NCBI GenBank assembly: GCA_036172245.1
Contig: JAYWIR010000017.1
Location: forward strand, 1-64,000
From: Raillietiella orientalis
Lineage: Eukaryota
Direction of reading: 5' to 3'
DNA: 64,000 bases
The notes beneath the pieces were generated by a model. The model was not told where the DNA came from and ran no database searches. It saw only the letters and a program-made list of their open reading frames with translations. This document shows positions 1 to 64,000 of the stretch, one piece after another. The stretch's first letter is position 1. Each line of letters opens with the position of its first letter. The position numbers and the translations under genes were made by a program.

Positions 1-533
1 AGTCATGTGGACCACCACGGAGCGGTCCATTGATACTGGCAGGATCTTTCGGCCGTCTACGTTCGGCGGCGCATGGATTAGGCGGTGAGCCAAGGTGACA
101 TCTTTGCAGACCACCTTGACCCGCTGCCCGCCGCTGAGGACGGAGAGGCCGTCCAGATCCTTCTCAGTAACGTTCGCGTCCTTCAACGCTTTGCTGAAGG
201 CGCGCGCTGTCCGGCCGTCGAACAAGTTGCCTACCTGGTAGACAAGCGATGGCTTGTACCAGGAGGCCTTGTATGCGGCCATCTCCGCCATGGCTTCTGC
301 GCTGGGCGCGGCCACCATGGCGCTCCATGTCCTCGGCGTGGCCGGGGATGATTCCGGGGCGGCTGCCCCTGCTCCAGTAGGCTGTGGGGGCGAACTAGCC
401 TCCCCCACTCCCACCTCCATCGCGGTGTCCTCTAGCGTCGTGGCCATTGGACACCGACGATGTACACAAAACACCACACAGAAGAAAAAGCGCTTTCCTA
501 CTACTCTTTGGGGAGTGAAGGAAAAACACGTCC
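1..533 (-). mobile_element. L1/Tx1-like LINE, 5' UTR plus N-terminal ORF1 (runs off window start)
   Basis: Minus strand reads YQVGNLFDGRTARAFSKAL...VVCKDVTLAHRLIHAP..DGRKILPVSMDRSVVVHMT, homologous to ORF1 at 4382-4846. The family 5' motif GGACGTGTTTTTCC is at 533-520. Confidence 0.8.
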
Positions 534-1971
534 TCCAACTGGCCGCGGAGGGGGCTGGCTTCAACGATGCAGCCAGCTCCTCCGTCGCACGCTCGAAGGC
601 GGCGTCGTCGATCACGGTCTCGATGACGGACGCTTCCGCCGGTTCGCTCCCCACGCTGTTGACATTTTCAACAGTGGGTTGCTCGTCGGTAGCAGCGATT
701 TCTACCCTGCAGCGTTCGGCGGGGACGCGTTCCACGACGACGCTGCATTCTTTTAAATTCTCGCTAACCTGCTGTTTTTTATTTTGGTAGGCGAGCTTTT
801 TTTCGATTCGTCGTTCTTTCTTCGACTTTTTTTTCTTTTTCGCTGTGACTTCTTGCCATTCCAACACCTGACCGCTTTTGTCAATCTTTTCGGCATTCGT
901 TGCCGGGGTGTCGGCTGAGGCCTGGACCACGGGAGTGGGTGGCACAGCTTGAGCGGCAGCCTTCGCCGCCAGTTTTTTCTGTAGCAGCCGCGCGCGTTTT
1001 TTTAGGTTCCTCGCGGAAACCACGCGCACAGAGGATTGTGGACACACTTCCTTCGTTTGGCCCATTGTCCCGCATACCAGGCACTGTACGTTGGGGCACC
1101 TTCTTTTGAGGTGTCCCGACGTGTTGCAGAAGCCACAGTATTTGGGCTTCCCCACGTACCAGAGGTCGACGCTTTCTCCTCCGACCACCAGTTTGTGGGG
1201 AAGGGTAGAGCCCTCCCGAACGGTTACACGGGCAGCCGTGAGGCCGCACTGAACTGTGGTATAGTCCTCGAAAGGACTAGGCTTGGTCCATACTGCATGG
1301 ACCGTGCCTTCTTTTCCCAACGCGGCGCGTAACTGTTCTTTCCGCATCCGCGCGGTAACTCCTAAAAGGTGGACCAACATCCTGTGGTCCGCCGTAACGG
1401 GAAGGAACCTGCGTGTCCCCATTACCACGGGGGTTTTAAGCAGACGGTGGGCCAGATCTGCATGTTTGCAGATCACCTCTACGTACTGTTCCCCGCTACG
1501 AATGGTCATAGCGCAGAGCTCCTCTTCTTTAACTTCGAGAGCGCGCATCCCCTTCGAAAAGGCGCGCGCACTCTCAGCAGAATACAAATTTCCTACCTTG
1601 TAGAATAGTAATGGGTTATACCCCTCTTCCACATAGGCAGATAATTCCGCCGCGGCTGCAGGCGATGGCGCCGACACGACGGCGCTCCACGCCCGCGCTG
1701 CAGCGGGGACCGGTTTTGTGCGGGCGGACGCCCCCACCTCCTTCGCCACTGAAGGCGACGTTGCCGCCGCCCCCTGGCACTCCACCTTCTCTAGAGGCGA
1801 CGTTGCCGCCGCCACCTGGCACTCCATTTCTTCAGGAGGCGACGTTGCCACCGCCCCCTGACACGTACTGGTGGTCGCGTCAGGCATTGCTGCCTGATCG
1901 ACTACCACCACACACGAAGCCTACACCTAGGGACGGTTCCCGGCACGAGGAGCACCGAGGAAACACGTCCG
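534..1971 (-). mobile_element. L1/Tx1-like LINE ORF1 (gag-like, CCHC zinc knuckles), degraded, with 5' UTR
   Basis: Minus strand VDLWYVGKPKYCGFCNTSGHLKRRCPNVQCLVCGTMGQTKEVC (~1170-1040), followed by a Lys-rich region. The 5' motif CGGACGTGTTTCC is at 1971-1959. Confidence 0.85.
1753..1864. repeat. Tandem repeat, ~2.7 copies of a 42-bp unit within ORF1 N-terminal region
   Basis: AGGCGACGTTGCCRCCGCCMCCTGRCAC.. starts at 1753, 1795 and 1837. Confidence 0.9.
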
Positions 1972-1999
1972 CTCTAGACGACGTAAAGCTTTCGACTGC
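1959..1999 (-). promoter_or_regulatory. Putative Inr plus DPE internal promoter, second copy
   Basis: GCA(+1)GTC with A at 1997 and GGACGTG starting at +28 (1970). Overlaps RT-coding sequence on the opposite strand. Confidence 0.4.
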
Positions 2000-4135
2000 G
2001 TCGACCAGGAACTCCTTCTGGAGCTTCTGGAGCGCTTGGAATTTCCGGCCGTCTTCCTGGCCTACCTGCGCTCCTGCTGGCGCTTCGCGTTCATTAATAT
2101 TAATTTCAGCGGCCGGTACGTGTTCGGCGTGCCGGTTCGTCGTGGCATCCGGCAGGGTAACAGCCTCAGCCCCCTGCTCTTCAGCATCTACTTTGAGTTG
2201 GTGCTGAGAGCATACAGGGAGACTTTGGCAACCCTGCCGAGCTCGTGTCCCGGCACGCCTGCCGTGTCGGCCTATGCCGACGATCTTCTGCTCCTGCTTC
2301 CCGGGTCCACCCCGGCATCGGCGCTCGAGGATTTCTTCGAGTTGCTATACCGTGGGACAGGCCTCCAGGTGAACAGGACGAAGTCGTCGTTGCTTTTCAC
2401 CGACTCGACGAGGGCCGGACGGTCGGACTGGATCCGCTTGGGGATCCCCACGGGCAGGTACATCAAGTACCTTGGCGTTCCGTTGGGGGACTTCTGCTCT
2501 GCAGAAGCCTGGTCCGACCGTCTACAAAAGGTGGAGCTGGCGATCGGCCCGTTCCGGGACGGCAAGTTTCACTTGCAGGAACGGGCCACGGTATGGAACG
2601 CTTTCGCGGCCCCCCTCCTTCGCCCCCTACTTTTTGTGTGCCCTACCCCGTATCAAATCAGGACACGGTCTAGGGGCCTTATACGGAAAGCCCTCTGGGG
2701 CAACCGGAGGCCTCGCGTCCGGCTCAAAGACTTGTGCGCTCCACGCAGGGACGGTGGACTTGGTCTCCTGACGTTGGAGCGCATGGAGCGACAGCTCCAA
2801 TTCAGAAAACTTGCCCTTGTGGCAAAGTTTTGGACAGCACCCTGGTGTGCACCAGCAAGACTCCTTGCTCACAGGGCAACCGGCTGCTTCGGATTGACTT
2901 CAATCCTGGTAGCCAACGAACGCAGCCTGAACCATTGTGGTTATCAGCTGCGGGATTTGGTTGCTCTGATGAGAGACAACCCTTGGATCTCCTGCATCCC
3001 AGCGGACTGGACTACCTGGCTTCAGGAATCCGTATCCGCATGGGCGAAGATCAATGGCACCAGCGATGAGGACTTCTCCTGCCTCCGCAGAGGAAGGCAC
3101 GCTGGTCAGCCACTCCAGGAGATCGTTTCCAACCCACGGAAACTTCTGTGGGCTTCCTTCACCCCCCTTGCCCCAGTGCTGCCCTTCCTCAGGGAAGTTC
3201 GGGACAGCAACCAACAGGCATCGTGGGAAGTGTCCTGCCTCATCGGAGGCAGGAAGAAATCACTGAAGGCGTGGACGCCGAGGGAACTAGCGGACGCTAG
3301 TACCCCGAGTGTCCCGCCGAACGGACTTTTACGCTGGGGCGAGCTGCTCGGTATACCTCCGGAGGAGGTGAAGTGGCCCCCAGCGTCATGGGACAACGGC
3401 ACCCTTCCCCTGCAGTGGCAGGAGACGGCGTTGCTTCTGCTCCACTGGGGACTTTTAAGCAGAGCACGCCTGTCTCGCTGGACATCGGGGAATGTGGATG
3501 CTAGTTGTGCAGAGTGCGGGGAAAGGGAGACCTTCCCCCACTTGATTCTGGAGTGTTTTGCCCTCCACGAAATGTGGGACAGACTCTCGTCGATCCTCAA
3601 CATTCCGGAGGGTCACCCGAAAAATCTATTCAGACGCCTTCTGACGCGAGACGGCTTGCCAGCCTCCGGGAGCGTAGCAGTGCTCTGCTGCATACGCGGT
3701 ATCCTGGAGAAGTAGACCGCGTCTAGGAGAGGAAGGGCCAGCCGGAATGCCATCCACTGGGCAGCGATCTCCTTGGAGAAAGCGTGCCGTTGGCGCCGAC
3801 TTCAAAAACATTTGCCAGCACTTGTTCGCATCCGAAACCGGATGCAAAGGCCTGCTCACGGCGCACCGTGATCCCCTCCCTCCCTCCCCCTCCCCAGAAA
3901 ACTTTGCCCTCCAGACGTTTTTCTTTTTTGGTTTTTGTTTTGTTTTATTTTTCCCGTCCCGGCGCCAGTGAAGGACCTTATCGACCTCCGGGTCGGTAAG
4001 GACAAGTGCTACTGAACTTCTGAACTGAACTTCTGACGTCGTAAAAAGAAAAATTTTAACAACATAGACTTTGTTACAAAATTTTGTAATTTCAAAATTT
4101 TAGTAATAAGAGCCCCGGCTTACCCGGGTGAAAAA
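1971..4135 (+). mobile_element. L1/Tx1-like LINE ORF2 3' half (RT motifs to C-terminal CCHC) plus 3' UTR and short A tail
   Basis: Open frame 1985-3715 with KAFDCVDQ, GIRQGNSLSPLLF, AYADD, IKYLGV, GGLGL and CAECGERETFPHLILEC. A pyrimidine-rich UTR and terminal hairpin plus AAAAA follow at 4105-4135. Confidence 0.93.
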
Positions 4136-6051
4136 CCTGCGACGGGAGACGTGAGGCCCACGTCTCCCCAACCTATGGAGGTGGGGTCATGCCCCACCAG
4201 AAAATCAGCCCCCGCCACCCCGGCGAGGGCGTGGAACAAGGTGGCCGCGGCGGCTCCGCCGGACGTGGCCGCCGAAGTGCAGGCCTACATAAAGGAGGGC
4301 TACAACCCAGCCCTCCTTTAGAAGGTAGGAAATCTTTATTCACCGCTTACAACGCGGAAATTTGGAAACGCCATCCGTAGGATGGGAATCTCTGACAAGG
4401 AGATTCTTTGCTTCTCGATTCGGAGCGGCGGGCAGTTCGCGGAGCTGATCTGCAAAGATGCAGCGCTCACACACAAACTGCTCTGCACGCCCGTTCCGTT
4501 CGAAGGGCGGAATCTCCTCCCACACACGGTGGATCACTCTATGGTGATCCACCTCACGGGTACAACGGTGCGGATGACCGATGAAGCCATCCGCACTGAA
4601 ATCAACAAATTCGCGGAGATATACGCGATGTGGTCAAAGCCCAACGCCCCTACTTATCGAGGCGCATTCAGTAGGCGAGTGGCCGCACGCGTAACTCTCC
4701 GCGAAAACAAAGAACTTCCCCACAAGCTTGAAGTCAACGACGAGCTCGTCGACCTCTGGTACGTGGGGAAGGAAAAATACTGTGGGCTGTGCAACACATT
4801 CGGGCATCTTAAAAAGAGATGCCCGGATGCCACATGCCCAATTTGAGGCGCGAAGGGCCACACTAGTGCTGTGTGCCCGAAAAACGCCGCGACAACGCCT
4901 TCAGCCCCTTCGACAAACGAGGGGAAGAAGGCAGAATTTAAAGCAAAGAGCGATGGAAAGCCGACTTCAGAAGAAGTCGTGCACAAGGAGCAGGAGCCTC
5001 AAAAGGAGACTTCTGATCCAAATGCCGACGAGGAAGGCTGGAAAATCGTCTCCGGCAAAAAACCCAAACAAATTGAAAACAAAACAAAAAAAATCCCCAC
5101 AAAAAACTCAAAAAATCAGAATGCGAGCGTTCCGAAAAAACCCGCGGTCGGCAAACCAAAAATTCCGCCGCGCGAGTACATAAAGGAATGCCGCGTTACA
5201 ATCGAGCTGCGTTCCGTCGATAGAGCGTCGATCGGCGAACGCGACTCCCGCAACCGTCGCGAACGCCGCGGAACCGCCGCAGGAATCCTGCGACAAACAC
5301 GCGAGCAGCAGCGACGAGAAAAACTTCGCGAAGGCGGCGGAGGAACTCGCGGCCACCTTAATGCAGACGCCAAAGGCTGCAAAGAAGGCCGTCAGACGTC
5401 CGGCGGAAGTTAAGGGCCCGGAAACTTCCGGGTCCGAGGCGGAAGCCGGAAACCCTCCCACCGTCGCCCTTCCGAAGAGGAAGGCGGGCCGGAAGTCGCG
5501 CAACCCTATGCGCGCCGCTCCCCCTCAGGCTGAGGAGGAGGAGATGCGCTCGGATAGCGAGGAGGCGATGTCCGCGAGGTCGCGGGATCCCTCCATCGAC
5601 AGCATCCGGTTGGTCCTTCCTATCGACCTCAGTCCGGCTGCAGACGTTCCGGTCGTTGCCGGAACGCCACCAGCGCAGATGGACAACGACCAGCCGCCTC
5701 CCGAACAGGAGGCGGCAATACACACGCCACCACCATCATTAGTATGATGCGTGGAATCGCCTCTTGCCGGCAGCTGCGTATAGCCTGTTGGAATGTCAAC
5801 GGGCTGCGTAGCGAAAGCAAGAGGCGTAGCGTGGCCGACACCCTGCGATCTTTCGACCTGGCACTTCTCCAAGAGGTGCATGCCCTCAGAGCAGAGGACG
5901 TCCAGGAAATCGAGAGGCTCACAGGGGGGAGGCTACTTTGGGGTGGTGGAGGAGACCACTCCCGCGGAGTGGCCTTCCTGCTGAAGCCGGCCGTCGCCAA
6001 TGCGGTGCGCAGTGCACAGTTCGACGAGGAAGGTCGAGTCGGACAACTTGT
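4136..6051 (+). mobile_element. L1/Tx1-like LINE ORF1 (degraded) and start of ORF2 APE endonuclease
   Basis: CGLCNTFGHLKKRC knuckle at ~4780-4820. ORF2 from ATG 5744 reads IACWNVNGL...LALLQEVH...SRGVAFLL...DEEGR, then is truncated at ~6051. Confidence 0.9.
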
Positions 6052-6826
6052 CCACTTGAGGACAACCTTGAAGGGTTAGGTGTTGGCTCTAGGCATTATG
6101 CAAATTGGTATAGCCCTCCTTAATGGGCAATGTCTAGTTTACTAATTGTAGCTTGCAATTGTGTTGTTGGGTAATCTGGAAATAGTGTCGCATACTTGTC
6201 GTAATCATTTCTTTCCAACCAGGTCATTAATTGACAATATGGCTGCAGCTGCTGCAACAGAAGAGCTTATAGCAGCATTTGAAGAGTATAGTGAAGGTCT
6301 TCCAGATTTGGACGGCGATATAGAGATTGGCCTTGCTACCGTAACAGACATATCTTTACCTGAAGATAGGAGATTACCAATTTATCAACCCACCGATGGT
6401 CGCGTTACCAATAAAAACTTAGCGGCAGAAGCAAACGGCTGGATACTCTAGCAAATTGTATAAGGATAACCAGATCCTGCTCATGGTGAATGGGATCTAT
6501 GCTTTCCTGACATACGATATGATCCGGTAAAGGCGAGTCAATGGAGAGTTAATACCAGACGGAGATTGCAGACCCACTTCACAAAGATATGATCTCACAC
6601 CAGCACAGCGCACCTCGAGTCAGGCATTGCTTTCCAAGCAGCTGGCAGTTAACTGCATGGTACTGATCATTGCAACCAAAGTAACATGTTGGTTAACAAA
6701 TCATCATACTGGAGTGAGAAAAGACAACCTTAAAGGGGCTGGTTTTCCTCTTAAAGTATGGCGGTCTTTGTTTGCGAAAGTCACTATATCTGTGGAGAAA
6801 GGGATGGATATGCTGCAAGATCCTGG
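6052..6826 (+). pseudogene. Probable endogenous viral element: RNA-virus nucleoprotein-like fragment (tentatively Qinviridae-like)
   Basis: Abrupt drop in GC. Intronless frame from ATG 6239 (MAAAAATEELIAAF...) is broken by stops and a frameshift, then continues to VLIIATKVTCWLTNHHTG. This resembles the K-x-x-W-x-x-NHH-x-G motif I recall from qinvirus-like nucleoproteins (recall only, unverified). Confidence 0.5.
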
Positions 6827-8305
6827 GTAAGATTGAAAGACTTCGTGGTGCCGTGTCAGGATGCAGGCTTGGGCATCCTCGACATAAACAGCATCGAGCC
6901 GCAGGTGCAGTTTCCTATGCTGCGGCTCTGTGCCAAGCTGTGGTGTACGCCGTGGTGCTTACACGCACGTCTTGTACTAAGGCGCTGCACGGGTAGCCAT
7001 GGAGTGCTTTCGTTGCCGCCCCACTTTCGGCACCCCAGAAATAGGTTTGGCTTCCCGCTGAGGCAGCTGTCCCCGCTGCTGCAAGCCCAAAGTTGGATTT
7101 CCTGCCGCCCCATGAACATAAGTGCATGGTGACAGGAATCCTTTGCATCGTGGGCCGCTTCCGAAGGAACGCGCCCGGAAGATCTTCGACGCCTGTGACT
7201 TCTCTTCAGTCATCCAATGGAGGAAGTCATACAGGACAAGAAGTCGGATCGTCTGGCCACCACACCACTCGCCGCAGCCCTGTCTAAACTCAGGGCAAGC
7301 AACGACAGTTGCCTACCGGCGGAATGGGAGTTCTCTTGCACAATAGCAGGTCTAAGCTCCTGGGCGGTTGGACGACAAAGGAGCTGGTGGAAGCCACCAC
7401 TCCTTGGAATCAGGCGAAGGGCCTGCTTCGGTGGAGTGAGCATTTAAGTGTAACCCCGAAGAGATAGTGGTTCCCCCGTTTGTTTGGACAGCTCCGTGTT
7501 CCCCTTAAAATGGAAACAAGATGTGCTGCTCTTTTTACACTGGGGATTCCACTGTAATTGGCAGCGAAGCACCATTTCCGGGGGAGCTGCTTCGCCAAAC
7601 TGTTTGAGGTGCGGAGATATCGAGTCTTTTCCGCACCTCTTTCTGCACTGCGGTGACTTTTGTGAACTGTGGCGAAGGCTGATTTCAGCCATCATGCCGC
7701 AGGGAGGCACTGCCATTGATGTGCTGCGGCGCTTCTTCAGCAGAAATGGACTTTCGGTAGGCGTGATTGTCGCAACCATGTGTTGCATTCGTGCCATCGT
7801 GAAGGCCCGCTACGCCTTGGAGTTGTCAGCGCAGCGAAGGAAGGCTCACCTGCTTGCAGCTGAATCCATGGAGAAGGCTGCAAGTTGGTCTCATCTTCGT
7901 GACGAGGTGAAAGAGGACATCGCCGGCATGCATCGCCGGTTTACAGACTTTTGAGAACGGCGTAATCCGGTGACCCCTGCGACCTGTATCCCACCCATAC
8001 TCCATCCCCGTTCGCTCTGCTGAATTCTCGGTGCCATTACTTATATCCCGGTGCCTACCAGAGCTATTTCAAAGACCCTTGTCCCGGAGTCCAATATTCA
8101 TTGTTTTTCTTTTGTTTTTGTTTGTTTGTGTTCCCCGTCTCCACACACCGTTCCCAAGAATGTTATTCTGTCCTGCGTGCCAGCAATATTCTCTTGATCC
8201 TTGTCCAGTCGACGGTTGGGAGCCTCCTTCCCAACTGGTTTATGTTATATAATTTTCACTGCATGATTATATGGAATAAACGCCCCGGCATGACCGGGTG
8301 AGAAA
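6826..8305 (+). mobile_element. 5'-truncated L1/Tx1-like LINE: post-RT ORF2, CCHC finger, 3' UTR
   Basis: VRLKDFVVPCQDAGLGIL aligns to VRLKDLCAPRRDGGLGLL of 2036-3715. Also CLRCGDIESFPHLFLHC, and an AATAAA-hairpin-AGAAA terminus at 8275-8305. Confidence 0.9.
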
Positions 8306-8430
8306 TCTCCCAGGCTTGATCTGCGGAGATCACATGGACCTCCTGCAGCAGCACTAGGTGCGAAGGATGCCAGGATGCCCTGTCACTTCTCTTGCCGTCA
8401 TCGCTAAGCCCGGCGACGTTCCAACAGTCC
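8306..8430 (-). mobile_element. Fragment of LINE APE endonuclease N-terminus
   Basis: Minus strand CWNVAGLSDDGKR...HLVLLQEVHVISADQAWE, homologous to 5786-5910 and 32766-32890. Confidence 0.8.
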
Positions 8431-8449
8431 TACTATTCCAGAATGCCAA

Positions 8450-11400
8450 ACTACAAAAATCCACACTGATCCAGCACAGATGGAGAGCTGCTTGCCTAAA
8501 CCAAGATAATAAAACAAAATCCTCATGAACAACGAACTCCGAAAATGCCCTAGAATTCCTTACGAAAGAAACCCAACCCCAAAGTCACTGTCCATTTTGC
8601 GCATTTCACAAAACCATGACTATCTTCCTGGCATTTACCACAATGCAACCATAAGGCAAAGAGATGTTCATTCTCGGCATCGCGTAACGACTGTGCCGGG
8701 ACAGCTGTGTAAAATCAGCGGTTTCCGTAATTCTTGCAGTACACCAGCTAGACAAAAGTTTGAAAATGAAGACAATTAACCTCGCATCAAAATGGGGAAA
8801 TACGGCTCGAAAGAACACCATAGAGCTTAGAGTTCAAGAATATCCGACCACCACCCTGTACTGGAAACGGAAACGTTCCTCATAGGTGTGTAATCGCAAA
8901 GACAGAACCAGACTTCCTGGAAAACACCCTTGCACTCTGCGTAACAAACACAAATTATGAATAAAAATCCAACCCTCACTAAGTACCCAGGAAGGGACAA
9001 TGGATAAATTGCAAGCAAGCTATGGCAACATCAGATTCTAACAACCCTTCATCAACAACCATATGCCATCTTAGTGTCAAGATGATACTCAAGATGAAAC
9101 AAGACGAACTTCTGAAATCTTTTATTAGTTAGGACATAAGGTTCAATTTCTTGCAAAAGATGCCAGGAGGCGCATTCACATCAATAAAAATCCACAAACG
9201 TCATGGCTTTCCCAGGAAAAGACAAAGAAATGTATGTATATGTATGTATGTATGTATGTGTATATATATGTATATATATATATACATATACATTTGCTGT
9301 GAATATTCTTACACAAGAATAGGATAGCATGAATAAAGTACAGATTCCAAATGAAATAAATATGCAGTTTTGAAATCAAATCATTTAAAAAGGATTGAAT
9401 TCCAACATGTACCACCTTCATACCTAGACAAATGCATTCTTGAATTTCCAACAAAAAGAGGGGCAAAGCATCAGCCTCCTTCCAGTCCTACTATTTCATG
9501 CTTGCTATCATGGAATTCTATCGATTTTTTTTAACAAAAAGCATTTACTCCTGAGTAAATTTCCTGCCTATCAACCTAACCACATAGAAGCAATCTGGCA
9601 TTTCACCATGTTGCACATTCCAATCACTCATTCATACCTGGAACACGTTCCCTATTACAAAATTTTTTGTTCACATCCTCAGCTTTCACTCATTCATCGA
9701 AACTTCATATTTGCACAACATTCTAATGCCAAAACATTCAGCATTGACAGCATCACATTCAGCAAACGTTCAAAGATACCCAGCTGCATATACATTCAAG
9801 CTATTGAGTTCATCAACGCTGAAATCAAACTACCTTGTGAATGGCAGAATTGTACACAATTTGTAAGACTTGAATGATTTGGGATAAATTTTAAACCTGA
9901 CACTAAAATGACAATGTCACTGTTTTTTTTGAATATGTACAATGATGGTGAAAACAGGAATTGCTATCTTTCAAGCAGGCTATGTTTTCCATTCAGAAAC
10001 ACTTTGCCATCTAATGCACCTTTTGCAAAACTGCGATTTCTATGATGTGAATAAGCACTTTGCTGAGTGATTAACAAAAAGGGCAATCCACTCCAGAACC
10101 AAAAAGAACGAGGCAACACAGGGGTTTCACAAAACGAGTTCAATCATTGTACCTTTATTTTCCTGTCCTTCAACACACATTGCAAGTCAAAGTTGAGCTG
10201 CACATACTTTCCCTGACTAAAACATGATCCTAATTAGTACCTACTTCCTCGTTCGTTCATTTCCTCTCATACAATATCAAACCCATTTCAAAGTTACTCA
10301 AAAAAGTTCACATGCATTTCAAACATGAATTTGTTGAGATTCATCCGCCAGTAAAAGCTCTCCGTGAAAGTAAGCTTTCCCATTTGAAAACTCATAATGT
10401 ACTCACTTCATACTCTTTCCTCCAAATCCTCTTTTCGGTTTGCAGATAAACTTTTCCTTGCAGCTTTACTTACTAACAGTCATAGGGCACCACATGAGAA
10501 ATCTAGCATTATAAAATGAGGACATGCAAGGAAGACTTGGTATAAACTATGGTGATGGCACAAATACACTTGCCAATAAGGTCTTGAAGCTGGCACAAAA
10601 CCATACAGAAATAACTGATGGAAACCTTAGATTTTTTTAAAAAGAATTGAATGTTTGTATGAAATCTTGTAATTTTGCATCATATCATCATGAAAACGCT
10701 TTTGCAAATCACCGATCACAATAATATTTAAAACCAACACACATTAGCAAACCTAAACACCATGTTCACTTGGAATCTAACAAAGCTTCTTATTAGGTAA
10801 ATTCCAAGACGTAAGATCCTTTATGAATGAAAACCTCGGAAGTAGGAAGTTAGTAATGTCTCCATTACTAATCAGCACTATTGCCAGAGCTTCCAACAAT
10901 TTTATGTGGAGATACCATGAGAGTTCAATTTTGAATGAAAAGAGATTCATTAGTTGACAGATTCCAAACTATTTGTTTCCACAAAATCCTCAGCAGCAGG
11001 AACATGCAGTTGATTCCTTAACAATCAAACTCAATTTAGAATTCAAGACATCTCTGCCATCATGCAGAGTTAGCAGATTGCTTTCCTTTTCTGATATTGA
11101 CTTGGAAGCACTTCTTTCATAAGACTAGGCTAAAATTAAAATTTGTTTTCAAGAATGCATCTGCTTCGATCTGATTTGATGCAAATAGTGTTTTCAATGA
11201 GAGTGAATCTTAGCTGCTCATCACGAGCACCAAACCATGTTCAACACCCTACACCAACACAAAAGTATTTTCTTAACCACGATGAAAATAATAGGCAAAT
11301 ATGGAAAACAACGTGACTTATAAAGGTATTTAAGTTTATTTAATTAATTCTTCAGTCATATGATCTCAGAGGCGGTTGTTGCGAGTATCAGATCCATTAT

Positions 11401-11650
11401 AAAGACAATCTAACCATATCAATCTATCTGCAAGCTCTAAAACCATAGTCCACTTTCACACACACTCAAAAAAATAGACTTATCTAGAGTTATTATAGAT
11501 AGTATCTTTCACTCAGATGATGCAAACTGCAACCAAAGTATTGTCTCCTGATGGTTCATTTTGCCCATCTAGGAAGCTTTTCTTGGACAGCATTTCTCAC
11601 TGCTGGATTTCCCTACATCTAGTTAGTTCAACGAACTGACCGTTTCAAAA
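8450..11650 (-). pseudogene. Long intronless decayed coding sequence of unknown (possibly viral) origin; paralogue of 24880-26200
   Basis: Single frames persist for hundreds of nt with scattered stops. Peptide blocks QHGEMPDC, LFLLEIQEC..VVHVGIQ, FIFKLLSSWCTAR and SRYAM have collinear counterparts at 24.9-25.9 kb. Boundaries are approximate. Confidence 0.5.
9230..9292. repeat. (TATG)n/(TA)n microsatellite
   Basis: tgtatgtatatgtatgtatgtatgtatgtgtatatatatgtatatatatatatacatata. Confidence 0.95.
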
Positions 11651-11999
11651 CATTGAACAGCAGATCAGGCAGCTGTGTTGTTGTTCACGCAAAATCTGAT
11701 TGCAAAGTACACGGTTGCGAACCGAACTTCGTCGAACAATAGAACCTCAAAGTCCAGGTACGACCATCATGCTTATACCTCCTTTTTTTCCGACTGTGCA
11801 GCACCGTAGTTGAAACAAGTTTAAAGAAGACAGCTCGTGCTACCGCGGAGAAACGCAAATTCTTCATGTAACACTGGATTCGAGCAAATGATAAGGCTGG
11901 GATTTCGAACGACAACCGAAGCGTTGACGTTTTTTTTGCAAAAGCGTAGGCCCTTGTGTACGTCCATTGAAACAAGCGACTAGTCTTCTAGTGGAGAGT

Positions 12000-12900
12000 C
12001 AAGTTGCTGCGACGGCCTGAGGAGCATTCTTTGGAAACGCACCACGGCGGGTGACCTCCATTCAGCAGCGTCGCTGAGGAGCATCGCGTGGCTGGAATGG
12101 CGCTATGACCGATACCTTGTTTTCTCCCCTTTGCAGAGGTAGGAACGACAGGAATTGTCCTCGGACGTTCCAGGAAAGGACGTCACTCCGGTGGCGCCTC
12201 CAGCAATCCCAATGATGTGAACGGTCGTTTAGGAGATCCCCTTCTGGAAGCCTCGAAGGAAGAACGGTGTATCTTCTGAAACCTGCTGCTCCATACACCT
12301 TTCTTCTCCAGCGGCGAAAACCTCGAAAGAAACTTCGTGGATGTCTTTAGCAAACATTGGGCATCCGGAAGTCGTTGTAGCACGCAGGATAAAGTCCCCC
12401 CGACGTAGCGAAGTATCTCGGTCGGCTGTATTCCTTTGAATCGCGGTGGACACATTGGCCACTCAGTGAAGACTACCAATCAGCTGTCGAGCTGGACGGA
12501 AGCTGCTGCCAGTCCGCAAGGAGAGAGCCGCAGGACGGTAGGCCAGCTGACAGCCCTTGGCTCCGTTAATCGTTGTGCGCGCCGCTCGGAATCCAGCGAA
12601 CCAGCGGGTTGCACCTCCCGGGGGACACCTTCAACCATACATCGCGTGGACAGGAAGTTTCCAAGATACGTGGTCCTACCGGATCGTAGGACGACAAGCA
12701 GGAGCGATGGTGGACCAAGAATTGCATCCAAGGAAAATGCGGGAACGCGCGGGCAAAACCTCGCGCCCACGAGGGAAAATTAAAGAGGCGAGCGACCTGG
12801 AGCGAGCCACACAAAGGCTGCGGAAACCGAATGGCAGCCGTTCACGGCCATACCACTCTAAATGCGGCCCCTCGTCCGATCGACGAACTTAAGCAGAGTT
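12000..12900 (-). mobile_element. Highly degraded LINE ORF1 copy
   Basis: GC-rich. QVARLFNFPSWARGFARAF resembles QVGNLFDGRTARAFSKAL, and LRYVGG..C....PNVC resembles LWYVGK..C...CPNVQC. Confidence 0.5.
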
Positions 12901-13451
12901 AAGCCCGGTCATTACTAGGATGGGTCACCGCTTGGAAGCTCCGGGATTTCCGTGAGTCACTTCTATTCTGCCTTTTTGCAGCCACGCGCGCCTCCCAAGC
13001 AAGGTGAGTCGTAGATGAAAGTCGAAGAACATAAATTTCGTTCCAGCTTGCATCAGCAACCCCTCCGCTGTTTGTTTTCCCTTTTACCAATTATTTCTTA
13101 GTTGCCAACTGACAGATGAGGACGCCTGCGCCACTGCTGTGACGATGAGACTGGTTGTCGCGGAGGTGCCAGGCGAAAAACCACCTTACCAGCCGGCACT
13201 TTCCTGCGGCGACTGCTGAACGGAGGCGTGCGGACGTGATGTGGTTTCGCAATTGCTCTATGGACAGTCGTGGCTTAGTCTACTCGTCATAAAAAGAGAC
13301 TCCGCTTATTCGAAAGAAGATCCTCGAGGTCTTACTCCTTTCCAGAAGATCTCTTCGTAGTTGACTCCATATCCCGAAAAATACCAAAAATTAAGACTTA
13401 TGTGCATTGCATGTGTTAACTCGTACGCCGATGTAAAAGTTCACAAGATGA

Positions 13452-13498
13452 ATAAACGCATTAATTGAACAAAATGTTTGTTCAATTAATGCGTTTAT
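13452..13498. repeat. Perfect 22-bp inverted repeat with 3-nt loop
   Basis: ataaacgcattaattgaacaaa-atg-tttgttcaattaatgcgtttat. Confidence 0.95.
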
Positions 13499-15810
13499 GT
13501 TTTTGAGATTATTTGATGCATGTCGATGAGTGCTTAAGCAAGATTAATTCGAAGTGCATAAGTTCATTCAAATAAGTTAAGGAATTGCAGAAGTTTCGAA
13601 TCCAGAAGAATCAGAACGAATTATGAAGAATCAGTATTCTGCAGAAACACAAAAGAAGTTGATGAATCAAAAAGAAGGGAAAATCGAGCTGGCATTTCCG
13701 TTTGCCGCGATTTGCCTTGGTCAACAACTTTCTCTCAGTGCCGCAATTTCGCCCAGGCGATACACGAGCCTTTAGATTTGCAAGTTTACATGTTCCTTCC
13801 TTACAATCATTCTGTTGATCGATCGACATCTACATGGAAGATAAACACATGCATACATTTCTTACAATCTTGACTACATACTCTTTGATTCTATGGATGA
13901 AGAAATATCCATTTTAAAGCACTGTTGTATGTTAATCAGTTCATGGGCACATGTATCAGAATGGCATGTATACGTATATACATTTGACAAGAAATTAGGT
14001 CAGGAGCAAAAATATTTATTGATTGCGACCCTTGCCTGAATCTGCATGGAAATGTAGAAAACAAACGTTGAGATTTTATTAACAACATATATATAAAGAT
14101 AGAACAATGCCACCATCGCCATCGAGATTACCGCTAATTAACTCCGCTGCTAACTAATTATCCATACTTATGCGAGAATACACTGGTACATTAATCTACA
14201 TGGAAATACGTATACTCTGCAGAAGGATTTTCGTCCACTCGTCGTCATCTTTGTAAACAGCAGTACGCGAGCATCTGTTGGGATAAACAGAATGCGCGTG
14301 GGTGTGTTTATTTTGAACGTCTGTCGGCACTCAGACGGTCCTAGAAGTCCGTAAGCAGTGATCTCCGTCTTCTGCCTGGGGAATCCGCGCTTGAAACCTT
14401 CGCTTCCAGCTGCAGGGACGAGTGAGCGATTAGAAAAGGACACTGCGCAGTGCCCGGCGGTGCACTGGTACTTTTTTTCGGGCAATTCGAAGTGACAAAT
14501 TGGAGATAGCGAGCCTGCCGGTGACGCTTCCTGCCTTCCCTCCGAGACCTGCCTTCCTTCTTAGTCGTGCTACGCAGCTCGTTGGGGAATGAGTATCACT
14601 CTTCTCGTGGGCGCAAAAGTGTTCCAGCCGTGTATTTGTGGGAGGTCTCTCGCGGATGATAGTGAGAAGCGTGGGGTTGCAGTAGTTGTGATGGCGAGGC
14701 GTAGGGACGTCGCCAACGTTAGATGGCGCACCTGAGGAGCTGCCTGAAGCGGCGCCGGCCTCTCTGGGCTTTCCAGCTGCTCAATCGCGGCAAATGGAAA
14801 TCGCCGAAATGCGGAGGCAGACTGGCGATCTTTGAGAGGGAAAGTCGCCTGGAACGCTTTTTCGGCTTCCCTATGCTGAGCCCCTGGTGTGCAGCAAGTC
14901 CCTCCTTCATCCGCGGTCCGTAACGGCTGCGCAGAATTTTGCGGGAGTAGCTCTTCAGGACTGTTGCCAGAGTTCCCAGGGCGGGGTATCCTGAAGCGCG
15001 TGCGTGGACCTCGTGTGGGGGGGGAGTCACGTCATCTCGGAGCCTGGACCGCGTAGAGATGCACTGAAAGCAGGATAAGATACTAAATCTTATGCTAGAT
15101 ATATTGTGAGGCTGGTGTGAAATTGTACGTTTATTGATGATCTCTTTAATGACTTCGTTTGTGATATGTCCACTGGTAGCGATGGAGAACCCTTTAGCCC
15201 CAACACGCTTTCCTCAATACATTGTCTTTCGCTCTGGAAATTCTTAATAAACTTTGCTAGAAGACCTACCTTTAGCTCTTTTCACAGAACCAGTCACAGC
15301 AAGAGGAGGTGGTATTACTACGAATAAATGCAAAAGGTCGTATTATATGCCTCCGGTTCTATCTTCATTCCCATTTCTTCAGATACTCCGGCTAAACCTG
15401 ATCGTATTGTCTCTTTGACAGAAACGGTTTATGTTTTGTACTGATAATTACATGGAACATCTTTTCCCTCATCGCACTCCATCATAAGTATACGTTATAA
15501 AGCACAGTTATGACAATAACAAACTCAAATTGTTCATCCTGGATGCAACAGGTATCGATGGTTTGAGAATTGAGAAGTTTGATCAAACCTCAAGCAAGAA
15601 CCTCTATAACCTATGGAATAGATTGCCAATTAGCGCCTATTTTTTACTTGCAATAAAAGCTTTCGATATAATCAATGCATAAAGAGGAACAAGAGCAATC
15701 GGGATACCAACTGTCACTAACTGCAGAGCACGGAAAGTTTTGCGAAGTGCTTTCGAAACAGAACCAGAGAATGTGTTTGATGAGACAAATGATTATAGAT
15801 ACTGACTTTA

Positions 15811-15852
15811 TGATACTGACTTATTTTCTATAGGACAAATAAGTCAGTATCA
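15811..15852. repeat. Perfect 16-bp inverted repeat with 10-nt loop
   Basis: tgatactgacttattt-tctataggac-aaataagtcagtatca, preceded by a partial direct copy gatactgactt. Confidence 0.9.
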
Positions 15853-15989
15853 GATGCTATGAGAAAAAACAGAAAGTGAGGTTTGAAAATGTAGTCCACA
15901 ACCTACTGCTGAAAGCAGTCAAAACGCACAATGCTAACGAGTGGGTTTTCTTATACATATAAAGACGGTTAACTGCAGAAAAACAACTT

Positions 15990-17690
15990 AAAGATGGGCA
16001 AAAACAAGAGTGCTTCAAGCTGGTGTGGTGAGTCCTGTCCGAATGCACAGTGGCCAAAATATGCTGATGATGGTGCTATATCACAGCAAGTAATAAATAA
16101 GCCAGAATGGTTCATTGTTCAAGGTAATTTGAAATACAAAAATATTCGTGAGTTGTCCTTGGTTTTATCTACTGCTTATCTCTTTTTGCAATCAGCGGGC
16201 AGCCAAACTATAAAGTTTTGAATGAAGCCGATGGAGATGAACTTGATTCTGGATAAATTGGTGAATCTGCATAATCTAACTTGCAAGATATTGAATTGTT
16301 TTTCATAATGCCGAATATCACTGGCAGATGTTTATGATTTGTGTGGAGAGGCTTTTATGCTAGGGAGTCAAAAGGCATTTCAAATTTAGAGTTGCAAAGG
16401 TGAGACAACTTCCACGAGCAAGGTGTAACCCAACAGGTAGTGTGTTGCTTCGCCCAAGTGATCTTTTATATTTTGGTGGCGCTCATAGTCTTTGTTTTTG
16501 AAGTATGTTTTCTCCCATTGAAATGCTGATTGCAAGGAATTTGTGCAAAGAGCAGAATTTTGCTACAGCAAGACAAAGTTTGCAACATGTATTCCATTCT
16601 ACCAATGACAAACCACGGAAGGTTTTGACTTTCGAAGCATAATATTGATGATAATAGTGCTTCATCAACTTGGAGTGAAAGGAATACAGTGCAAGCATTT
16701 GATCTCTTAGCTTCATGTACTATTGAAAAACGGAAGACGACTTCATTTGAGATATACATCATCACCTTCCATATAGATAATTCTAGCTATGAGTGAGATT
16801 TACTCTTTGCTCATGAATCCAGGGAAGCATTTTAATAAGCTAAGATGCCAGAAACTGAGTGCCAGCAGCAGGTTCCCAGTCTGAAGTGTAATCTGATGGA
16901 GCTCATGAATTAACAAAATACAGTAATTACTACTGTAAAACTACAAATGGAAGTTTCATACGCCTTTAAGACAAGGTTCAAGATGATTTGTACAAAATAA
17001 GACATTGCATAGATATTACCAAAGCTCTAGCAAAGGAAAAGCTACCACAGTATTGCTTTAATTAGATCAGTTTTGCAATTTATTGCAACTGCTGAACAGT
17101 TAGTTGAAATTTTGATGCAGTCTTGCTCAGAGCTACTCGATGTTCCAGAAAAAGCAGGTGCCGAATCATCAACTATTGCTTACAACTAACACGAATCACG
17201 AAACAGTAATACAATTTCATTCCTTAAGGAAAAGACCATAGAAACCTCAAAGCAAAAAGATGATGAGCTAACTGCACGTTTCAGTAATGCTGAGGAACGC
17301 TGATCTTATTACGTGGATTCAGTTTATTCTCGTGAATTTTGTTTTTTCCTATTCATTTGTGATTTAATTTCTAGGTAATCGTTAACTGGCACCTTGTTTT
17401 TTGAAAACACGGATATTGGATATGACGCCAGGTCAATTGAAATAAGACTTGGAACTTCTGGTGTGTCAAGAGCTGCAGTAATAGCACATTAGTTAACCTT
17501 GATATTTAGTGATTCTAATGGGGATTTTTATACTAGTTTTTCTGCAGAAGCGTGAGTAGATTTTCTGATTACTCCAACAGATGCCATGAAAGAAGTTGCT
17601 CAATTAAGTGGCATCATAGGAAGTTATCAAAGACGTGCTGAAGATTGGGATCTACAGAAAAACTTAGTTTCTTCTGAAACGTGAAGCAGA
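15990..17690 (+). pseudogene. Bacterial Tc (ABC) toxin complex A-subunit (TcdA/TcA-like) pseudogene fragment
   Basis: Collinear TcA-like blocks: YFGGAHSLCF*SMFSPIEMLIARNLCKEQNFATARQSLQHVF (~16468; cf. DFSGANxLYFWELF..P.L+A..L..EQ.F..A..WL..+F), IDNSSYE*DLLFAHESREAFN (~16773), DKVQDDLYKIRHCIDI (~16970), LMQSCSELLDVPEKAGAE (~17110), GSYQRRAEDWDLQKN (~17620). Many stops, frameshifts and deletions; no introns. Confidence 0.8.
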
Positions 17691-20489
17691 TTAACCATAC
17701 AGTAGACGCAAAGAAAATCAATAACTTGATTGCTCAGCAGGAATTCAATGCACATCAAGAATCAATCAAGCAAAACTGGGAAGGGGAATTTGGGAAAAGT
17801 AAGTTTAGAAGTAAAGAGCTCTGACGGGATGAAAGGGCAAAGAGCTGTGATATTTCTAGGTGTACCATGTGCATTTGGAAATGGTAGAACAAAAAGAAAA
17901 ACCTTATCATTTGAGTTTAATGAAGATAGGGCCTTCGTAACAGAGATTTGGAATAGCTTGAAAGAAAGATAACTTGTGGGTCGTAGCCTGAAGTTCCCTC
18001 TAGAGCAAATGTTCATAAAGTATCTCGATAGCAATGTTTTTGCAAGAGGAAGGACAAAAACAAGTCTGTGGTCACGGAGGCCAAAGCTAATAAAGATAAC
18101 GGTGAAATTGAATTACCTCATAGCATTCGTATTCATCTAGATGAAGATCCAGATACAAGATCAGTAGAATGGGAATCTCATGGTTTTCAGTCAAATAGTC
18201 AAAGGATAATGGAGTTTAAAGTTAATGATTTAGCAATCGGCAAGATCGAAATCGTAGATATACCTGTGAAGAAAGCAGTTGCTACCACTCATGGCTCATA
18301 CTATGGACTTATTGATCGTATATCGGACTTCGCAATACTAGAAAATATTTAAACGAGGAGAAGTGATATTATTCATTAAACTAATGTAGATTAGAAACTG
18401 AACGCAGAAAACGTTGATTGGTGATTACGTCAGGAGGTGACAGTTAGGAAAAATCACATCTCTACCGAACTCGTGAGGGTCCTGAAGATGTGAATAAAGA
18501 AGGAGGTAAAGTAAGAAGAACGCTTTATAAGAGTATGCTTCTTACTGATGATACCTGGGAAATATCTTGCTATGATTCAGTTGTCAATTCATACTCTTCT
18601 TCCTCCATTACTTGCATTCTATCCTCTCTCCAGACTTCACAAGTGGCAACAAGAGGTTTCCTCAAATTAAAAACCATCAAGTCGTCGTGTTCATTCGGTA
18701 ATACAAAAAACGGCGTACCACATCCTACCTGGATACTACGCAGATGTGAAGGCGCTGTGCCAAGAAAAATGAGTTCTTCACCTTATCTGATTCAGCTCAG
18801 TGAGGAAATCACCCGTGCCACTTGGAAGGTGAATCTGTCTACTGGCCTACAGAGTTTGGAGCTTGGCAAGCCTGATTCGCTTTGGACATCAATGTTCTGC
18901 TCATTTCCATAGGAAACGATCGATAAACATTTGAAAGTGGACCGCTCGATTTACTACTCCGCTTTCCACTGGATATGAGGAAGCTACAAGTCGCCAAAGG
19001 TGTTGTCCAGGTAAACAGGTGTTTCTTTTGCTCTGAGCCAAAATTCACGATGGTGAAAAGCCGACTCTGAAAATTGAGCATTTCTCATCTCGCGGGAGAG
19101 TAGTGCTGTTTTTCCCGAAGAGAGCTGTATGCCAAACAAACAGTATGAATCGGAACAACTGCTTTGACGTGAAAAACCCCACCGAGAAAACATTTATTAA
19201 ATGTTCGTGTTTATTAACATAAACATTTATCTCATGCAGCTGAGCAAACAGTCTTCTGAATAGAAGATTGCAACATCCTACTCTCGCAGCGCGAACTGAA
19301 GAAAAACATAACGAGAAGGCTGAAAAAGATGCTCAGTGATTTTCACACAATCATCGAATAAACATTACTTTTTGATAATCCAAACACAAAACAGATGTTT
19401 CGAACATAGGCGTTTCGAACGCCTTTGTTTTTAAAGCTTCCCATGTATTCCGAATACTGATTCTCCCATTACTTGCTCTTGCACATGTGGGAATCTTGAA
19501 TGAATTGGACGATTAATGAGATCGCTCTACAGTACCGCGCACAGGACATAGACCAGAAGTGTATTTGCCCAAGTGCAACCTTCTTGGACTAGCTAACCAG
19601 TTTTGGCATCTCGTTCAAGCCCATCTAGTAAGCTACCAAACGAACGTTAACATATGACAGGGATTTCTTGCGATTTCCCGACGTATCCACTACTCAAAGT
19701 CTCAGAGAGCGCTTCGGTAGCCAGGTTTCTCGTTCATGATTTTGTCGTCTGTTGAATTACACTCCCGTAAACTCACATCTGGAAGACAAAGCAGCTCTCT
19801 GAAACGATCTGAGTACTTTTCCTTTGAGAGATCCAGTCAAACCATGGAAATCGTGCTTCCAAACGGACAGAAACCTCATCTGCAAAGCAGGATCCCCGTC
19901 CAGTAGAGAGAAACAAGGAGTGTCTTTGTGATGCTGCCGCAGATGTTCACAGAAGATGTTCCACAGAGTTCGAGAGCGAACCACCTGAAAATCACTTCTT
20001 CGGAATCAAACTAAGAATGCGCTTCTTAACAGACGAGAAGGAGTATCCAAGCGTGGGTGGTGGTATCCCCATTCCCTGATTAAAAATTAAACAATCAAAT
20101 GCAGTTTTCTGCACACTACAAACTGCACTTCTGCACGCCCCAAACCACAAGCAGAGGATGACCTGTGAAGGATTTTGCCGCCTTGCTTACAGTGCTTTCG
20201 CGTGTTCAGGGGAACAAATTTCCGAATCCGAATTTTCTTTCTTCAAGAATGACGTTTGCCTCACGTACCATATACGCCAGAAGTGGCGAGAGCACGATAT
20301 TTGAGAAAAACACGGACTGACTCAATGCAAGGGAAGCTTGCGAACAACGACAGAACGGACACTTTGCTTCCTCGAACTTCCATTACTTGACAAGCATGCA
20401 TGAATGATTCCAAGAGACAAGAACAGCGTTCCCATGACTGCAGCTGTCAAGCGTGCATGTGACAACTTGCATTTTTCGCGCTGCTATGA

Positions 20490-20838
20490 CCGTTCCTCTG
20501 TCGAATTCGTCTTTTCCAACTGCAACCTGGCAGCAGCGCCGCTTCGTCTTCGCTACGACGGGCGGCTGTGACGTCATAGTTTGACGTCACTTACGCCCGT
20601 CATAGTTTGAGTCGTTCATCGCGGCGACGAGGACTCCACATGCAGTCGGTGGCCAACTTACTCTCTTCCACGCCAGAGCTATTTTTCGGTTGCCAACTGT
20701 AGCTATTGCGTGTCCAGCTGTGGCAGTTTACTCTGTTGCTCGTTTACATCTTAAGATGAACATTAATGAGGAAAGGTTGCTGCGTGCAGAAACCCATCAA
20801 TCATCCCGAAGAGCTGCTTGAGGCTCAACAGTTTGTTT
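20490..20838 (+). repeat. ~310-350 bp repeat, copy 1 (inverted partner of 28814-29122)
   Basis: Aligns along its length to the reverse complement of 28814-29122 apart from two short insertions. Contains TGACGTCA at 20569 and 20582 and a short ORF start MQSVANLLS. Confidence 0.92.
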
Positions 20839-23800
20839 GTGCACGACGAAACGCAACCGACTGTTTTCCCGCATGCTGGTGGTTCGACACTTGCCTACCT
20901 GTCTAGAAGGAACCTCAACCTTACACTGACAAGGTGTGCTTAAAGTCTATTGAGGTTTTCGGTGGCATCACCTCAATACAATTCCAATATCTTTTTTCAT
21001 CACGTCGCTGTTGCTTCCTTTGTGTCCTTTTGCAGAACTAAAATCGTAGAGTATCGTCATCTTTGGAAGCAGACTGTTTCGCACATTCTGTCTCGAATTC
21101 GGTTTTTCTCCCTTCGTACAGCCATGGCTGGGCGAAAGATGGTAACACAGAAGGAATAACAGACTAAAATTTCATACCAAGCCTCCCTGAATCATAATGG
21201 AAAGAGACAGCGAGAACTCAGCAGAAAAGAAGTTTTCATCCTCTGGGTGCTTCTGTTTTTTTTGTACGTAAAATAAGATGCTGCATCATTCAAGACACGT
21301 GATTCACAAACTTTTGTTTTCAGACAGATGCATCCTTCGCGTCTTTGCCTCGAGACGGCCACTTATGGAACGGTGAGACTCATTCGTCTTTTTTACTCTG
21401 TAAGTGGACTGCGTGTAACAGATTTCAGTGATGACGTGGTGATTCTTTTCATTTCTACTGACATCTCGTTTCCAGATCTTTAAAAAAACAAGAAATCAGT
21501 GGCAGTGTGATTAAGAAAATGAATGTTAAACGTGCAGTCTTCTGCAGTCATTAATTTTTTGTCTCTATTTATGATGAACATACACCATTTTTTTCGAACT
21601 CGTTTTCCAATTAGCCCTGAGTAAGCAAAAAATGCTATTTCCTCATTTATTTTCTCACTTACTGCCATTCTCAAACACTTATTCTCAATTCCTTGCTTGG
21701 CGCGGCTCTCAATTTGCTGTGGTTTCCGCATTCACTGCATGCAGAAGTGAGGAGCAGCAAAACAAATGGGACGTCTCATTCGAAATTGATAAGAACTCAT
21801 GTTGTCGAAGGAAGGGTATTAAATACGGGATACTCTGATAGGGATATCAACATTCCTGGAAGAAATTTGATGGCTCTTTCCAATCACATTTTCACATCAC
21901 TCGGCTGCAGCAGTACGGATGTGACCCTCAGTTCCATGCAGCATCTTGCGAAACTCGTGTGGGTCTGACTAGAATGCTCCAGAGGAGAGATCCTGTACGT
22001 ACATTCAGCAAGAAGTGTATGCTTCAGAGAATGTGCGTCAGACATTTCTGATGCAAAAAAAAAGCTACAGCAAACCATGAATTCCATCAGATACAAAACT
22101 ATCGTGTTGCATCCCACTCTGGGAAAGCGTCCCCAACTCAAATTCACAGTTACAAAAATGCGCATCGTGTCCTATGAGATTATCTTCGCGAAGCTGCTAC
22201 TTATTAAAGCAGCTCGAACGTAACACGGATTGAACTCTCTCAAGTTTTAAAGCGCTTCTTACTAGTGAACGAACAGCCTGCGCTCTGCATCGAAACCTGT
22301 CCTAGAGGAAATCTCAGCTTCAAAAGCTCACTCGCTGAATCCTGTGACCATTCCTGCAGTCAGAAATCAGTAATCGTGACGACCTTGAAATTTGTCGCAC
22401 AGCATTTCAGTCTATCAGGCTGTAATCCGTCATTTTGTAGTGAACGTAATGGTTGTTAAGGCCACTTGTCTCTTCCGGTGTGATGATGGCTCTTAGATGC
22501 AGATTCATAGCATTAAGTTGGCTCAAAATCCACCGAGGTTTCCTTCAGACATTTCATTCACAGCAGTTCAAAGTTACTCAGAAAAGTATGACTGAAGGCG
22601 TTGCCCAGGGCGCTGATTTGCCTGCGGATGGAACTTTGCGCACGACATTGGGCAAGACAAAAATGATGCCGATCATGATTTGCACAGTCGTCAGGAGAAA
22701 CAGGAGATCTTTATCCACTCTTGAGATCTCTTTCCTTGAAATCGAATTCCTCTATTACTAATTATTAATCTAATTCCTCTAGGAAGTAGGTTCATTACCT
22801 GATTTGTTTAAAGGGCGCTTTGAAGCTTGCATATAGAGAAGAAGACCATCAATTCTGTTTCTAGGTCCAAATTCCATTTCTCTTTAACACGGCAGTAGCG
22901 TGAGTGCCAGAAGTTGGTTAAGCAAATGAACGTTTTCCACACAAACCATTCACATCGTTGCAATTTGTTTTCAAACTAATTTAATGAGTTTCTCCTGAAA
23001 GGCGATGCCGACTTGCGTGGGATTCTCAAGCATGCCAACTGCCGATACATTTTTTTCTACATGAAGTCTGTGAATTCTCTGACACGAAATATTTGGATTA
23101 TGTGCACGCACCGTGCGAAAGAGGCTGCTGTCAGCTGGAGAAAAAATTTTCTGAGCTAGCGACGCAAAGGATGCCTTGCGTTTCCTTCCTAGCACGCAAA
23201 ATTGTCTTCCAATGCAAGAAAGGTGCCTTCAAATCTCTTTTCTTCTTAATTGATGTCGCGGGCGTGATTTCCTTGTTTCGGAAATAGTTTCACTTTGGCA
23301 GCTGTGTTGATCTTTCTCATCCATATCCATGGGTACGTGGTTTGCATAGTTGGGACATCTTCCATCATATGTAATAGGAAATGAAAAGAAAACAGCATTT
23401 TCCTCGTTGCAAGTATATGCAAAAATTTCATTCTGGCCTCGGAACACTTTTTCAGATGGCTCATAATCTCAACACGTAGCTGAAGATTGCATGTGGAACC
23501 TCCATGATTCGCATGTTCCGTTTGAAAATACGGACAGAAATTTTGACATTGAAGGAGCCACGAATGCTGGGGCATTCAGATGGAAATGCTTTTATTATGC
23601 TGCACTATTCGGTATGTTTCATATCTTTTGTGAATCGATCGCATAGTTCAACCAGCGAAACGTTGCGCTCCTAAGAGAATCTTCCGTGTCGATGGAGTGT
23701 CTCAAAAGTCCAAGCATTTCCCAAAGAGAATGTGTTGGAACCTCTGCTTGAACACGCCGAAGTCTGAGAACAAAATGAATGCGACGTTGAACGACGATTG

Positions 23801-23925
23801 AAATCCTTTGCTTCGAGGCGATGTTGGCGTCGATGGACATCGCCCCAGAGCGATCGTTGCACTGCTATTGGGCCGACCTCAGCGCAAACCTGAAACGTGG
23901 GTCACTCGGAAGCATAATGTTGGAA

Positions 23926-24207
23926 TTCACTTCAGTGCATCTTCGGTTTTGAATTTCGAGAATTCCAGGATGGCATCAAGAGATCCTGCCCATAGGCAAG
24001 GAATGAAGAGTAAAAGTTTCGAAACCCTTGTTGCTTCACAATTACCAAAATTTTACCAATTTTACCAAAAATTACCGTAATTGCAGACCTTTGTGGCTCA
24101 ACAAGGCTTCGAAACCTTCATTTCTGTGATCCTTGCCCATGGATTGGATCTTTTGATGCAATTCTGGAAATATCGAAATTAAAAACTGAAGATGGACCGA
24201 CAGTGAA
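23926..24207. repeat. Imperfect inverted repeat, ~116-bp arms (23926-24041 / 24091-24207) around an AT-rich filler
   Basis: Arms align as reverse complements with scattered mismatches. They encode PCLWAGSLDAILEFSKFKTEDA (-) and PCPWIGSFDAILEISKLKTEDG (+). Confidence 0.85.
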
Positions 24208-24879
24208 ATCTAGTGAAGATGATTTCGCAATCACTGTTTCATTCACAATGATTGTCAATCTGCAAAACTATAAAGGTATTGAGGTTAAAATCAAACTTAT
24301 CTGGCAGGGAAGTTTCGGGGATGGTGGAGAGCGTATTTTTCACAGTTGTTTCCCCAACCAATCCTCATGGAGAAAATGACCTTTTCATTACAGAGTTTCG
24401 ATTCTTTGGTGCATGCGTGCCTAATTCCCCTCTGCAGTATCGCAAAATAGAAAGTGATTTCAGTTATCCCATTAGATCCTTAGTTAGATTTTGGATTTTC
24501 TGTTTCTGTAATTGCAGCTGCATGCTAGTAAATAGTGTTGGGATTGAAACTCCCTTTTGTGTTTACTTGGTGAGTTCATTCATGGATTCTGTCGGTCTTC
24601 TAGAATAAAAGGATCATGGAAACTCATGATACTTCTGTTCCGCCTAATTGCTATTTGTTGAGAGCTGTTATGAATGGGAAAATGATTCTTCAAGATATCA
24701 AATATACTTTGGAAGGTGTTGGAATACAGGAAAATGAATGGTTATGTAGAGAAGTAGAATATGCGGCAACATTTCTGTAAAAGATGGGGAATTGTGAGTT
24801 GGCATTTCACATAGTTTCATTTCTCATAAGTTGGTTAATTTGCTATTGACTGGAACTTTTGGATACATGCAGAAACAGT

Positions 24880-26200
24880 TTATTGCACTGTGTGAAATTT
24901 TGCAATTATTGATTCAGTGCAAGATGAAGCAAAAAAAGTTTTCCCATTGCGGAGTGCTATCAATTGATGCAACCTACGATGGATTGAGAAACAAAAATCG
25001 GTGAAGAAAGTAAACGCATATCTTGAGAAAAGGCAGTTCCGAACATGTATTCCACTGTGATCTTCATATTCCCATTCATATCTTGAAGCTGTTTGGTAAC
25101 TGAGGGCAATGTTGAAAATAAGGCTGCAAAATGGTTCTTCTTTGTGGTTGTTTCTGTACTTATTTCCTCTGATCGTTTTTCTCATTCGCCTGTTATAGAG
25201 TTGCATTTTATGAGAAATTGCAAGTCCCCACCATCCTTTTCGCAAACTTAGAAAACGGTTAGGTATTTGTAAACCATCAAATCCAGCAAACGATGAGCAG
25301 GCGAATCTTTCTTCTAGAGTGATGCCATTGCAGATTGCTAAAGACACGTTACAACAGTTCACCCGACCTACCAGAGGAGTTTCCAAATTTCTTAGTAACA
25401 AACCCGTTGGTCTATGATAAGTGCCCATACAAAGGAGAAGAAAGGTGCAGATGCTGCGATATAATCCTCTGGTGTGCACCATCTTGCGGAAAACACAATT
25501 CATGACTCCTATGGGAACCTTTCACCACAGTACTTTGCATGCAGCCATTTTGCAGCCGTTTTGCCGAAAATTTTCCAAAAATTTGGCATTTTCAGTTCCC
25601 CCAACATTTTTCCAATAGTCCTGGATGGAGTCCCAAATGCGGACCCCTGAATGCAAAATTTGAGATTGTTCACCCTGCATTCTGTCTGTTGCCATGCACA
25701 TGAACTCTCCGAGGAAAAGCAGGATGCTCTTATCCATTCATTTCATGTTTCCATCAGTGGTAGCTGAAATGAATGAGTACTCTTTTATTTTCTCCCATCG
25801 TATAGTGCAAGTAGGTGTTTCGCTATGCAGGCGTTTCTGGTAAAGTTTCACATGCTCGAATGAAAAGTCACCTTGCTCAGCAAATTTTGCTATCAATTTA
25901 AATCCATTGCAACTCATGAGAGGATTTATTAAGTTGATCCGTTGGTTTTCGCTGTGTTACGAATTCGACTTTTCAGAAAAGAGTCCTCGTGCAGAGAAAA
26001 GGGTGCATATGCCAATTGAATGGGTTCGTATTGAAAAATTTCAGAATATCGCATAAACGCATACACGCAAGTTTGCTCTACGTAAAACTCATATTTTCCA
26101 CGCAGAGTTTGTTCCTTTCATCACGAGTGGACAAGTCGCTGTAGTCGCGACCTGCACACATGCATTGAAAGAAGCTTACAAAGATACATTCATGTCACAC
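24880..26200 (-). pseudogene. Long intronless decayed coding sequence, paralogue of 8450-11650
   Basis: The 207-aa ORF 24880-25503 is extended upstream by 25522-25737 and by RINLINPLMSCNGFKL...LHSETPTC. Blocks LIFNIALSYQTAS, SRYAF and LLFLGEFMC are shared with the 8.5-9.7 kb region. Confidence 0.55.
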
Positions 26201-28813
26201 AACAGATTTGAAAGCCCTGAGCAAACAGAGAGGTTGGAAGTATGCAATTTCATTGCAATTTTCTGAACATTGCAGAATCCGTACCATCTTCTGGACACCA
26301 CTTTTTTTTTCATACGTTCTCGCACTTGTTTGTCCATCATGAGTCGCTTGACCATCATGAGTTCCCGTGTGCCTATCCCCTACTTCCTGTTGAGCATAAT
26401 GTTTCCTCTGATCTTTGTTCATTGGTTCATAAATCCCTTCTCACCTTGCAGAAGTTTCTGAATCGCGCAACCTATCAAGTTATGGATTGCATGCATTCAA
26501 CATTGCTCCAGAAAACAAAATATTTGCCCTTATAGGCACTCTCGCTTGCTCTCATCTGTGTCCGTTGTGAGCATTTCGGTAATGGTTGACGAGTCTGACG
26601 TGCATCGAATTTTCGTTCTGAAAGCATTGACATGATATCGGGAGAAGAAAACCCAGAGACTGGTGGCCCACATAAAAAACCCATAAAGGAGAAACAGTTT
26701 GAAATTTTTCGAGCAGAGCGTCGGTAAAGTTCGAACCAACTCTTATAGAAGAGCTCCAAGCTTTAGGTTGAAGCGCAAGATAAGCGCACCGTTCAATGGT
26801 CGTCGGTGATGCAACAAAATGCTTCAATTCTGTGGTTTCCGCTCTGCACACCCAACCATCATTCAGTCTCGGATGATAAACACGAGAACTTTTTAGTCCT
26901 CATATGGATGTCGTGCAAATCAGAATGCAATTCCTTGACGCGAAATCCTCCTGGCATCCTGCACCGTGATCTTTACCGAGATATTCAATCTCGATCTATG
27001 GATGCTCTTCACTATCATTTGAGAGTGCAAAAGCTGCCCACACAAAAAGGGGAGGGAAACAGAAAGATTCCCAAAAAATCATCTAGTCGCCGTAGAGCCA
27101 CTCGCCTGCAGTAAAGTCGACAAATGCCCTAGTGAGATCTGCGAGATTGCGAGCCGCATCTCCTTCTCTCACTGCGTCCTCATCCTCAGTGTAAGCGTAA
27201 GTTCAAGCCAGCTTTGGAACCTCAAAGCGGTGCTTAAGGGAACTCATACTGCATGTGAAAAACGAATCACAGTAATGTAGGATTGCCGATGCGTGCGAGA
27301 GTGCATTTGTTTTCACAAGATCCGCTAAGACGAGAGAACTTCTCATGTACTCATGAGCAAAGAGCACTCGTGTGTTCAATAGCAGGCAGCTTGCATGAGT
27401 TTGTTCAACTATGGAGCTTCTTATCCCAAACGCTCACGCTGTACACGCACCTCGCTGCAGGGTAGCGATTTCGTCTTTGAAATGTAACAGTGCAACGCGG
27501 CGAGTGCTGGACCTGCTCACTCAAGAGTGCGTTTCAAACCAATTCTGTTGCCCCATAGGAGCAGCCACATTAATGCTCTTAGTGGTGACAAGCGAAACCC
27601 TTGGGCTGAACGAGATACCAGCATGGGTGTTTCTCGAGATTTAGAAACGGAGGAAGCAAGAGAATAATCACCTGCGTGTCAATTGCGTCGAATGTTTGTA
27701 CAGACACGGCTACTCTTGCTGGATGCAAAAAAGCACGGTGGTTGGCGGATTATTTGCAAGACCCTGGCTTCAATTCGTAGTTGAAGGAATGTTGATTCTG
27801 TCATTGATGGAATGTGGCATGTTATCGCACCCTTTTTTCCCCGAAAATGGGAAGCCATTGGTTGAAGCCTTCTGAGAACGGCATTTCTTAAACAAGTATC
27901 AGCGCATAATCTTTCCGTACTATTTTGTAGCCATTCACTATGTATCGACTAGCGTGGTAACGAGGCCAGGGAGTGAGCCTGGGAACGATACCCATTGCAC
28001 TCACGCTCCTGTGTGCATCCGATGTCATGAAACGTGCATTCGCGTCAAGAGTCAATAGATCAACGAGCGTTTAAATGCTCACATGGAACTGAAACATGAC
28101 ATCACAAAATATCTCTCGTATTTGTTGTAGAAAAATGCAGACACCTCGCGATCTCTCGGAATTAAGTGCCGTTGATCCTTCTCCACCCCGGGGACACGAG
28201 GCATTCTACCGACAGTGCTGCCAAGAGCAAGACGCAGCTGCAAGGAAAGCTCAGTAACATTTGACTTCGTTGCTACACTTATGATGCAATTCAAATTTCC
28301 TGAAGACTGATAAGAAGGGTTTCTGAGAAAAAAACAAGGCGTCTTTGGAATAAATTCCAAGGAAACACTAGAAGATCCAAAATGTATCCTTGAGCACGTT
28401 GGAGGGTGCAACATCGACCTTTTGTGAGCATCCTGCTGACATGAATCCTGCATTGCAAGTTGCGTTTGTCCCGTGTATCACGACATTCCTAATCAACTTG
28501 GAACACCGTGCTTCCGGCAGCCTCTTCAAGCATTCACGATGCCCAGCTATGAAAACGAAGCTTTGTATTCAAACAAGAGCACGATAGAAGCGACTTGACA
28601 TTGGTAGTTTAGGGAGTCCATTCTTCACACTCGCAACTTTTGCTTTATTACTCAACTCTTGAAGTGCACAAGCGGAATTTTCACTCACTTCACCGCGCCA
28701 CACAAGTATCGCTCCATTGGTCTACGCTCGTGTAAATGCAGTCCTGTCTTCTGTGCTGCATTGCGGACTTCTAAAACCCATTTCCTCTTTCCAAGCTCAT
28801 TCAGCACTGTCGT

Positions 28814-29122
28814 AAACAAACTGTGGAGCCTCAAGCAGCTCTTAGAGATGATTGATGGGTTACTCCACGCAACAACCTTTCCTCATTAATGTTCATCTTG
28901 AGATGTAAACGAGCAACGGAGTAAACTGCCACAGCTAGACACGCTATTGCTGCAGTTGGCAACCGAAAAATAGAGAGTAAGTTGGCCACCGACTGCATGT
29001 GGAGTCCTGGTTGCCGCGATGAACGACTCAAACTATGACGTCACAACCGCCCGTCGTAGCGAAGACGAAGCGGGGCTGCTGCCAGGTTGCAGTTGGAAAA
29101 GACGAATTCGACAGAGGAATGG
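28814..29122 (-). repeat. ~310 bp repeat, copy 2 (inverted)
   Basis: Reverse complement matches 20490-20838. TGACGTCA at 29036. Short ORF MQSVANLLSIFRLPTAAIACLAVAVYSVARLHLKMNINEERLLR. Confidence 0.92.
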
Positions 29123-32100
29123 ATTGAACAAAGCAAAAGTGACCTCTTCATCAGGAGGAATGCAAAGCTGCAAATATTTTCGAGCAGGACAACGCGACTT
29201 CCTGGGCGACTCAGACGAAGTAACTCTTTACGTCAATGAAAGGAGATAAGAAGCCACGGCAATGGGGCATCTGCGCAAAGGACAGATGAAAAATTTAGGA
29301 ATCTCACAGGAAGGACGGGAAAAAAAAACGCTGCAATAGAGAAGGATACAGTAAATTGTTAAAGCTTCCTCCATGCATGGCTGCTAGCAAGGAAAATTTT
29401 AGTTGAACCATTCATTAAAAAAAAGCAGGAGTCTCAGTGTTGAGCAGCTTTTGCTCTCCAGATGTCAGCATGCTTCCATTCAACTTGGTTCTAACCTGAG
29501 CAGGGTGGTCAACCGCCTGCTTTCGTAGACGCGCTACGGTCAGAAGTGAGACAGGCGGCCATAAGAGCTGGAATGCAAGTGGTCTGATGCATTATCTACT
29601 GCTGCGGTTATTGGATTCCAATTCTGATCTCTTGACGTCTTGGAAGAATATTTGCGAAATGATACGAAGAAGAGGAAACATTACTTCCGCTTCTCGAAAT
29701 CCTATCCGTGAAATCTGGTCTTTTTATTTTGCTTCAAATTTTCCTTGAAGCTTGCCAACATATCGTACACATCAAGAATGTGAAACACACTTTTGTGACT
29801 TCACAAACAAATTTCTGAGCTCAAATGTCATGAAGTAAATTCCAAACGGAAAAACACTCTCATCAACGCAAAAAGATCGTTCGCAGATTACATTCCGCGT
29901 TTCTATAGCGCTGTATTCCGAATTTAAAAAAAGGACATTTTCAGCGTGCACAGTGGAAACTCCATTAAAAAGATTGCTTATTGTTTGGAAGATGAGGAAA
30001 CAGACATACACGCTTCAAAAATTCTTCTCGTCTGCCTCATTGGAACACTGTGAAACACTTCCTTCTTTGAACATCTACAGGAATTTCACAATGACCCTTC
30101 CTGCTTCTCTTTATCGAATGGCTGCTCCGCGATGGCAATTAGGATTCAGTCCGTGTCGGATCATGTATTTCCTTGGTTTGACGGAAGCTGTCAATCATGT
30201 TCCAAGGAGTGGCTTCGACTTCCATAACCTCAGTTTTCAAAACGTTTCCAGATCCATCTGTTGACAATACATCGTGAGGAAGAAGTCTGGCTGCTTTTAA
30301 TAGCAGATCCCACCGGAGAGCATGAAGATACTTTTTCATAAGGTCGTGCTTGTTCCAAGCCTCCGTTGAAATCAGCAGCGAAAACTGATCGGAAAATACA
30401 AGAGGGATGCACTTGGGCAAGTACGGCTTCAGCCCACGTCGTGTGTTCTGTACTGTAGGACGATCTCATCCATTGGCCACTCCCCCTCAAGATAAGTATC
30501 TTGTGCAACATGCAGTTGGCGAGAGAAGATGCATTCGGACCACGTGTCAAGATTCCAAAAGACAGGTGTTCCAAGCATTCGTTCCGTGTTTGCACTATAA
30601 AAAACTACTTTCAATTGAAGAATCGTACTCTTCAGAGAAATCTCTCTCAGCATCCTCAGCAGCATGCTTGCCGTGATCTCTGTTTTGCTCGCCCTTGCAG
30701 GGTAAGTCTTTGAAGTGATTGTGTCAACAGACTCTTTACTGTAATACTTGAGAGAGCATGTTGTTTCCTCAGGATCGCTCACAGCAGAGCAGAAGCCCCT
30801 GTTCATACAGTCTTCTTTGGATACAACCCGAATTTGGTAAAAACTGCACCACTCTACTGCGAGATGACGAATCCTTAATTTTTAGCGTCAGCTGTACACC
30901 ACTGTGAAAGTCGGCTCACCGCGGCAGGCATTCAAGCTTAACCCAGACAGCACGTTTGGAAGCACTTGGCTTCCCGATATCGAGTGCGAAACGAAGTGGT
31001 GCAGTGAGTGGTCCACCAAGAAAACCGCCAATGTGTCCTTAACATGATTCTTTTAGAGTGGCATCATCGATTCGACCCTAAAAAATCCAGCACCTGGAAG
31101 GATAAGAAAAAAAGCGTCAAGAGACGGTTTTGGGGATTGACAACGACAGCCAGAAAAGGTTCAGACATCGTAGAGGTAACTCTGCAGTCAAAGGCTTGAG
31201 AGCTGCTAATTGAGATTTATCCAGGTTCTAAATGTCGACAACTCCTCGTCGTTTGTAAAGAAGGATGTCACTCTGGATCTGTTCAGTTTGGACACAAACC
31301 CTACGTATCTGCATAATTTTATGGTCGGAGACGGACTTTTGGGAGTGGACCTAAAGGGTTTGCAAGAGTTCGTTTCTAGGCCAAAGGTCTACGGATTATC
31401 TCTTGGAGAGTAAGAAAAGGAGTGAAGAAAACGTAAATCTGAAATTTGCTTTTTGATAGTGCGTTCGGAACAAAAATAACTTTTGGAGGAGTGGACTCTA
31501 AAGATTGGATAAAAGCAAATAATACAGTCACAAAATCTCTCTTAAGAACCGTAGGAAAGTTCAAAGACGTGCCTACGTTCATATTTAATGAGTGAGCAAG
31601 CATTTTTTAGGTCATGGTAGACATTCAGGTGATTTTGCAGTATTGACAAGATTAGCTTTCGAGTAGTTTGTTTAAAATGAGTAAGGCTGAATCTTGCAAT
31701 ATCGCGAAAAGGTGTTGGTTTTGCATTTGAAAATAGACTCATAATGTGATTTGTCCATCTCTATTTTCGATTCATAGAATTTCGTATGGCACCCAAAAGT
31801 TTGATTTTGGCGATACCAGCGACATGGCGCTGGACAGTGGCAGCCCTTTTTTAGAAGTACCCCAAACATTTTTGGACTCGATAGTGAAGTCACTTTCTGC
31901 AAAGCCTCACCCACCTCATAATCGTCTTTACACGGTGAGCGCTCAAAATTGACGACGTTGTGTTTGCTCACAATGAATAGATGCCCTGCGACGTTCGGGA
32001 TCCTCAAAAACACAAGGATGTGACGTATTCATTGGGTGGAGGCGTCGATGTTCGTCTTGATGTCTTCGAATACACAATCCGGGTAATGGAGAAGTTAGAT

Positions 32101-32724
32101 TACTCAGAGTGACATTTTCTTGCTTCGCTTTCTGTATTTCTTCCGGAAATCTTGATGCTTGGTTCTTCGGAGATTTTTACAACTCGTCTGGTTGTGCGTG
32201 CTTGTCGTCCGCATTCCGTATCTCAGAACTGTTGCATGAGGACAAAATTACATATTTGTTGTTTCGACAGGAATATCCGCCAACAAACCTCTGTTTCCTG
32301 ATTTTTAACAGAGGATTACGACAGGAGCTGGGGAGAAGCTGGACCTTCGGAGTAACACTTTTGCAGAAAGTTTTAGTGAAGTTGTCTCTCTCTGATAACA
32401 GTCAAGGGACAATAACTTTTGCCAACTAGTATTTTGTATCTTTGATTTTTCAGCAATATATTCCTAATTTTCCTTATGTAGTTTTTATTTGCGTGACTGC
32501 TCCCTGCCAGAAAACAATCCTGGAACTTCACGAAGCGATTCTGAGTTGCCAAAGTTCATTGGTACATATCCGCATTCGGATACTCAATTGGTGAACTTGA
32601 GTGTTCCACGAATACTTGATGATTGATTGCATGGAAACTGTTTATTTCCTGCTAGTCCTTCTTTAGATCTCTTCGTTAGGCTACTGAGGAGAATGTCTCT
32701 TTCCGTCACGAGGAAGGCGGAACT

Positions 32725-34442
32725 AAAACGAAGGAAGTCGCCTCTTTTCGTCGATTCAGCGTAGCCTGTTGGAACGTCAATGGGCTGCGCAGGGACGGAA
32801 AGAGGCGCGACGTGTCAGACACCCTGCGACATTTCGATTTGGCGATCCTTCAGGAGATGCATTACATCTCCGATGCGGAGGTTGCCGAAATCGAACAGCG
32901 CGCGGGTGGCACCCTGTACTGGCGAGAAGGTTCTGCACAATCGTGCGGAGTCGGTTTTCTCGTACATAGTAGGATGGCGGGAGCGGTGCGCAGCGTTCGA
33001 TTCGACCAGGAAGGGCGAATGGGCCAACTTGTACTCAAGTGGTCAGATTCAATCGACCTCGTCGTAACGAACGTCTACGCGCCGAGCGGCTTTCATCGGC
33101 GTGTCGAAAGAGTCGAGTTCTTCGGCATGTTGGAAAGCCGATGGTTCAGGAACTCCGGAGCCAGAGTGGCCCATCTCGTCGCAGGGGACTTCAATGTCCA
33201 CCTGCTTTCCAACGAGACGAGGTCCCTGGCGGAACGGTCGCGTGTGGAAGAGGCATGCGCGTCGGTGCACGCGCGTAACTTGAAAGCCGGCGATCCTGGA
33301 CTAGAAACGTGCGTGGTTCATATCTACCTAGATGAACACCTACTCTCACAAGTGGGAAGGAGAGGCAGGGTGCCGTCCACGTTATCGGACCATGATAGGC
33401 TTGAGTTCGAGCTTCTCCCGCCAGGCAAGGGAGCTCTGAACAATGTTTGGCGGATGCCGGCGGATTGGCTCAGTCATCCGGAGGCGGCGGAGCATCTTCG
33501 CCAGTTTCTCCGCGGCTTTGCCATCCGGCAACTCGCAGACTGGGACCATCTTAAAAGATCGGTTTGAGAGTTTTGCGACCGGTTCCCCCTGCACCTGCTA
33601 CCGCGCGGCTTCGGGGAAGGCGTGGCCAATAGCAGAGAATTTCTGCAGGCTCGCACCTTCTCTAGACGTGCGGAAGTCCGGCAACTAGCAGAGTACAAGG
33701 CGAGGGCCGAGCGCCAGGTCTGGAAGTCTGGGGCGGCTATTCTGCTCGACGACCAAGGCCGGGAATGCACGGCTCCTGCCGACGTACAGCGAGCACAAAG
33801 GCGTCACTTCTCCTTGCTCTACGCCAAATCCCCGACGGAGAGAATCCTCTCGGAACTACTTCTGCCGCGGGGTGCACACGGCAACGGCGAGGAGGAACGC
33901 GCTCGTCTCGACGAGCCCTTCACGTTGGAGGAAGTTTCTTCCGCCATCGCAGGACTCAAGAGACGGAAGACGCCAGGTGAGGACGGGCTGCCTGCGGGGT
34001 TCTATCAGAGCTTCGCGGCGGAACTCGTCCCCCTGGTGCTCAGACTCTCGACGCTGATGAGGGTGACGGGCGATGTCCCTTCTTCCTTCCGCTCAGCGAG
34101 GGTGCGTCTCCTTCCGAAAGGAGGAGATCTGCGCCAACTCAACAACTGGCGTCCGATCACGTTAGTGAATACGGACATCAAGTTGTTTTCGAAGCTGTGG
34201 GTCACGCGCCTAGGAAAGGTCGCGGAGTCCGTGGTAAGCCCGGAGCAGTCTTACGCTGTGCCGGGTAGGTCCATGGATGCGAACCTCCTTTTCGCGAGCA
34301 CCGGGTGGCAGCTTCAAGAGCGCGTTGCGGCGGACAGCCGAACAGCGGCTAGACCTTCTGCCGACTGCGAGCGCCAGTGCGGACCGACGGGAGAAAGGCC
34401 GAGAGCCTTGGCAGTCGCATTAGATTTGCATAAAGCATTCGA
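32725..34442 (+). mobile_element. L1/Tx1-like LINE ORF2 5' half (APE endonuclease and RT up to motif A), frameshifted
   Basis: VACWNVN, LQEMH, NVYAP, VAGDFN, LSDH, KTPGEDGLP, NWRPITLVNTDIKLFSK, then ALDLHKAFD, where it is cut. Confidence 0.93.
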
Positions 34443-35495
34443 TTTTTACCCGTATTTCTCCGGGTCGTTTATTTAAAAATAAACTGTACAAAAAGATGTC
34501 AGCCATGCTCCAGCCACGCACCAAGAAACAGAGCCTGCCGGGTCACCGGCTCGCAGACCGGTACGGTCCACCAAGGCAGCAGGGGGAAGGGGGAGAAATA
34601 AAAAATAAGCAAAAAAGAAAGGAAAAGTTGGGAGGGTACGGGAAGGGATCACTGTTGCTGCTGGAGCCGTTCCATCCGTCGCAGGATGCCGGCAAGCTCT
34701 TTCGGTATGGTTGGATCCAGGTGGGGCCATCTCGACGCTCTCCTCAAAAATTGGGAGGCTGGCTGGATGGCACCCTGGTCGCGTTGTCCTCCCGTAGCCT
34801 TGCTCCAGGCGTGGGACGATCCCGCGAAGGCAGCACAGGGCTGCTAACGGGGCCGCTAGCCGAAGGGCGTCGGCAACGTAGAGGACTTTTAAGGCGTCCC
34901 TGGGGTTGCCGCAGGGGATTCCGATGGCCGGGGCAAAGTGGAACCAAAGGGGCCGAAGGGCAACACAATCCACAAGTAGGTGGGGCAGGACTCCCGTTCC
35001 CCACACCTAACACCATTGGGGTTCCCCGCTCCCCAGGTCTAGTGGTGTCGACGGACGCTGCAGGGGAGTCTTCAGTGCTGCAACAGTAGAGCCGACTCCT
35101 GCCATTTAAAGGGAAGGGAGGAGGTGTTCATGAGCACCATTTAAAGGGAAGGGAGGAGGTGTTCATGAGCACCAGGGGCCACTTCAGATGTTCAATGGGA
35201 ACATCGAGCAGCGCGCCTCAGCTCAGAAGTCCATGGTGAGGCGTACTCAGGATCGCAGCGTCTGTTAGCTGTCCCATCTTCCACTCTCCTATTTTCTTCT
35301 TCCTTCCGTAGATTTCGACTATAACCTCCCACTTCGCCGCAACGTCGCTGTCCACATCTTTCAATAGGGAGGCCAGAGCAGCAGCGAAAGGATCTTTCTG
35401 ACCATGCTCTTTTCTTCGGATCCTCAAGGATCTCTCGGGAAGTGAAACTTCTGTAGCTCCCGAACAGGAAGCGTCGTTCCTGTACGGCGCGTTGC
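34443..35495 (-). mobile_element. 5'-truncated LINE 3' end (C-terminal ORF2 and 3' UTR), antisense to host element
   Basis: Minus strand FTSREILEDPKKRAW and LPHLLVDCVALRPLW...LCCLRGIV match the C-terminus of 2036-3715. Terminus AATAAACGACCCGGAGAAATACGGGTAAAAA at 34473-34443. Confidence 0.88.
35102..35174. repeat. Exact 35-bp tandem duplication
   Basis: ccatttaaagggaagggaggaggtgttcatgagca x2. Confidence 0.95.
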
Positions 35496-35705
35496 ATGCC
35501 GCTGTGTGCTCAAGTGCGAACGGTTTCCTTCCACCCGCCCACTATTTTTATCTATTTATTGTCCCCTCCCTGCCGTTCCGAACTCTCAGTGTGCCCGGCC
35601 TGAGTGCCGGGAACCCTCCTCCCCATCTTCTGTCCCCCTTGCCTGGGAACACAGTTCCCAGATGATTTCCTTTTAATAAACGTCCCGGCGCGACCGGGTA
35701 ACAAA
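35496..35705 (+). mobile_element. Very short LINE 3' UTR insertion (~210 bp)
   Basis: Pyrimidine-rich UTR with hairpins, ending AATAAACGTCCCGGCGCGACCGGGTAACAAA (family 3' motif). Confidence 0.75.
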
Positions 35706-36872
35706 CGACCACGCGGCAGCTTTTAGTTTTTTCGCGGTGCGGCGCGGTTTCGCTCCGTTTCGCGACGCTCTTTTCTTTTTTCTATTTGTTTTTGGATTTG
35801 AGCACCTGCCATCCAGGCTCCTGGCCATCATCCTCGACCTTCTCGGCGTTTTCCGCCGGGGTCTCGGAGGTGACCTTCTCCTTGGACGCGTTGATCGCAT
35901 CCTTAGCGGCGTTTCGCGCTGCTAATTTCCTTAATTTTTTTGCCGCGCGCTTGCTCGCATTACGTGCAGTCGCTACGCGGACTGAATTGGGGGGGCACAC
36001 CAGACCGGTGTGCCCCGTGCATTTGCTCTGCTGGCACTGCACATTCGGGCACCTCTTCTTAAGGTGTCCCGAGCTGTTGCAGGAACCGCAGTACGTTGGG
36101 TTTCCCCACGTACCAGACGTCAACCAACTCCCCGGTGACCTGAATTTTGTGAGCAAACTCACAACCTTCGCGTACGGTGACTCGCGCCGCCGCCAGGCCG
36201 CAGAGCAACTCGTTGAAGTCCATGAAAGAGGGACTTTCCCCACAAAGTGGACTTTCCCACCGTTGTGAATTTTTCTGTTTCGTTTCGGACGGCCTACTTT
36301 GTCATCCACAACGTTATTCCAAGAAGGTGGACCACTATCGAGCGGTCAACCGTGATCGGGAGGAGTGTCCTGCTGCCCAACGCAACGGGGGACCTCAGCA
36401 ATCGTTGGGAAAGGTCTGCCTGCTTGCAGACCACCTCAACGTACCGGCCCCCGCTCCGGATTTCATCGTGAGAAGGTCCTCTTGTTTAATGTCGTGAGCG
36501 TACATCGCCCTCGAGAAGGCGACCGCGCTCTCCGGACTATACAAATAGCCTACCTTGTAGAGGAGTACTGGGTTGTAGCCTTCCTCAATGTTGGCCCTTT
36601 GCTCAGCCATGGCTACCGACGACAGGGCCGCGTCCACGGCGTTTTACGCCCCCACTGGCGCAAGGAACGACTCGGTGGGGGCGGACACCCCCACCTCCAT
36701 AGTCTCAGAGGCAGATGCGAATATCTTCCCCCGGTCTTCATTGGTGATGGCGTCAGGCATCGCTGCCTGCGCCACCACCGAATCCACGCGAAATACTCAC
36801 TAAAGTCGATGTACCGCTCGCAGAGCTAACGGAAAACACGTCCGTGAGGCGTCGTGAGGGTGCGGTATCTGA
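35706..36872 (-). mobile_element. LINE 5' UTR and ORF1 (CCHC), degraded
   Basis: EGYNPVLLYKVGYLYS and YCGSCNSSGHLKKRCPNVQCQQSKCTGHTGLVC. The 5' motif CGGACGTGTTTTCC is at 36844-36831. Confidence 0.88.
36831..36872 (-). promoter_or_regulatory. Putative internal Pol II promoter (Inr plus DPE) of the LINE
   Basis: TCA(+1)GAT at 36872-36867, with GGACGTG starting exactly at +28 (36843), the canonical Inr-DPE spacing. Confidence 0.55.
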
Positions 36873-39800
36873 TGTGATGGAAGCCGGAAACCAGATGCCC
36901 CGTTAACTGTCCGGTATCATTCGACCCTCAGAGGTCCTTCCTGGAACCAAGGAGACAGTTACCTTCAGGTTTCCCTTTATGTTTGAAGAACAAAGCCAGT
37001 TCCCTTGATAGGGCGATTTACCATTTCATCCTATGGAGCTAATCGATACCTCTTCAGAGTGTTCAGAAGAGTCTTCTTTGTTCACCAAACTAAACGACTT
37101 GATCGCTTTTGCTATTGTAAGAGAATCTTGTTAACAGTAGCTGCATTCTTAATTTTGCACTAAGGGACTCCGTTTTTCATGTCGGATTCCATTTGCTTGT
37201 TCATTCTAGCTGCAAGGTCGGTCCACTCAGCATTTGATCTCTTTTGAAATACATTCATAGATAATTAAGCTGCAGCATGTATTTCATCATACTATTTCCG
37301 AATATCTTCTCATGATATGCTTGCTTTAATGGAGGAATTTTTAAATCACTGCAGATTCATTCATTTTTGATTTGGCTTGTAATTTCTGGGTCCTTCAATT
37401 TACCTGCCGAACCTAACCTTACCATGTTGTCTCTACAATAGACTGCTGAAAACTGTTTCAGCAGAAACAGTGAAACGAATGCTTATTCTCAGAAAGTAGT
37501 TTGCTTGAAATGCGGCTCCAAACATTGGCCAGCTTCTTTCAAAATGTCAATCATTCCCAACATTATTTTCAGTTGGTTTTTGAAAACTCATCGGGAAAAC
37601 GCATTTATGTATTCTTGTGCCTGTCCACTACATGGTTTTAATCTTCATTTTCTGTACTTTCATAAAATGTGTGCATACCTTTTGGGAGTTTGTTCTATAT
37701 CAGAAATAACATTTTATGTCCTGTGAAGTGATGGTTTACATTATTGTAAACGTCGATCAATTTGTCGAACATGTATTATACAGTGTGACTCATCTTTCTC
37801 TACTATCGTGATCGTTCAAAATGCAAGCAGAACTGTCAACAAATTGAACAGAGATTTTTACGAACAAAATTGATGTTTTGATTCTTGTGGGCAATCTAAT
37901 TTCATTGATGAAAATCATTCTGTAATTTAGAAATTTCTATTCCTTAAAGTTTCAGTTATGTAATCGTTCAGAATTTAGACTTGTTTGGCATTAACATGGA
38001 ACTTTGTCGTACATTCGATTGATTGCCTTTGAAAGGGTGCCAAAAAGAAATACTGGTTAAATGATGGATTTTCTGATGCAGCCAAGAAGACTTAGTCGAC
38101 ACTTTAAGGTCTTACAACTTTTTTATCGGAATTTTCATTCTGATGTAATCTGTTGCAAGCCGAGCAAAAATATATCAGATGCTTCCTTTTTTTCTGATCC
38201 TGAATCCATAGCTTTAGAAGTTCAGCAATCCTACTTTTCTGTTTTTTTAAAATTCCATCATATTTATCTCGATTAAAATGCGTAAACATTCCAAATTCAA
38301 TTGGACGTCGTTATTTCTGACATTCCTTGATTATAAGTTATGCATTTTTCAAGTTAGTTTTCAGTAGGAGAAGAAAGGGAATTTAAAAAAACGTGAGCAC
38401 TTGCTATTGGGAAATCAGGATGCAGCAACCATTTCACTTAATTACGAATTGTATTCACCTTTAAAACCACTTTTAAAGACAAAGTACAAGCAAAACAAAA
38501 CTCCACGAGTTCATGATTTCCCATCATCCTCAAAGTTATATTTTTGATGAATGAAGTGAGCAGTTTTAGAAGAACATGAGTAAAGTTCTACAATGCTATG
38601 AGTGATTTCATTGGTGTGCATAGAAACAGCAGTAGGTAAGGGTTAGTAGATTTTGAAACGCGACAGTTTTTTGCTGTCGGAAAAATAAAGCACTACAGTT
38701 GGGTGTATATCTTGTGTATATTTGTATATCGTATCTGCATTAGCTTCTAAGACATTCTTGTTGATGCTTTCATATACATTGTTTGCATGCCTCTGAATAC
38801 CTCAACACATGCAGTGCTGAACCCCTAAACGAAATATGCTTGTACACTTACCAGACTTTATGGCCCATGCAGCTCAGTACCATTTAATACGAAGCCAAGA
38901 TTAATAAAATGCCCAAAAATGCTAAGGTAAAAGTGTTAACTGCCTCATTGAGTAAGCATAACACTGATCAATGTAAAATAAACAACTTGTAGAAAATAAT
39001 GAAATGATTTTTTAATCTCTCACTGATGAACTTTCAAATTGTGTTGCCCTCTTCATATCCACCCTAGATAAAAGATCAAACACTAATGTGGGATTCAGCT
39101 CTATGCCGTGACTATCCCAGAGAGAAAAGAGAGTAGAATTATATATAATGTGCACGAATTTACCATTCGAGAGTGTATGTAAGATGAGGAGAATCAAAGA
39201 AATGTAAGGCAACTAAGATTTAAGAGATTTTAGATCTAAAATCTAAGGGAACTAACGAGATCAGTAAGACATGTTTTATATTTGGTCCGAACTGGAAAGA
39301 ACTCTTGGATCAGGAACAGTACACTCAAACTGACAGAATGAAAAAAAATGGGATGCTAGCAAATTTGGATTGTATGTTCTTGCATACATTCACAGCAGAG
39401 CAAATGCATTCCAAACAATTGCATGTCTGCAGCAAATGAAAAATTGGCGTGCTTAATGGAATGCTTTATTTACGAGGAATATAAAATTATAGACTTAATA
39501 ATTATAGATGTGAAACTCGTTGTTGCTTTGAAATCCTTGTGGAATTAAGCTATATGATGGTGTTCTTGGATTTCTAATGAAAATCTAATTTAAAAAGCCA
39601 TGGATCTTAATTCACTGTAAGCATTTCCGAAATGAAGGAAAACAAAAACGAAAATGAAGTCGTGCAATTGGAGAGATCTTGGCAGTCCAGAGAATAAAAT
39701 GGAATCGTGAAACACAAATCTCGCTGGTTATGAACTTACATCATAAACGATGGTGACTGCACAATCCTACCATGTATTACCGTTGCAGTGTTACCATTGC

Positions 39801-39941
39801 AGTGTTCTCGTGTAGAGGGGTGGTAGCTTCAATTCCTGATATGTGTGGTTCCAATATACCAAGTACATAAACAGCGGTTCCTGTTAGGAATACAGTTGAT
39901 ATAAGTTGCGTCTGTTGAGCTCCTTATAGTCATAAAGTAGA

Positions 39942-41583
39942 ATGCTTGTGGACCATACTCTTCGAGCCGTGAGATGCTGTTGTTTCATAAGACGGGGTAA
40001 TTTTCATTCAGCGATACCCGATCTTGTGAGTGTTGACAAGAATTTGCTTCTGAAATTAAGAAAAAAGACAGGATATGCATTTATCAAATGTAAAGAAGCA
40101 CTTGAAGTAAATAGTAGTAATGAGTTAAAGGTAAGCACTTGTGTCCCAAGAGAACCTTTAAACATGTACGGCAAAGGAAAAAAATAAAAGTGATACGTAA
40201 GCAAATGAATTATTTTATTTTATTCAACGTTATTGTGCCTGATGCTTCGTCATTGGGATAATTTGACCAAATTAAGCCGAAAAATAGCATCATCAGATTT
40301 TAGAGTATTCTTATTTGGAGGACTTTATTAATTTCTATATCTAGATTGCTTTGCACCATTTAAAAGAATAGTTTCTGAAACTTGGAAATTTTAATCTATT
40401 CATTAATTTCATGAGTTTAAGTACAAGTCGAAAGGCATAAAATAAATGAAAACTTTAACGGTTAACTTGTGTCAATGAATATCCATTATGATTTTAGGCG
40501 GAAGAATGGCTTCACAAACAAGCAACAGTAGAAGGTTGGGCAAAAGTGAAGCAAGATGATAGAATTACCACCCAGGGATTAATTGGCCTAATAACAACAA
40601 GGAATTTTGCTGCAATGCTCGAAGTAAACTGTGAAACCGACTTTGTATCCAGAAATGCACGGTTTTGTTCATTGGTTGCAACACTAACAAAGGAATTAAT
40701 GTTTTCTCACTTTCAAAATGTCAACAATGATGCCATTTCAAAAGTAAATCTATAAAATTATTGGAATATTAGTCAATATTGTCTTCAGAAACGCACTGTT
40801 GAGAATATCATTTTGTCCACTGATGAGTATGTATGTTAAACAGCCTCTGAAAGTGTGAATAAAGTTAAAGGTCAATTCAGAGAAAGCTTAACCATATTGT
40901 GATTGGTGGAAACAGTCCTTTGGAAACTCATCTTGTCATGAAATTTCAGATTGCAATCAACAATGAGCAGTTAAATGCTCTTGAAACAAAACAAGGTGTG
41001 CCATTTGGTGACTGTGTAGCACAAGAAGTCAGTCACATTGGAGAAAATATACGATTGCGTCGGGCTGCTTGCTATCATTTCAGTAATGTGTATCATGTCT
41101 TGGGATGTGTCCATCCTTTGAACACTGTCATGCTTGATGACACTTCGGTTCTCTTAGGACGGTATGGCACTTTGGCTGTTTTTCAACAAAAAGACAACAG
41201 CCAATTCAATGAAGCCATAGCTCAGCAAATTTGTAAGCATATTATTGGTAATAAAATCCATTTCACAGTCTATTTGGTGGTAATGTTGTTGTATTGTAGG
41301 AATGAATCCATATGAAATTGGAGATTTGCAAGCATTTTTAGAAGAGGAAAAAGATCTTTTGAAACAGCAGGAAAATTCATTAGCTTTAAAAGAAGAAGCA
41401 TGGGAAAATATAGTAGCAGATGATGAATATTTGGAACACCAAAATTCAACTCCATGTAAACCAGAAGGACGATTATTATATCAGGAATTTATTTTGGAAC
41501 CTGATAAGTTAATTGGGCACATGTTGCAAGATGCTGGTTCTGTTGTGCTGGACTTTGTTCGATATGAATGTGGTCAAAACTAA
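39942..41583 (+). CDS. TSFM: Mitochondrial elongation factor Ts, 4 exons (39942-40130, 40498-40743, 40950-41247, 41300-41583)
   Basis: LLKLRKKTGYAFIKCKEAL, AEEWL..QA..EGWAK, EVNCETDFVSRN, IGENIRLRRA, ICKHIIGMNP, VLDFVRYECG. GT-AG introns have compatible phases and there is an Arg-rich presequence. Confidence 0.95.
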
Positions 41584-41692
41584 CTTTACGAAAAAAAAGG
41601 TCAACGAGATATAGAAGACGTATCCCAAATTTATATCTGCCTCAGAAGTCAAGAGTCAGACATCAAATTGTCATAAAAGCATTAATTCTCAA

Positions 41693-42940
41693 TCATTGAA
41701 ATTTATTCTTTGAGAAAGATTTCCATAGCCACATTCTGCAGTCTTTCTTCCATCGTGGTGCAATGAGATTTGGGTCCCAATTTTTAGCAGCTTCTCTGAA
41801 TTCTTCAGGTATTCCAGTTTCATAGAACTTGGCGAGATCTTCTGAGTGCCCACTTTCGTTTAGCAATGGAAGTTGTATGTCCACTTCCTCGAAGTTGAGA
41901 ATACTGTTTCTTGTTTTATACAATAAATCCTTTTGGTGGTAGGTTTTACGAGCATTATGAAGCAAAGTATCCCAGTTAGCCGAGTCCTTGTCTTGTAGAT
42001 CTGTAATGGTTATTTATAATGTATTTCTTAGCATTAGTCTATCAACATTTGTTTTACCTATAGGTTGTTTGGTGTATGCATCTATTTGTATTGGTGATGC
42101 ACATTTTACTTTTTCCTCATTATCTTCAGAGCAATCTTCTGAAGAATTCCTAATCACTTGGCTTAAATGGTTTGTCTCAGAATATGCTACATTGCACATG
42201 TGTGCATGAAGTTGTTCTGTAGTATTTCTGATCAGGGTGGTTGATTGTTGAATCTCCTGTGGACAGTGACTCTCCTGTGACCATTGCTTATAAGATGAAA
42301 CTGCATCATAGTTTGTTCTGGACAAACCTGTGTTCTGTTGCACTTTTTGCAAGTTAGATTCTGAATCATTGGGCACTATGCTTTGTGTTCCGATCCCAAT
42401 TGATTCAGATGTTCCAGACTTTGTTTGTGTTGCAATGTTGTGAACATTAATCTCATCAGGTTGTGGAATTTGCCATATCTTAGGAGAACAGTTGGATTGA
42501 GGCATAATTATTTTGTTAGCATCCATTCCTGGTGAACTGTAGGAGCTTCTTAATTTTATATGCTGGGCATCACAGTGGTGATGACCAGCCATAGTAGCTG
42601 TGTTTGGTTGCATTGGCTGTGTTTTATCTTGAATCCTCATACTCTTCAAGGATATTGGAACAAGGATTTCACTATCAGAATAGGTTTCCTTTTTCATAAA
42701 TGATAATTTTTCAAGCCAGTCAAACATTTCTTGATGTAAATCTTGTTTAACAGAACCTTTATCTTCTGCCCTTGATGATAAAGATTCATCAGAACCAATT
42801 TTGACAGTCACTGTCTTTCCAAATGGAGTACTTGGAGTGGTAGACAAAGTCGCATTGCCCTGAAAACAGGTATCCATTGAACCTTCTTTAGGAACATGTG
42901 GCAGGACATTTTGATGTTGAACTAGTGTTGCGGATGTTTT
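41693..42940 (-). CDS. Unknown Ser/Gln/Thr-rich protein, last two exons (42940-42058, 42000-41693); 5' exon(s) not resolved
   Basis: A 287-aa ORF joins in frame to the terminal ORF through a 57-nt GT-AG intron (42057-42001). Acceptor ttcttcttag lies at 42941. Confidence 0.7.
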
Positions 42941-45900
42941 CTAAGAAGAAACATAATTTTCAGATTTATTTGTTCATCAGAAATTTTGCGTATTTTTAAA
43001 GTTAACAGATTACTCCATAATGTGTAAGAATTTGGCGCCTAGTAACTTTAAGATTTTAATGAATTCCGTCAGAAATTTCCGCATGCGTTTTTGGCTACCG
43101 TCAATTCTTATTTGCGATTAACCTTTCAATGCAGAGAAGCAATTGTTTATCATTTGAAGGCCTCTAACTAAACTTTGTATAAAAAGAGGGCTTTATTTGA
43201 GTAATACAGCTTCAGAGCTAAGTCGGTTGTGATGTACGTAAACGGATATACGTTGTTTTATGGCAAGTACGGCTCGAGTGGCGTTACAACTGTTCTGACG
43301 AATATTGAAACACTGAAGCTTTCCCTCAGGAAGTGACATGCAGTTTTTCTAACACGTCCTGTACGGTTGTTTGTAGTCGGTTCACTGAGAAGGCGTGGTA
43401 GGGAATTCGCTGGAACTTTAAATCATTAGATCGAAGCTACTTAATGTCAGTGATCACTGGTGTTTAATCAATAGCGTGGTTTAGTACATTATGATTTCTT
43501 AAAACTTTTCTAAACAGGCATCGATCAGAGGTAATCTAAATGTACGGGATGAAGCAAAGTGGATCGGTGTATAACTGCGGCCTCAGGGGAAAGGAACCTG
43601 GAAATGCAACAAAAATTCTCCAATGCATTATCGAAGCGAATTTCAGTGTGTTCGTCAGGAACTATATAAAGATTAAATTATATGATGAAGACTCGAATTT
43701 TGATCTGTATTGATGAAAACGTGCATTTATTACGTGGTTTTTAGTTTTCATACCATGTACGCATGGAACTCTATCGTGCCTTTCTTGATATTGCATCGCG
43801 CACATATATTTTACATAATTTTTTAATGTGTGCATGTATAATTTAGTATTTGAGTATTGGCCATTTTTTTTGCTTTGTTTTATGTTTTGAAAATTGAAAT
43901 AGGTTCGTGACTTAGTTTTATCATACCATTACTTTGCTTGATTATTCCATTCAGTTAAATATTCAATTCATAATACTTTTGAATCAATTACATTTTTAAA
44001 TGTGCTTTGCATGTCTTTTTTGTCAAACTGCTGCTTTTCCCTTGAGAGTGACCACTGTTTAAAGTTTGTGGGTATTATTTACAGGAAAAAATGGGGGTTC
44101 CCCCTATCTATGGCTACGTCCAGAACGAAGAGCATCCATGTCAGTCCCAAGAATGGGCAAATAGCATCAATAATTTGTGATCTGAATCTCTGCCAAGAAT
44201 ACATTATTAGTAATGTCTTTTTATTTTCAGGTTTATCTTGATCAAGAACTTAAAGATTCTCCTTTATCTGCTCAGATACGATGTTTCATTTCGAAGTCAT
44301 GTTCTTATACGCAGAGTACACTAATTGGGGAGGGGGGGGGGGGGGGCAATCAAATGAAGGTTGCAAAGTCAAATCCGTCAACGAAGTGTTTTCTCCCAAA
44401 TAGCATGTTTTGTGCGTTATAATTTATTCTCGCTCATTACATATGCCGCCCCAGATTCGGGAGGTTCTACAATAAATAATTCTCAGAATGAACATAAATC
44501 AACAGACGTACCACGCAATGAAAATCATGGGATCGTTTGGTACAAAGTTTCCTCATTGCTAACTATCCGTTGTTATTTTTCGATTAGTATCAAAGACTCG
44601 TTGATTTTGTAAATGAAACTGTTTAATTCAATCTCGAAAGAAGGACGTACCACCCATGGTAAACTATTTAATCTGTTGATACGCAATTCCTTGCAAATCA
44701 AATAAATCCCATTTCAGCTGATTCAGAACTTGCTGGATGCTCATTTATGTGGCTTCATGCGGATTGAGTGTTTATTCCTTAATTCTTCAATCTGCCTGTT
44801 ATAGATTTCTCTTTCGTATCACAACGTGATTTCTCACACTCTCCTTTGCCACTTAAAAACATGATTCTTCGTGAATTCATGGGAAACACCGTGTTTGGAA
44901 CAGACCTGTTCAATTATTTAACATCCCTTGATTCTTGCTCATATTTAATTTTTTAGTGACTGAGTTATTTGACAGCATCTGGCGTATCATCTCATGAGGC
45001 ATTCAATTCGGTTTCGTCTGCTTATTTAGTTGATCGATCTTCACGATACAATTAAATATCACCACTGATTTTATTATGTATTGATATTTGGCAATGTCGT
45101 TGTACCAAGAAGAAAAGCGCTACATGGGTCGAGGGCCAGCAATCAATACAGGTGAGCCTTCAGATTGTGTTAGATGGTTGTACACTACAGTATGCTTCGG
45201 TACCATCATAAGAAACAAGTTGGCCGCTTCAAAATGGCGTCTTGCTGAGGTCCCACGTTAAAAAAATCTTTCATATTGATTTTTGTCGCGTCACCTGGGA
45301 TCCTTTTTAAGTTCAACATGTCACTTTTTCTTAAGCTTTCTTCTAATTCTGAGCATTCTCTTACTTCCTGTTTAAAACTTAGATTGTGGTCAGCTCCAGA
45401 AATCTGAATAGTGAGTAGTTTATGTTATAGAGGACTGTTTTCCTAGTATCGTTTCTTTGAGGTCTTGGAAGGACTGGAGCAAAGGTTTTTGAGAAGCTTC
45501 TCCTTCCATGAGCAATCTGCCTCGGTTATCTGTCCATCCATGGCATCTGTGAATCTTCCGGAATGCTCTAGTATATTTTGACATAAGACATCTTCCATTC
45601 ACTTTTTTCGGCACATTTCCTTGTTGCCGTCAAAAGCATTGCAACACAAGACACTTCTGTACTTCATCTGCCAAGCCATTGGAAAATACCAATATGTGAT
45701 ATGGCCGCCAAGGTATAAAAGTGAAGGCGGCAGATCCGAATGCATAGTTGCTCCAATGGTGGTCAGCAGACGCGAATTTGAAGTCCCTTTTAGGGCTATA
45801 CATAATGCACTTGCAGACTTATCGGTCAACATCGAAGAAAGCAGTACGCGTGTACTGTTCAGTACGAGTCATGCAGCTTGTCTTGCCGAATAGACAAATA

Positions 45901-46379
45901 GAACTGATCAGCATAACATAGTGTCGATTTATTTTTTCTGGAAGGAGTGAATTTCCAAGAAGTTTTCCAAATTGTGGACGTGTTGGCGGATTTGCAATGA
46001 ATTCTGATTTCCTTTTAGAATCGAAATAATTAGTAGTCAATATATGTGTACGGCATTTCAAGCACTCTTTGTGTTTCGATCATTGTGTACCTCATATGGA
46101 AGCTTCTTGGCTAATACTGAGGCGTCCTGATCATGAAAAGGCATTAGAAATGTGAACGATGTAGTATGAAGCAACTGAGTATTTTGAAATTTTTTCTTCT
46201 AAAGTGTTGTAAAGGTAGCGCTGCATAATTAATATATCGATTAGATCTGCACATATTTTTATTTATCATTTTAAGAAATATTCCATTTAAAAATAAAGCA
46301 CTAGGAAACTTTTTATCTTCGGCATATATCGCAGTAGACGAATTTAATTATTTGCAATAGTATGCATAGATATACTTAC

Positions 46380-47810
46380 TTTTTCATTCTCTCGAATGGT
46401 CTTTGAGGTATTTATGACTGATTTCTCATCTGTTTCCAAAAAATGAGGTTGGCAACTTTGTCCTGATAACGAATCATCATGATAAGCATTTTCCTCCATT
46501 ACTTTGCGTGACAAATTCATTGCATTGGAAATGTCATTTCCTTTTATGTCTTCGTCCATGCTATCAATTTGGCATCCGATGGTTTCTGGTGGCTAAGATC
46601 ACGAAATTGTACCTTGTAATCGATTAAATACCTTTCCTCGGATTCGTTGCATCGAATTCACGGGCAGACAGTTGAAGAAAGTACGCATCCCCAGTTTCCA
46701 TGGATATGGATTCATCCAGGAGGGCACGAATGCTGCGTTCCAGCTCGTCCGAGCTGAAATCGCAATCTTTGGACTCCTGTGGCTGGGAAACACCGGAAAA
46801 GCTCGAGTTTTGTTGTTTCCAGAGGTTCCCGTCATCTGAATTCTTCATCGTCCCGGTCAGCACGCGAACATGCGTTTTACTGTTCAGTCTCATTGACCAC
46901 GCATTCTCAGCATTTACGTGTTGCTTGGTCCACCTCTCAGGAGAGCATCTTCTTGGTCAACCTCTGCTATCGTTTGCAAGCGACGAAACACCGGCCGCTC
47001 CATTGTTGCTGCGTCGAGACACGTCAGCAAGGCTGGTCGCATTGTTAACACGTCATCGAACTCCCCACTGGAACTTTTGCCCCACGGACTGCGTGTGCAA
47101 CCACTGACCACCATGTGGGCGAAACCGTAAGCAGCCTGGTTCAAAGGTGACTGGGGTGCGATCCCTCTTTGGATGGATCGATACTCCGATTGCTCGCCTT
47201 GTTTTCATTCTAATCCTTCTAATTCGAGCCAAAATGCAAGAGGACGCAGCTGAGGTGCTGCCGCCCCAGCTTGGTAAGGACGTTGGTTGTCTTCTATGAG
47301 AAGTGCAACAGCGGCACGGAACAACCTGGAGAACCGAAATACGGATTTCATCTCTTTGTGCACTTTCTTGCTTTGAGGTTCCTTTTCCCCCTAAACCTCT
47401 AAACACGAAACTAATCAAGAAATTACTCCACTGGAGGAGCTCTTGAAAATGCGCCTGAAGTGCATCGAGATATCTTTCTTGTGCTTGCATATTCGTTAAT
47501 TATCAATCGGTTGGTGTGCTCCTGGTGGGATTTTTGGGAACTTACAAGATCGAAATGAAATCTCTTTGGTGACATGCCCGTTCCTAGCTCGTCTTTGTCC
47601 GAAGCGTACAAGTATCTGGGTAAGCCCTTTGGCATGGAGGTTTTCCATAGGCATCCCTCCAAAGAAGAACACGCAGCAGACGAGCTACTTTCATCTGCTC
47701 CCAGGGGCGGGCAGGTGAAGTAGCTCCTTCGCCATCCGTGGAATTTCCTTACCAAGGTAAGCCCAGTCAGCCTCCGGATGCGTTCCCAGTCTTTCAAAGT
47801 GTGTGAGACT
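46380..47810 (-). pseudogene. Possible spliced host gene or pseudogene of unknown function
   Basis: Low-complexity ORFs end at GTAAGT donors (~47545, ~46380), with acceptor ttttcccag at ~47808. Internal stops and frameshifts are present. Confidence 0.3.
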
Positions 47811-48640
47811 GGGAAAATGAATTAATTGAACCGAATAAATGCAAAGGAGGCTGCAGTGGAGAATGAGGTGAGTGTCAAAGTATTCTTGGAAGGCAGAGCC
47901 GACCTTTCCGATTGTAAAGGAAACATTACTATAAGATCGAAATTATCTCCGACACTGCTAGCTGTTTTGGACCTAAACTTCTCCTTCGTTTTTAGTTTGC
48001 CAGAATACTAGTTTCATTTTTTAAATATCAAAGGCTGATATTGCAGTGTATTTTAGAGCCAATTGCGCGTTCAAAAGCAATGAAGGACAAACTTTGTTAG
48101 ACTGAGAGAAAAAAAAATTAATCTGCGAAAATCAATCGAAACCAACGATTTCAGTTTAAAATCAACGACACATCTCAGTAAATAGAAGAATTCAAATGTG
48201 ATTGAGAATAACTTAGATGTGGCGGAGCTCGATTTATTCTCAGTGTAGCGACAGCTTTAAAAAAGAAAGGAGACTCCGCAGACTACGAGGATATTTTTCG
48301 AGTCCTTCATTTGTATTCGAAAATTAATCTACAGGTGATTTAATGCTTGCATTCGTTTTGTGATCATCAGAAATCGAACGAAGCATTGCTGAATAGCCAC
48401 TTCTAGTCACCTGTTCAAATAAATGGAGGGATGCCACGTGTTGTCATTACATCATATGTAAAGAAAGTTGAAACACAAAAAACTGTAGCATATGCTTGAA
48501 TATAAAAAAACCTTTACAAATAAGCTTCGTGTAATTCACATTTCCCCAATCCCACAAGGGGTGAGGTAAATTTTTTTTCTGATTATTCATGCTACAATCT
48601 CGTTCATTCCATTTTGAACACAGTTCATGACTATGTCGTC

Positions 48641-50044
48641 TTTTTTTCCATTGAAGTTTACTTCGGGGAGTCACTGCACTAAGGTTCTGCACTAGGGTAA
48701 GTTCGGATGTTTTGGACAATGTCCTCAGTCCCTTTCAGGATATATCGGTCTGTCCACTTTACCACAATTCCATATGTCGATCTCTCTTCGGATAATCCCC
48801 TTCAGGATTTCCATGGGAGATACGGCCGTTCCATTGGTGCTCATCTTCCACTATCTGATTACGATGGCCGTAATAAACAGGGCAATGGTCGTCCTAACCA
48901 TGGGATTGTAACAAGGGACGTTGCCGCTTCCTTGAAACATCTTCGCCAGGACTTCCGTCGGCGAATAGTTCTGCAGCCCTGTGACCCTTTTTGGAGTCTG
49001 CCAGTCTTGATGTATTGTGGGGTAGGTCAGGACATGAAATCTTGTGTCCACGTCCCTGCATGCTTCGCGGTCCTCGTCTTCTCTTGCTCCTGTGAAGTAT
49101 TTTAGTTTGGACCCTCTCAGAATTCCTCCATGATAGAACATCAGGAAGTTGTCCTGGGCGTCCGGCGGTAGGTCATTCCTCCAGAGCGTCGCCCCAATCG
49201 CGAGCAGGTGGAGTGTGTTAGCCCGGTAGCGATGGGCAGCTTCCTGGAGGGCACTGGTGTCTTTATCGTCTTCTCTTATGATGCGGCGTAGATTGTTCTT
49301 GGACCACGTGCAGTTGTTGTGGTTTTTCTACGCTTCGCGGGTCTTGTGGGTGAACCTTCTCGTCATCATGTCAATGTATCGGAGTATCCGGGAGTGGTGG
49401 TGGTGGAATCCACTCCGCTTCCACTACTGTATTCGGTGTAGGGTGACTCTGGGCCTGACTCTTGGTAGATCCAGCTCCTCGTGTCGCTAGGGACCGGGAG
49501 CATCCAGGGGATCACCAAGATGGTTCCTTCCTCCCAGAGTTCCTTGTTTCGAGGCACGATCTTGATTTGGTGCTTTCGCACCAGTGCCAGCTTCCTTTTC
49601 CGGGTCGGGTCGATAGATAACCACTCCCCTGCTCGACTTAGCAACGCAGTTATCAGGCCTCTCGAGTTATTCAGGAATAACGAGTAGACCCTATGAGCAG
49701 CGTACGGCCAGTCGTCCCAATGAGTCGCGGTGTCCAGGAACTGTCGCGTGTCTATGATGTCAATGGCGTGTCCTAGCGACTGCATCCCGGTGCCTTCTCC
49801 TTCCTTGGAGTTTCAGTCGGACCCTTGGTCGATACGTGTTCCATAGAGTCTTCCGTTGCAGCTTTTCCACTTCGCGTCGGGTGTTCTTGTTCAATCTGCA
49901 GAAGGCCGCTCCAAAGAGAATCTTTGAAAGTAGGGCACCGCTCCAAAGATTGGCCCTCCGCTTCACGTTGAAATCCACCCGGGTGTACTTCGCCGCTTCT
50001 TCAGCTGTTTTCCCCAGGATTTCCACAGCAGCTTCGACGATCAA
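48641..50044 (-). mobile_element. Second L1/Tx1-like family, post-RT ORF2 C-terminus and 3' end, degraded
   Basis: RRANLWSGALLSKI...LQRKTLWNTYRPRVRLK resembles ERATVWNAFAAPLL...LIRKALWGNRRPRVRLK. Also FYHGGIL...ACRDVDTRFHVL, a degenerate CCHC. Confidence 0.7.
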
Positions 50045-51394
50045 GTTTCGTGTAATTCACAAAGGAATTTTTCTTTAGTTTGTAGGAATGAGAGTTAAAC
50101 GAATACTTATATGATAAGAAAAATGCGAAAAATTCAATATTTGAAGAATTACTACTATAGTAATGATTCATTTTTATGAGAAGAATACACTATTCCTCAT
50201 TTCTTATACACTTTCTGTTCAACATATTGTATATTTTGATGTAGGTGATCACTAGCAGTGTGTATCTATGAAATCGGTTTACTGAGTTACCACATTTACA
50301 AAGTTTGGATCCTTATTCTCGGAAAATGCGATGTGATTAAAAGAAGACACTTATAAAGTTATTCTATGAGCCAAATTGCATGTTGACATCTAGCCAAACG
50401 AATGGACAAAAAAATGGAATGCTTAATGGATGGCATCAATTTGAATCCATAAAGAGTTGCTCAAGGAAGAATGCTCGTGGAATATTTAAGTGATTTATGG
50501 GCTTGTGTCCACAGCAACTATTGAAATATTTGTTTAGAATCAGATATCTCATAAAAGCAGTGAATTTCTCGGAAATGGTTGCTGAATACCAAGACGCTGA
50601 GATTCAGATCAAGCTTCTTTTTTCTTTTTTGGTCTGCCAGCCATTACAGCATAATATGGAATACATTAAAGTACAAAGGAACAAATGGCAAACGTTTCCA
50701 CATTTACCTGAATCCATTTCTTGATATAAACTGTGGATTTGTATCCCAAGCAACATTTATTTCATGCAGCTCTGACGAATAAATAGAACGGTAGCATGTT
50801 GATGCACTGACGATATTTTTATTCTTCATAATTGCAATTCGTGAAAGGCAGGTTCAAACGCAAGAATGGACCAAAAGTATTTTGTTTTTCCCAAGACAAG
50901 ACAAGACTGAAATTCTCTTCTTATGCTTCACAGTTGATCCGAGAGCACAAATCAGACAGGGGTGTAAAGTTGGTTTCGGAAAACTAGGTTTCTGCTGGAT
51001 TCCTTTGATTCAATAATAAAAATGTTGCCTTTGGTGGAATTAATTCAGAATGAATGGAACCTTGAGTACAAGAATCATGTTCCCGACTGTAAAGAAATCA
51101 TCATGAAAACCTGAAAATGATCTTAATTCAATACCATTCCAAGCGTCGTGGATATTTAGTCCACGCGATTGTGACTGTACGAATACTTTACCATTAATAG
51201 AAAGAATCCTGAGTAATCAACATGAGTTTGCATCCATGTAATAATAATCGAACCCTCATGGGAGGTTAAAAAGGAGATACGTAATCTCATCTTGCATATA
51301 TATCACCTTCTTGGACAAAAATTTAGATCGAGTAATATTAGAGTAATCCTTGAAACAAATTATAGCAATATTTGATTAATGTGAAGCATGGAGA

Positions 51395-52400
51395 AGTACA
51401 AGAACCGTATCGCTTCCGAAGACATCGCATTGCTCCAGTGACATCAAGGATTGGGAACCTATTTCTATAGGAAATAGCGCGTATAGGCTATACACTAAGT
51501 GCCTCTCTGCAAAGATCGAAGAATGGATGGTGGAGCGGAAGATTATTTGTTCCCGGAAAAAAGGATTCCTTCCTTTCGACAGGATGCTAGAACAAAATTT
51601 CATCCTTCAAACTTCAAGCGATGCAGTGAAAAGACCTGAGAATGGTGTTCCTAGATATAACAAACGCGTTTGGAACGATCTCGCATGAACTACTCAAGAA
51701 GAAGATGCAGGAATCTGGAATTTGCCCTCAACTTACGAAGATCGTTCAAAATACATACAAGGACGCCGTAGCATATGTATGGGTTGATTCAGAAATAACC
51801 CGACCTTTCACACTGAAGAGGGGAATTTAGAAGATCGCATTAACATTCAGAGCCTGATAGACTGTGTTATAGCTGTAATACTTGGGAGGAAACTTTGCCA
51901 CATATCTAAACCACTGTATGAGGCACTCCTCCATGTACAAATCACGACACCAACCTAATAGTGGACAGACTGAAACAGGCAGCCACCCTGACTGAAGGAT
52001 GGAGAGTAATCTCCGAAAATCAATGGGTCCCATAAGCGGATTCCACATTGCTTCCCGACCTAGTGTTGCAAAAGGAGGACAAGATGGTGGTGGTAAATTT
52101 TGCGTGCCCGTTTGAAAACGGGGAAGAGACCTTCAGCACCACCAGAAGAGAGAAGGAAGAAAAGTGGGAGCATAGGAATAGCAGCTTCCATCTCCTAGAA
52201 GGGCATAAGGACAACCGTGCATGCCTTCCTAGCCGGAGTCCTTGGCACGTGGGATCCCCAAAATGATGGAGTATTACGAGAATTAGGCACTCAGAGAAAA
52301 CATGAGGAAAAACGAGGAAGTTGATGGAAGCATCGACAATAAGAAGCAGCAGAGATATATTATATTGGACGCACCGGCTGGGTCATGTCCCTGACCACGC
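51395..52400 (+). mobile_element. RLE-type non-LTR retrotransposon remnant (NeSL/Utopia/R2-like), internally deleted
   Basis: RT block WEPISIGNSAYRLYTKCL...KGFLPFDRMLEQNFIL...VFLDITNAFGTISH...KRGI, then ETLPHI*NHC and PDLVLQKEDKMVVVNFACPFENG (restriction-like endonuclease). Confidence 0.85.
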
Positions 52401-53539
52401 CTGCAATCCACGAGAATACATGGAAGTCAATGAAGAGTAACAGTATTCTTGAAAAAGGAAATAATCAGAGTATGCTCCAGAAGAATAGGAAGAACAGGAA
52501 AATCGGCTCCAGGTGATGTATATATAACGTGAATGTAAAATGTGTAATCCGAGTTTTACAGTTTACAATGACCCTTTAAACATAGTATAACAATATTTGA
52601 TTAATGTTTCTCACTATTGTAGGTCACAAAAAAAAAACACATCCTGAGAGAAAAATTCGCAGCCTTTTGAACGTACAACACAACTCATTATTAATACTCA
52701 GTGAACTCATAATCTCGAAGACGAAATTTACTTTTCGAATATGATGAAACCGAAATGTTATGAATTTATAAATATTTTTAATATTCAGCAACACAGCTTT
52801 CGACTTTTACTGTTGTCTTGCAGCTAGTTTGGTGTAGTTGTCCTACTAAGGCTATTAGTCGATAAGTGCACAATAAATGAAGAGGATTTTTTTTCTGCAT
52901 GGCAATCATTAAGCGTAATGTAGTGCAGCAATACATAGCAAAACAGCCAAAGTGAAGGATGCAGCTTCCATATTGACAAGTCTGTATTTGGAAACGAGAG
53001 GTTAGTTTCCGAATCTTGACCCGAATGATATGTTGATAACGAACCCGACCAGGTTAAAACTAACCAGCAGTGCTTCTTTAGTGTTTGACTGAATTTCTTT
53101 AGACCATCATCAAGTCCATTCTTATTTATTCTTTTACTGTATTCAGAATGCTGTACCTTTTCTGCCAGAAGGCAAAACTAGTTTACTACTGAACGGAAAC
53201 TACTTTTGGAAAGAGGCCATGGAAAAAAAGCAATGCCACATTGCAATCTCAATACTCGGACAGAGTTTCAGAGTCTGCTGATTTTCCACGATCTTTGAAC
53301 GATACGGCAATGAACAGCCTCAATGCAATGAAGAGATCTCTAGATGAATTTAAAGTATCCCAATTCGACTTTCTCAACTTTGTAAGCATTCAGCATATTG
53401 TTAACGATAGCAACAGTATTCGATGGCAACTCCATTTTTTATTAAAGGGTGAAGGAAATTTTTATATGAATTACGTTTGTAAAGTTTGTTATTCGTTTAC
53501 AAGATATCTTAAACCCGTTAGCAGTTGGAACCACGATCT

Positions 53540-53875
53540 GGACAAGCGGCTCACCACCCGACACTAAGGATGACCTCCTGATGTTTTATCACGGAGGCAT
53601 CCTGAATGGCACCAGGACCAAGCACTGGTCAGGGAACGTTCAAGACGAGATGTGCAAGACCCGTGGAGTCAGGGAAACCCAACTCCAGTACTCACCTACC
53701 CTACAGCTGCTCCCCGACTGGACCAAGCTAAAAGGTGACCGGTACAACCCAATGGTCCACATCACCATCACCCTCTTTATCACGATCATCGTGATGAGAA
53801 GGGCAAAAATGAGGACCGGAATCAACAGTGTGCCAGCTGTGGAAATATGGAAAGGTTGAATGACATGGAAAAAAA
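53540..53875 (+). mobile_element. Short C-terminal ORF2 fragment of the family at 48.6-50 kb
   Basis: MFYHGGILNGTRTKHWSG...YNPMVHITITLFITIIVMR versus MFYHGGILRGSKLKYFTG...YNPMVRTTIALFITAIVIR. Confidence 0.75.
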
Positions 53876-55444
53876 GGTTCATACAAAAACATTCTTCAAA
53901 TGGATTGCAATCCGGTGCTATTCAGAATTCTTCTCAGTTTAAATACCAAGCTTTTTTTAACACATAATTCTGGTACGAATCCAGGTAACGACATCGGGTA
54001 TACAGTGCTTTTCACGATGAATGTCACCTGAACTGACTTCGAATCCCTTGGTTTGTATTGAGGTTCGTCGTGCCTCTACAGCTTCATCAGTATGCTGGTG
54101 ATTCTGATCTTTCTGATTGAATGTAACAATAAGCATGAAAAAAAGTCATTAGTTAAAAGGGAAATAGGCATCAGTAGTTGTGGATGCATTCCCACTTGGA
54201 CGTACTCTTACATCCTGCGAAGGATTCAGGAACTTAGTCAAGTGAGTGAAATCTCCAGACAAATTCAGTGACTGGATGCCCGAAGAATAACCCAGATGGT
54301 GAGAAACAGTGAAAATTAGTGACAGTGACAAAAGCTCGTGAAAGTGAAAGAAGGAAATAAATTCACCCCACTACATGTCGGACTGGGGAGAACCAGAATA
54401 TCTTCAACTGAAAAACCATGGCTTCTAACCTGAAATTCTCCGAGATCGGAGGAGTTTCGTGATGACTCTCATACTATATTAAAGATCCTGATGAAGTGAT
54501 TACAAGAAATTCTTCAGTGTAAACAATCCAATTATGACAGACAACCATCATGCGAAGGCGAACCAGCTGTAGTAAACATTACTGGAAGCAAAAGCTACGT
54601 ACCCTTCACTCTACATCTACACATATCGTACGGTGGGCATGGTCGATCATTAGTATTTCCAGGTTGCACTTGTGGGAGATACATTCGCTGAAGTCACCAT
54701 CCTTTTGTCGAATCAGAGTCCTACGATAGAAATAGCTTCCTCCTTTGATGAAAGTATGGACACGAAAGTCAGTCTTTTTAAGGCAAAGCTTCTGCTTTAA
54801 GTGTCTTAGTCTTGAAGATTGTAAAAAGAATTTCCTTACAACGCTCGTCTACCTCGATAAAAGCCTTTTACAGCATCCGATGTATAAATCCAATGCGAAA
54901 AATATGAGCGACTTAAATTATTCGAATATGCCATTATACAAGCGAAACTTATATTTACGTATGTAAAGCACTAAGTTAAAAAACTAGAAACAAAAAACAA
55001 AACAATTATTCTGGCAATCGTATCGTTAACGTTGCCAGATTACAAAGAAGCATTGCTCACACATGAAAGCACCACATAAGTAGTTAACAATAATTACACT
55101 TAAAATTATAACAGATAACTGCAAATAGCTTTTGGAAAAATTTCTGTTACAAACTCAAATGACGTATGAAACAACTGCTGTAACATCCAGTAGTGACGCA
55201 AAAAAATCAAAAATACAACAAATGTATTTCTAATATTCAACATTTTATGAACATATGTGCTGAACAGGGTCATAAACTCCAATGTATTAATGGAAGACAT
55301 TTTTTAACAAAGCTTGGGCATTAACCAGCTGAATAACTGCAGATATAATATCACAGATCAAATCGCAGCCATCATTGGAGGAAAAACATCCCCATACATA
55401 ATTTTCTACAAAGTGGCACACTAAACCCAAATAATTAATGGATG

Positions 55445-58400
55445 CTACGTCTCCCTTCTTGACTTTTTTTTTCGAGACATTTTTGCTTGCATCCACTGTT
55501 CTTCACCAACAGGATCTTCAACAGGAATTGAAGTAATGGAAACATTTGATTTCTCCTGATGAAAACCATGAACCATTAAACACTAGCTCCTTGACTTACC
55601 TTATTTGGATGATTTTTTTTTCCTGGAGCAGATTTTGGTTGAGTCCCTGTGTTGTGAGCCAAAGTTTGTGATTTGCTTCAAAACACTTTGACTGTGTATG
55701 ATGATGTCTACTCACTTATTATGTGCCTCTGCTGGTACTTGTTTTGCATTTTGTGATTCAAGTTTTTTACTACCAGATTTTCCTGCACCCCCAGTGTGAT
55801 TGTGATTGATTATAGGTTCCTTTGATGATGATGATTCAGACAAAGCCGTTCCTTTGGCATTTATTTTCTGATGATCAGTAGCATCAGTTTGGAGTTTGGA
55901 ATCACTTTTTCCTTTGGATGCTTTTGCCGTTGTTGGTTTTGCTGTTTCTGCATTTGCCTTGACACCTATTGATCTATCTAGAACAGGCCTTTAGGCAATA
56001 GCTCACATATCATTGCTTCATTTACTTGCAGTATCTTTTCCTGACACAGGTTTCCGTTTTTGTGCTGGTGTTTCATTGACAACACAATCATTTACTTCAA
56101 TTACTTCCTTCTTTTTACCTTTTTTTCCTGACAATACCATAACCCATTTACCTAAAAAACAGATTAAATAGTACATACCATGTACACATGACAATATAAC
56201 ATATAATAGTACACAATACGCAAAACAAATGGTATACTGAAAACACGATGACTGTCAATCAGTACTCATTTGTTTATAATGAAAACAAGACTGCCGCAAC
56301 TCATGACTACTTTGTGCCTAAAATGAACATAAAAAAACGAAGAAACAAAAGCCCTATAGCTTCACTGGTAAATTCTCAAGTACCCATTTTTGAAAACGAC
56401 TTTATGAGAATAAAGACAAATAAAATTTCGAGTCAAAAACCTCAAAAACTTTACCATCCAGCCATATGGATTTCAAAGTCCCTACATTTTTCCCAATAAA
56501 AATCGACCTTCCTGATCAATTCAAATGCAAGTTCCCCAGAATCTGATTGCTTATTCTGAATGCTGTTATGTATAGCAACACAAACTTGAATGGCAGGCAC
56601 AATACAAATATGAGCACTTTGTTCTACTTCCATTTGTACCATTTCAAATGTTAACATGATGGAAATTCAATAAAGAGGAATCATCACTCAGTCCTGCATT
56701 ATGTGTAATTCTGTCTAAAACCATATGCCTTGAAACTACAGTATCCCAAAATAAAAACGGGGAAAAATGCCATCAAAAATTACAACATTAATTTACATTA
56801 GGCAATAACGAAATACAATTAAAATTACAATGTAAAAAAACTGAGCAAACAAAAAACATAACCATCAAAGAAAGGGTTTCATCCATACATAACAAACAAA
56901 CAAAATGGCCTTCACAAAAGTTATTCGGTATCATTAATCCTCTCCCTTTTGCAATTTACAATATTTCTAACTTATTGAATTCATTTGGGAAAATAAATCA
57001 ATGCACTTTATGTACATAAGTGACTAATAATGCAAAGGTCTCTTTAAAATTATATTACAAACCTATATGCATTAAACTTGAAACATCTCCTGCATTTACA
57101 GATCAGAATAACATTATCAGTCTATAAGCATTCAGAATTTTGGTGTAAGCATATGGTTTAATTCTGGTAGTTATTACAATTTCCGTACCCAATTTACACA
57201 ATGCAAAAACATTACACTGCATAGGTATTTGGTATGAATCTGAACAATTGAATTAGATATGAATTGTTAAACATATTATGTCACTAGTTAACAAAATATG
57301 CTTTCAAAATGAATTCTTGGTCATCTCCAAGATATTATGCAGTACCTAGAAATACTTAGAAATGTAATTTTGTTTTGGTGGGTTAGAAAACCAATATTCT
57401 ATGCTTGCTGCAGTATTTCTCTATGATTAAAAACTTCATGATTACCAAATACCCTGAAAGGATAACTTACAAAAATATAATACAACAAAAAGCTACAGAA
57501 TTTCCCCAGCTACCCTTGAATTCCATCTTATTTTGAGAGCACTTAATTTTAAGATTGCTCCCAAAGGGAGTTTCATCACGAAGTTAACGATAATTGCAAT
57601 TACAAGCATAATTAACTGGATAAAAAATAATTATAACCAAAAATTTTATTATGTAAACATAGGTACTGTTCTCATCACTTCAGTAACACATATCAATTAA
57701 CTAAAACAAGCTGTAAGTTTACAAAACAAAAAAGAAAAAATCGAATATATTGTGAACGTTCAAAAAACGTCCAACAATCAGGAACAATACTCCTGAAAAA
57801 ACATATAGTGCAACTAGATTTGAAGCATGAAAAAAACAACCATGGATGCACAATACAGTTTTAAAAAGTAAATTATTAATTCCTATCTATATAATATTAA
57901 TCCACCTAAAAGAGGAATTTTATTAACAGAATATGAGTGCTATTAGGACATCAGTGTGCTATTCAAAATACACAAATACGAAAAATTATCATCAAATGGT
58001 TCAATAGACAAAAAGGCTACTGCTGAATGAAATTTCCTAATAGTAAGCACTTATGATATGGTCTAATTTTCACCTCTGATACCTGATAATAGGATTAAAT
58101 GGTTTAATTGCTGACAATTGCTAATACATATTACTGTTTGTTGATTTTAAATCATTGCATACATAATACTAATTAAAAACAACAATAATTTTTTTCCCAA
58201 TGAAAGTATTAATCTGTTATTCGAACAAAAGTAATAAAAAAAAGATTTCTGCAAGAGATGGTCGAAAATTGTTATAATTAACAATCTAACAAGTCTATTT
58301 GTTAATTACAATCAATTCAATTTCAAAATATTGACTAACAATAGTTAATAAGGCAGAACAAAATGCAAATAATCTAGTAAAATCAATGAAAACCATTATG

Positions 58401-60660
58401 TAATTAAGCATGAGCCATGCTGCTCACAGAACTAATAAGAAACTAGTATGATTTTATTAAATACTAATTACTATGATTCTAATCTACTGCACTAAGCAGA
58501 ATTTCACATGCAAATATTTTAAAGAATGATAATGCAAACCTGGAACAGATGAAGGGGACCAGAAAACACTGCTGTCATTTCTCGAGCAAGAAATTTTCAA
58601 TCTTCCTTATAAGAACTTTTGCACCCACTAAATATTTTGAAGTGTATGCTCTGTATTATTGTATTTAGAATAACTGCAGGAATTATGAATTCACATCAAT
58701 AACAATAATATATACAGAGTTCTAATCAGCTAATTTAAGATTCTTTCAAAATCTTAATGAAAATAAACGAGTTAATATAATAATTATAAAGAAAAACAAT
58801 TCACATGAATGTCTTAGGCTACACTAGTGCTTTTATTTTAAATCTAAGTTTATAAAAACCTATCTGCTCTTCTTTTGCTTTCCACCTAAAAAGTATGCAT
58901 TTCTTGTTCAACTGGCTAATAACCATATTTGCATATTTTACATTGTAAGTTTTCACATCTTATCTCATAAAGTTTTACTTTATGAGATCAAATAAACAAC
59001 ATCAGCAAGTCTGACTCATCTTGAAATCTTTTCTTTCTTTTTTTTTTTCCAATTCAACATATATACAAGCTCCATGAATACTATGAATTAATGATTCCTA
59101 GCAATTACATCAACAACATTAAGATATATGTCACATCTTCTGGATGTCTATCAATATGCTACATTTTATCAGCTTCAATTCTTTTCAATTTACTTTTCAA
59201 AAGCACTAAAGCCAGTTCCTGCAATGAAGATGGTTTTCTATTTGCAATGGTGCACATATTGGAAAACGGAATCAGTAAACAACTTGCAACAAAAGCTTTC
59301 TCAAGTTTGCTCATCAATCAAACTTGTTACAAGTTAATGCACTATAAGATGCGTTTTTTTTTTTTAATGTTGGCTACATTTTTTGTTTACTTTAAGTACT
59401 CAGTCACTTATGCAAGGCAAAACAACTTTTAAAAAGAATGATCCAAAGACTCAAATCAACAAAAGTGCTACTACCTTAATTCGTTAACAAATCATGTATG
59501 GAAATATAAAAGCAATTTAACTAAAAAGTGTTCTATTACGTATTCAGGTGATGAACTCAAATCAAAACTTATTTTAACTTACTTGCAACTTACAAAATAA
59601 TACAGAATGAAATTTGTCAAAATGAAATTAGCATTATTGTGTATATAACGAATTTTTCGTTGATATCCATCTAACTAAACACATGGTGCAAATGCCTTTT
59701 GTTTGTTGATCTCCATAATAACCATAAGCCTACTGCAATTACCAAATCAAAACATTTTTCTATAAATTCAATAGATTTGAATGAAACAATAAAATTTCAA
59801 TCAACTGAATAAACATTCGTCAATAAATTTGGTACTACATTACAATTCTTATTCAGATTTTCATCATAAGTACAAAGAATGTTTCCAAAACAATTTTCAG
59901 TGCACTTACTCTTGAGATTAATAGCTTTCATGGAAAATGCATAAGTTTTAAATGCTGGAATAAGTGTACCAACAATCATGCGGAACCTAACTGTTTTATA
60001 TATAATATCAAATACTGATCTACAAGCAAACAAAAACTTGCGATCTTGATAACACGACGTTAAGCTCAAGGATACTTTGTCACACATTAAAAACCTATTA
60101 GTGAGTTACTGATTGTATGAAGAATTTCAAAACATATATTTATAAATGCATTTTAAATAATCCATAATTTTTTTTGAATTTGAAATAATAAACTAAACTT
60201 TCAAATAGAAAGCCTAACCAATTAAAATGGCTTCAGGAATGAAATGTGCCCACATTATACAATTACATCCCACAGTAGGTGTGCTTACCATCATTCACAT
60301 CAGTATCAGCTGACGTAGATTTTTGGTTTTTCTGGACAGGTTTACCAGTTTTTTTAGTCTCCGCAGGTACATCTTCAATGCTGATTCTTTCTTTGCTTCC
60401 CGATTTCTGTTCCTAAAAACACTTAATAAGAATACTTTTAATTGGAACTGACAAATTTAAAATAGTGACTGTAAAACAGTTACATTTGATTTTGTCTCCT
60501 TTCGTCTTTTCTTGACTTTTTTTTCGGTTTTGGTTATCACAATTCGATTAAAGGCTGGAGAAACTGAAGAATCAATTCCAAATGCAAATAAAATTAATAC
60601 AACCACTACAATGCTGACGGGTATGGCATACTGAGTATTAATTATATTTATTACTTCCAT
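55445..60660 (-). CDS. MTDH: Metadherin/LYRIC-like single-pass membrane protein, 6 exons (60660-60484, 60412-60289, 56151-56026, ~55977-55716, 55675-55600, 55555-55445)
   Basis: N-terminal TM segment (IPVSIVVVVLILFAFGI) followed by a Lys-rich region and DGKWVMVLSGKKGKK. C-terminus EEQWMQAKMSRKKKSRRET* resembles metadherin KKKKKARRET. All introns are GT-AG and in phase. Confidence 0.75.
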
Positions 60661-63600
60661 GCCACAAATTTTATTTCAACAAAAAAATCACAAGAACACC
60701 AACATATGCCACCTTGCACTTGCTACTGCTGACATACTGTCCTTGCGATATCTGCACTATAAAGTGCCAACGAAAAGTTAGCGGATATGCATCACATATC
60801 ATACAACATCAATACTAAAACTACACGCTGTTGCAGGATAACCAAGACCAAAAAGTATTCATGTAATGTAATACACATAGGCTAAATTAATCGTAGAAAA
60901 AACTCAATATCAAAAACAATTTGAAGGTTTATTAGCTAAATGATATAGCATACAAAATTTCCGTTTTCTATCTAATCAGCAACTCATATAGCGTAAGTAA
61001 AATTCTTTAACATAAAAATGCATATATGAAAAGATGCAAACGCCAAAAAAAGAATTCCAAAATAAATAATCGTCCAGATGATACAAAATACCAACTTGTA
61101 TAACCCACATGCACTCATATGCATTTGCTAGAGAAGAAACGATAGTTGTTTAAACCAAATTGGTATAACTGACCAATTTTTTTTTTTTTTTAAGCAAAAA
61201 GCATACAGCATCGTAATTTAACAATAGTTTCACTGATTTCTTTTTAAAATTGAAATAAATACATATGGAAAGTTGGACACAACCGAATAGTGAAAAGAAT
61301 TTCCAGATGAATAAAGTGGTATTTTAAACAATTATTAGCAGAAAGTCACTTGAAAAGCTAAATAAGTTGTACAGTCTAAAGTTTCACGATCCTACCATCT
61401 ATTTTGATACTTCTTTTTGAGGTCATCAAATAGAGATATAACACGAATGAAAGATGCTTTTAGTATCATTTATTTATAATTATTAATTATTCAATGTTTT
61501 AAAGATACAAATAGTTTTAATAAATGTTTCATTGTCGACTTAAGAACTGAGTTCAGTTGAAACTTCCACATACTTTTTTTCTGATAAGCTTTTCAGCATC
61601 CTTTTCATATGACTATGAAACTAAGTCTATCACCTCCGCACCATAGGCATGAAACACATTCTGATTTGTAAGCCATTCCTCATAACTCTCTGTGCTTGCA
61701 ATAATTCAATTCAGTTAAACAAATTCATTATTAATCAGTTATTAATCATTATCTTTTCAACTTTTCTGGAAACAAAAAAGGGGCTGATTATTTATAATCT
61801 AGTATGTCTGTGCTAACTACTTTCTGTAATCGATGTTCTTTTGAAGGTCTATTGATTGCATGCTAAACTGGAAGATCTTTTAAAATGTTTGCATTTTATA
61901 CAAACAGCTTTGGATAGTGATCGACATTGAAGTTTGCAGATACTCAAAGCAGTATTGTTGTTGCCATAATTTCATTTGTACCGTCCCCATAATAGCAGTA
62001 AAGAAAACGTAATGAAAACAGCAGAAAAATGAAATAAAATTAGGATATCACAGGATAAAATGCAGTTAATAAATCATGATCAGAAAAAACATTGAGGTGC
62101 AAAAATTTTCCAGTTACAGATATTGAGTTTTTATCAGAAAATTTTCTCTTCAAAACTTTGAATGAAGTTCGTGAGGATTATTAATCATAAAGTCCAATCA
62201 TTGTGGAATTCTAAATTATACTTTCCCGATGACAATGGGCAAAGGCATTGAGTGAGTGAGAGTGATCGATCTCTTTGAGTACGTCCTTAAAATGAATCAC
62301 AATATCATGAAGAGTAGCTGACGTGTTCTTAATCACTTTACTCCTTCCTTAGAGTGACATTTCACAGGTTGGCCATTTTCAATATCATCAGCAGCTATCG
62401 AAAATTTGAATTCTAATTTAACACTCTTGATAAATTGAGAAATTCGTCTGTAACCATTTGTATACATCATAATGGGGCATACGTGTATACTCGAGACAGT
62501 ATCACTCCGTTTCGAAATTCGTGCATTTGCATGTGAATTTATGCAGCTTATTCATACGATAAGTCGAAGTTTCCAAAACAGAACAAATTTTATTGCGTAA
62601 TGAAAGCATAACTATAATCTTGTATAAAACGTACTATTCCTAATCGTCTCCCTCACTACTACGGGGACAGTTCAGTAATCTGTGGAATCGAGGTTGGATT
62701 CCATGTGCTTTTCCTTGGATGTCAAGGAAATCTATTGAGAAACAATATTCAGAAATCTATTCCATTTGCTTAATATATTCGAAGACTATCAGGGGACTAT
62801 TAAAGTGAATGTAGAGTGATTTGATATGATCAACTGAAACTATCTCAAGTACTCAAGAATCCTCAGACCACGCGAAAAATGCAGTCTCAATTTCTATGGA
62901 TATGAAATACAGATATTTCCATAAAGATCTGATACATGAAATGCAACAAATGAAAGAAAGAAGTCCGTGAAAAAAGATGCAGTTATGGATCATACTGTCA
63001 TTTATGAAATCTCAAGGAAACTTGAAGTAAGAACAATTAAAATAAAATATGAAGCCCTTTTCTATGTTAAAGCGTCGTCGATATGGTATGGATCTAAGAA
63101 GGGAGCTATCTTTAAGAAACAAGGTTTAAGCAACTTTTTGGTCGAATTTTTGTTTCTGTAAGTCGCACTTCGGGACAGTTGCTCTTAGTCGCAATTTCTA
63201 GTTCTGGAATGACTACCCACAATTTTCGGTCACTTGGAATTAGAATATATGCGATTTGAAGTATATGAAAGCAACCAATCTATCAGATCTTGTAAAGAAA
63301 TAAAAACAAGAAGCATTTAAGATGGGAGACTAGATTCCAGTATGGCAAGGATCCAAAAAGCATTCATGCTTCATACCAACTTGCTTTTGAGAATTCACTA
63401 GATTCTGTAGAGCTATCATCTACTATTCCGCTCAACAAAAGTGCGTTCTAAAGTCTTCATCAGGAAATTACACAAGGACCTCCTGCAATTATTTCCTCAA
63501 AATTGGAGTATCATGCAATAGAACCAGAGAATTCAAGGATTAATTCTAGAGTAATTTCTGTGGTAGAAGAAAGTGATTAGGAATTCTGAGACTTAGCTCA

Positions 63601-64000
63601 GAAAAGAATAAGGGAAATAATTTCCGTCATATTTTCCAAAGCTAATCTCTGAACATTTTTTGTCTCAGAGCTGATTACGTTGCGACAAACTGGAAAGAAA
63701 GCTTTGCTGATCATATTTATCTTATCAAAGCAACTATGGTTTGATACTTATATGCTTCAAAAGTTGATTAGCAATACTTATTTGGCTCTGATCGCAATTA
63801 CCAAAATACACTAATAGAACCATAAAAACCTTTCGAAGTCGAGTATCCAGATAGTTACAGGAAAACAGGACGCATGTTTTCGTTATTATATGTAGTTCAG
63901 CTTGATTACCATGTTCGAATCTCGATAACTCCCTCAATGCAATAAAATGATAAAAAACCGTATCAACAGTCCGTTATGGGTATTTAAACAGTAAGGCAAT

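Follow-up and report, generated by a model that had tools for sequence, protein, structure and literature searches.

The two junctions at which a plus-strand reverse transcriptase (RT) breaks at the codons for the motif-A residues KAFD are best explained as part of a self-nesting cluster of LINEs, with the shared break at motif A being coincidental and the endonuclease not being motif-specific; we assign this reading a probability of roughly 0.55. In the stretch of 64,000 nucleotides analysed here (the window), six of the seven canonical termini of the family adjoin family DNA, which accounts for about 19% of this one window, and the copies, which come from a diverse L1/Tx1-like family, therefore form a self-nesting cluster. 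Because the remaining five copy ends are at other sites in the window, the targeting of motif A is unproven.

The LINE family and its copies in the window

The copies are united by common termini, namely the 5' word GGACGTGTTT and a 3' end with AATAAA, a 5-bp hairpin and a tail of 3–5 A. These termini, already named in the original prediction, are real: all three exact occurrences of GGACGTGTTT are on the minus strand and at copy starts, and the hairpin pattern has five matches against 0.03 expected. Profile searches returned four 3' ends and three 5' ends in the window, the profiles having been trained on those same ends, and none of the five pairs of the 3' hairpin exhibits a compensatory change. 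The conservation of the termini persists despite a protein identity of 35–56% between copies (38–51% for the ORF1s and 35–41% for the C-terminal part of the RT, or RT-C); at the DNA level, the ORF1s of the copies denoted X and V are 67% alike.

The EN domain (PF03372) scores 44.2 bits in copy T and 29.5 bits in copy W2 (cut-off 24.5), and the RT domain (PF00078) scores 49.5 bits in copy W1 (cut-off 29.6), with the RT half of T alone remaining under the cut-off at 23.5 bits. The zf-RVT domain (PF13966) is likewise under its cut-off of 27.5 in both W1 (23.1 bits) and W2 (18.4 bits). The ORF1 of X matches no Pfam family at E ≤ 0.01, and a CX2CX4HX4C knuckle was recognised in its translation by eye. 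The family RT is matched by 6106 library proteins at E ≤ 1e-3. The nearest proteins with a name, from plants, fishes, ticks and a frog, are annotated as "uncharacterized" and have 23–34% identity. Judged from the sequence, the family is probably a diverse, recently active L1/Tx1-like LINE with an APE endonuclease, an RT, a zinc-binding tail and a zinc-knuckle ORF1, an assignment that we make jointly with the self-nesting interpretation and with the same slightly better than even confidence.

The left group of copies starts with Y (1–533, minus strand), which has a complete 5' end (GGACGTGTTT at 524–533; 5' profile match at 533–496, E 1.5e-6) and an ORF1 start, and leaves the window at its left edge. 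X (534–1970, minus strand) comprises a complete 5' end (1961–1970), the 5' UTR and ORF1, after which it ends at the head of Y, lying in the same orientation; an open frame of 640 codons runs through both copies, and the ORF1 N-terminus occurs again in the translation of this frame, at the ORF1 start of Y. The 5'-truncated W1 (1971–4135, plus strand) carries RT motif A, zf-RVT, a stop at 3713–3715, the 3' UTR, the hairpin and a tail ending in ...CCCGGCTTACCCGGGTGAAAAA, its open frame having 594 codons. It is followed by W2 (4136–8305, plus strand), which is without about the first 130 nt, has its tail end at 8305, and retains ORF1 (4106–5203 by tblastn), the start of EN (5756–6052) and RT-C (6764–7804). 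An internal loss of about 2 kb takes out motif A of W2, which also carries a foreign insert of 647 bp (6076–6722) with a 15-bp TSD. Adjoining the W2 tail in the opposite orientation is S (8306–8437, minus strand), a 130-nt piece of the EN N-terminus (about residues 28–73; tblastn E 1e-6).

The right group is bordered on the left (32680 and below) by AT-rich non-LINE DNA. T (32680–34442, plus strand) begins shortly before ORF2, contains EN (Exo_endo_phos) and the first half of the RT with a single in-frame stop (33565–33567), and ends at KAFD. Z (34443–35395, minus strand; 3' profile match E 9.8e-7) is 5'-truncated and consists of the C-terminal part of the RT (from about residue 412 onward in the W1 frame), the 3' UTR, the hairpin and the tail. 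U (35530–35705, plus strand; 3' profile E 6.5e-10) is a 3' UTR fragment with the hairpin CCCGGCGCGACCGGG and a tail ...GTAACAAA extending to 35705; its left border lies somewhere in 35400–35530, and it possibly represents the 3' end of the element to which T belongs. V (35706–36843, minus strand) has a complete 5' end (36834–36843), the 5' UTR and ORF1 (36778–35806), and is cut after ORF1 at the U tail. The 5' flank of V (36844 onward) gave no family protein match, and when it was considered as a small-RNA gene, Rfam returned only a distant 5S gene and no tRNAs were found. By eye, this flank agrees with the first bases of W1 at 6/8 positions, with the KAFD word absent after them, and the agreement was taken as chance.

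Two junctions at RT motif A

At junction A (1961–1995), the minus-strand head of X meets the plus-strand W1 at its truncated 5' end, in a head-to-head arrangement and without filler. The exact 5' word of the minus-strand copy X (GGACGTGTTT at 1961–1970) represents a complete 5' end directly beside W1, in which the KAFD word AAAGCTTTCGA is found at 1985–1995 (plus strand). The preceding bases 1971–1984 (GCT CTA GAC.GA CGT) translate as A-L-D-(one base lost)-R, and because they match the ...AVDLRKAFD of the relatives P0023 and P0024, the start of W1 is most likely at 1971. At junction B (34417–34447), the final 26 nt of the T RT (A L D L H K A F D) meet the minus-strand AAAAA tail of Z: the word AAAGCATTCGA at 34432–34442 is the end of the plus-strand fragment T, and directly adjoining it is TTTTT (34443–34447), corresponding to the 5-A tail of Z (3' end AATAAACGACCCGGAGAAATACGGGTAAAAA, minus strand). 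The plus-strand frame 33568–34476 reads ...ALAVALDLHKAFD. The claim that both junctions fall on the same KAFD codons is thus confirmed, with coordinates slightly corrected.

When placed on outside RTs, the end of T and the start of W1 map to positions 605/601 of P0007, 582/578 of P0019 and 1026/1023 of P0012. T and W1 represent one P0023-like sub-lineage (59% and 64% identical to P0023, respectively) and overlap by 25–26 nt at motif A, and the polarity of the junctions is complementary, the upstream half bearing a tail and the downstream half a head. Both motif-A-bearing fragments in the window (2/2) are broken at motif A, and both are of this sub-lineage. The 25-nt copies in T and W1 differ at 8 of 25 aligned bases and by one indel, being about two-thirds alike. 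The overlap and the polarity of the two junctions would fit one staggered cut. The duplicated site of 11 bp, or up to 25 bp, that was initially envisaged is not accompanied by a TSD pair, and the only clean TSD nearby is 15 bp long. We concur with the caveat made at the outset that no true TSD pair is present, the T and W1 copies coming from different elements. The flanks of the minus-strand block share no 8-mers (k=8) that could represent a TSD, and a search for the missing half of T (the RT continuation) beyond this block and the V head gave no match at E 0.1, the best one listed having E 0.27.

The KAFD 11-mer itself is not rare, with four matches against 1.33 expected and four being reached in 5 of 100 shuffles. 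The chance of a shared breakpoint was estimated by a simulation assuming uniform breakpoints in a 5750-nt element. The coincidence has P = 0.016 if only the antisense junctions are paired (three tail-type with one head-type), whereas pairing each of the 5 × 7 internal breakpoints gives P = 0.17 for a TSD-like coincidence; any two of 12 breakpoints come within 30 nt in 51% of the simulations. A third RT in the window (51383–51827), considered as an unoccupied target, belongs to another clade and is no empty target, since it reads ...LDITNAFG....

Taken family-wide, the specificity for KAFD-coding DNA that the original prediction put forward is not borne out in the window, where one of the four tails and one of the three heads lie at KAFD and the other flanks differ, in a sample of seven termini that is too small and mixes several sub-lineages. 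The flanks of the four tails begin CCTGCGAC, TCTCCCAG, CGACCACG and TCGAATGC; the five flanks beyond the two at KAFD are unlike the KAFD site and unlike one another, and the three head flanks differ, too. The other tails are located at about residue 73 of EN (S), behind ORF1 (V) and within a 5' UTR (W2). A preference restricted to one sub-lineage is still conceivable because both T and W1 are P0023-like. A recurring type of junction is one in which the sense strand of a copy facing the other way has primed a tail, and the far side of that copy is then missing.

The public run X1 (Logan contigs) contains 0.08 of the sampled words. On the region of junction B, 104 X1 contigs fit at 80% likeness, 78 of them being less than 90% alike, and the depth is 9.3 in the bin with the junction versus 52 and 44 in the bins alongside (6.5 at both 34418 and 34435). 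The boundary 34442/34443 is bridged by none of the 8 of 112 pieces and 6 of 100 loose ends listed, and the run neither confirms nor denies junction B.

Possible origins of the shared breakpoint

According to the interpretation that we prefer, new copies would start reverse transcription at nicks situated mostly within older family copies, and insertions would occur in either orientation and at many different positions, often bringing 5' truncation, an internal loss or a loss of the far side of the target. The anatomy of the junction shows that Z was primed at a nick in the sense strand of T, immediately behind ...TTCGA; the X head would have been joined to the truncated 5' end of W1 on integration of one of the two, in an order that we infer. 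With about a dozen internal breakpoints present, the occurrence of both breaks at motif A of one sub-lineage would then be coincidental. The junctions seem to have been made at integration rather than by decay, as the long open frames (640 codons in X-Y, 594 in W1, one stop in T) argue for young copies. It should be noted that the "many positions" come from few cases, i.e. seven termini in one window, and that the copies are of different sub-lineages, which could differ in target choice. On the side opposing coincidence stand the complementary polarity, the overlap of 25–26 nt, resembling one staggered cut, and the restricted-pair chance of 0.016.

The same three observations would be accounted for if one sub-lineage nicked the motif-A DNA (…LD..KAFD) of a P0023-like sister with a stagger of about 25 bp and its antisense insertion split the RT, which we regard as unlikely, albeit the least so of the alternatives. 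The coinciding break positions on outside RTs and the P0023-like nature of both T and W1 would fit as well, and so would the short defined tails and the conserved 3' hairpin, features usual in target-specific LINEs. However, only one of four tails and one of three heads are at the site although the termini are common to all copies, and the downstream half of T is absent past the block, so motif-A targeting needs an added deletion of 2 kb or more. In addition, there is no TSD pair, the 25-nt copies being from different elements and the only measured TSD being 15 bp long, and the inserting copies would themselves carry the same motif. Tx1 families aimed at DNA transposons and LTR elements are known (PMC4494074). 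The full version of the idea, with a sub-lineage endonuclease that would recognise the motif-A DNA of the sister, cut about 25 bp apart and insert antisense, systematically disabling the closest competitors, appears doubtful to us, as does, jointly with it, the corresponding view that the window junctions reflect two such events, one seen from its tail side and the other from its head side.

Alternatively, P0023-like reverse transcription might start or stop at motif A owing to a hot spot at the RNA level (internal priming, twin priming or template switching), a possibility that we consider improbable. The junction of X and W1 has exactly the head-to-head layout expected of a 5' inversion, in which X extends to the true 5' end of the RNA, and 5' inversions constitute 18–22% of human L1 insertions, often with overlapping cDNAs (PMC12016303). 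Twin priming, however, wants X to extend to the left across EN as far as motif A, and the head of Y interrupts it at 533, with the far side of X lying outside the window. Internal losses are frequent (W2; V-Z if one copy; joints in X1 contigs) and therefore favour frequent template switching, but a single-RNA origin of X and W1 cannot be shown because they have no overlapping part in common. Further difficulties are that T is without an inverted partner on its left, where AT-rich non-LINE DNA lies, and that no U-run to pair with an A tail follows KAFD, the sequence KAFDCVDQ being common to W1, P0023 and P0024. Applied to the T–Z junction, an RNA-level origin would mean internal priming of the T cDNA by the 3' end of the DNA located at the Z tail.

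Since the region is made of related repeats in both orientations, one or both junctions could be suspected to be assembly chimeras, but repeat misjoins link like with like in the same orientation, whereas here an internal RT site meets a precise terminus of the opposite strand without filler, and two other tails have the same kind of junction; we deem this highly improbable. Barely credible is the derivation of both junctions from one old insertion into one element that was duplicated later. It would agree with T and W1 being of the same sub-lineage, but their overlap is only about two-thirds alike, and neutral decay of such an extent would not have left the frames of W1 (594 codons) and T (a single stop) open. 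Moreover, the sequences flanking the two regions have no relationship to each other, and no RT follows the V head.

Known systems and database relatives

The preferred interpretation, i.e. self-nesting, invites comparison with Zepp, an L1-type LINE of green algae that "targets existing copies" and is frequently 5'-truncated (PMC8226300). The likeness, one of behaviour, lies in the pile-up by insertion into own copies, with 6/7 termini adjoining family DNA in our case. Zepp is described as forming tandem arrays mostly of 3' ends, whereas both orientations and three full 5' ends are found here. Another paper lists fixed-site APE-type LINEs, namely Tx1 in Tx1D, Tx1-Mar in Mariner-N4_AMi, and Tx1-8_Crp and Tx1-4_AMi in LTR elements; it also states that SINEU-3 shares the Tx1-Mar target and has the same flank in 90% of its copies, and it takes one kind of sequence in >20% of flanks as the criterion of a target-specific LINE (PMC4494074). 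These transposon-targeting Tx1 families are, like the family described here, APE-type LINEs, and their insertion at a fixed place in another mobile element is the model behind the original prediction. Those families carry one and the same flank in a substantial fraction of their copies, whereas here 2/7 termini share a flank, a number far too small for the comparison. In a study of L1 5' inversions, the overlap that the two cDNAs often have amounts to a median of 12 bp, similar to the TSD length (PMC12016303). Junction A resembles the twin priming described there in the inverted 5' piece placed head-to-head with a 5'-truncated, tail-bearing piece; the difference is that twin priming covers junction A alone and that the inverted piece is lost at Y and the window end.

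We found no LINE targeting the RT gene of another LINE in the open-access text. Motif-A targeting, if true, would mean a LINE with a safe-harbour target in the catalytic core of a competing LINE, i.e. a transposon conflict. As the evidence stands, the window documents a self-nesting family with strongly conserved termini, which is more ordinary but still useful.

The family is absent from the searched databases except for one protein, P0023, a 619-aa RT encoded on a JGI contig 2870 bases long; no other close relative was found, and P0023 shares the ...AVDLRKAFDCVDQELLLELLER... stretch. Comparison of W1 with longer database proteins yielded only relatives of 23–34% identity, the RT half of T had no match at E ≤ 1e-3 among 8000 candidates of near length scored, and P0023 retrieved, among near-length proteins, itself and then matches of 32% identity or less. 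Protein database searches revealed no predicted proteins reading through such junctions. Three DNA collections contained no close relatives, the matches being two loci in metagenome contigs (26–27% identity), one locus in genome contigs (26%) and none in viral contigs. Motif A is uninterrupted in both outside relatives, P0023 and P0024 (2/2), and P0023 differs from T and W1 precisely in that its RT continues through this motif.

A LINE family in two GC-rich blocks

Fragments of one LINE family make up two GC-rich blocks, 1-8437 and 32680-36843, with a G+C content of 57-59% compared with 43% for the whole window. Its parts include an endonuclease (EN) of the Exo_endo_phos type, recognized by Pfam, and a reverse transcriptase (RT), together with a weak zf-RVT match under the Pfam cut-off; Pfam gave no ORF1 family, and a CX2CX4HX4C knuckle was read in ORF1 by eye. 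The 5' word GGACGTGTTT has three exact occurrences (533, 1970 and 36843), each of them minus-strand and at a complete 5' end, or head. The 3' ends, or tails (n = 4; at 4135, 8305 and 35705 on the plus strand and 34443 on the minus strand), share AATAAA, then a 5-bp CCCGG/CCGGG hairpin and then GT-R-A-N-AAA, with the terminal hairpin kept across copies and no compensatory changes seen in it.

The leftmost piece, Y (minus), has its head at 533, comprises a 5' end with the start of ORF1 and continues past the window edge. Its head cuts X (534-1970, minus; head and ORF1) after ORF1. There follow W1 (1971-4135, plus), running in RT from motif A through to the tail, W2 (4136-8305, plus), lacking ~130 nt at its 5' end and with an internal loss from EN to mid-RT, and S (8306-8437, minus), 130 nt of EN. 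In the second block, T (32680-34442, plus) holds EN and the first RT half, Z (34443 to about 35395, minus) the RT C-terminal part and 3' UTR, U (up to 35705, plus) the end of a 3' UTR, and V (35706-36843, minus) a head and ORF1. Some 90 nt ahead of its terminal hairpin, U has another GC hairpin, CCCGGCCTGAGTGCCGGG (35594-35611), which aligns with like stretches in the 3' UTRs of W1, W2 and Z. W2 also holds a foreign AT-rich insert of 647 bp (6076-6722) within a 15-bp direct repeat (6061-6075 / 6723-6737, 14/15 alike). The insert lacks the 3' hairpin and does not match the family 3' profile; it terminates in GTGAGAAAA, close to the family's own tail (GGGTGAGAAA in W2), and may be a non-autonomous element mobilised by the same LINE family.

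Identity between copies is 38-51% for ORF1 and 35-41% for the RT C-terminal parts, and the ORF1 DNA of X and V is 67% identical. The frames are nonetheless mostly open (640 codons in X-Y, 594 in W1, T with one stop), so several old sub-lineages of the family were recently active, the junctions likely dating from integration itself. The 640-codon frame (1-1920, minus) joins the ORF1 of X, across the X/Y join at 533/534, to the 5' UTR and ORF1 start of Y. An exhaustive protein search yielded one close relative, P0023 (64% identity to W1, 59% to T), and a short second one, P0024, motif A being uninterrupted in both. T and W1, both close to P0023, thus belong to a single sub-lineage, separate from W2 and Z. 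The nearest named proteins, from plants, fishes, a frog and ticks, are 23-34% identical, and a scan of three DNA collections gave 26-27% at best. The one public read run was a weak source of this DNA; among the pieces listed (8/112), none bridged the junction between T and Z.

Two junctions at the KAFD word

The RTs of T and W1 are indeed broken at the same residues of motif A, the KAFD word, as the original prediction described. The frame of T terminates ...ALAVALDLHKAFD, and at junction B (34442/34443) AAAGCATTCGA (34432-34442) is directly followed by TTTTT, the tail of Z. The frame of W1 reads ...RKAFDCVDQELL from 1982, and the 14 bases ahead of its KAFD word give A-L-D, a codon short of one base, and R, in agreement with ...AVDLRKAFD of relatives; W1 thus most likely starts at 1971, flush against the head of X at 1970 (junction A). 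Aligned to distant RTs, the T end and W1 start fall at residues 605 and 601 of P0007, 582 and 578 of P0019, and 1026 and 1023 of P0012. The RT stretch common to both pieces is 25-26 nt long, with 8 of 25 aligned bases different and one indel, so T and W1 are not the two halves of a single element.

Self-nesting and its alternatives

We favour ordinary self-nesting with a coincident breakpoint as the explanation of these junctions, with a probability of about 0.55. Family DNA, which makes up ~19% of the window, adjoins six of the seven termini. Three of the four tails are joined to an opposite-facing family fragment that is truncated at its 3' end, each time on its sense strand: Z to T (break at the RT KAFD, 34442/34443), U to V (after ORF1, 35705/35706) and W2 to S (in EN at ~residue 73, 8306). 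The far side of each such fragment is missing or displaced. This join is a recurring junction type. Judging from this one window, self-nesting may reflect tethering to family chromatin or transcripts, the persistence of copies that landed in a safe region, or an endonuclease preference; on the last, G+C over 30 nt is 53-70% in three of the four tail flanks and all three head flanks, and 37% in the KAFD tail flank. Zepp is described as an element that 'targets existing copies' (PMC8226300), and the present family likewise nests within its own copies; unlike Zepp as characterized there, its copies occur in both orientations.

True targeting of motif A by family insertions, as originally proposed, seems unlikely, and we do not favour reading the junctions in this way. 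Both motif-A-bearing fragments of the window are broken at the motif (2/2), the polarity fits (the upstream RT half adjoins a tail, the downstream one a head, each antisense), and the overlap could reflect a 25-bp staggered cut. When only the three tail-type are paired with the one head-type antisense junctions, a uniform-breakpoint simulation gives P = 0.016. However, the hypothesis was derived from the same data, P becomes 0.17 when all 5 x 7 internal breakpoints are paired, and 51% of simulations put two of 12 breakpoints <30 nt apart; a second near-coincidence indeed exists, T and S both starting within ~30 nt of the ORF2 start. There is no agreement among the four tail flanks (beginning CCTGCGAC, TCTCCCAG, CGACCACG and TCGAATGC) or among the three head flanks, and the other tails sit within a 5' UTR, within EN or past ORF1. 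The lost half of T was not found past the head of V (no match at E 0.1, best listed E 0.27), so a nested insertion at T needs an extra deletion of ~2 kb, or else U represents the 3' end of T itself and the deletion falls between Z and U. No TSD pair corresponding to the suggested duplication of up to 25 bp is seen, and the cluster has a single clean TSD, the 15 bp at the W2 insert. Transposon-targeting families listed in PMC4494074 include Tx1 in Tx1D, Tx1-Mar in a Mariner and two in LTR elements, with >20% of flanks used there as the threshold for a target-specific call; we found no report in open-access full text of a LINE aimed at the RT of a relative.

An RNA-level hot spot at motif A, in which the DNA end at the tail of Z would have primed T RNA internally to form junction B, strikes us as rather improbable. 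Junction A has exactly the topology of a 5' inversion, an outcome reported for 18-22% of human L1 insertions, in which the paired cDNAs often share a stretch about as long as a TSD (PMC12016303), but X cannot be traced as far as this predicts, no inverted partner of T is present, and the T/W1 lineage has no U-run after KAFD. That misassembly made one or both junctions is very improbable, the joins being base-exact and at canonical termini, and a single ancestral event duplicated afterwards is still less likely when the common 25 nt are only two-thirds alike and the frames still open.

Other features of the window

A 5S ribosomal RNA gene at 12840-12958 (plus; Rfam RF00001, 44.8 bits, full model length) adjoins no LINE terminus. 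An inverted repeat pair unrelated to the family (20490-20838 / 28814-29122; ~349 bp, 84% alike) has its arms ~8 kb apart. Among other RT fragments, that at 49811-50035 (minus) weakly matches an RT C-terminal part, at 33% over 78 aa, and that at 51383-51827 (plus) reads ...LDITNAFG... at motif A and thus belongs to a different LINE clade.

Follow-up and report, generated by a model that had tools for sequence, protein, structure and literature searches.

Two parts of a LINE enclose a copy of part of an RNA-virus gene between positions 4175 and 8303 of the window, as we call the whole 64-kb stretch of DNA that was analysed. All parts of this composite lie on the + strand and are directly fused to each other, with junction zones of 8 nt on the left and about 50 nt on the right. 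The viral identity of the middle part and the LINE-virus-LINE architecture are solid. The window background is AT-rich, with a GC content of ~0.36, and GC-rich LINE fragments are interspersed in it. The insert (6053-6826) has a GC content of 0.433, against 0.582 for the left LINE part (4175-6052) and 0.552 for the right LINE part (6827-7954). In 300-nt windows the values are 0.42-0.45 over 6001-6750 and 0.59-0.62 in the flanking windows at 5551-6000 and 6901-7200. The insert consists of a 186-nt non-coding leader and the first ~195 codons of a nucleoprotein gene, in sense orientation to the LINE, and it is present in one copy within the window. The initial annotation had described it as a low-GC, intronless segment between an endonuclease fragment and a LINE 3' part. 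GC content, Pfam and BLASTP to a neighboring LINE copy (copy A) confirm this description, and the colinear profile alignment of the coding part needs no intron.

The 5' part of the enclosing element, LINE B, occupies 4175-6052 (+ strand) and was recognized by tblastn and Pfam. It holds ORF1, a linker and endonuclease codons ~1-100. ORF1 begins with the ATG at 4175-4177, shows a CCHC knuckle in its translation and is interrupted by premature stops at 4319 (TAG) and 4844 (TGA). The start of ORF1 aligns with two other copies in the window from ATGGAGGTGGGG onward. The endonuclease runs from the ATG at 5744 to ~6052 and matches Pfam Exo_endo_phos with an E-value of 8e-7. In tblastn, residues 20-118 of the endonuclease query are found at 5756-6052, with 57% identity to the copy at 32.7 kb. 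The endonuclease fragment, at first taken for a separate bystander, is rather the end of a LINE 5' part that reaches back to the ORF1 start. Similarity to the intact endonuclease at 32.7 kb ends at ..GGACAACTTGTCC (protein GQLV, codon ~118 of that copy), which places the left junction, between LINE endonuclease and viral leader, at 6053-6060.

The LINE part to the right of the insert was measured against copy A, using its protein part (1931-3712) as yardstick. Copy A (1931-4138, + strand) is a 5'-truncated LINE with the C-terminal half of the RT (Pfam RVT_1, E 5.7e-13), the zf-RVT region (E 1.2e-4) and a 3' UTR. The 3' part of LINE B (6827-7954, + strand) represents the C-terminal region of ORF2 and matches residues ~259-593 of copy A in BLASTP with 38% and 36% identity (E 5e-24 and 3e-25). 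A tblastn search for the ORF2 part covers 6764-7804 (E 2e-54, identity 35-38%), and Pfam gives a weak zf-RVT match. This part contains a zf-RVT-like Cys/His motif and, in one frame, four premature stops, at 7130, 7196, 7445 and 7451. The nucleoprotein profile alignment stops near 6786, and LINE similarity to copy A is convincing from VRLKD at 6827; the extension of this similarity back to 6764 by BLAST is weak. The right junction, between the viral gene and the ORF2 C-terminal part, therefore falls within 6776-6827, an interval in which the exact base is not resolvable.

Alignment with the tail of copy A defines the 3' UTR and tail of LINE B at 7955-8303 (+ strand), with a T-rich tract and without poly(A). 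Copies A and B have a terminal motif in common, AATAA..GCCCCGGC..CCGGGTGA.AAA.CT (8273-8308 in B), which forms a short hairpin; the tail hairpins have a z of -2.9, and neither copy carries poly(A). A further hairpin downstream of the B tail was rejected as a LINE feature. It overlaps an inverted endonuclease fragment (fragment C), and its fold (z -0.8) is no better than those of shuffled sequences. The right-hand part is thus a 5'-truncated LINE that keeps its own 3' end, from copy A residue ~259 to the terminal motif. The two LINE parts probably come from one element, a reading made on LINE copies that are only 35-57% identical in protein within the window. A homology search with the LINE piece 6755-7132 returned no full-length LINE relative. 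Neither tblastn nor protein comparison found an endonuclease or RT remnant between the junctions, which means that ~2.3 kb of LINE (distal endonuclease and RT core) is replaced by 0.77 kb of viral sequence.

Short repeats at the junctions give weak hints of microhomology. GGACAAC is present at 6041 and 6060, flanking the left junction, as had been pointed out in the initial annotation, but the pair is not remarkable by itself: the word occurs 11 times in the window where 6.1 would be expected, a count that 3 of 100 shuffles reach. A 14-of-15 repeat (6061-6075 and 6723-6737) is equalled in 9 of 500 shuffles. Rfam and tRNA scans of 3500-9000 returned nothing, and no small RNA was found at the junctions.

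The tail of copy A runs straight into the 5' end of LINE B, and the B tail adjoins fragment C, an older LINE endonuclease fragment on the - strand (8304-8426, codons ~30-71, tblastn E 3.5e-5) with the translation ..CWNVAGL..LLQEVHVISADQAWEIS. AT-rich non-LINE DNA begins at ~8450 (GC 0.364 over 8450-11500). These neighbors blur the outer limits of the composite on both sides. No target-site duplication was found: 4090-4200 and 8260-8480 share no word of 9 nt or longer, in a test weakened by age and uncertain ends. The sole 8-mers common to the two regions, GCCCCGGC and CCGGGTGA, both lie within the LINE tail motif.

This arrangement bears on the origin proposed at the outset, a template switch as in U6/L1 chimeras. 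The sense fusion of the viral copy to a 5'-truncated LINE 3' part stands, but a single switch does not describe a structure that is LINE-virus-LINE. In the single-switch model, a retrocopy with a viral 5' part and a LINE 3' part happened to come down within or next to the 5' fragment of another, older LINE to which it is unrelated. The right-hand structure taken alone is indeed that of a standard bipartite chimera (PMC2104539; PMC11838501), and LINE fragments are so dense here that landing in one is likely. The remainder of the older LINE, from endonuclease codon 119 on, would then be expected after ~8304, where inverted fragment C and AT-rich DNA are found instead. That the left fragment is co-oriented and in colinear order would have to be a coincidence, and fragments with a 3'-truncated end need a further event. 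We consider this model quite unlikely.

The nucleoprotein pseudogene and its protein family

The coding part of the insert, at 6239-6826 on the + strand, is a pseudogene of a probable qin-like nucleoprotein, identified by profile HMM, blastp, phmmer and tblastx, and it covers the N-terminal ~195 codons (~40%). The gene is read in frame 2 from the ATG at 6239 to ~6442, undergoes a frameshift at ~6443 and continues in frame 3 over 6444-6826 with an in-frame TAA at 6528-6530. Left unshifted, the frame of the ATG ends at the TAG at 6449-6451. The family motif ATKVTCWLTNHHTG begins near 6672, in the frame 6531-6830. The ATG, the peptide ATKVTCWLTNHHTG and a stop closing a frame at 6121-6123 had all been seen correctly from the start; the motif had been assigned to the ORF that begins at 6239, and this placement has to be given up. 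A reading with three stops and a late frameshift was dropped, since one frameshift and one stop fit the family better.

A phmmer search of 1.84 billion cluster representatives gave two matches at E <= 0.001, P0002 (389 aa, E 2.7e-5) and P0003 (157 aa). They have the motif ATK..W.[TM]NHH.G in common, with G replacing T in P0003. P0002 also aligns, through its N-terminus, with the frame starting at 6239. A search with P0002 recovers 12 proteins including itself, 280-486 aa long, none of which has a Pfam domain. Eleven of the 12 are encoded on contigs of 1385-2236 nt and one on a contig of 433 kb. The family alignment shows the conserved blocks NG.E.GIAAG, ATK.NWW.TNHHTGQG, GHWAST, PAGT and HVG..LTG.

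A profile of the family alignment (13 natural members) was run against the 2703 stop-to-stop frames of at least 15 aa in the window. It matches 6531-6827 with an E-value of 8.6e-14 (profile positions 85-156) and 6152-6448 with an E-value of 0.0033 (profile positions 4-36), and the two matches are colinear. No other frame among the 2703 scores better than E 1.9, and the 3' half of the nucleoprotein is absent throughout the window in this search. The initial annotation had called for a frameshift-aware comparison of the segment with RNA-virus proteins. Our read-through has 196 residues with X at each of the two breaks, and it aligns with the profile as one colinear block over positions 4-156 of 418, with 81.6 bits and an E-value of 7.8e-24. 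From the single block it follows that the insert covers the initial ~40% of the gene, with nothing missing at the 5' end and no intron. In blastp the read-through matches residues 1-166 of P0002 with 32% identity (E 2.8e-17), and identity to family members aligned over at least 90 residues is 24-35%.

The insert region also matches all eight related loci (L001-L008) in tblastx, and the window has no similarity to them at the DNA level. Related copies are found in other eukaryotic assemblies: L005 has an intact ORF of 448 aa on a 64.5-kb contig, and the copies in L003 and L006-L008 are broken. The present genome is therefore not alone in having endogenous copies of this gene.

General databases are silent on the family. 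Pfam has no family for three pieces of the insert, for P0002 or for P0003, and PHROGs has no match for the insert pieces. Sequence searches of the PDB with a single piece and with the family profile return only noise (E above 1). A word-indexed homology search at its 'longer' setting with the first 117 residues finds no match. A 99-aa piece leads, in the ESM Atlas, to DUF6532 clusters of fungi, at a recognition value of 1416 that falls short of the 2300 mark. We treat DUF6532 as a false lead because the frame-aware profile and the fold evidence point elsewhere.

The level of decay is comparable across all three parts of the composite. The left LINE part has two premature stops and the right one four; a single frameshift and a single stop interrupt the 588 nt of viral coding sequence. 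Repeats invite misassembly, and in principle reads of an infecting virus could have been misjoined to LINE repeats. Both junctions lie inside one contiguous stretch free of N bases. A replicating virus would have an intact nucleoprotein gene, and the copy found here has a frameshift, a stop and an end at ~codon 195; with the reading frame broken in this way, misassembly is very unlikely. A viral stretch that is contiguous with LINE sequence on both sides and carries disabling mutations would be expected of an endogenous element. Judged from its sequence, the insert appears to be a dead endogenous viral element, copied from the 5' part of a positive-sense nucleoprotein mRNA. It encodes nothing today.

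The leader and the assignment to qin-like viruses

The leader at 6053-6238 (+ strand, 186 nt, GC 0.40) is presumed to be a 5' UTR and contains the stop at 6121-6123. It has no match to the nucleoprotein profile, to Pfam or Rfam, or to other parts of the window. Among the relatives, the sequence ahead of the ATG is at least 229 nt long in L001 and at least 50 nt in L002. The 1601-nt IMG/VR contig L001 carries a lone ORF of 380 aa. L004 has a second ORF downstream of the nucleoprotein, so the rule of one ORF per segment is not absolute. Qinvirids have two segments, and the nucleoprotein is the sole product of the S segment of 1.6-1.9 kb (PMC10721934). The contig sizes of the relatives agree with this segment, a comparison that holds for the relatives and does not apply to an integrated copy. 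With the nucleoprotein alone on its segment and with leaders present in the relatives, 6053-6238 is best read as the 5' UTR of the S-segment nucleoprotein mRNA, and a viral origin of the leader is most likely. It had been suggested that an upstream viral ORF ends at 6123 and could inform on the gene order of the virus. Only ~23 codons of this frame lie within the insert, they match nothing, and we regard them as a chance frame in the 5' UTR. With the nucleoprotein alone on its segment, this frame is not supported as a clue to gene order.

The AlphaFold model of P0002, built with a 13-sequence alignment, has a mean pLDDT of 77.8 and a pTM of 0.75. Foldseek comparison of this model with the predicted viral structures of BFVD gives eight matches at E <= 0.001. 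The best is the nucleoprotein of Sanxia qinvirus-like virus 1 (E 3.4e-16, TM 0.69, 29% identity). It is followed by proteins, annotated as nucleoproteins or as hypothetical, of the qinvirus-like viruses Wenzhou and Shahe, of Beihai sesarmid crab virus 4 and of a Frankliniella qin-like virus, and by an unnamed entry and a protein of Xinzhou nematode virus 3. These top seven span E-values of 3e-16 to 1e-10, and the eighth match is a yue-like virus. Beyond the eighth, the E-values are 0.1 or worse and the entries are mostly mononegaviral nucleoproteins. Against the PDB the fold of P0002 finds nothing at E <= 0.001, and the best entry is the nucleoprotein of the pneumovirus HMPV at E 0.5.

The assignment of the insert as a qin-like nucleoprotein is supported by two steps: the insert matches the family profile, and the predicted structure of its best member matches qinvirus nucleoproteins. 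The link to the insert thus runs through P0002, a relative with 32% identity, and through a modelled fold. The initial annotation had named a 'qin-like N' from its motif, and both that name and the RNA-virus origin of the segment hold up along these same two steps. For the genus Yingvirus of the Qinviridae in particular, the P0002 model matches five named qin-like viruses with E-values of 3e-16 to 1e-14, TM of 0.68-0.76 and 22-29% identity. The relatives of the insert are likewise found on contigs of S-segment size (PMC10721934). Unlike the genes of these viruses, the insert has only the first ~40% of the gene, and that part is broken. The source was an unsampled qin-like virus, that is, a bisegmented negative-strand RNA virus.

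Origin of the composite

The left part is colinear with the 3' part, so the structure is LINE-virus-LINE and needs either two template switches or an insertion followed by a deletion. We favor, at about even chances, a single retrotransposition event in which the LINE RT switched templates twice. The order of events that we infer would be the following. The RT of a LINE without poly(A) and with a stem-loop end would have started on the 3' tail of its own LINE RNA and copied back into the ORF2 C-terminal region, to ~6827. There it would have switched to the viral mRNA at an internal position and run to or near the 5' end of the viral RNA, at ~6053. It would then have switched back to the LINE RNA within the endonuclease region and continued to the ORF1 start at 4175. 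The product would be a LINE-virus-LINE element with both LINE ends preserved and the enzyme core missing.

Several features fit this account. The sense orientation of the insert implies a positive-sense template, either the nucleoprotein mRNA or the antigenome. A template of this sense is usual for endogenous copies of negative-strand viruses (PMC3205384). Nothing is missing from the 5' end of the nucleoprotein ORF, and the length of the leader ahead of it is plausible. The RT of a 'stringent' LINE starts on its own tail. A LINE without poly(A) would be expected to require this, and viral RNA could then be reached only through a template switch. Tripartite chimeras of cellular RNAs provide a precedent for double jumps of a LINE RT (PMC2104539), and sense-oriented LINE chimeras with many cellular RNAs are also on record (PMC11838501). 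Counting against the one-event account are the missing target-site duplication, the blurred outer ends, the weakness of the microhomology, the low protein identity among the LINE copies of the window and the internal entry into the viral RNA at ~codon 195. This internal entry is also where the likeness to U6/L1 fails, since entry would there be at the 3' end.

Insertion and deletion in two steps would give a similar structure. A complete nucleoprotein mRNA retrocopy would have been inserted in sense into the endonuclease region of a full-length LINE already in place, and a later deletion of ~3 kb would have taken the 3' half of the viral gene, its tail, the distal endonuclease and the RT core. 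Both LINE parts are colinear and co-oriented, like those of one interrupted element, and the leader at the front of the viral copy is what a 5'-complete retrocopy would show. Truncated and nested pieces of LINEs make up this locus, and rearrangement is common in it. Integration of bornavirus nucleoprotein mRNAs of the L1 type, with poly(A) and target-site duplications, is known (PMC3205384). Against this, the two-step history requires two independent events and a chance sense orientation, and no poly(A), 3' half of the viral gene or target-site duplication is left of the supposed insertion. The absence of poly(A) from the LINEs found here speaks against plain copying in trans of a polyadenylated mRNA. 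LINEs of this kind would be ill-suited to such copying, and the genome may also harbor LINEs of other families. We hold the two-step history to be unlikely.

In a capture at the DNA level, a piece of viral cDNA, from whichever cellular RT, would have been end-joined at a double-strand break within a LINE copy that lost ~2.3 kb in the process. The viral end at the right junction is arbitrary with respect to the gene, and the lack of a target-site duplication and of poly(A) suits end joining. Formation of viral cDNA through retrotransposon enzymes is reported for arthropods. Yet end joining leaves the plausible full-length leader and the sense orientation unexplained, and it requires a break and a large deletion at one place. 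We find it improbable, and continue with the double template switch as the favored origin.

Relation to known elements and significance

The composite is a new example of two known things, a nucleoprotein-derived endogenous viral element and a LINE chimeric retrocopy. Like the endogenous bornavirus-like nucleoprotein elements (PMC3205384; PMC6580184), the insert derives from a nucleoprotein mRNA copied into germline DNA, has decayed to a pseudogene and is associated with a non-LTR retrotransposon. Those elements typically have a 3' poly(A) and target-site duplications from L1 trans-copying. The insert differs from them, and from an L1-type processed retrocopy in general, as it is embedded inside a LINE and ends within the ORF at ~6826, without the mRNA 3' half, an A-run or a target-site duplication.

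With U6/L1, Magnaporthe MGL and mammalian chimeras (PMC2104539; PMC11838501), the composite has in common that a copy of another RNA is directly fused, in sense, to the 3' part of a 5'-truncated LINE. Its three parts imply two jumps, as do those of the tripartite chimeras (PMC2104539). Unlike in these LINE chimeras, the partner is a viral mRNA, entered at an internal site instead of the 3' end; LINE RNA also supplies the third part, and no target-site duplication is detectable. The partner is not a full-length copy made from its 3' end; profile positions 4-156 of 418 are all that is represented. For U6/L1 itself, ligation of the RNAs before reverse transcription is reportedly an alternative origin.

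The retained ORF1 5' end and 3' tail, without the enzyme core, also resemble internally deleted, ORF1-only LINEs. In mammals, HAL1 is an ORF1-only, internally deleted and non-autonomous LINE derivative of this kind. A second such copy lies at 36.7-34.8 kb of the window on the - strand, where ORF1 is joined to the ORF2 C-terminus without endonuclease, RT or viral filler, suggesting that internal jumps or deletions recur in this LINE family. Only in the composite is the gap filled by foreign viral sequence.

The composite is uncommon and informative in having viral RNA as its middle part and in involving a LINE type without poly(A). Entry of non-retroviral RNA viruses into animal genomes is usually deduced from statistics, for instance the enrichment of transposons near insertions, or, in mammals, from poly(A) and target-site duplications. 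A viral mRNA copied in sense, with its 5' leader, in place of the central part of a LINE would be a structural trace of an RT changing templates, and the LINE type involved would be one unable simply to copy polyadenylated mRNAs. Within the literature searched, we found no description of an endogenous element derived from a qinvirus nucleoprotein and fused to a LINE, nor any paper in which a LINE and a non-retroviral RNA virus are joined in a germline chimera. The words 'virus' and 'viral' have no occurrence in the main text of the LINE-chimera paper PMC11838501.

The insert records a past infection by a qin-like virus. Qin-like viruses are known almost solely from metatranscriptomes and their true hosts are debated (PMC11108086; PMC9927876). 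Today the insert could at most feed the production of small RNAs, within a transposon-dense region. A more speculative reading, which we think has only a slim chance of being right, builds on the one-event origin. An element with its ORF1-bearing 5' end and its 3' recognition tail still in place would be mobilisable in trans, so that the composite would have been a non-autonomous LINE carrying a viral nucleoprotein fragment, able to multiply and to seed antiviral small-RNA loci. If this reading were true, the transposon would be a vehicle that spreads a viral 'memory'.

Tails and contact of LINE copies A and B

The 3' ends of the two neighboring plus-strand LINE copies are alike in sequence and in predicted fold. 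Copy A (5'-truncated, 1931–4138) and copy B, which carries the viral insert (4175–8303 with its tail), are only distant relatives with 35–38% protein identity. The terminal motif AATAA..GCCCCGGC..CCGGGTGA.AAA.CT is conserved in both (4100–4170 and 8270–8310), forms a short hairpin and is not accompanied by poly(A). In copy A the tail has a second hairpin of 10 bp, 3' of the motif hairpin (fold z -2.9). The conserved hairpin tail may be a recognition site for the reverse transcriptase. The copies are arranged tail to head: at 4138–4177 the tail of copy A leads directly into copy B, whose ORF1 begins no more than about 37 nt further on, suggesting a tandem arrangement or an insertion into or beside the LINE tail.

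Other LINE copies and neighboring features in the window

On the minus strand, the LINE copy at 34809–36699 passes from ORF1 (corresponding to 4176–5032 of copy B) to the C-terminal part of ORF2 (corresponding to copy B from 7220 onward) within about 400 nt. Endonuclease, RT and viral filler are all absent, so that the window holds two internally deleted LINEs built alike, this one and the virus-carrying copy B. On the plus strand, 32680–34473 holds an open LINE endonuclease of 295 codons and an open N-terminal part of RT of 302 codons; these break off sharply at the start of the tail of the minus-strand copy, and the arrangement is nested or truncated. A further copy, at 1–1920 on the minus strand, looks younger and less decayed. 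Its open frame of 640 codons runs past the window start and includes a LINE ORF1 with 50% identity to that of copy B, and three tandem repeats of 42 nt lie ahead of this ORF1 (1738–1863).

Immediately past the LINE cluster, AT-rich DNA contains a (TATG)n / (TA)n microsatellite at 9230–9300. The open frame at 40869–41312 (+) matches Pfam EF_TS (E 1.2e-6) and is possibly an exon of a host elongation factor Ts gene. This is the sole non-transposon Pfam match among the 24 long window frames searched, out of 45 of at least 130 aa.

Repeat at the viral insert and relatives of its N gene

The left junction of the insert holds the 15-mer GACAACCTT(G/A)AAGGG (6061–6075), which recurs within the coding part of the nucleoprotein (N) pseudogene (6723–6737) with 14 of 15 bases identical. 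An equal score was reached in 9 of 500 shuffles, and the repeat may be due to chance or may be the trace of a template jump.

Two loci outside the window carry relatives of this N gene. L005, on a 64.5-kb eukaryotic assembly contig, has an intact qin-like N reading frame of 448 codons (4959–6305). This frame may represent an endogenous copy that another organism has preserved and perhaps co-opted. L004, a 2.5-kb metagenome contig, has an N-like ORF (3–1019) and, downstream of it in the same orientation, another ORF (1382–2278; 298 codons, family unassigned). This downstream ORF implies that some relatives may bear more than N on the N-encoding RNA.
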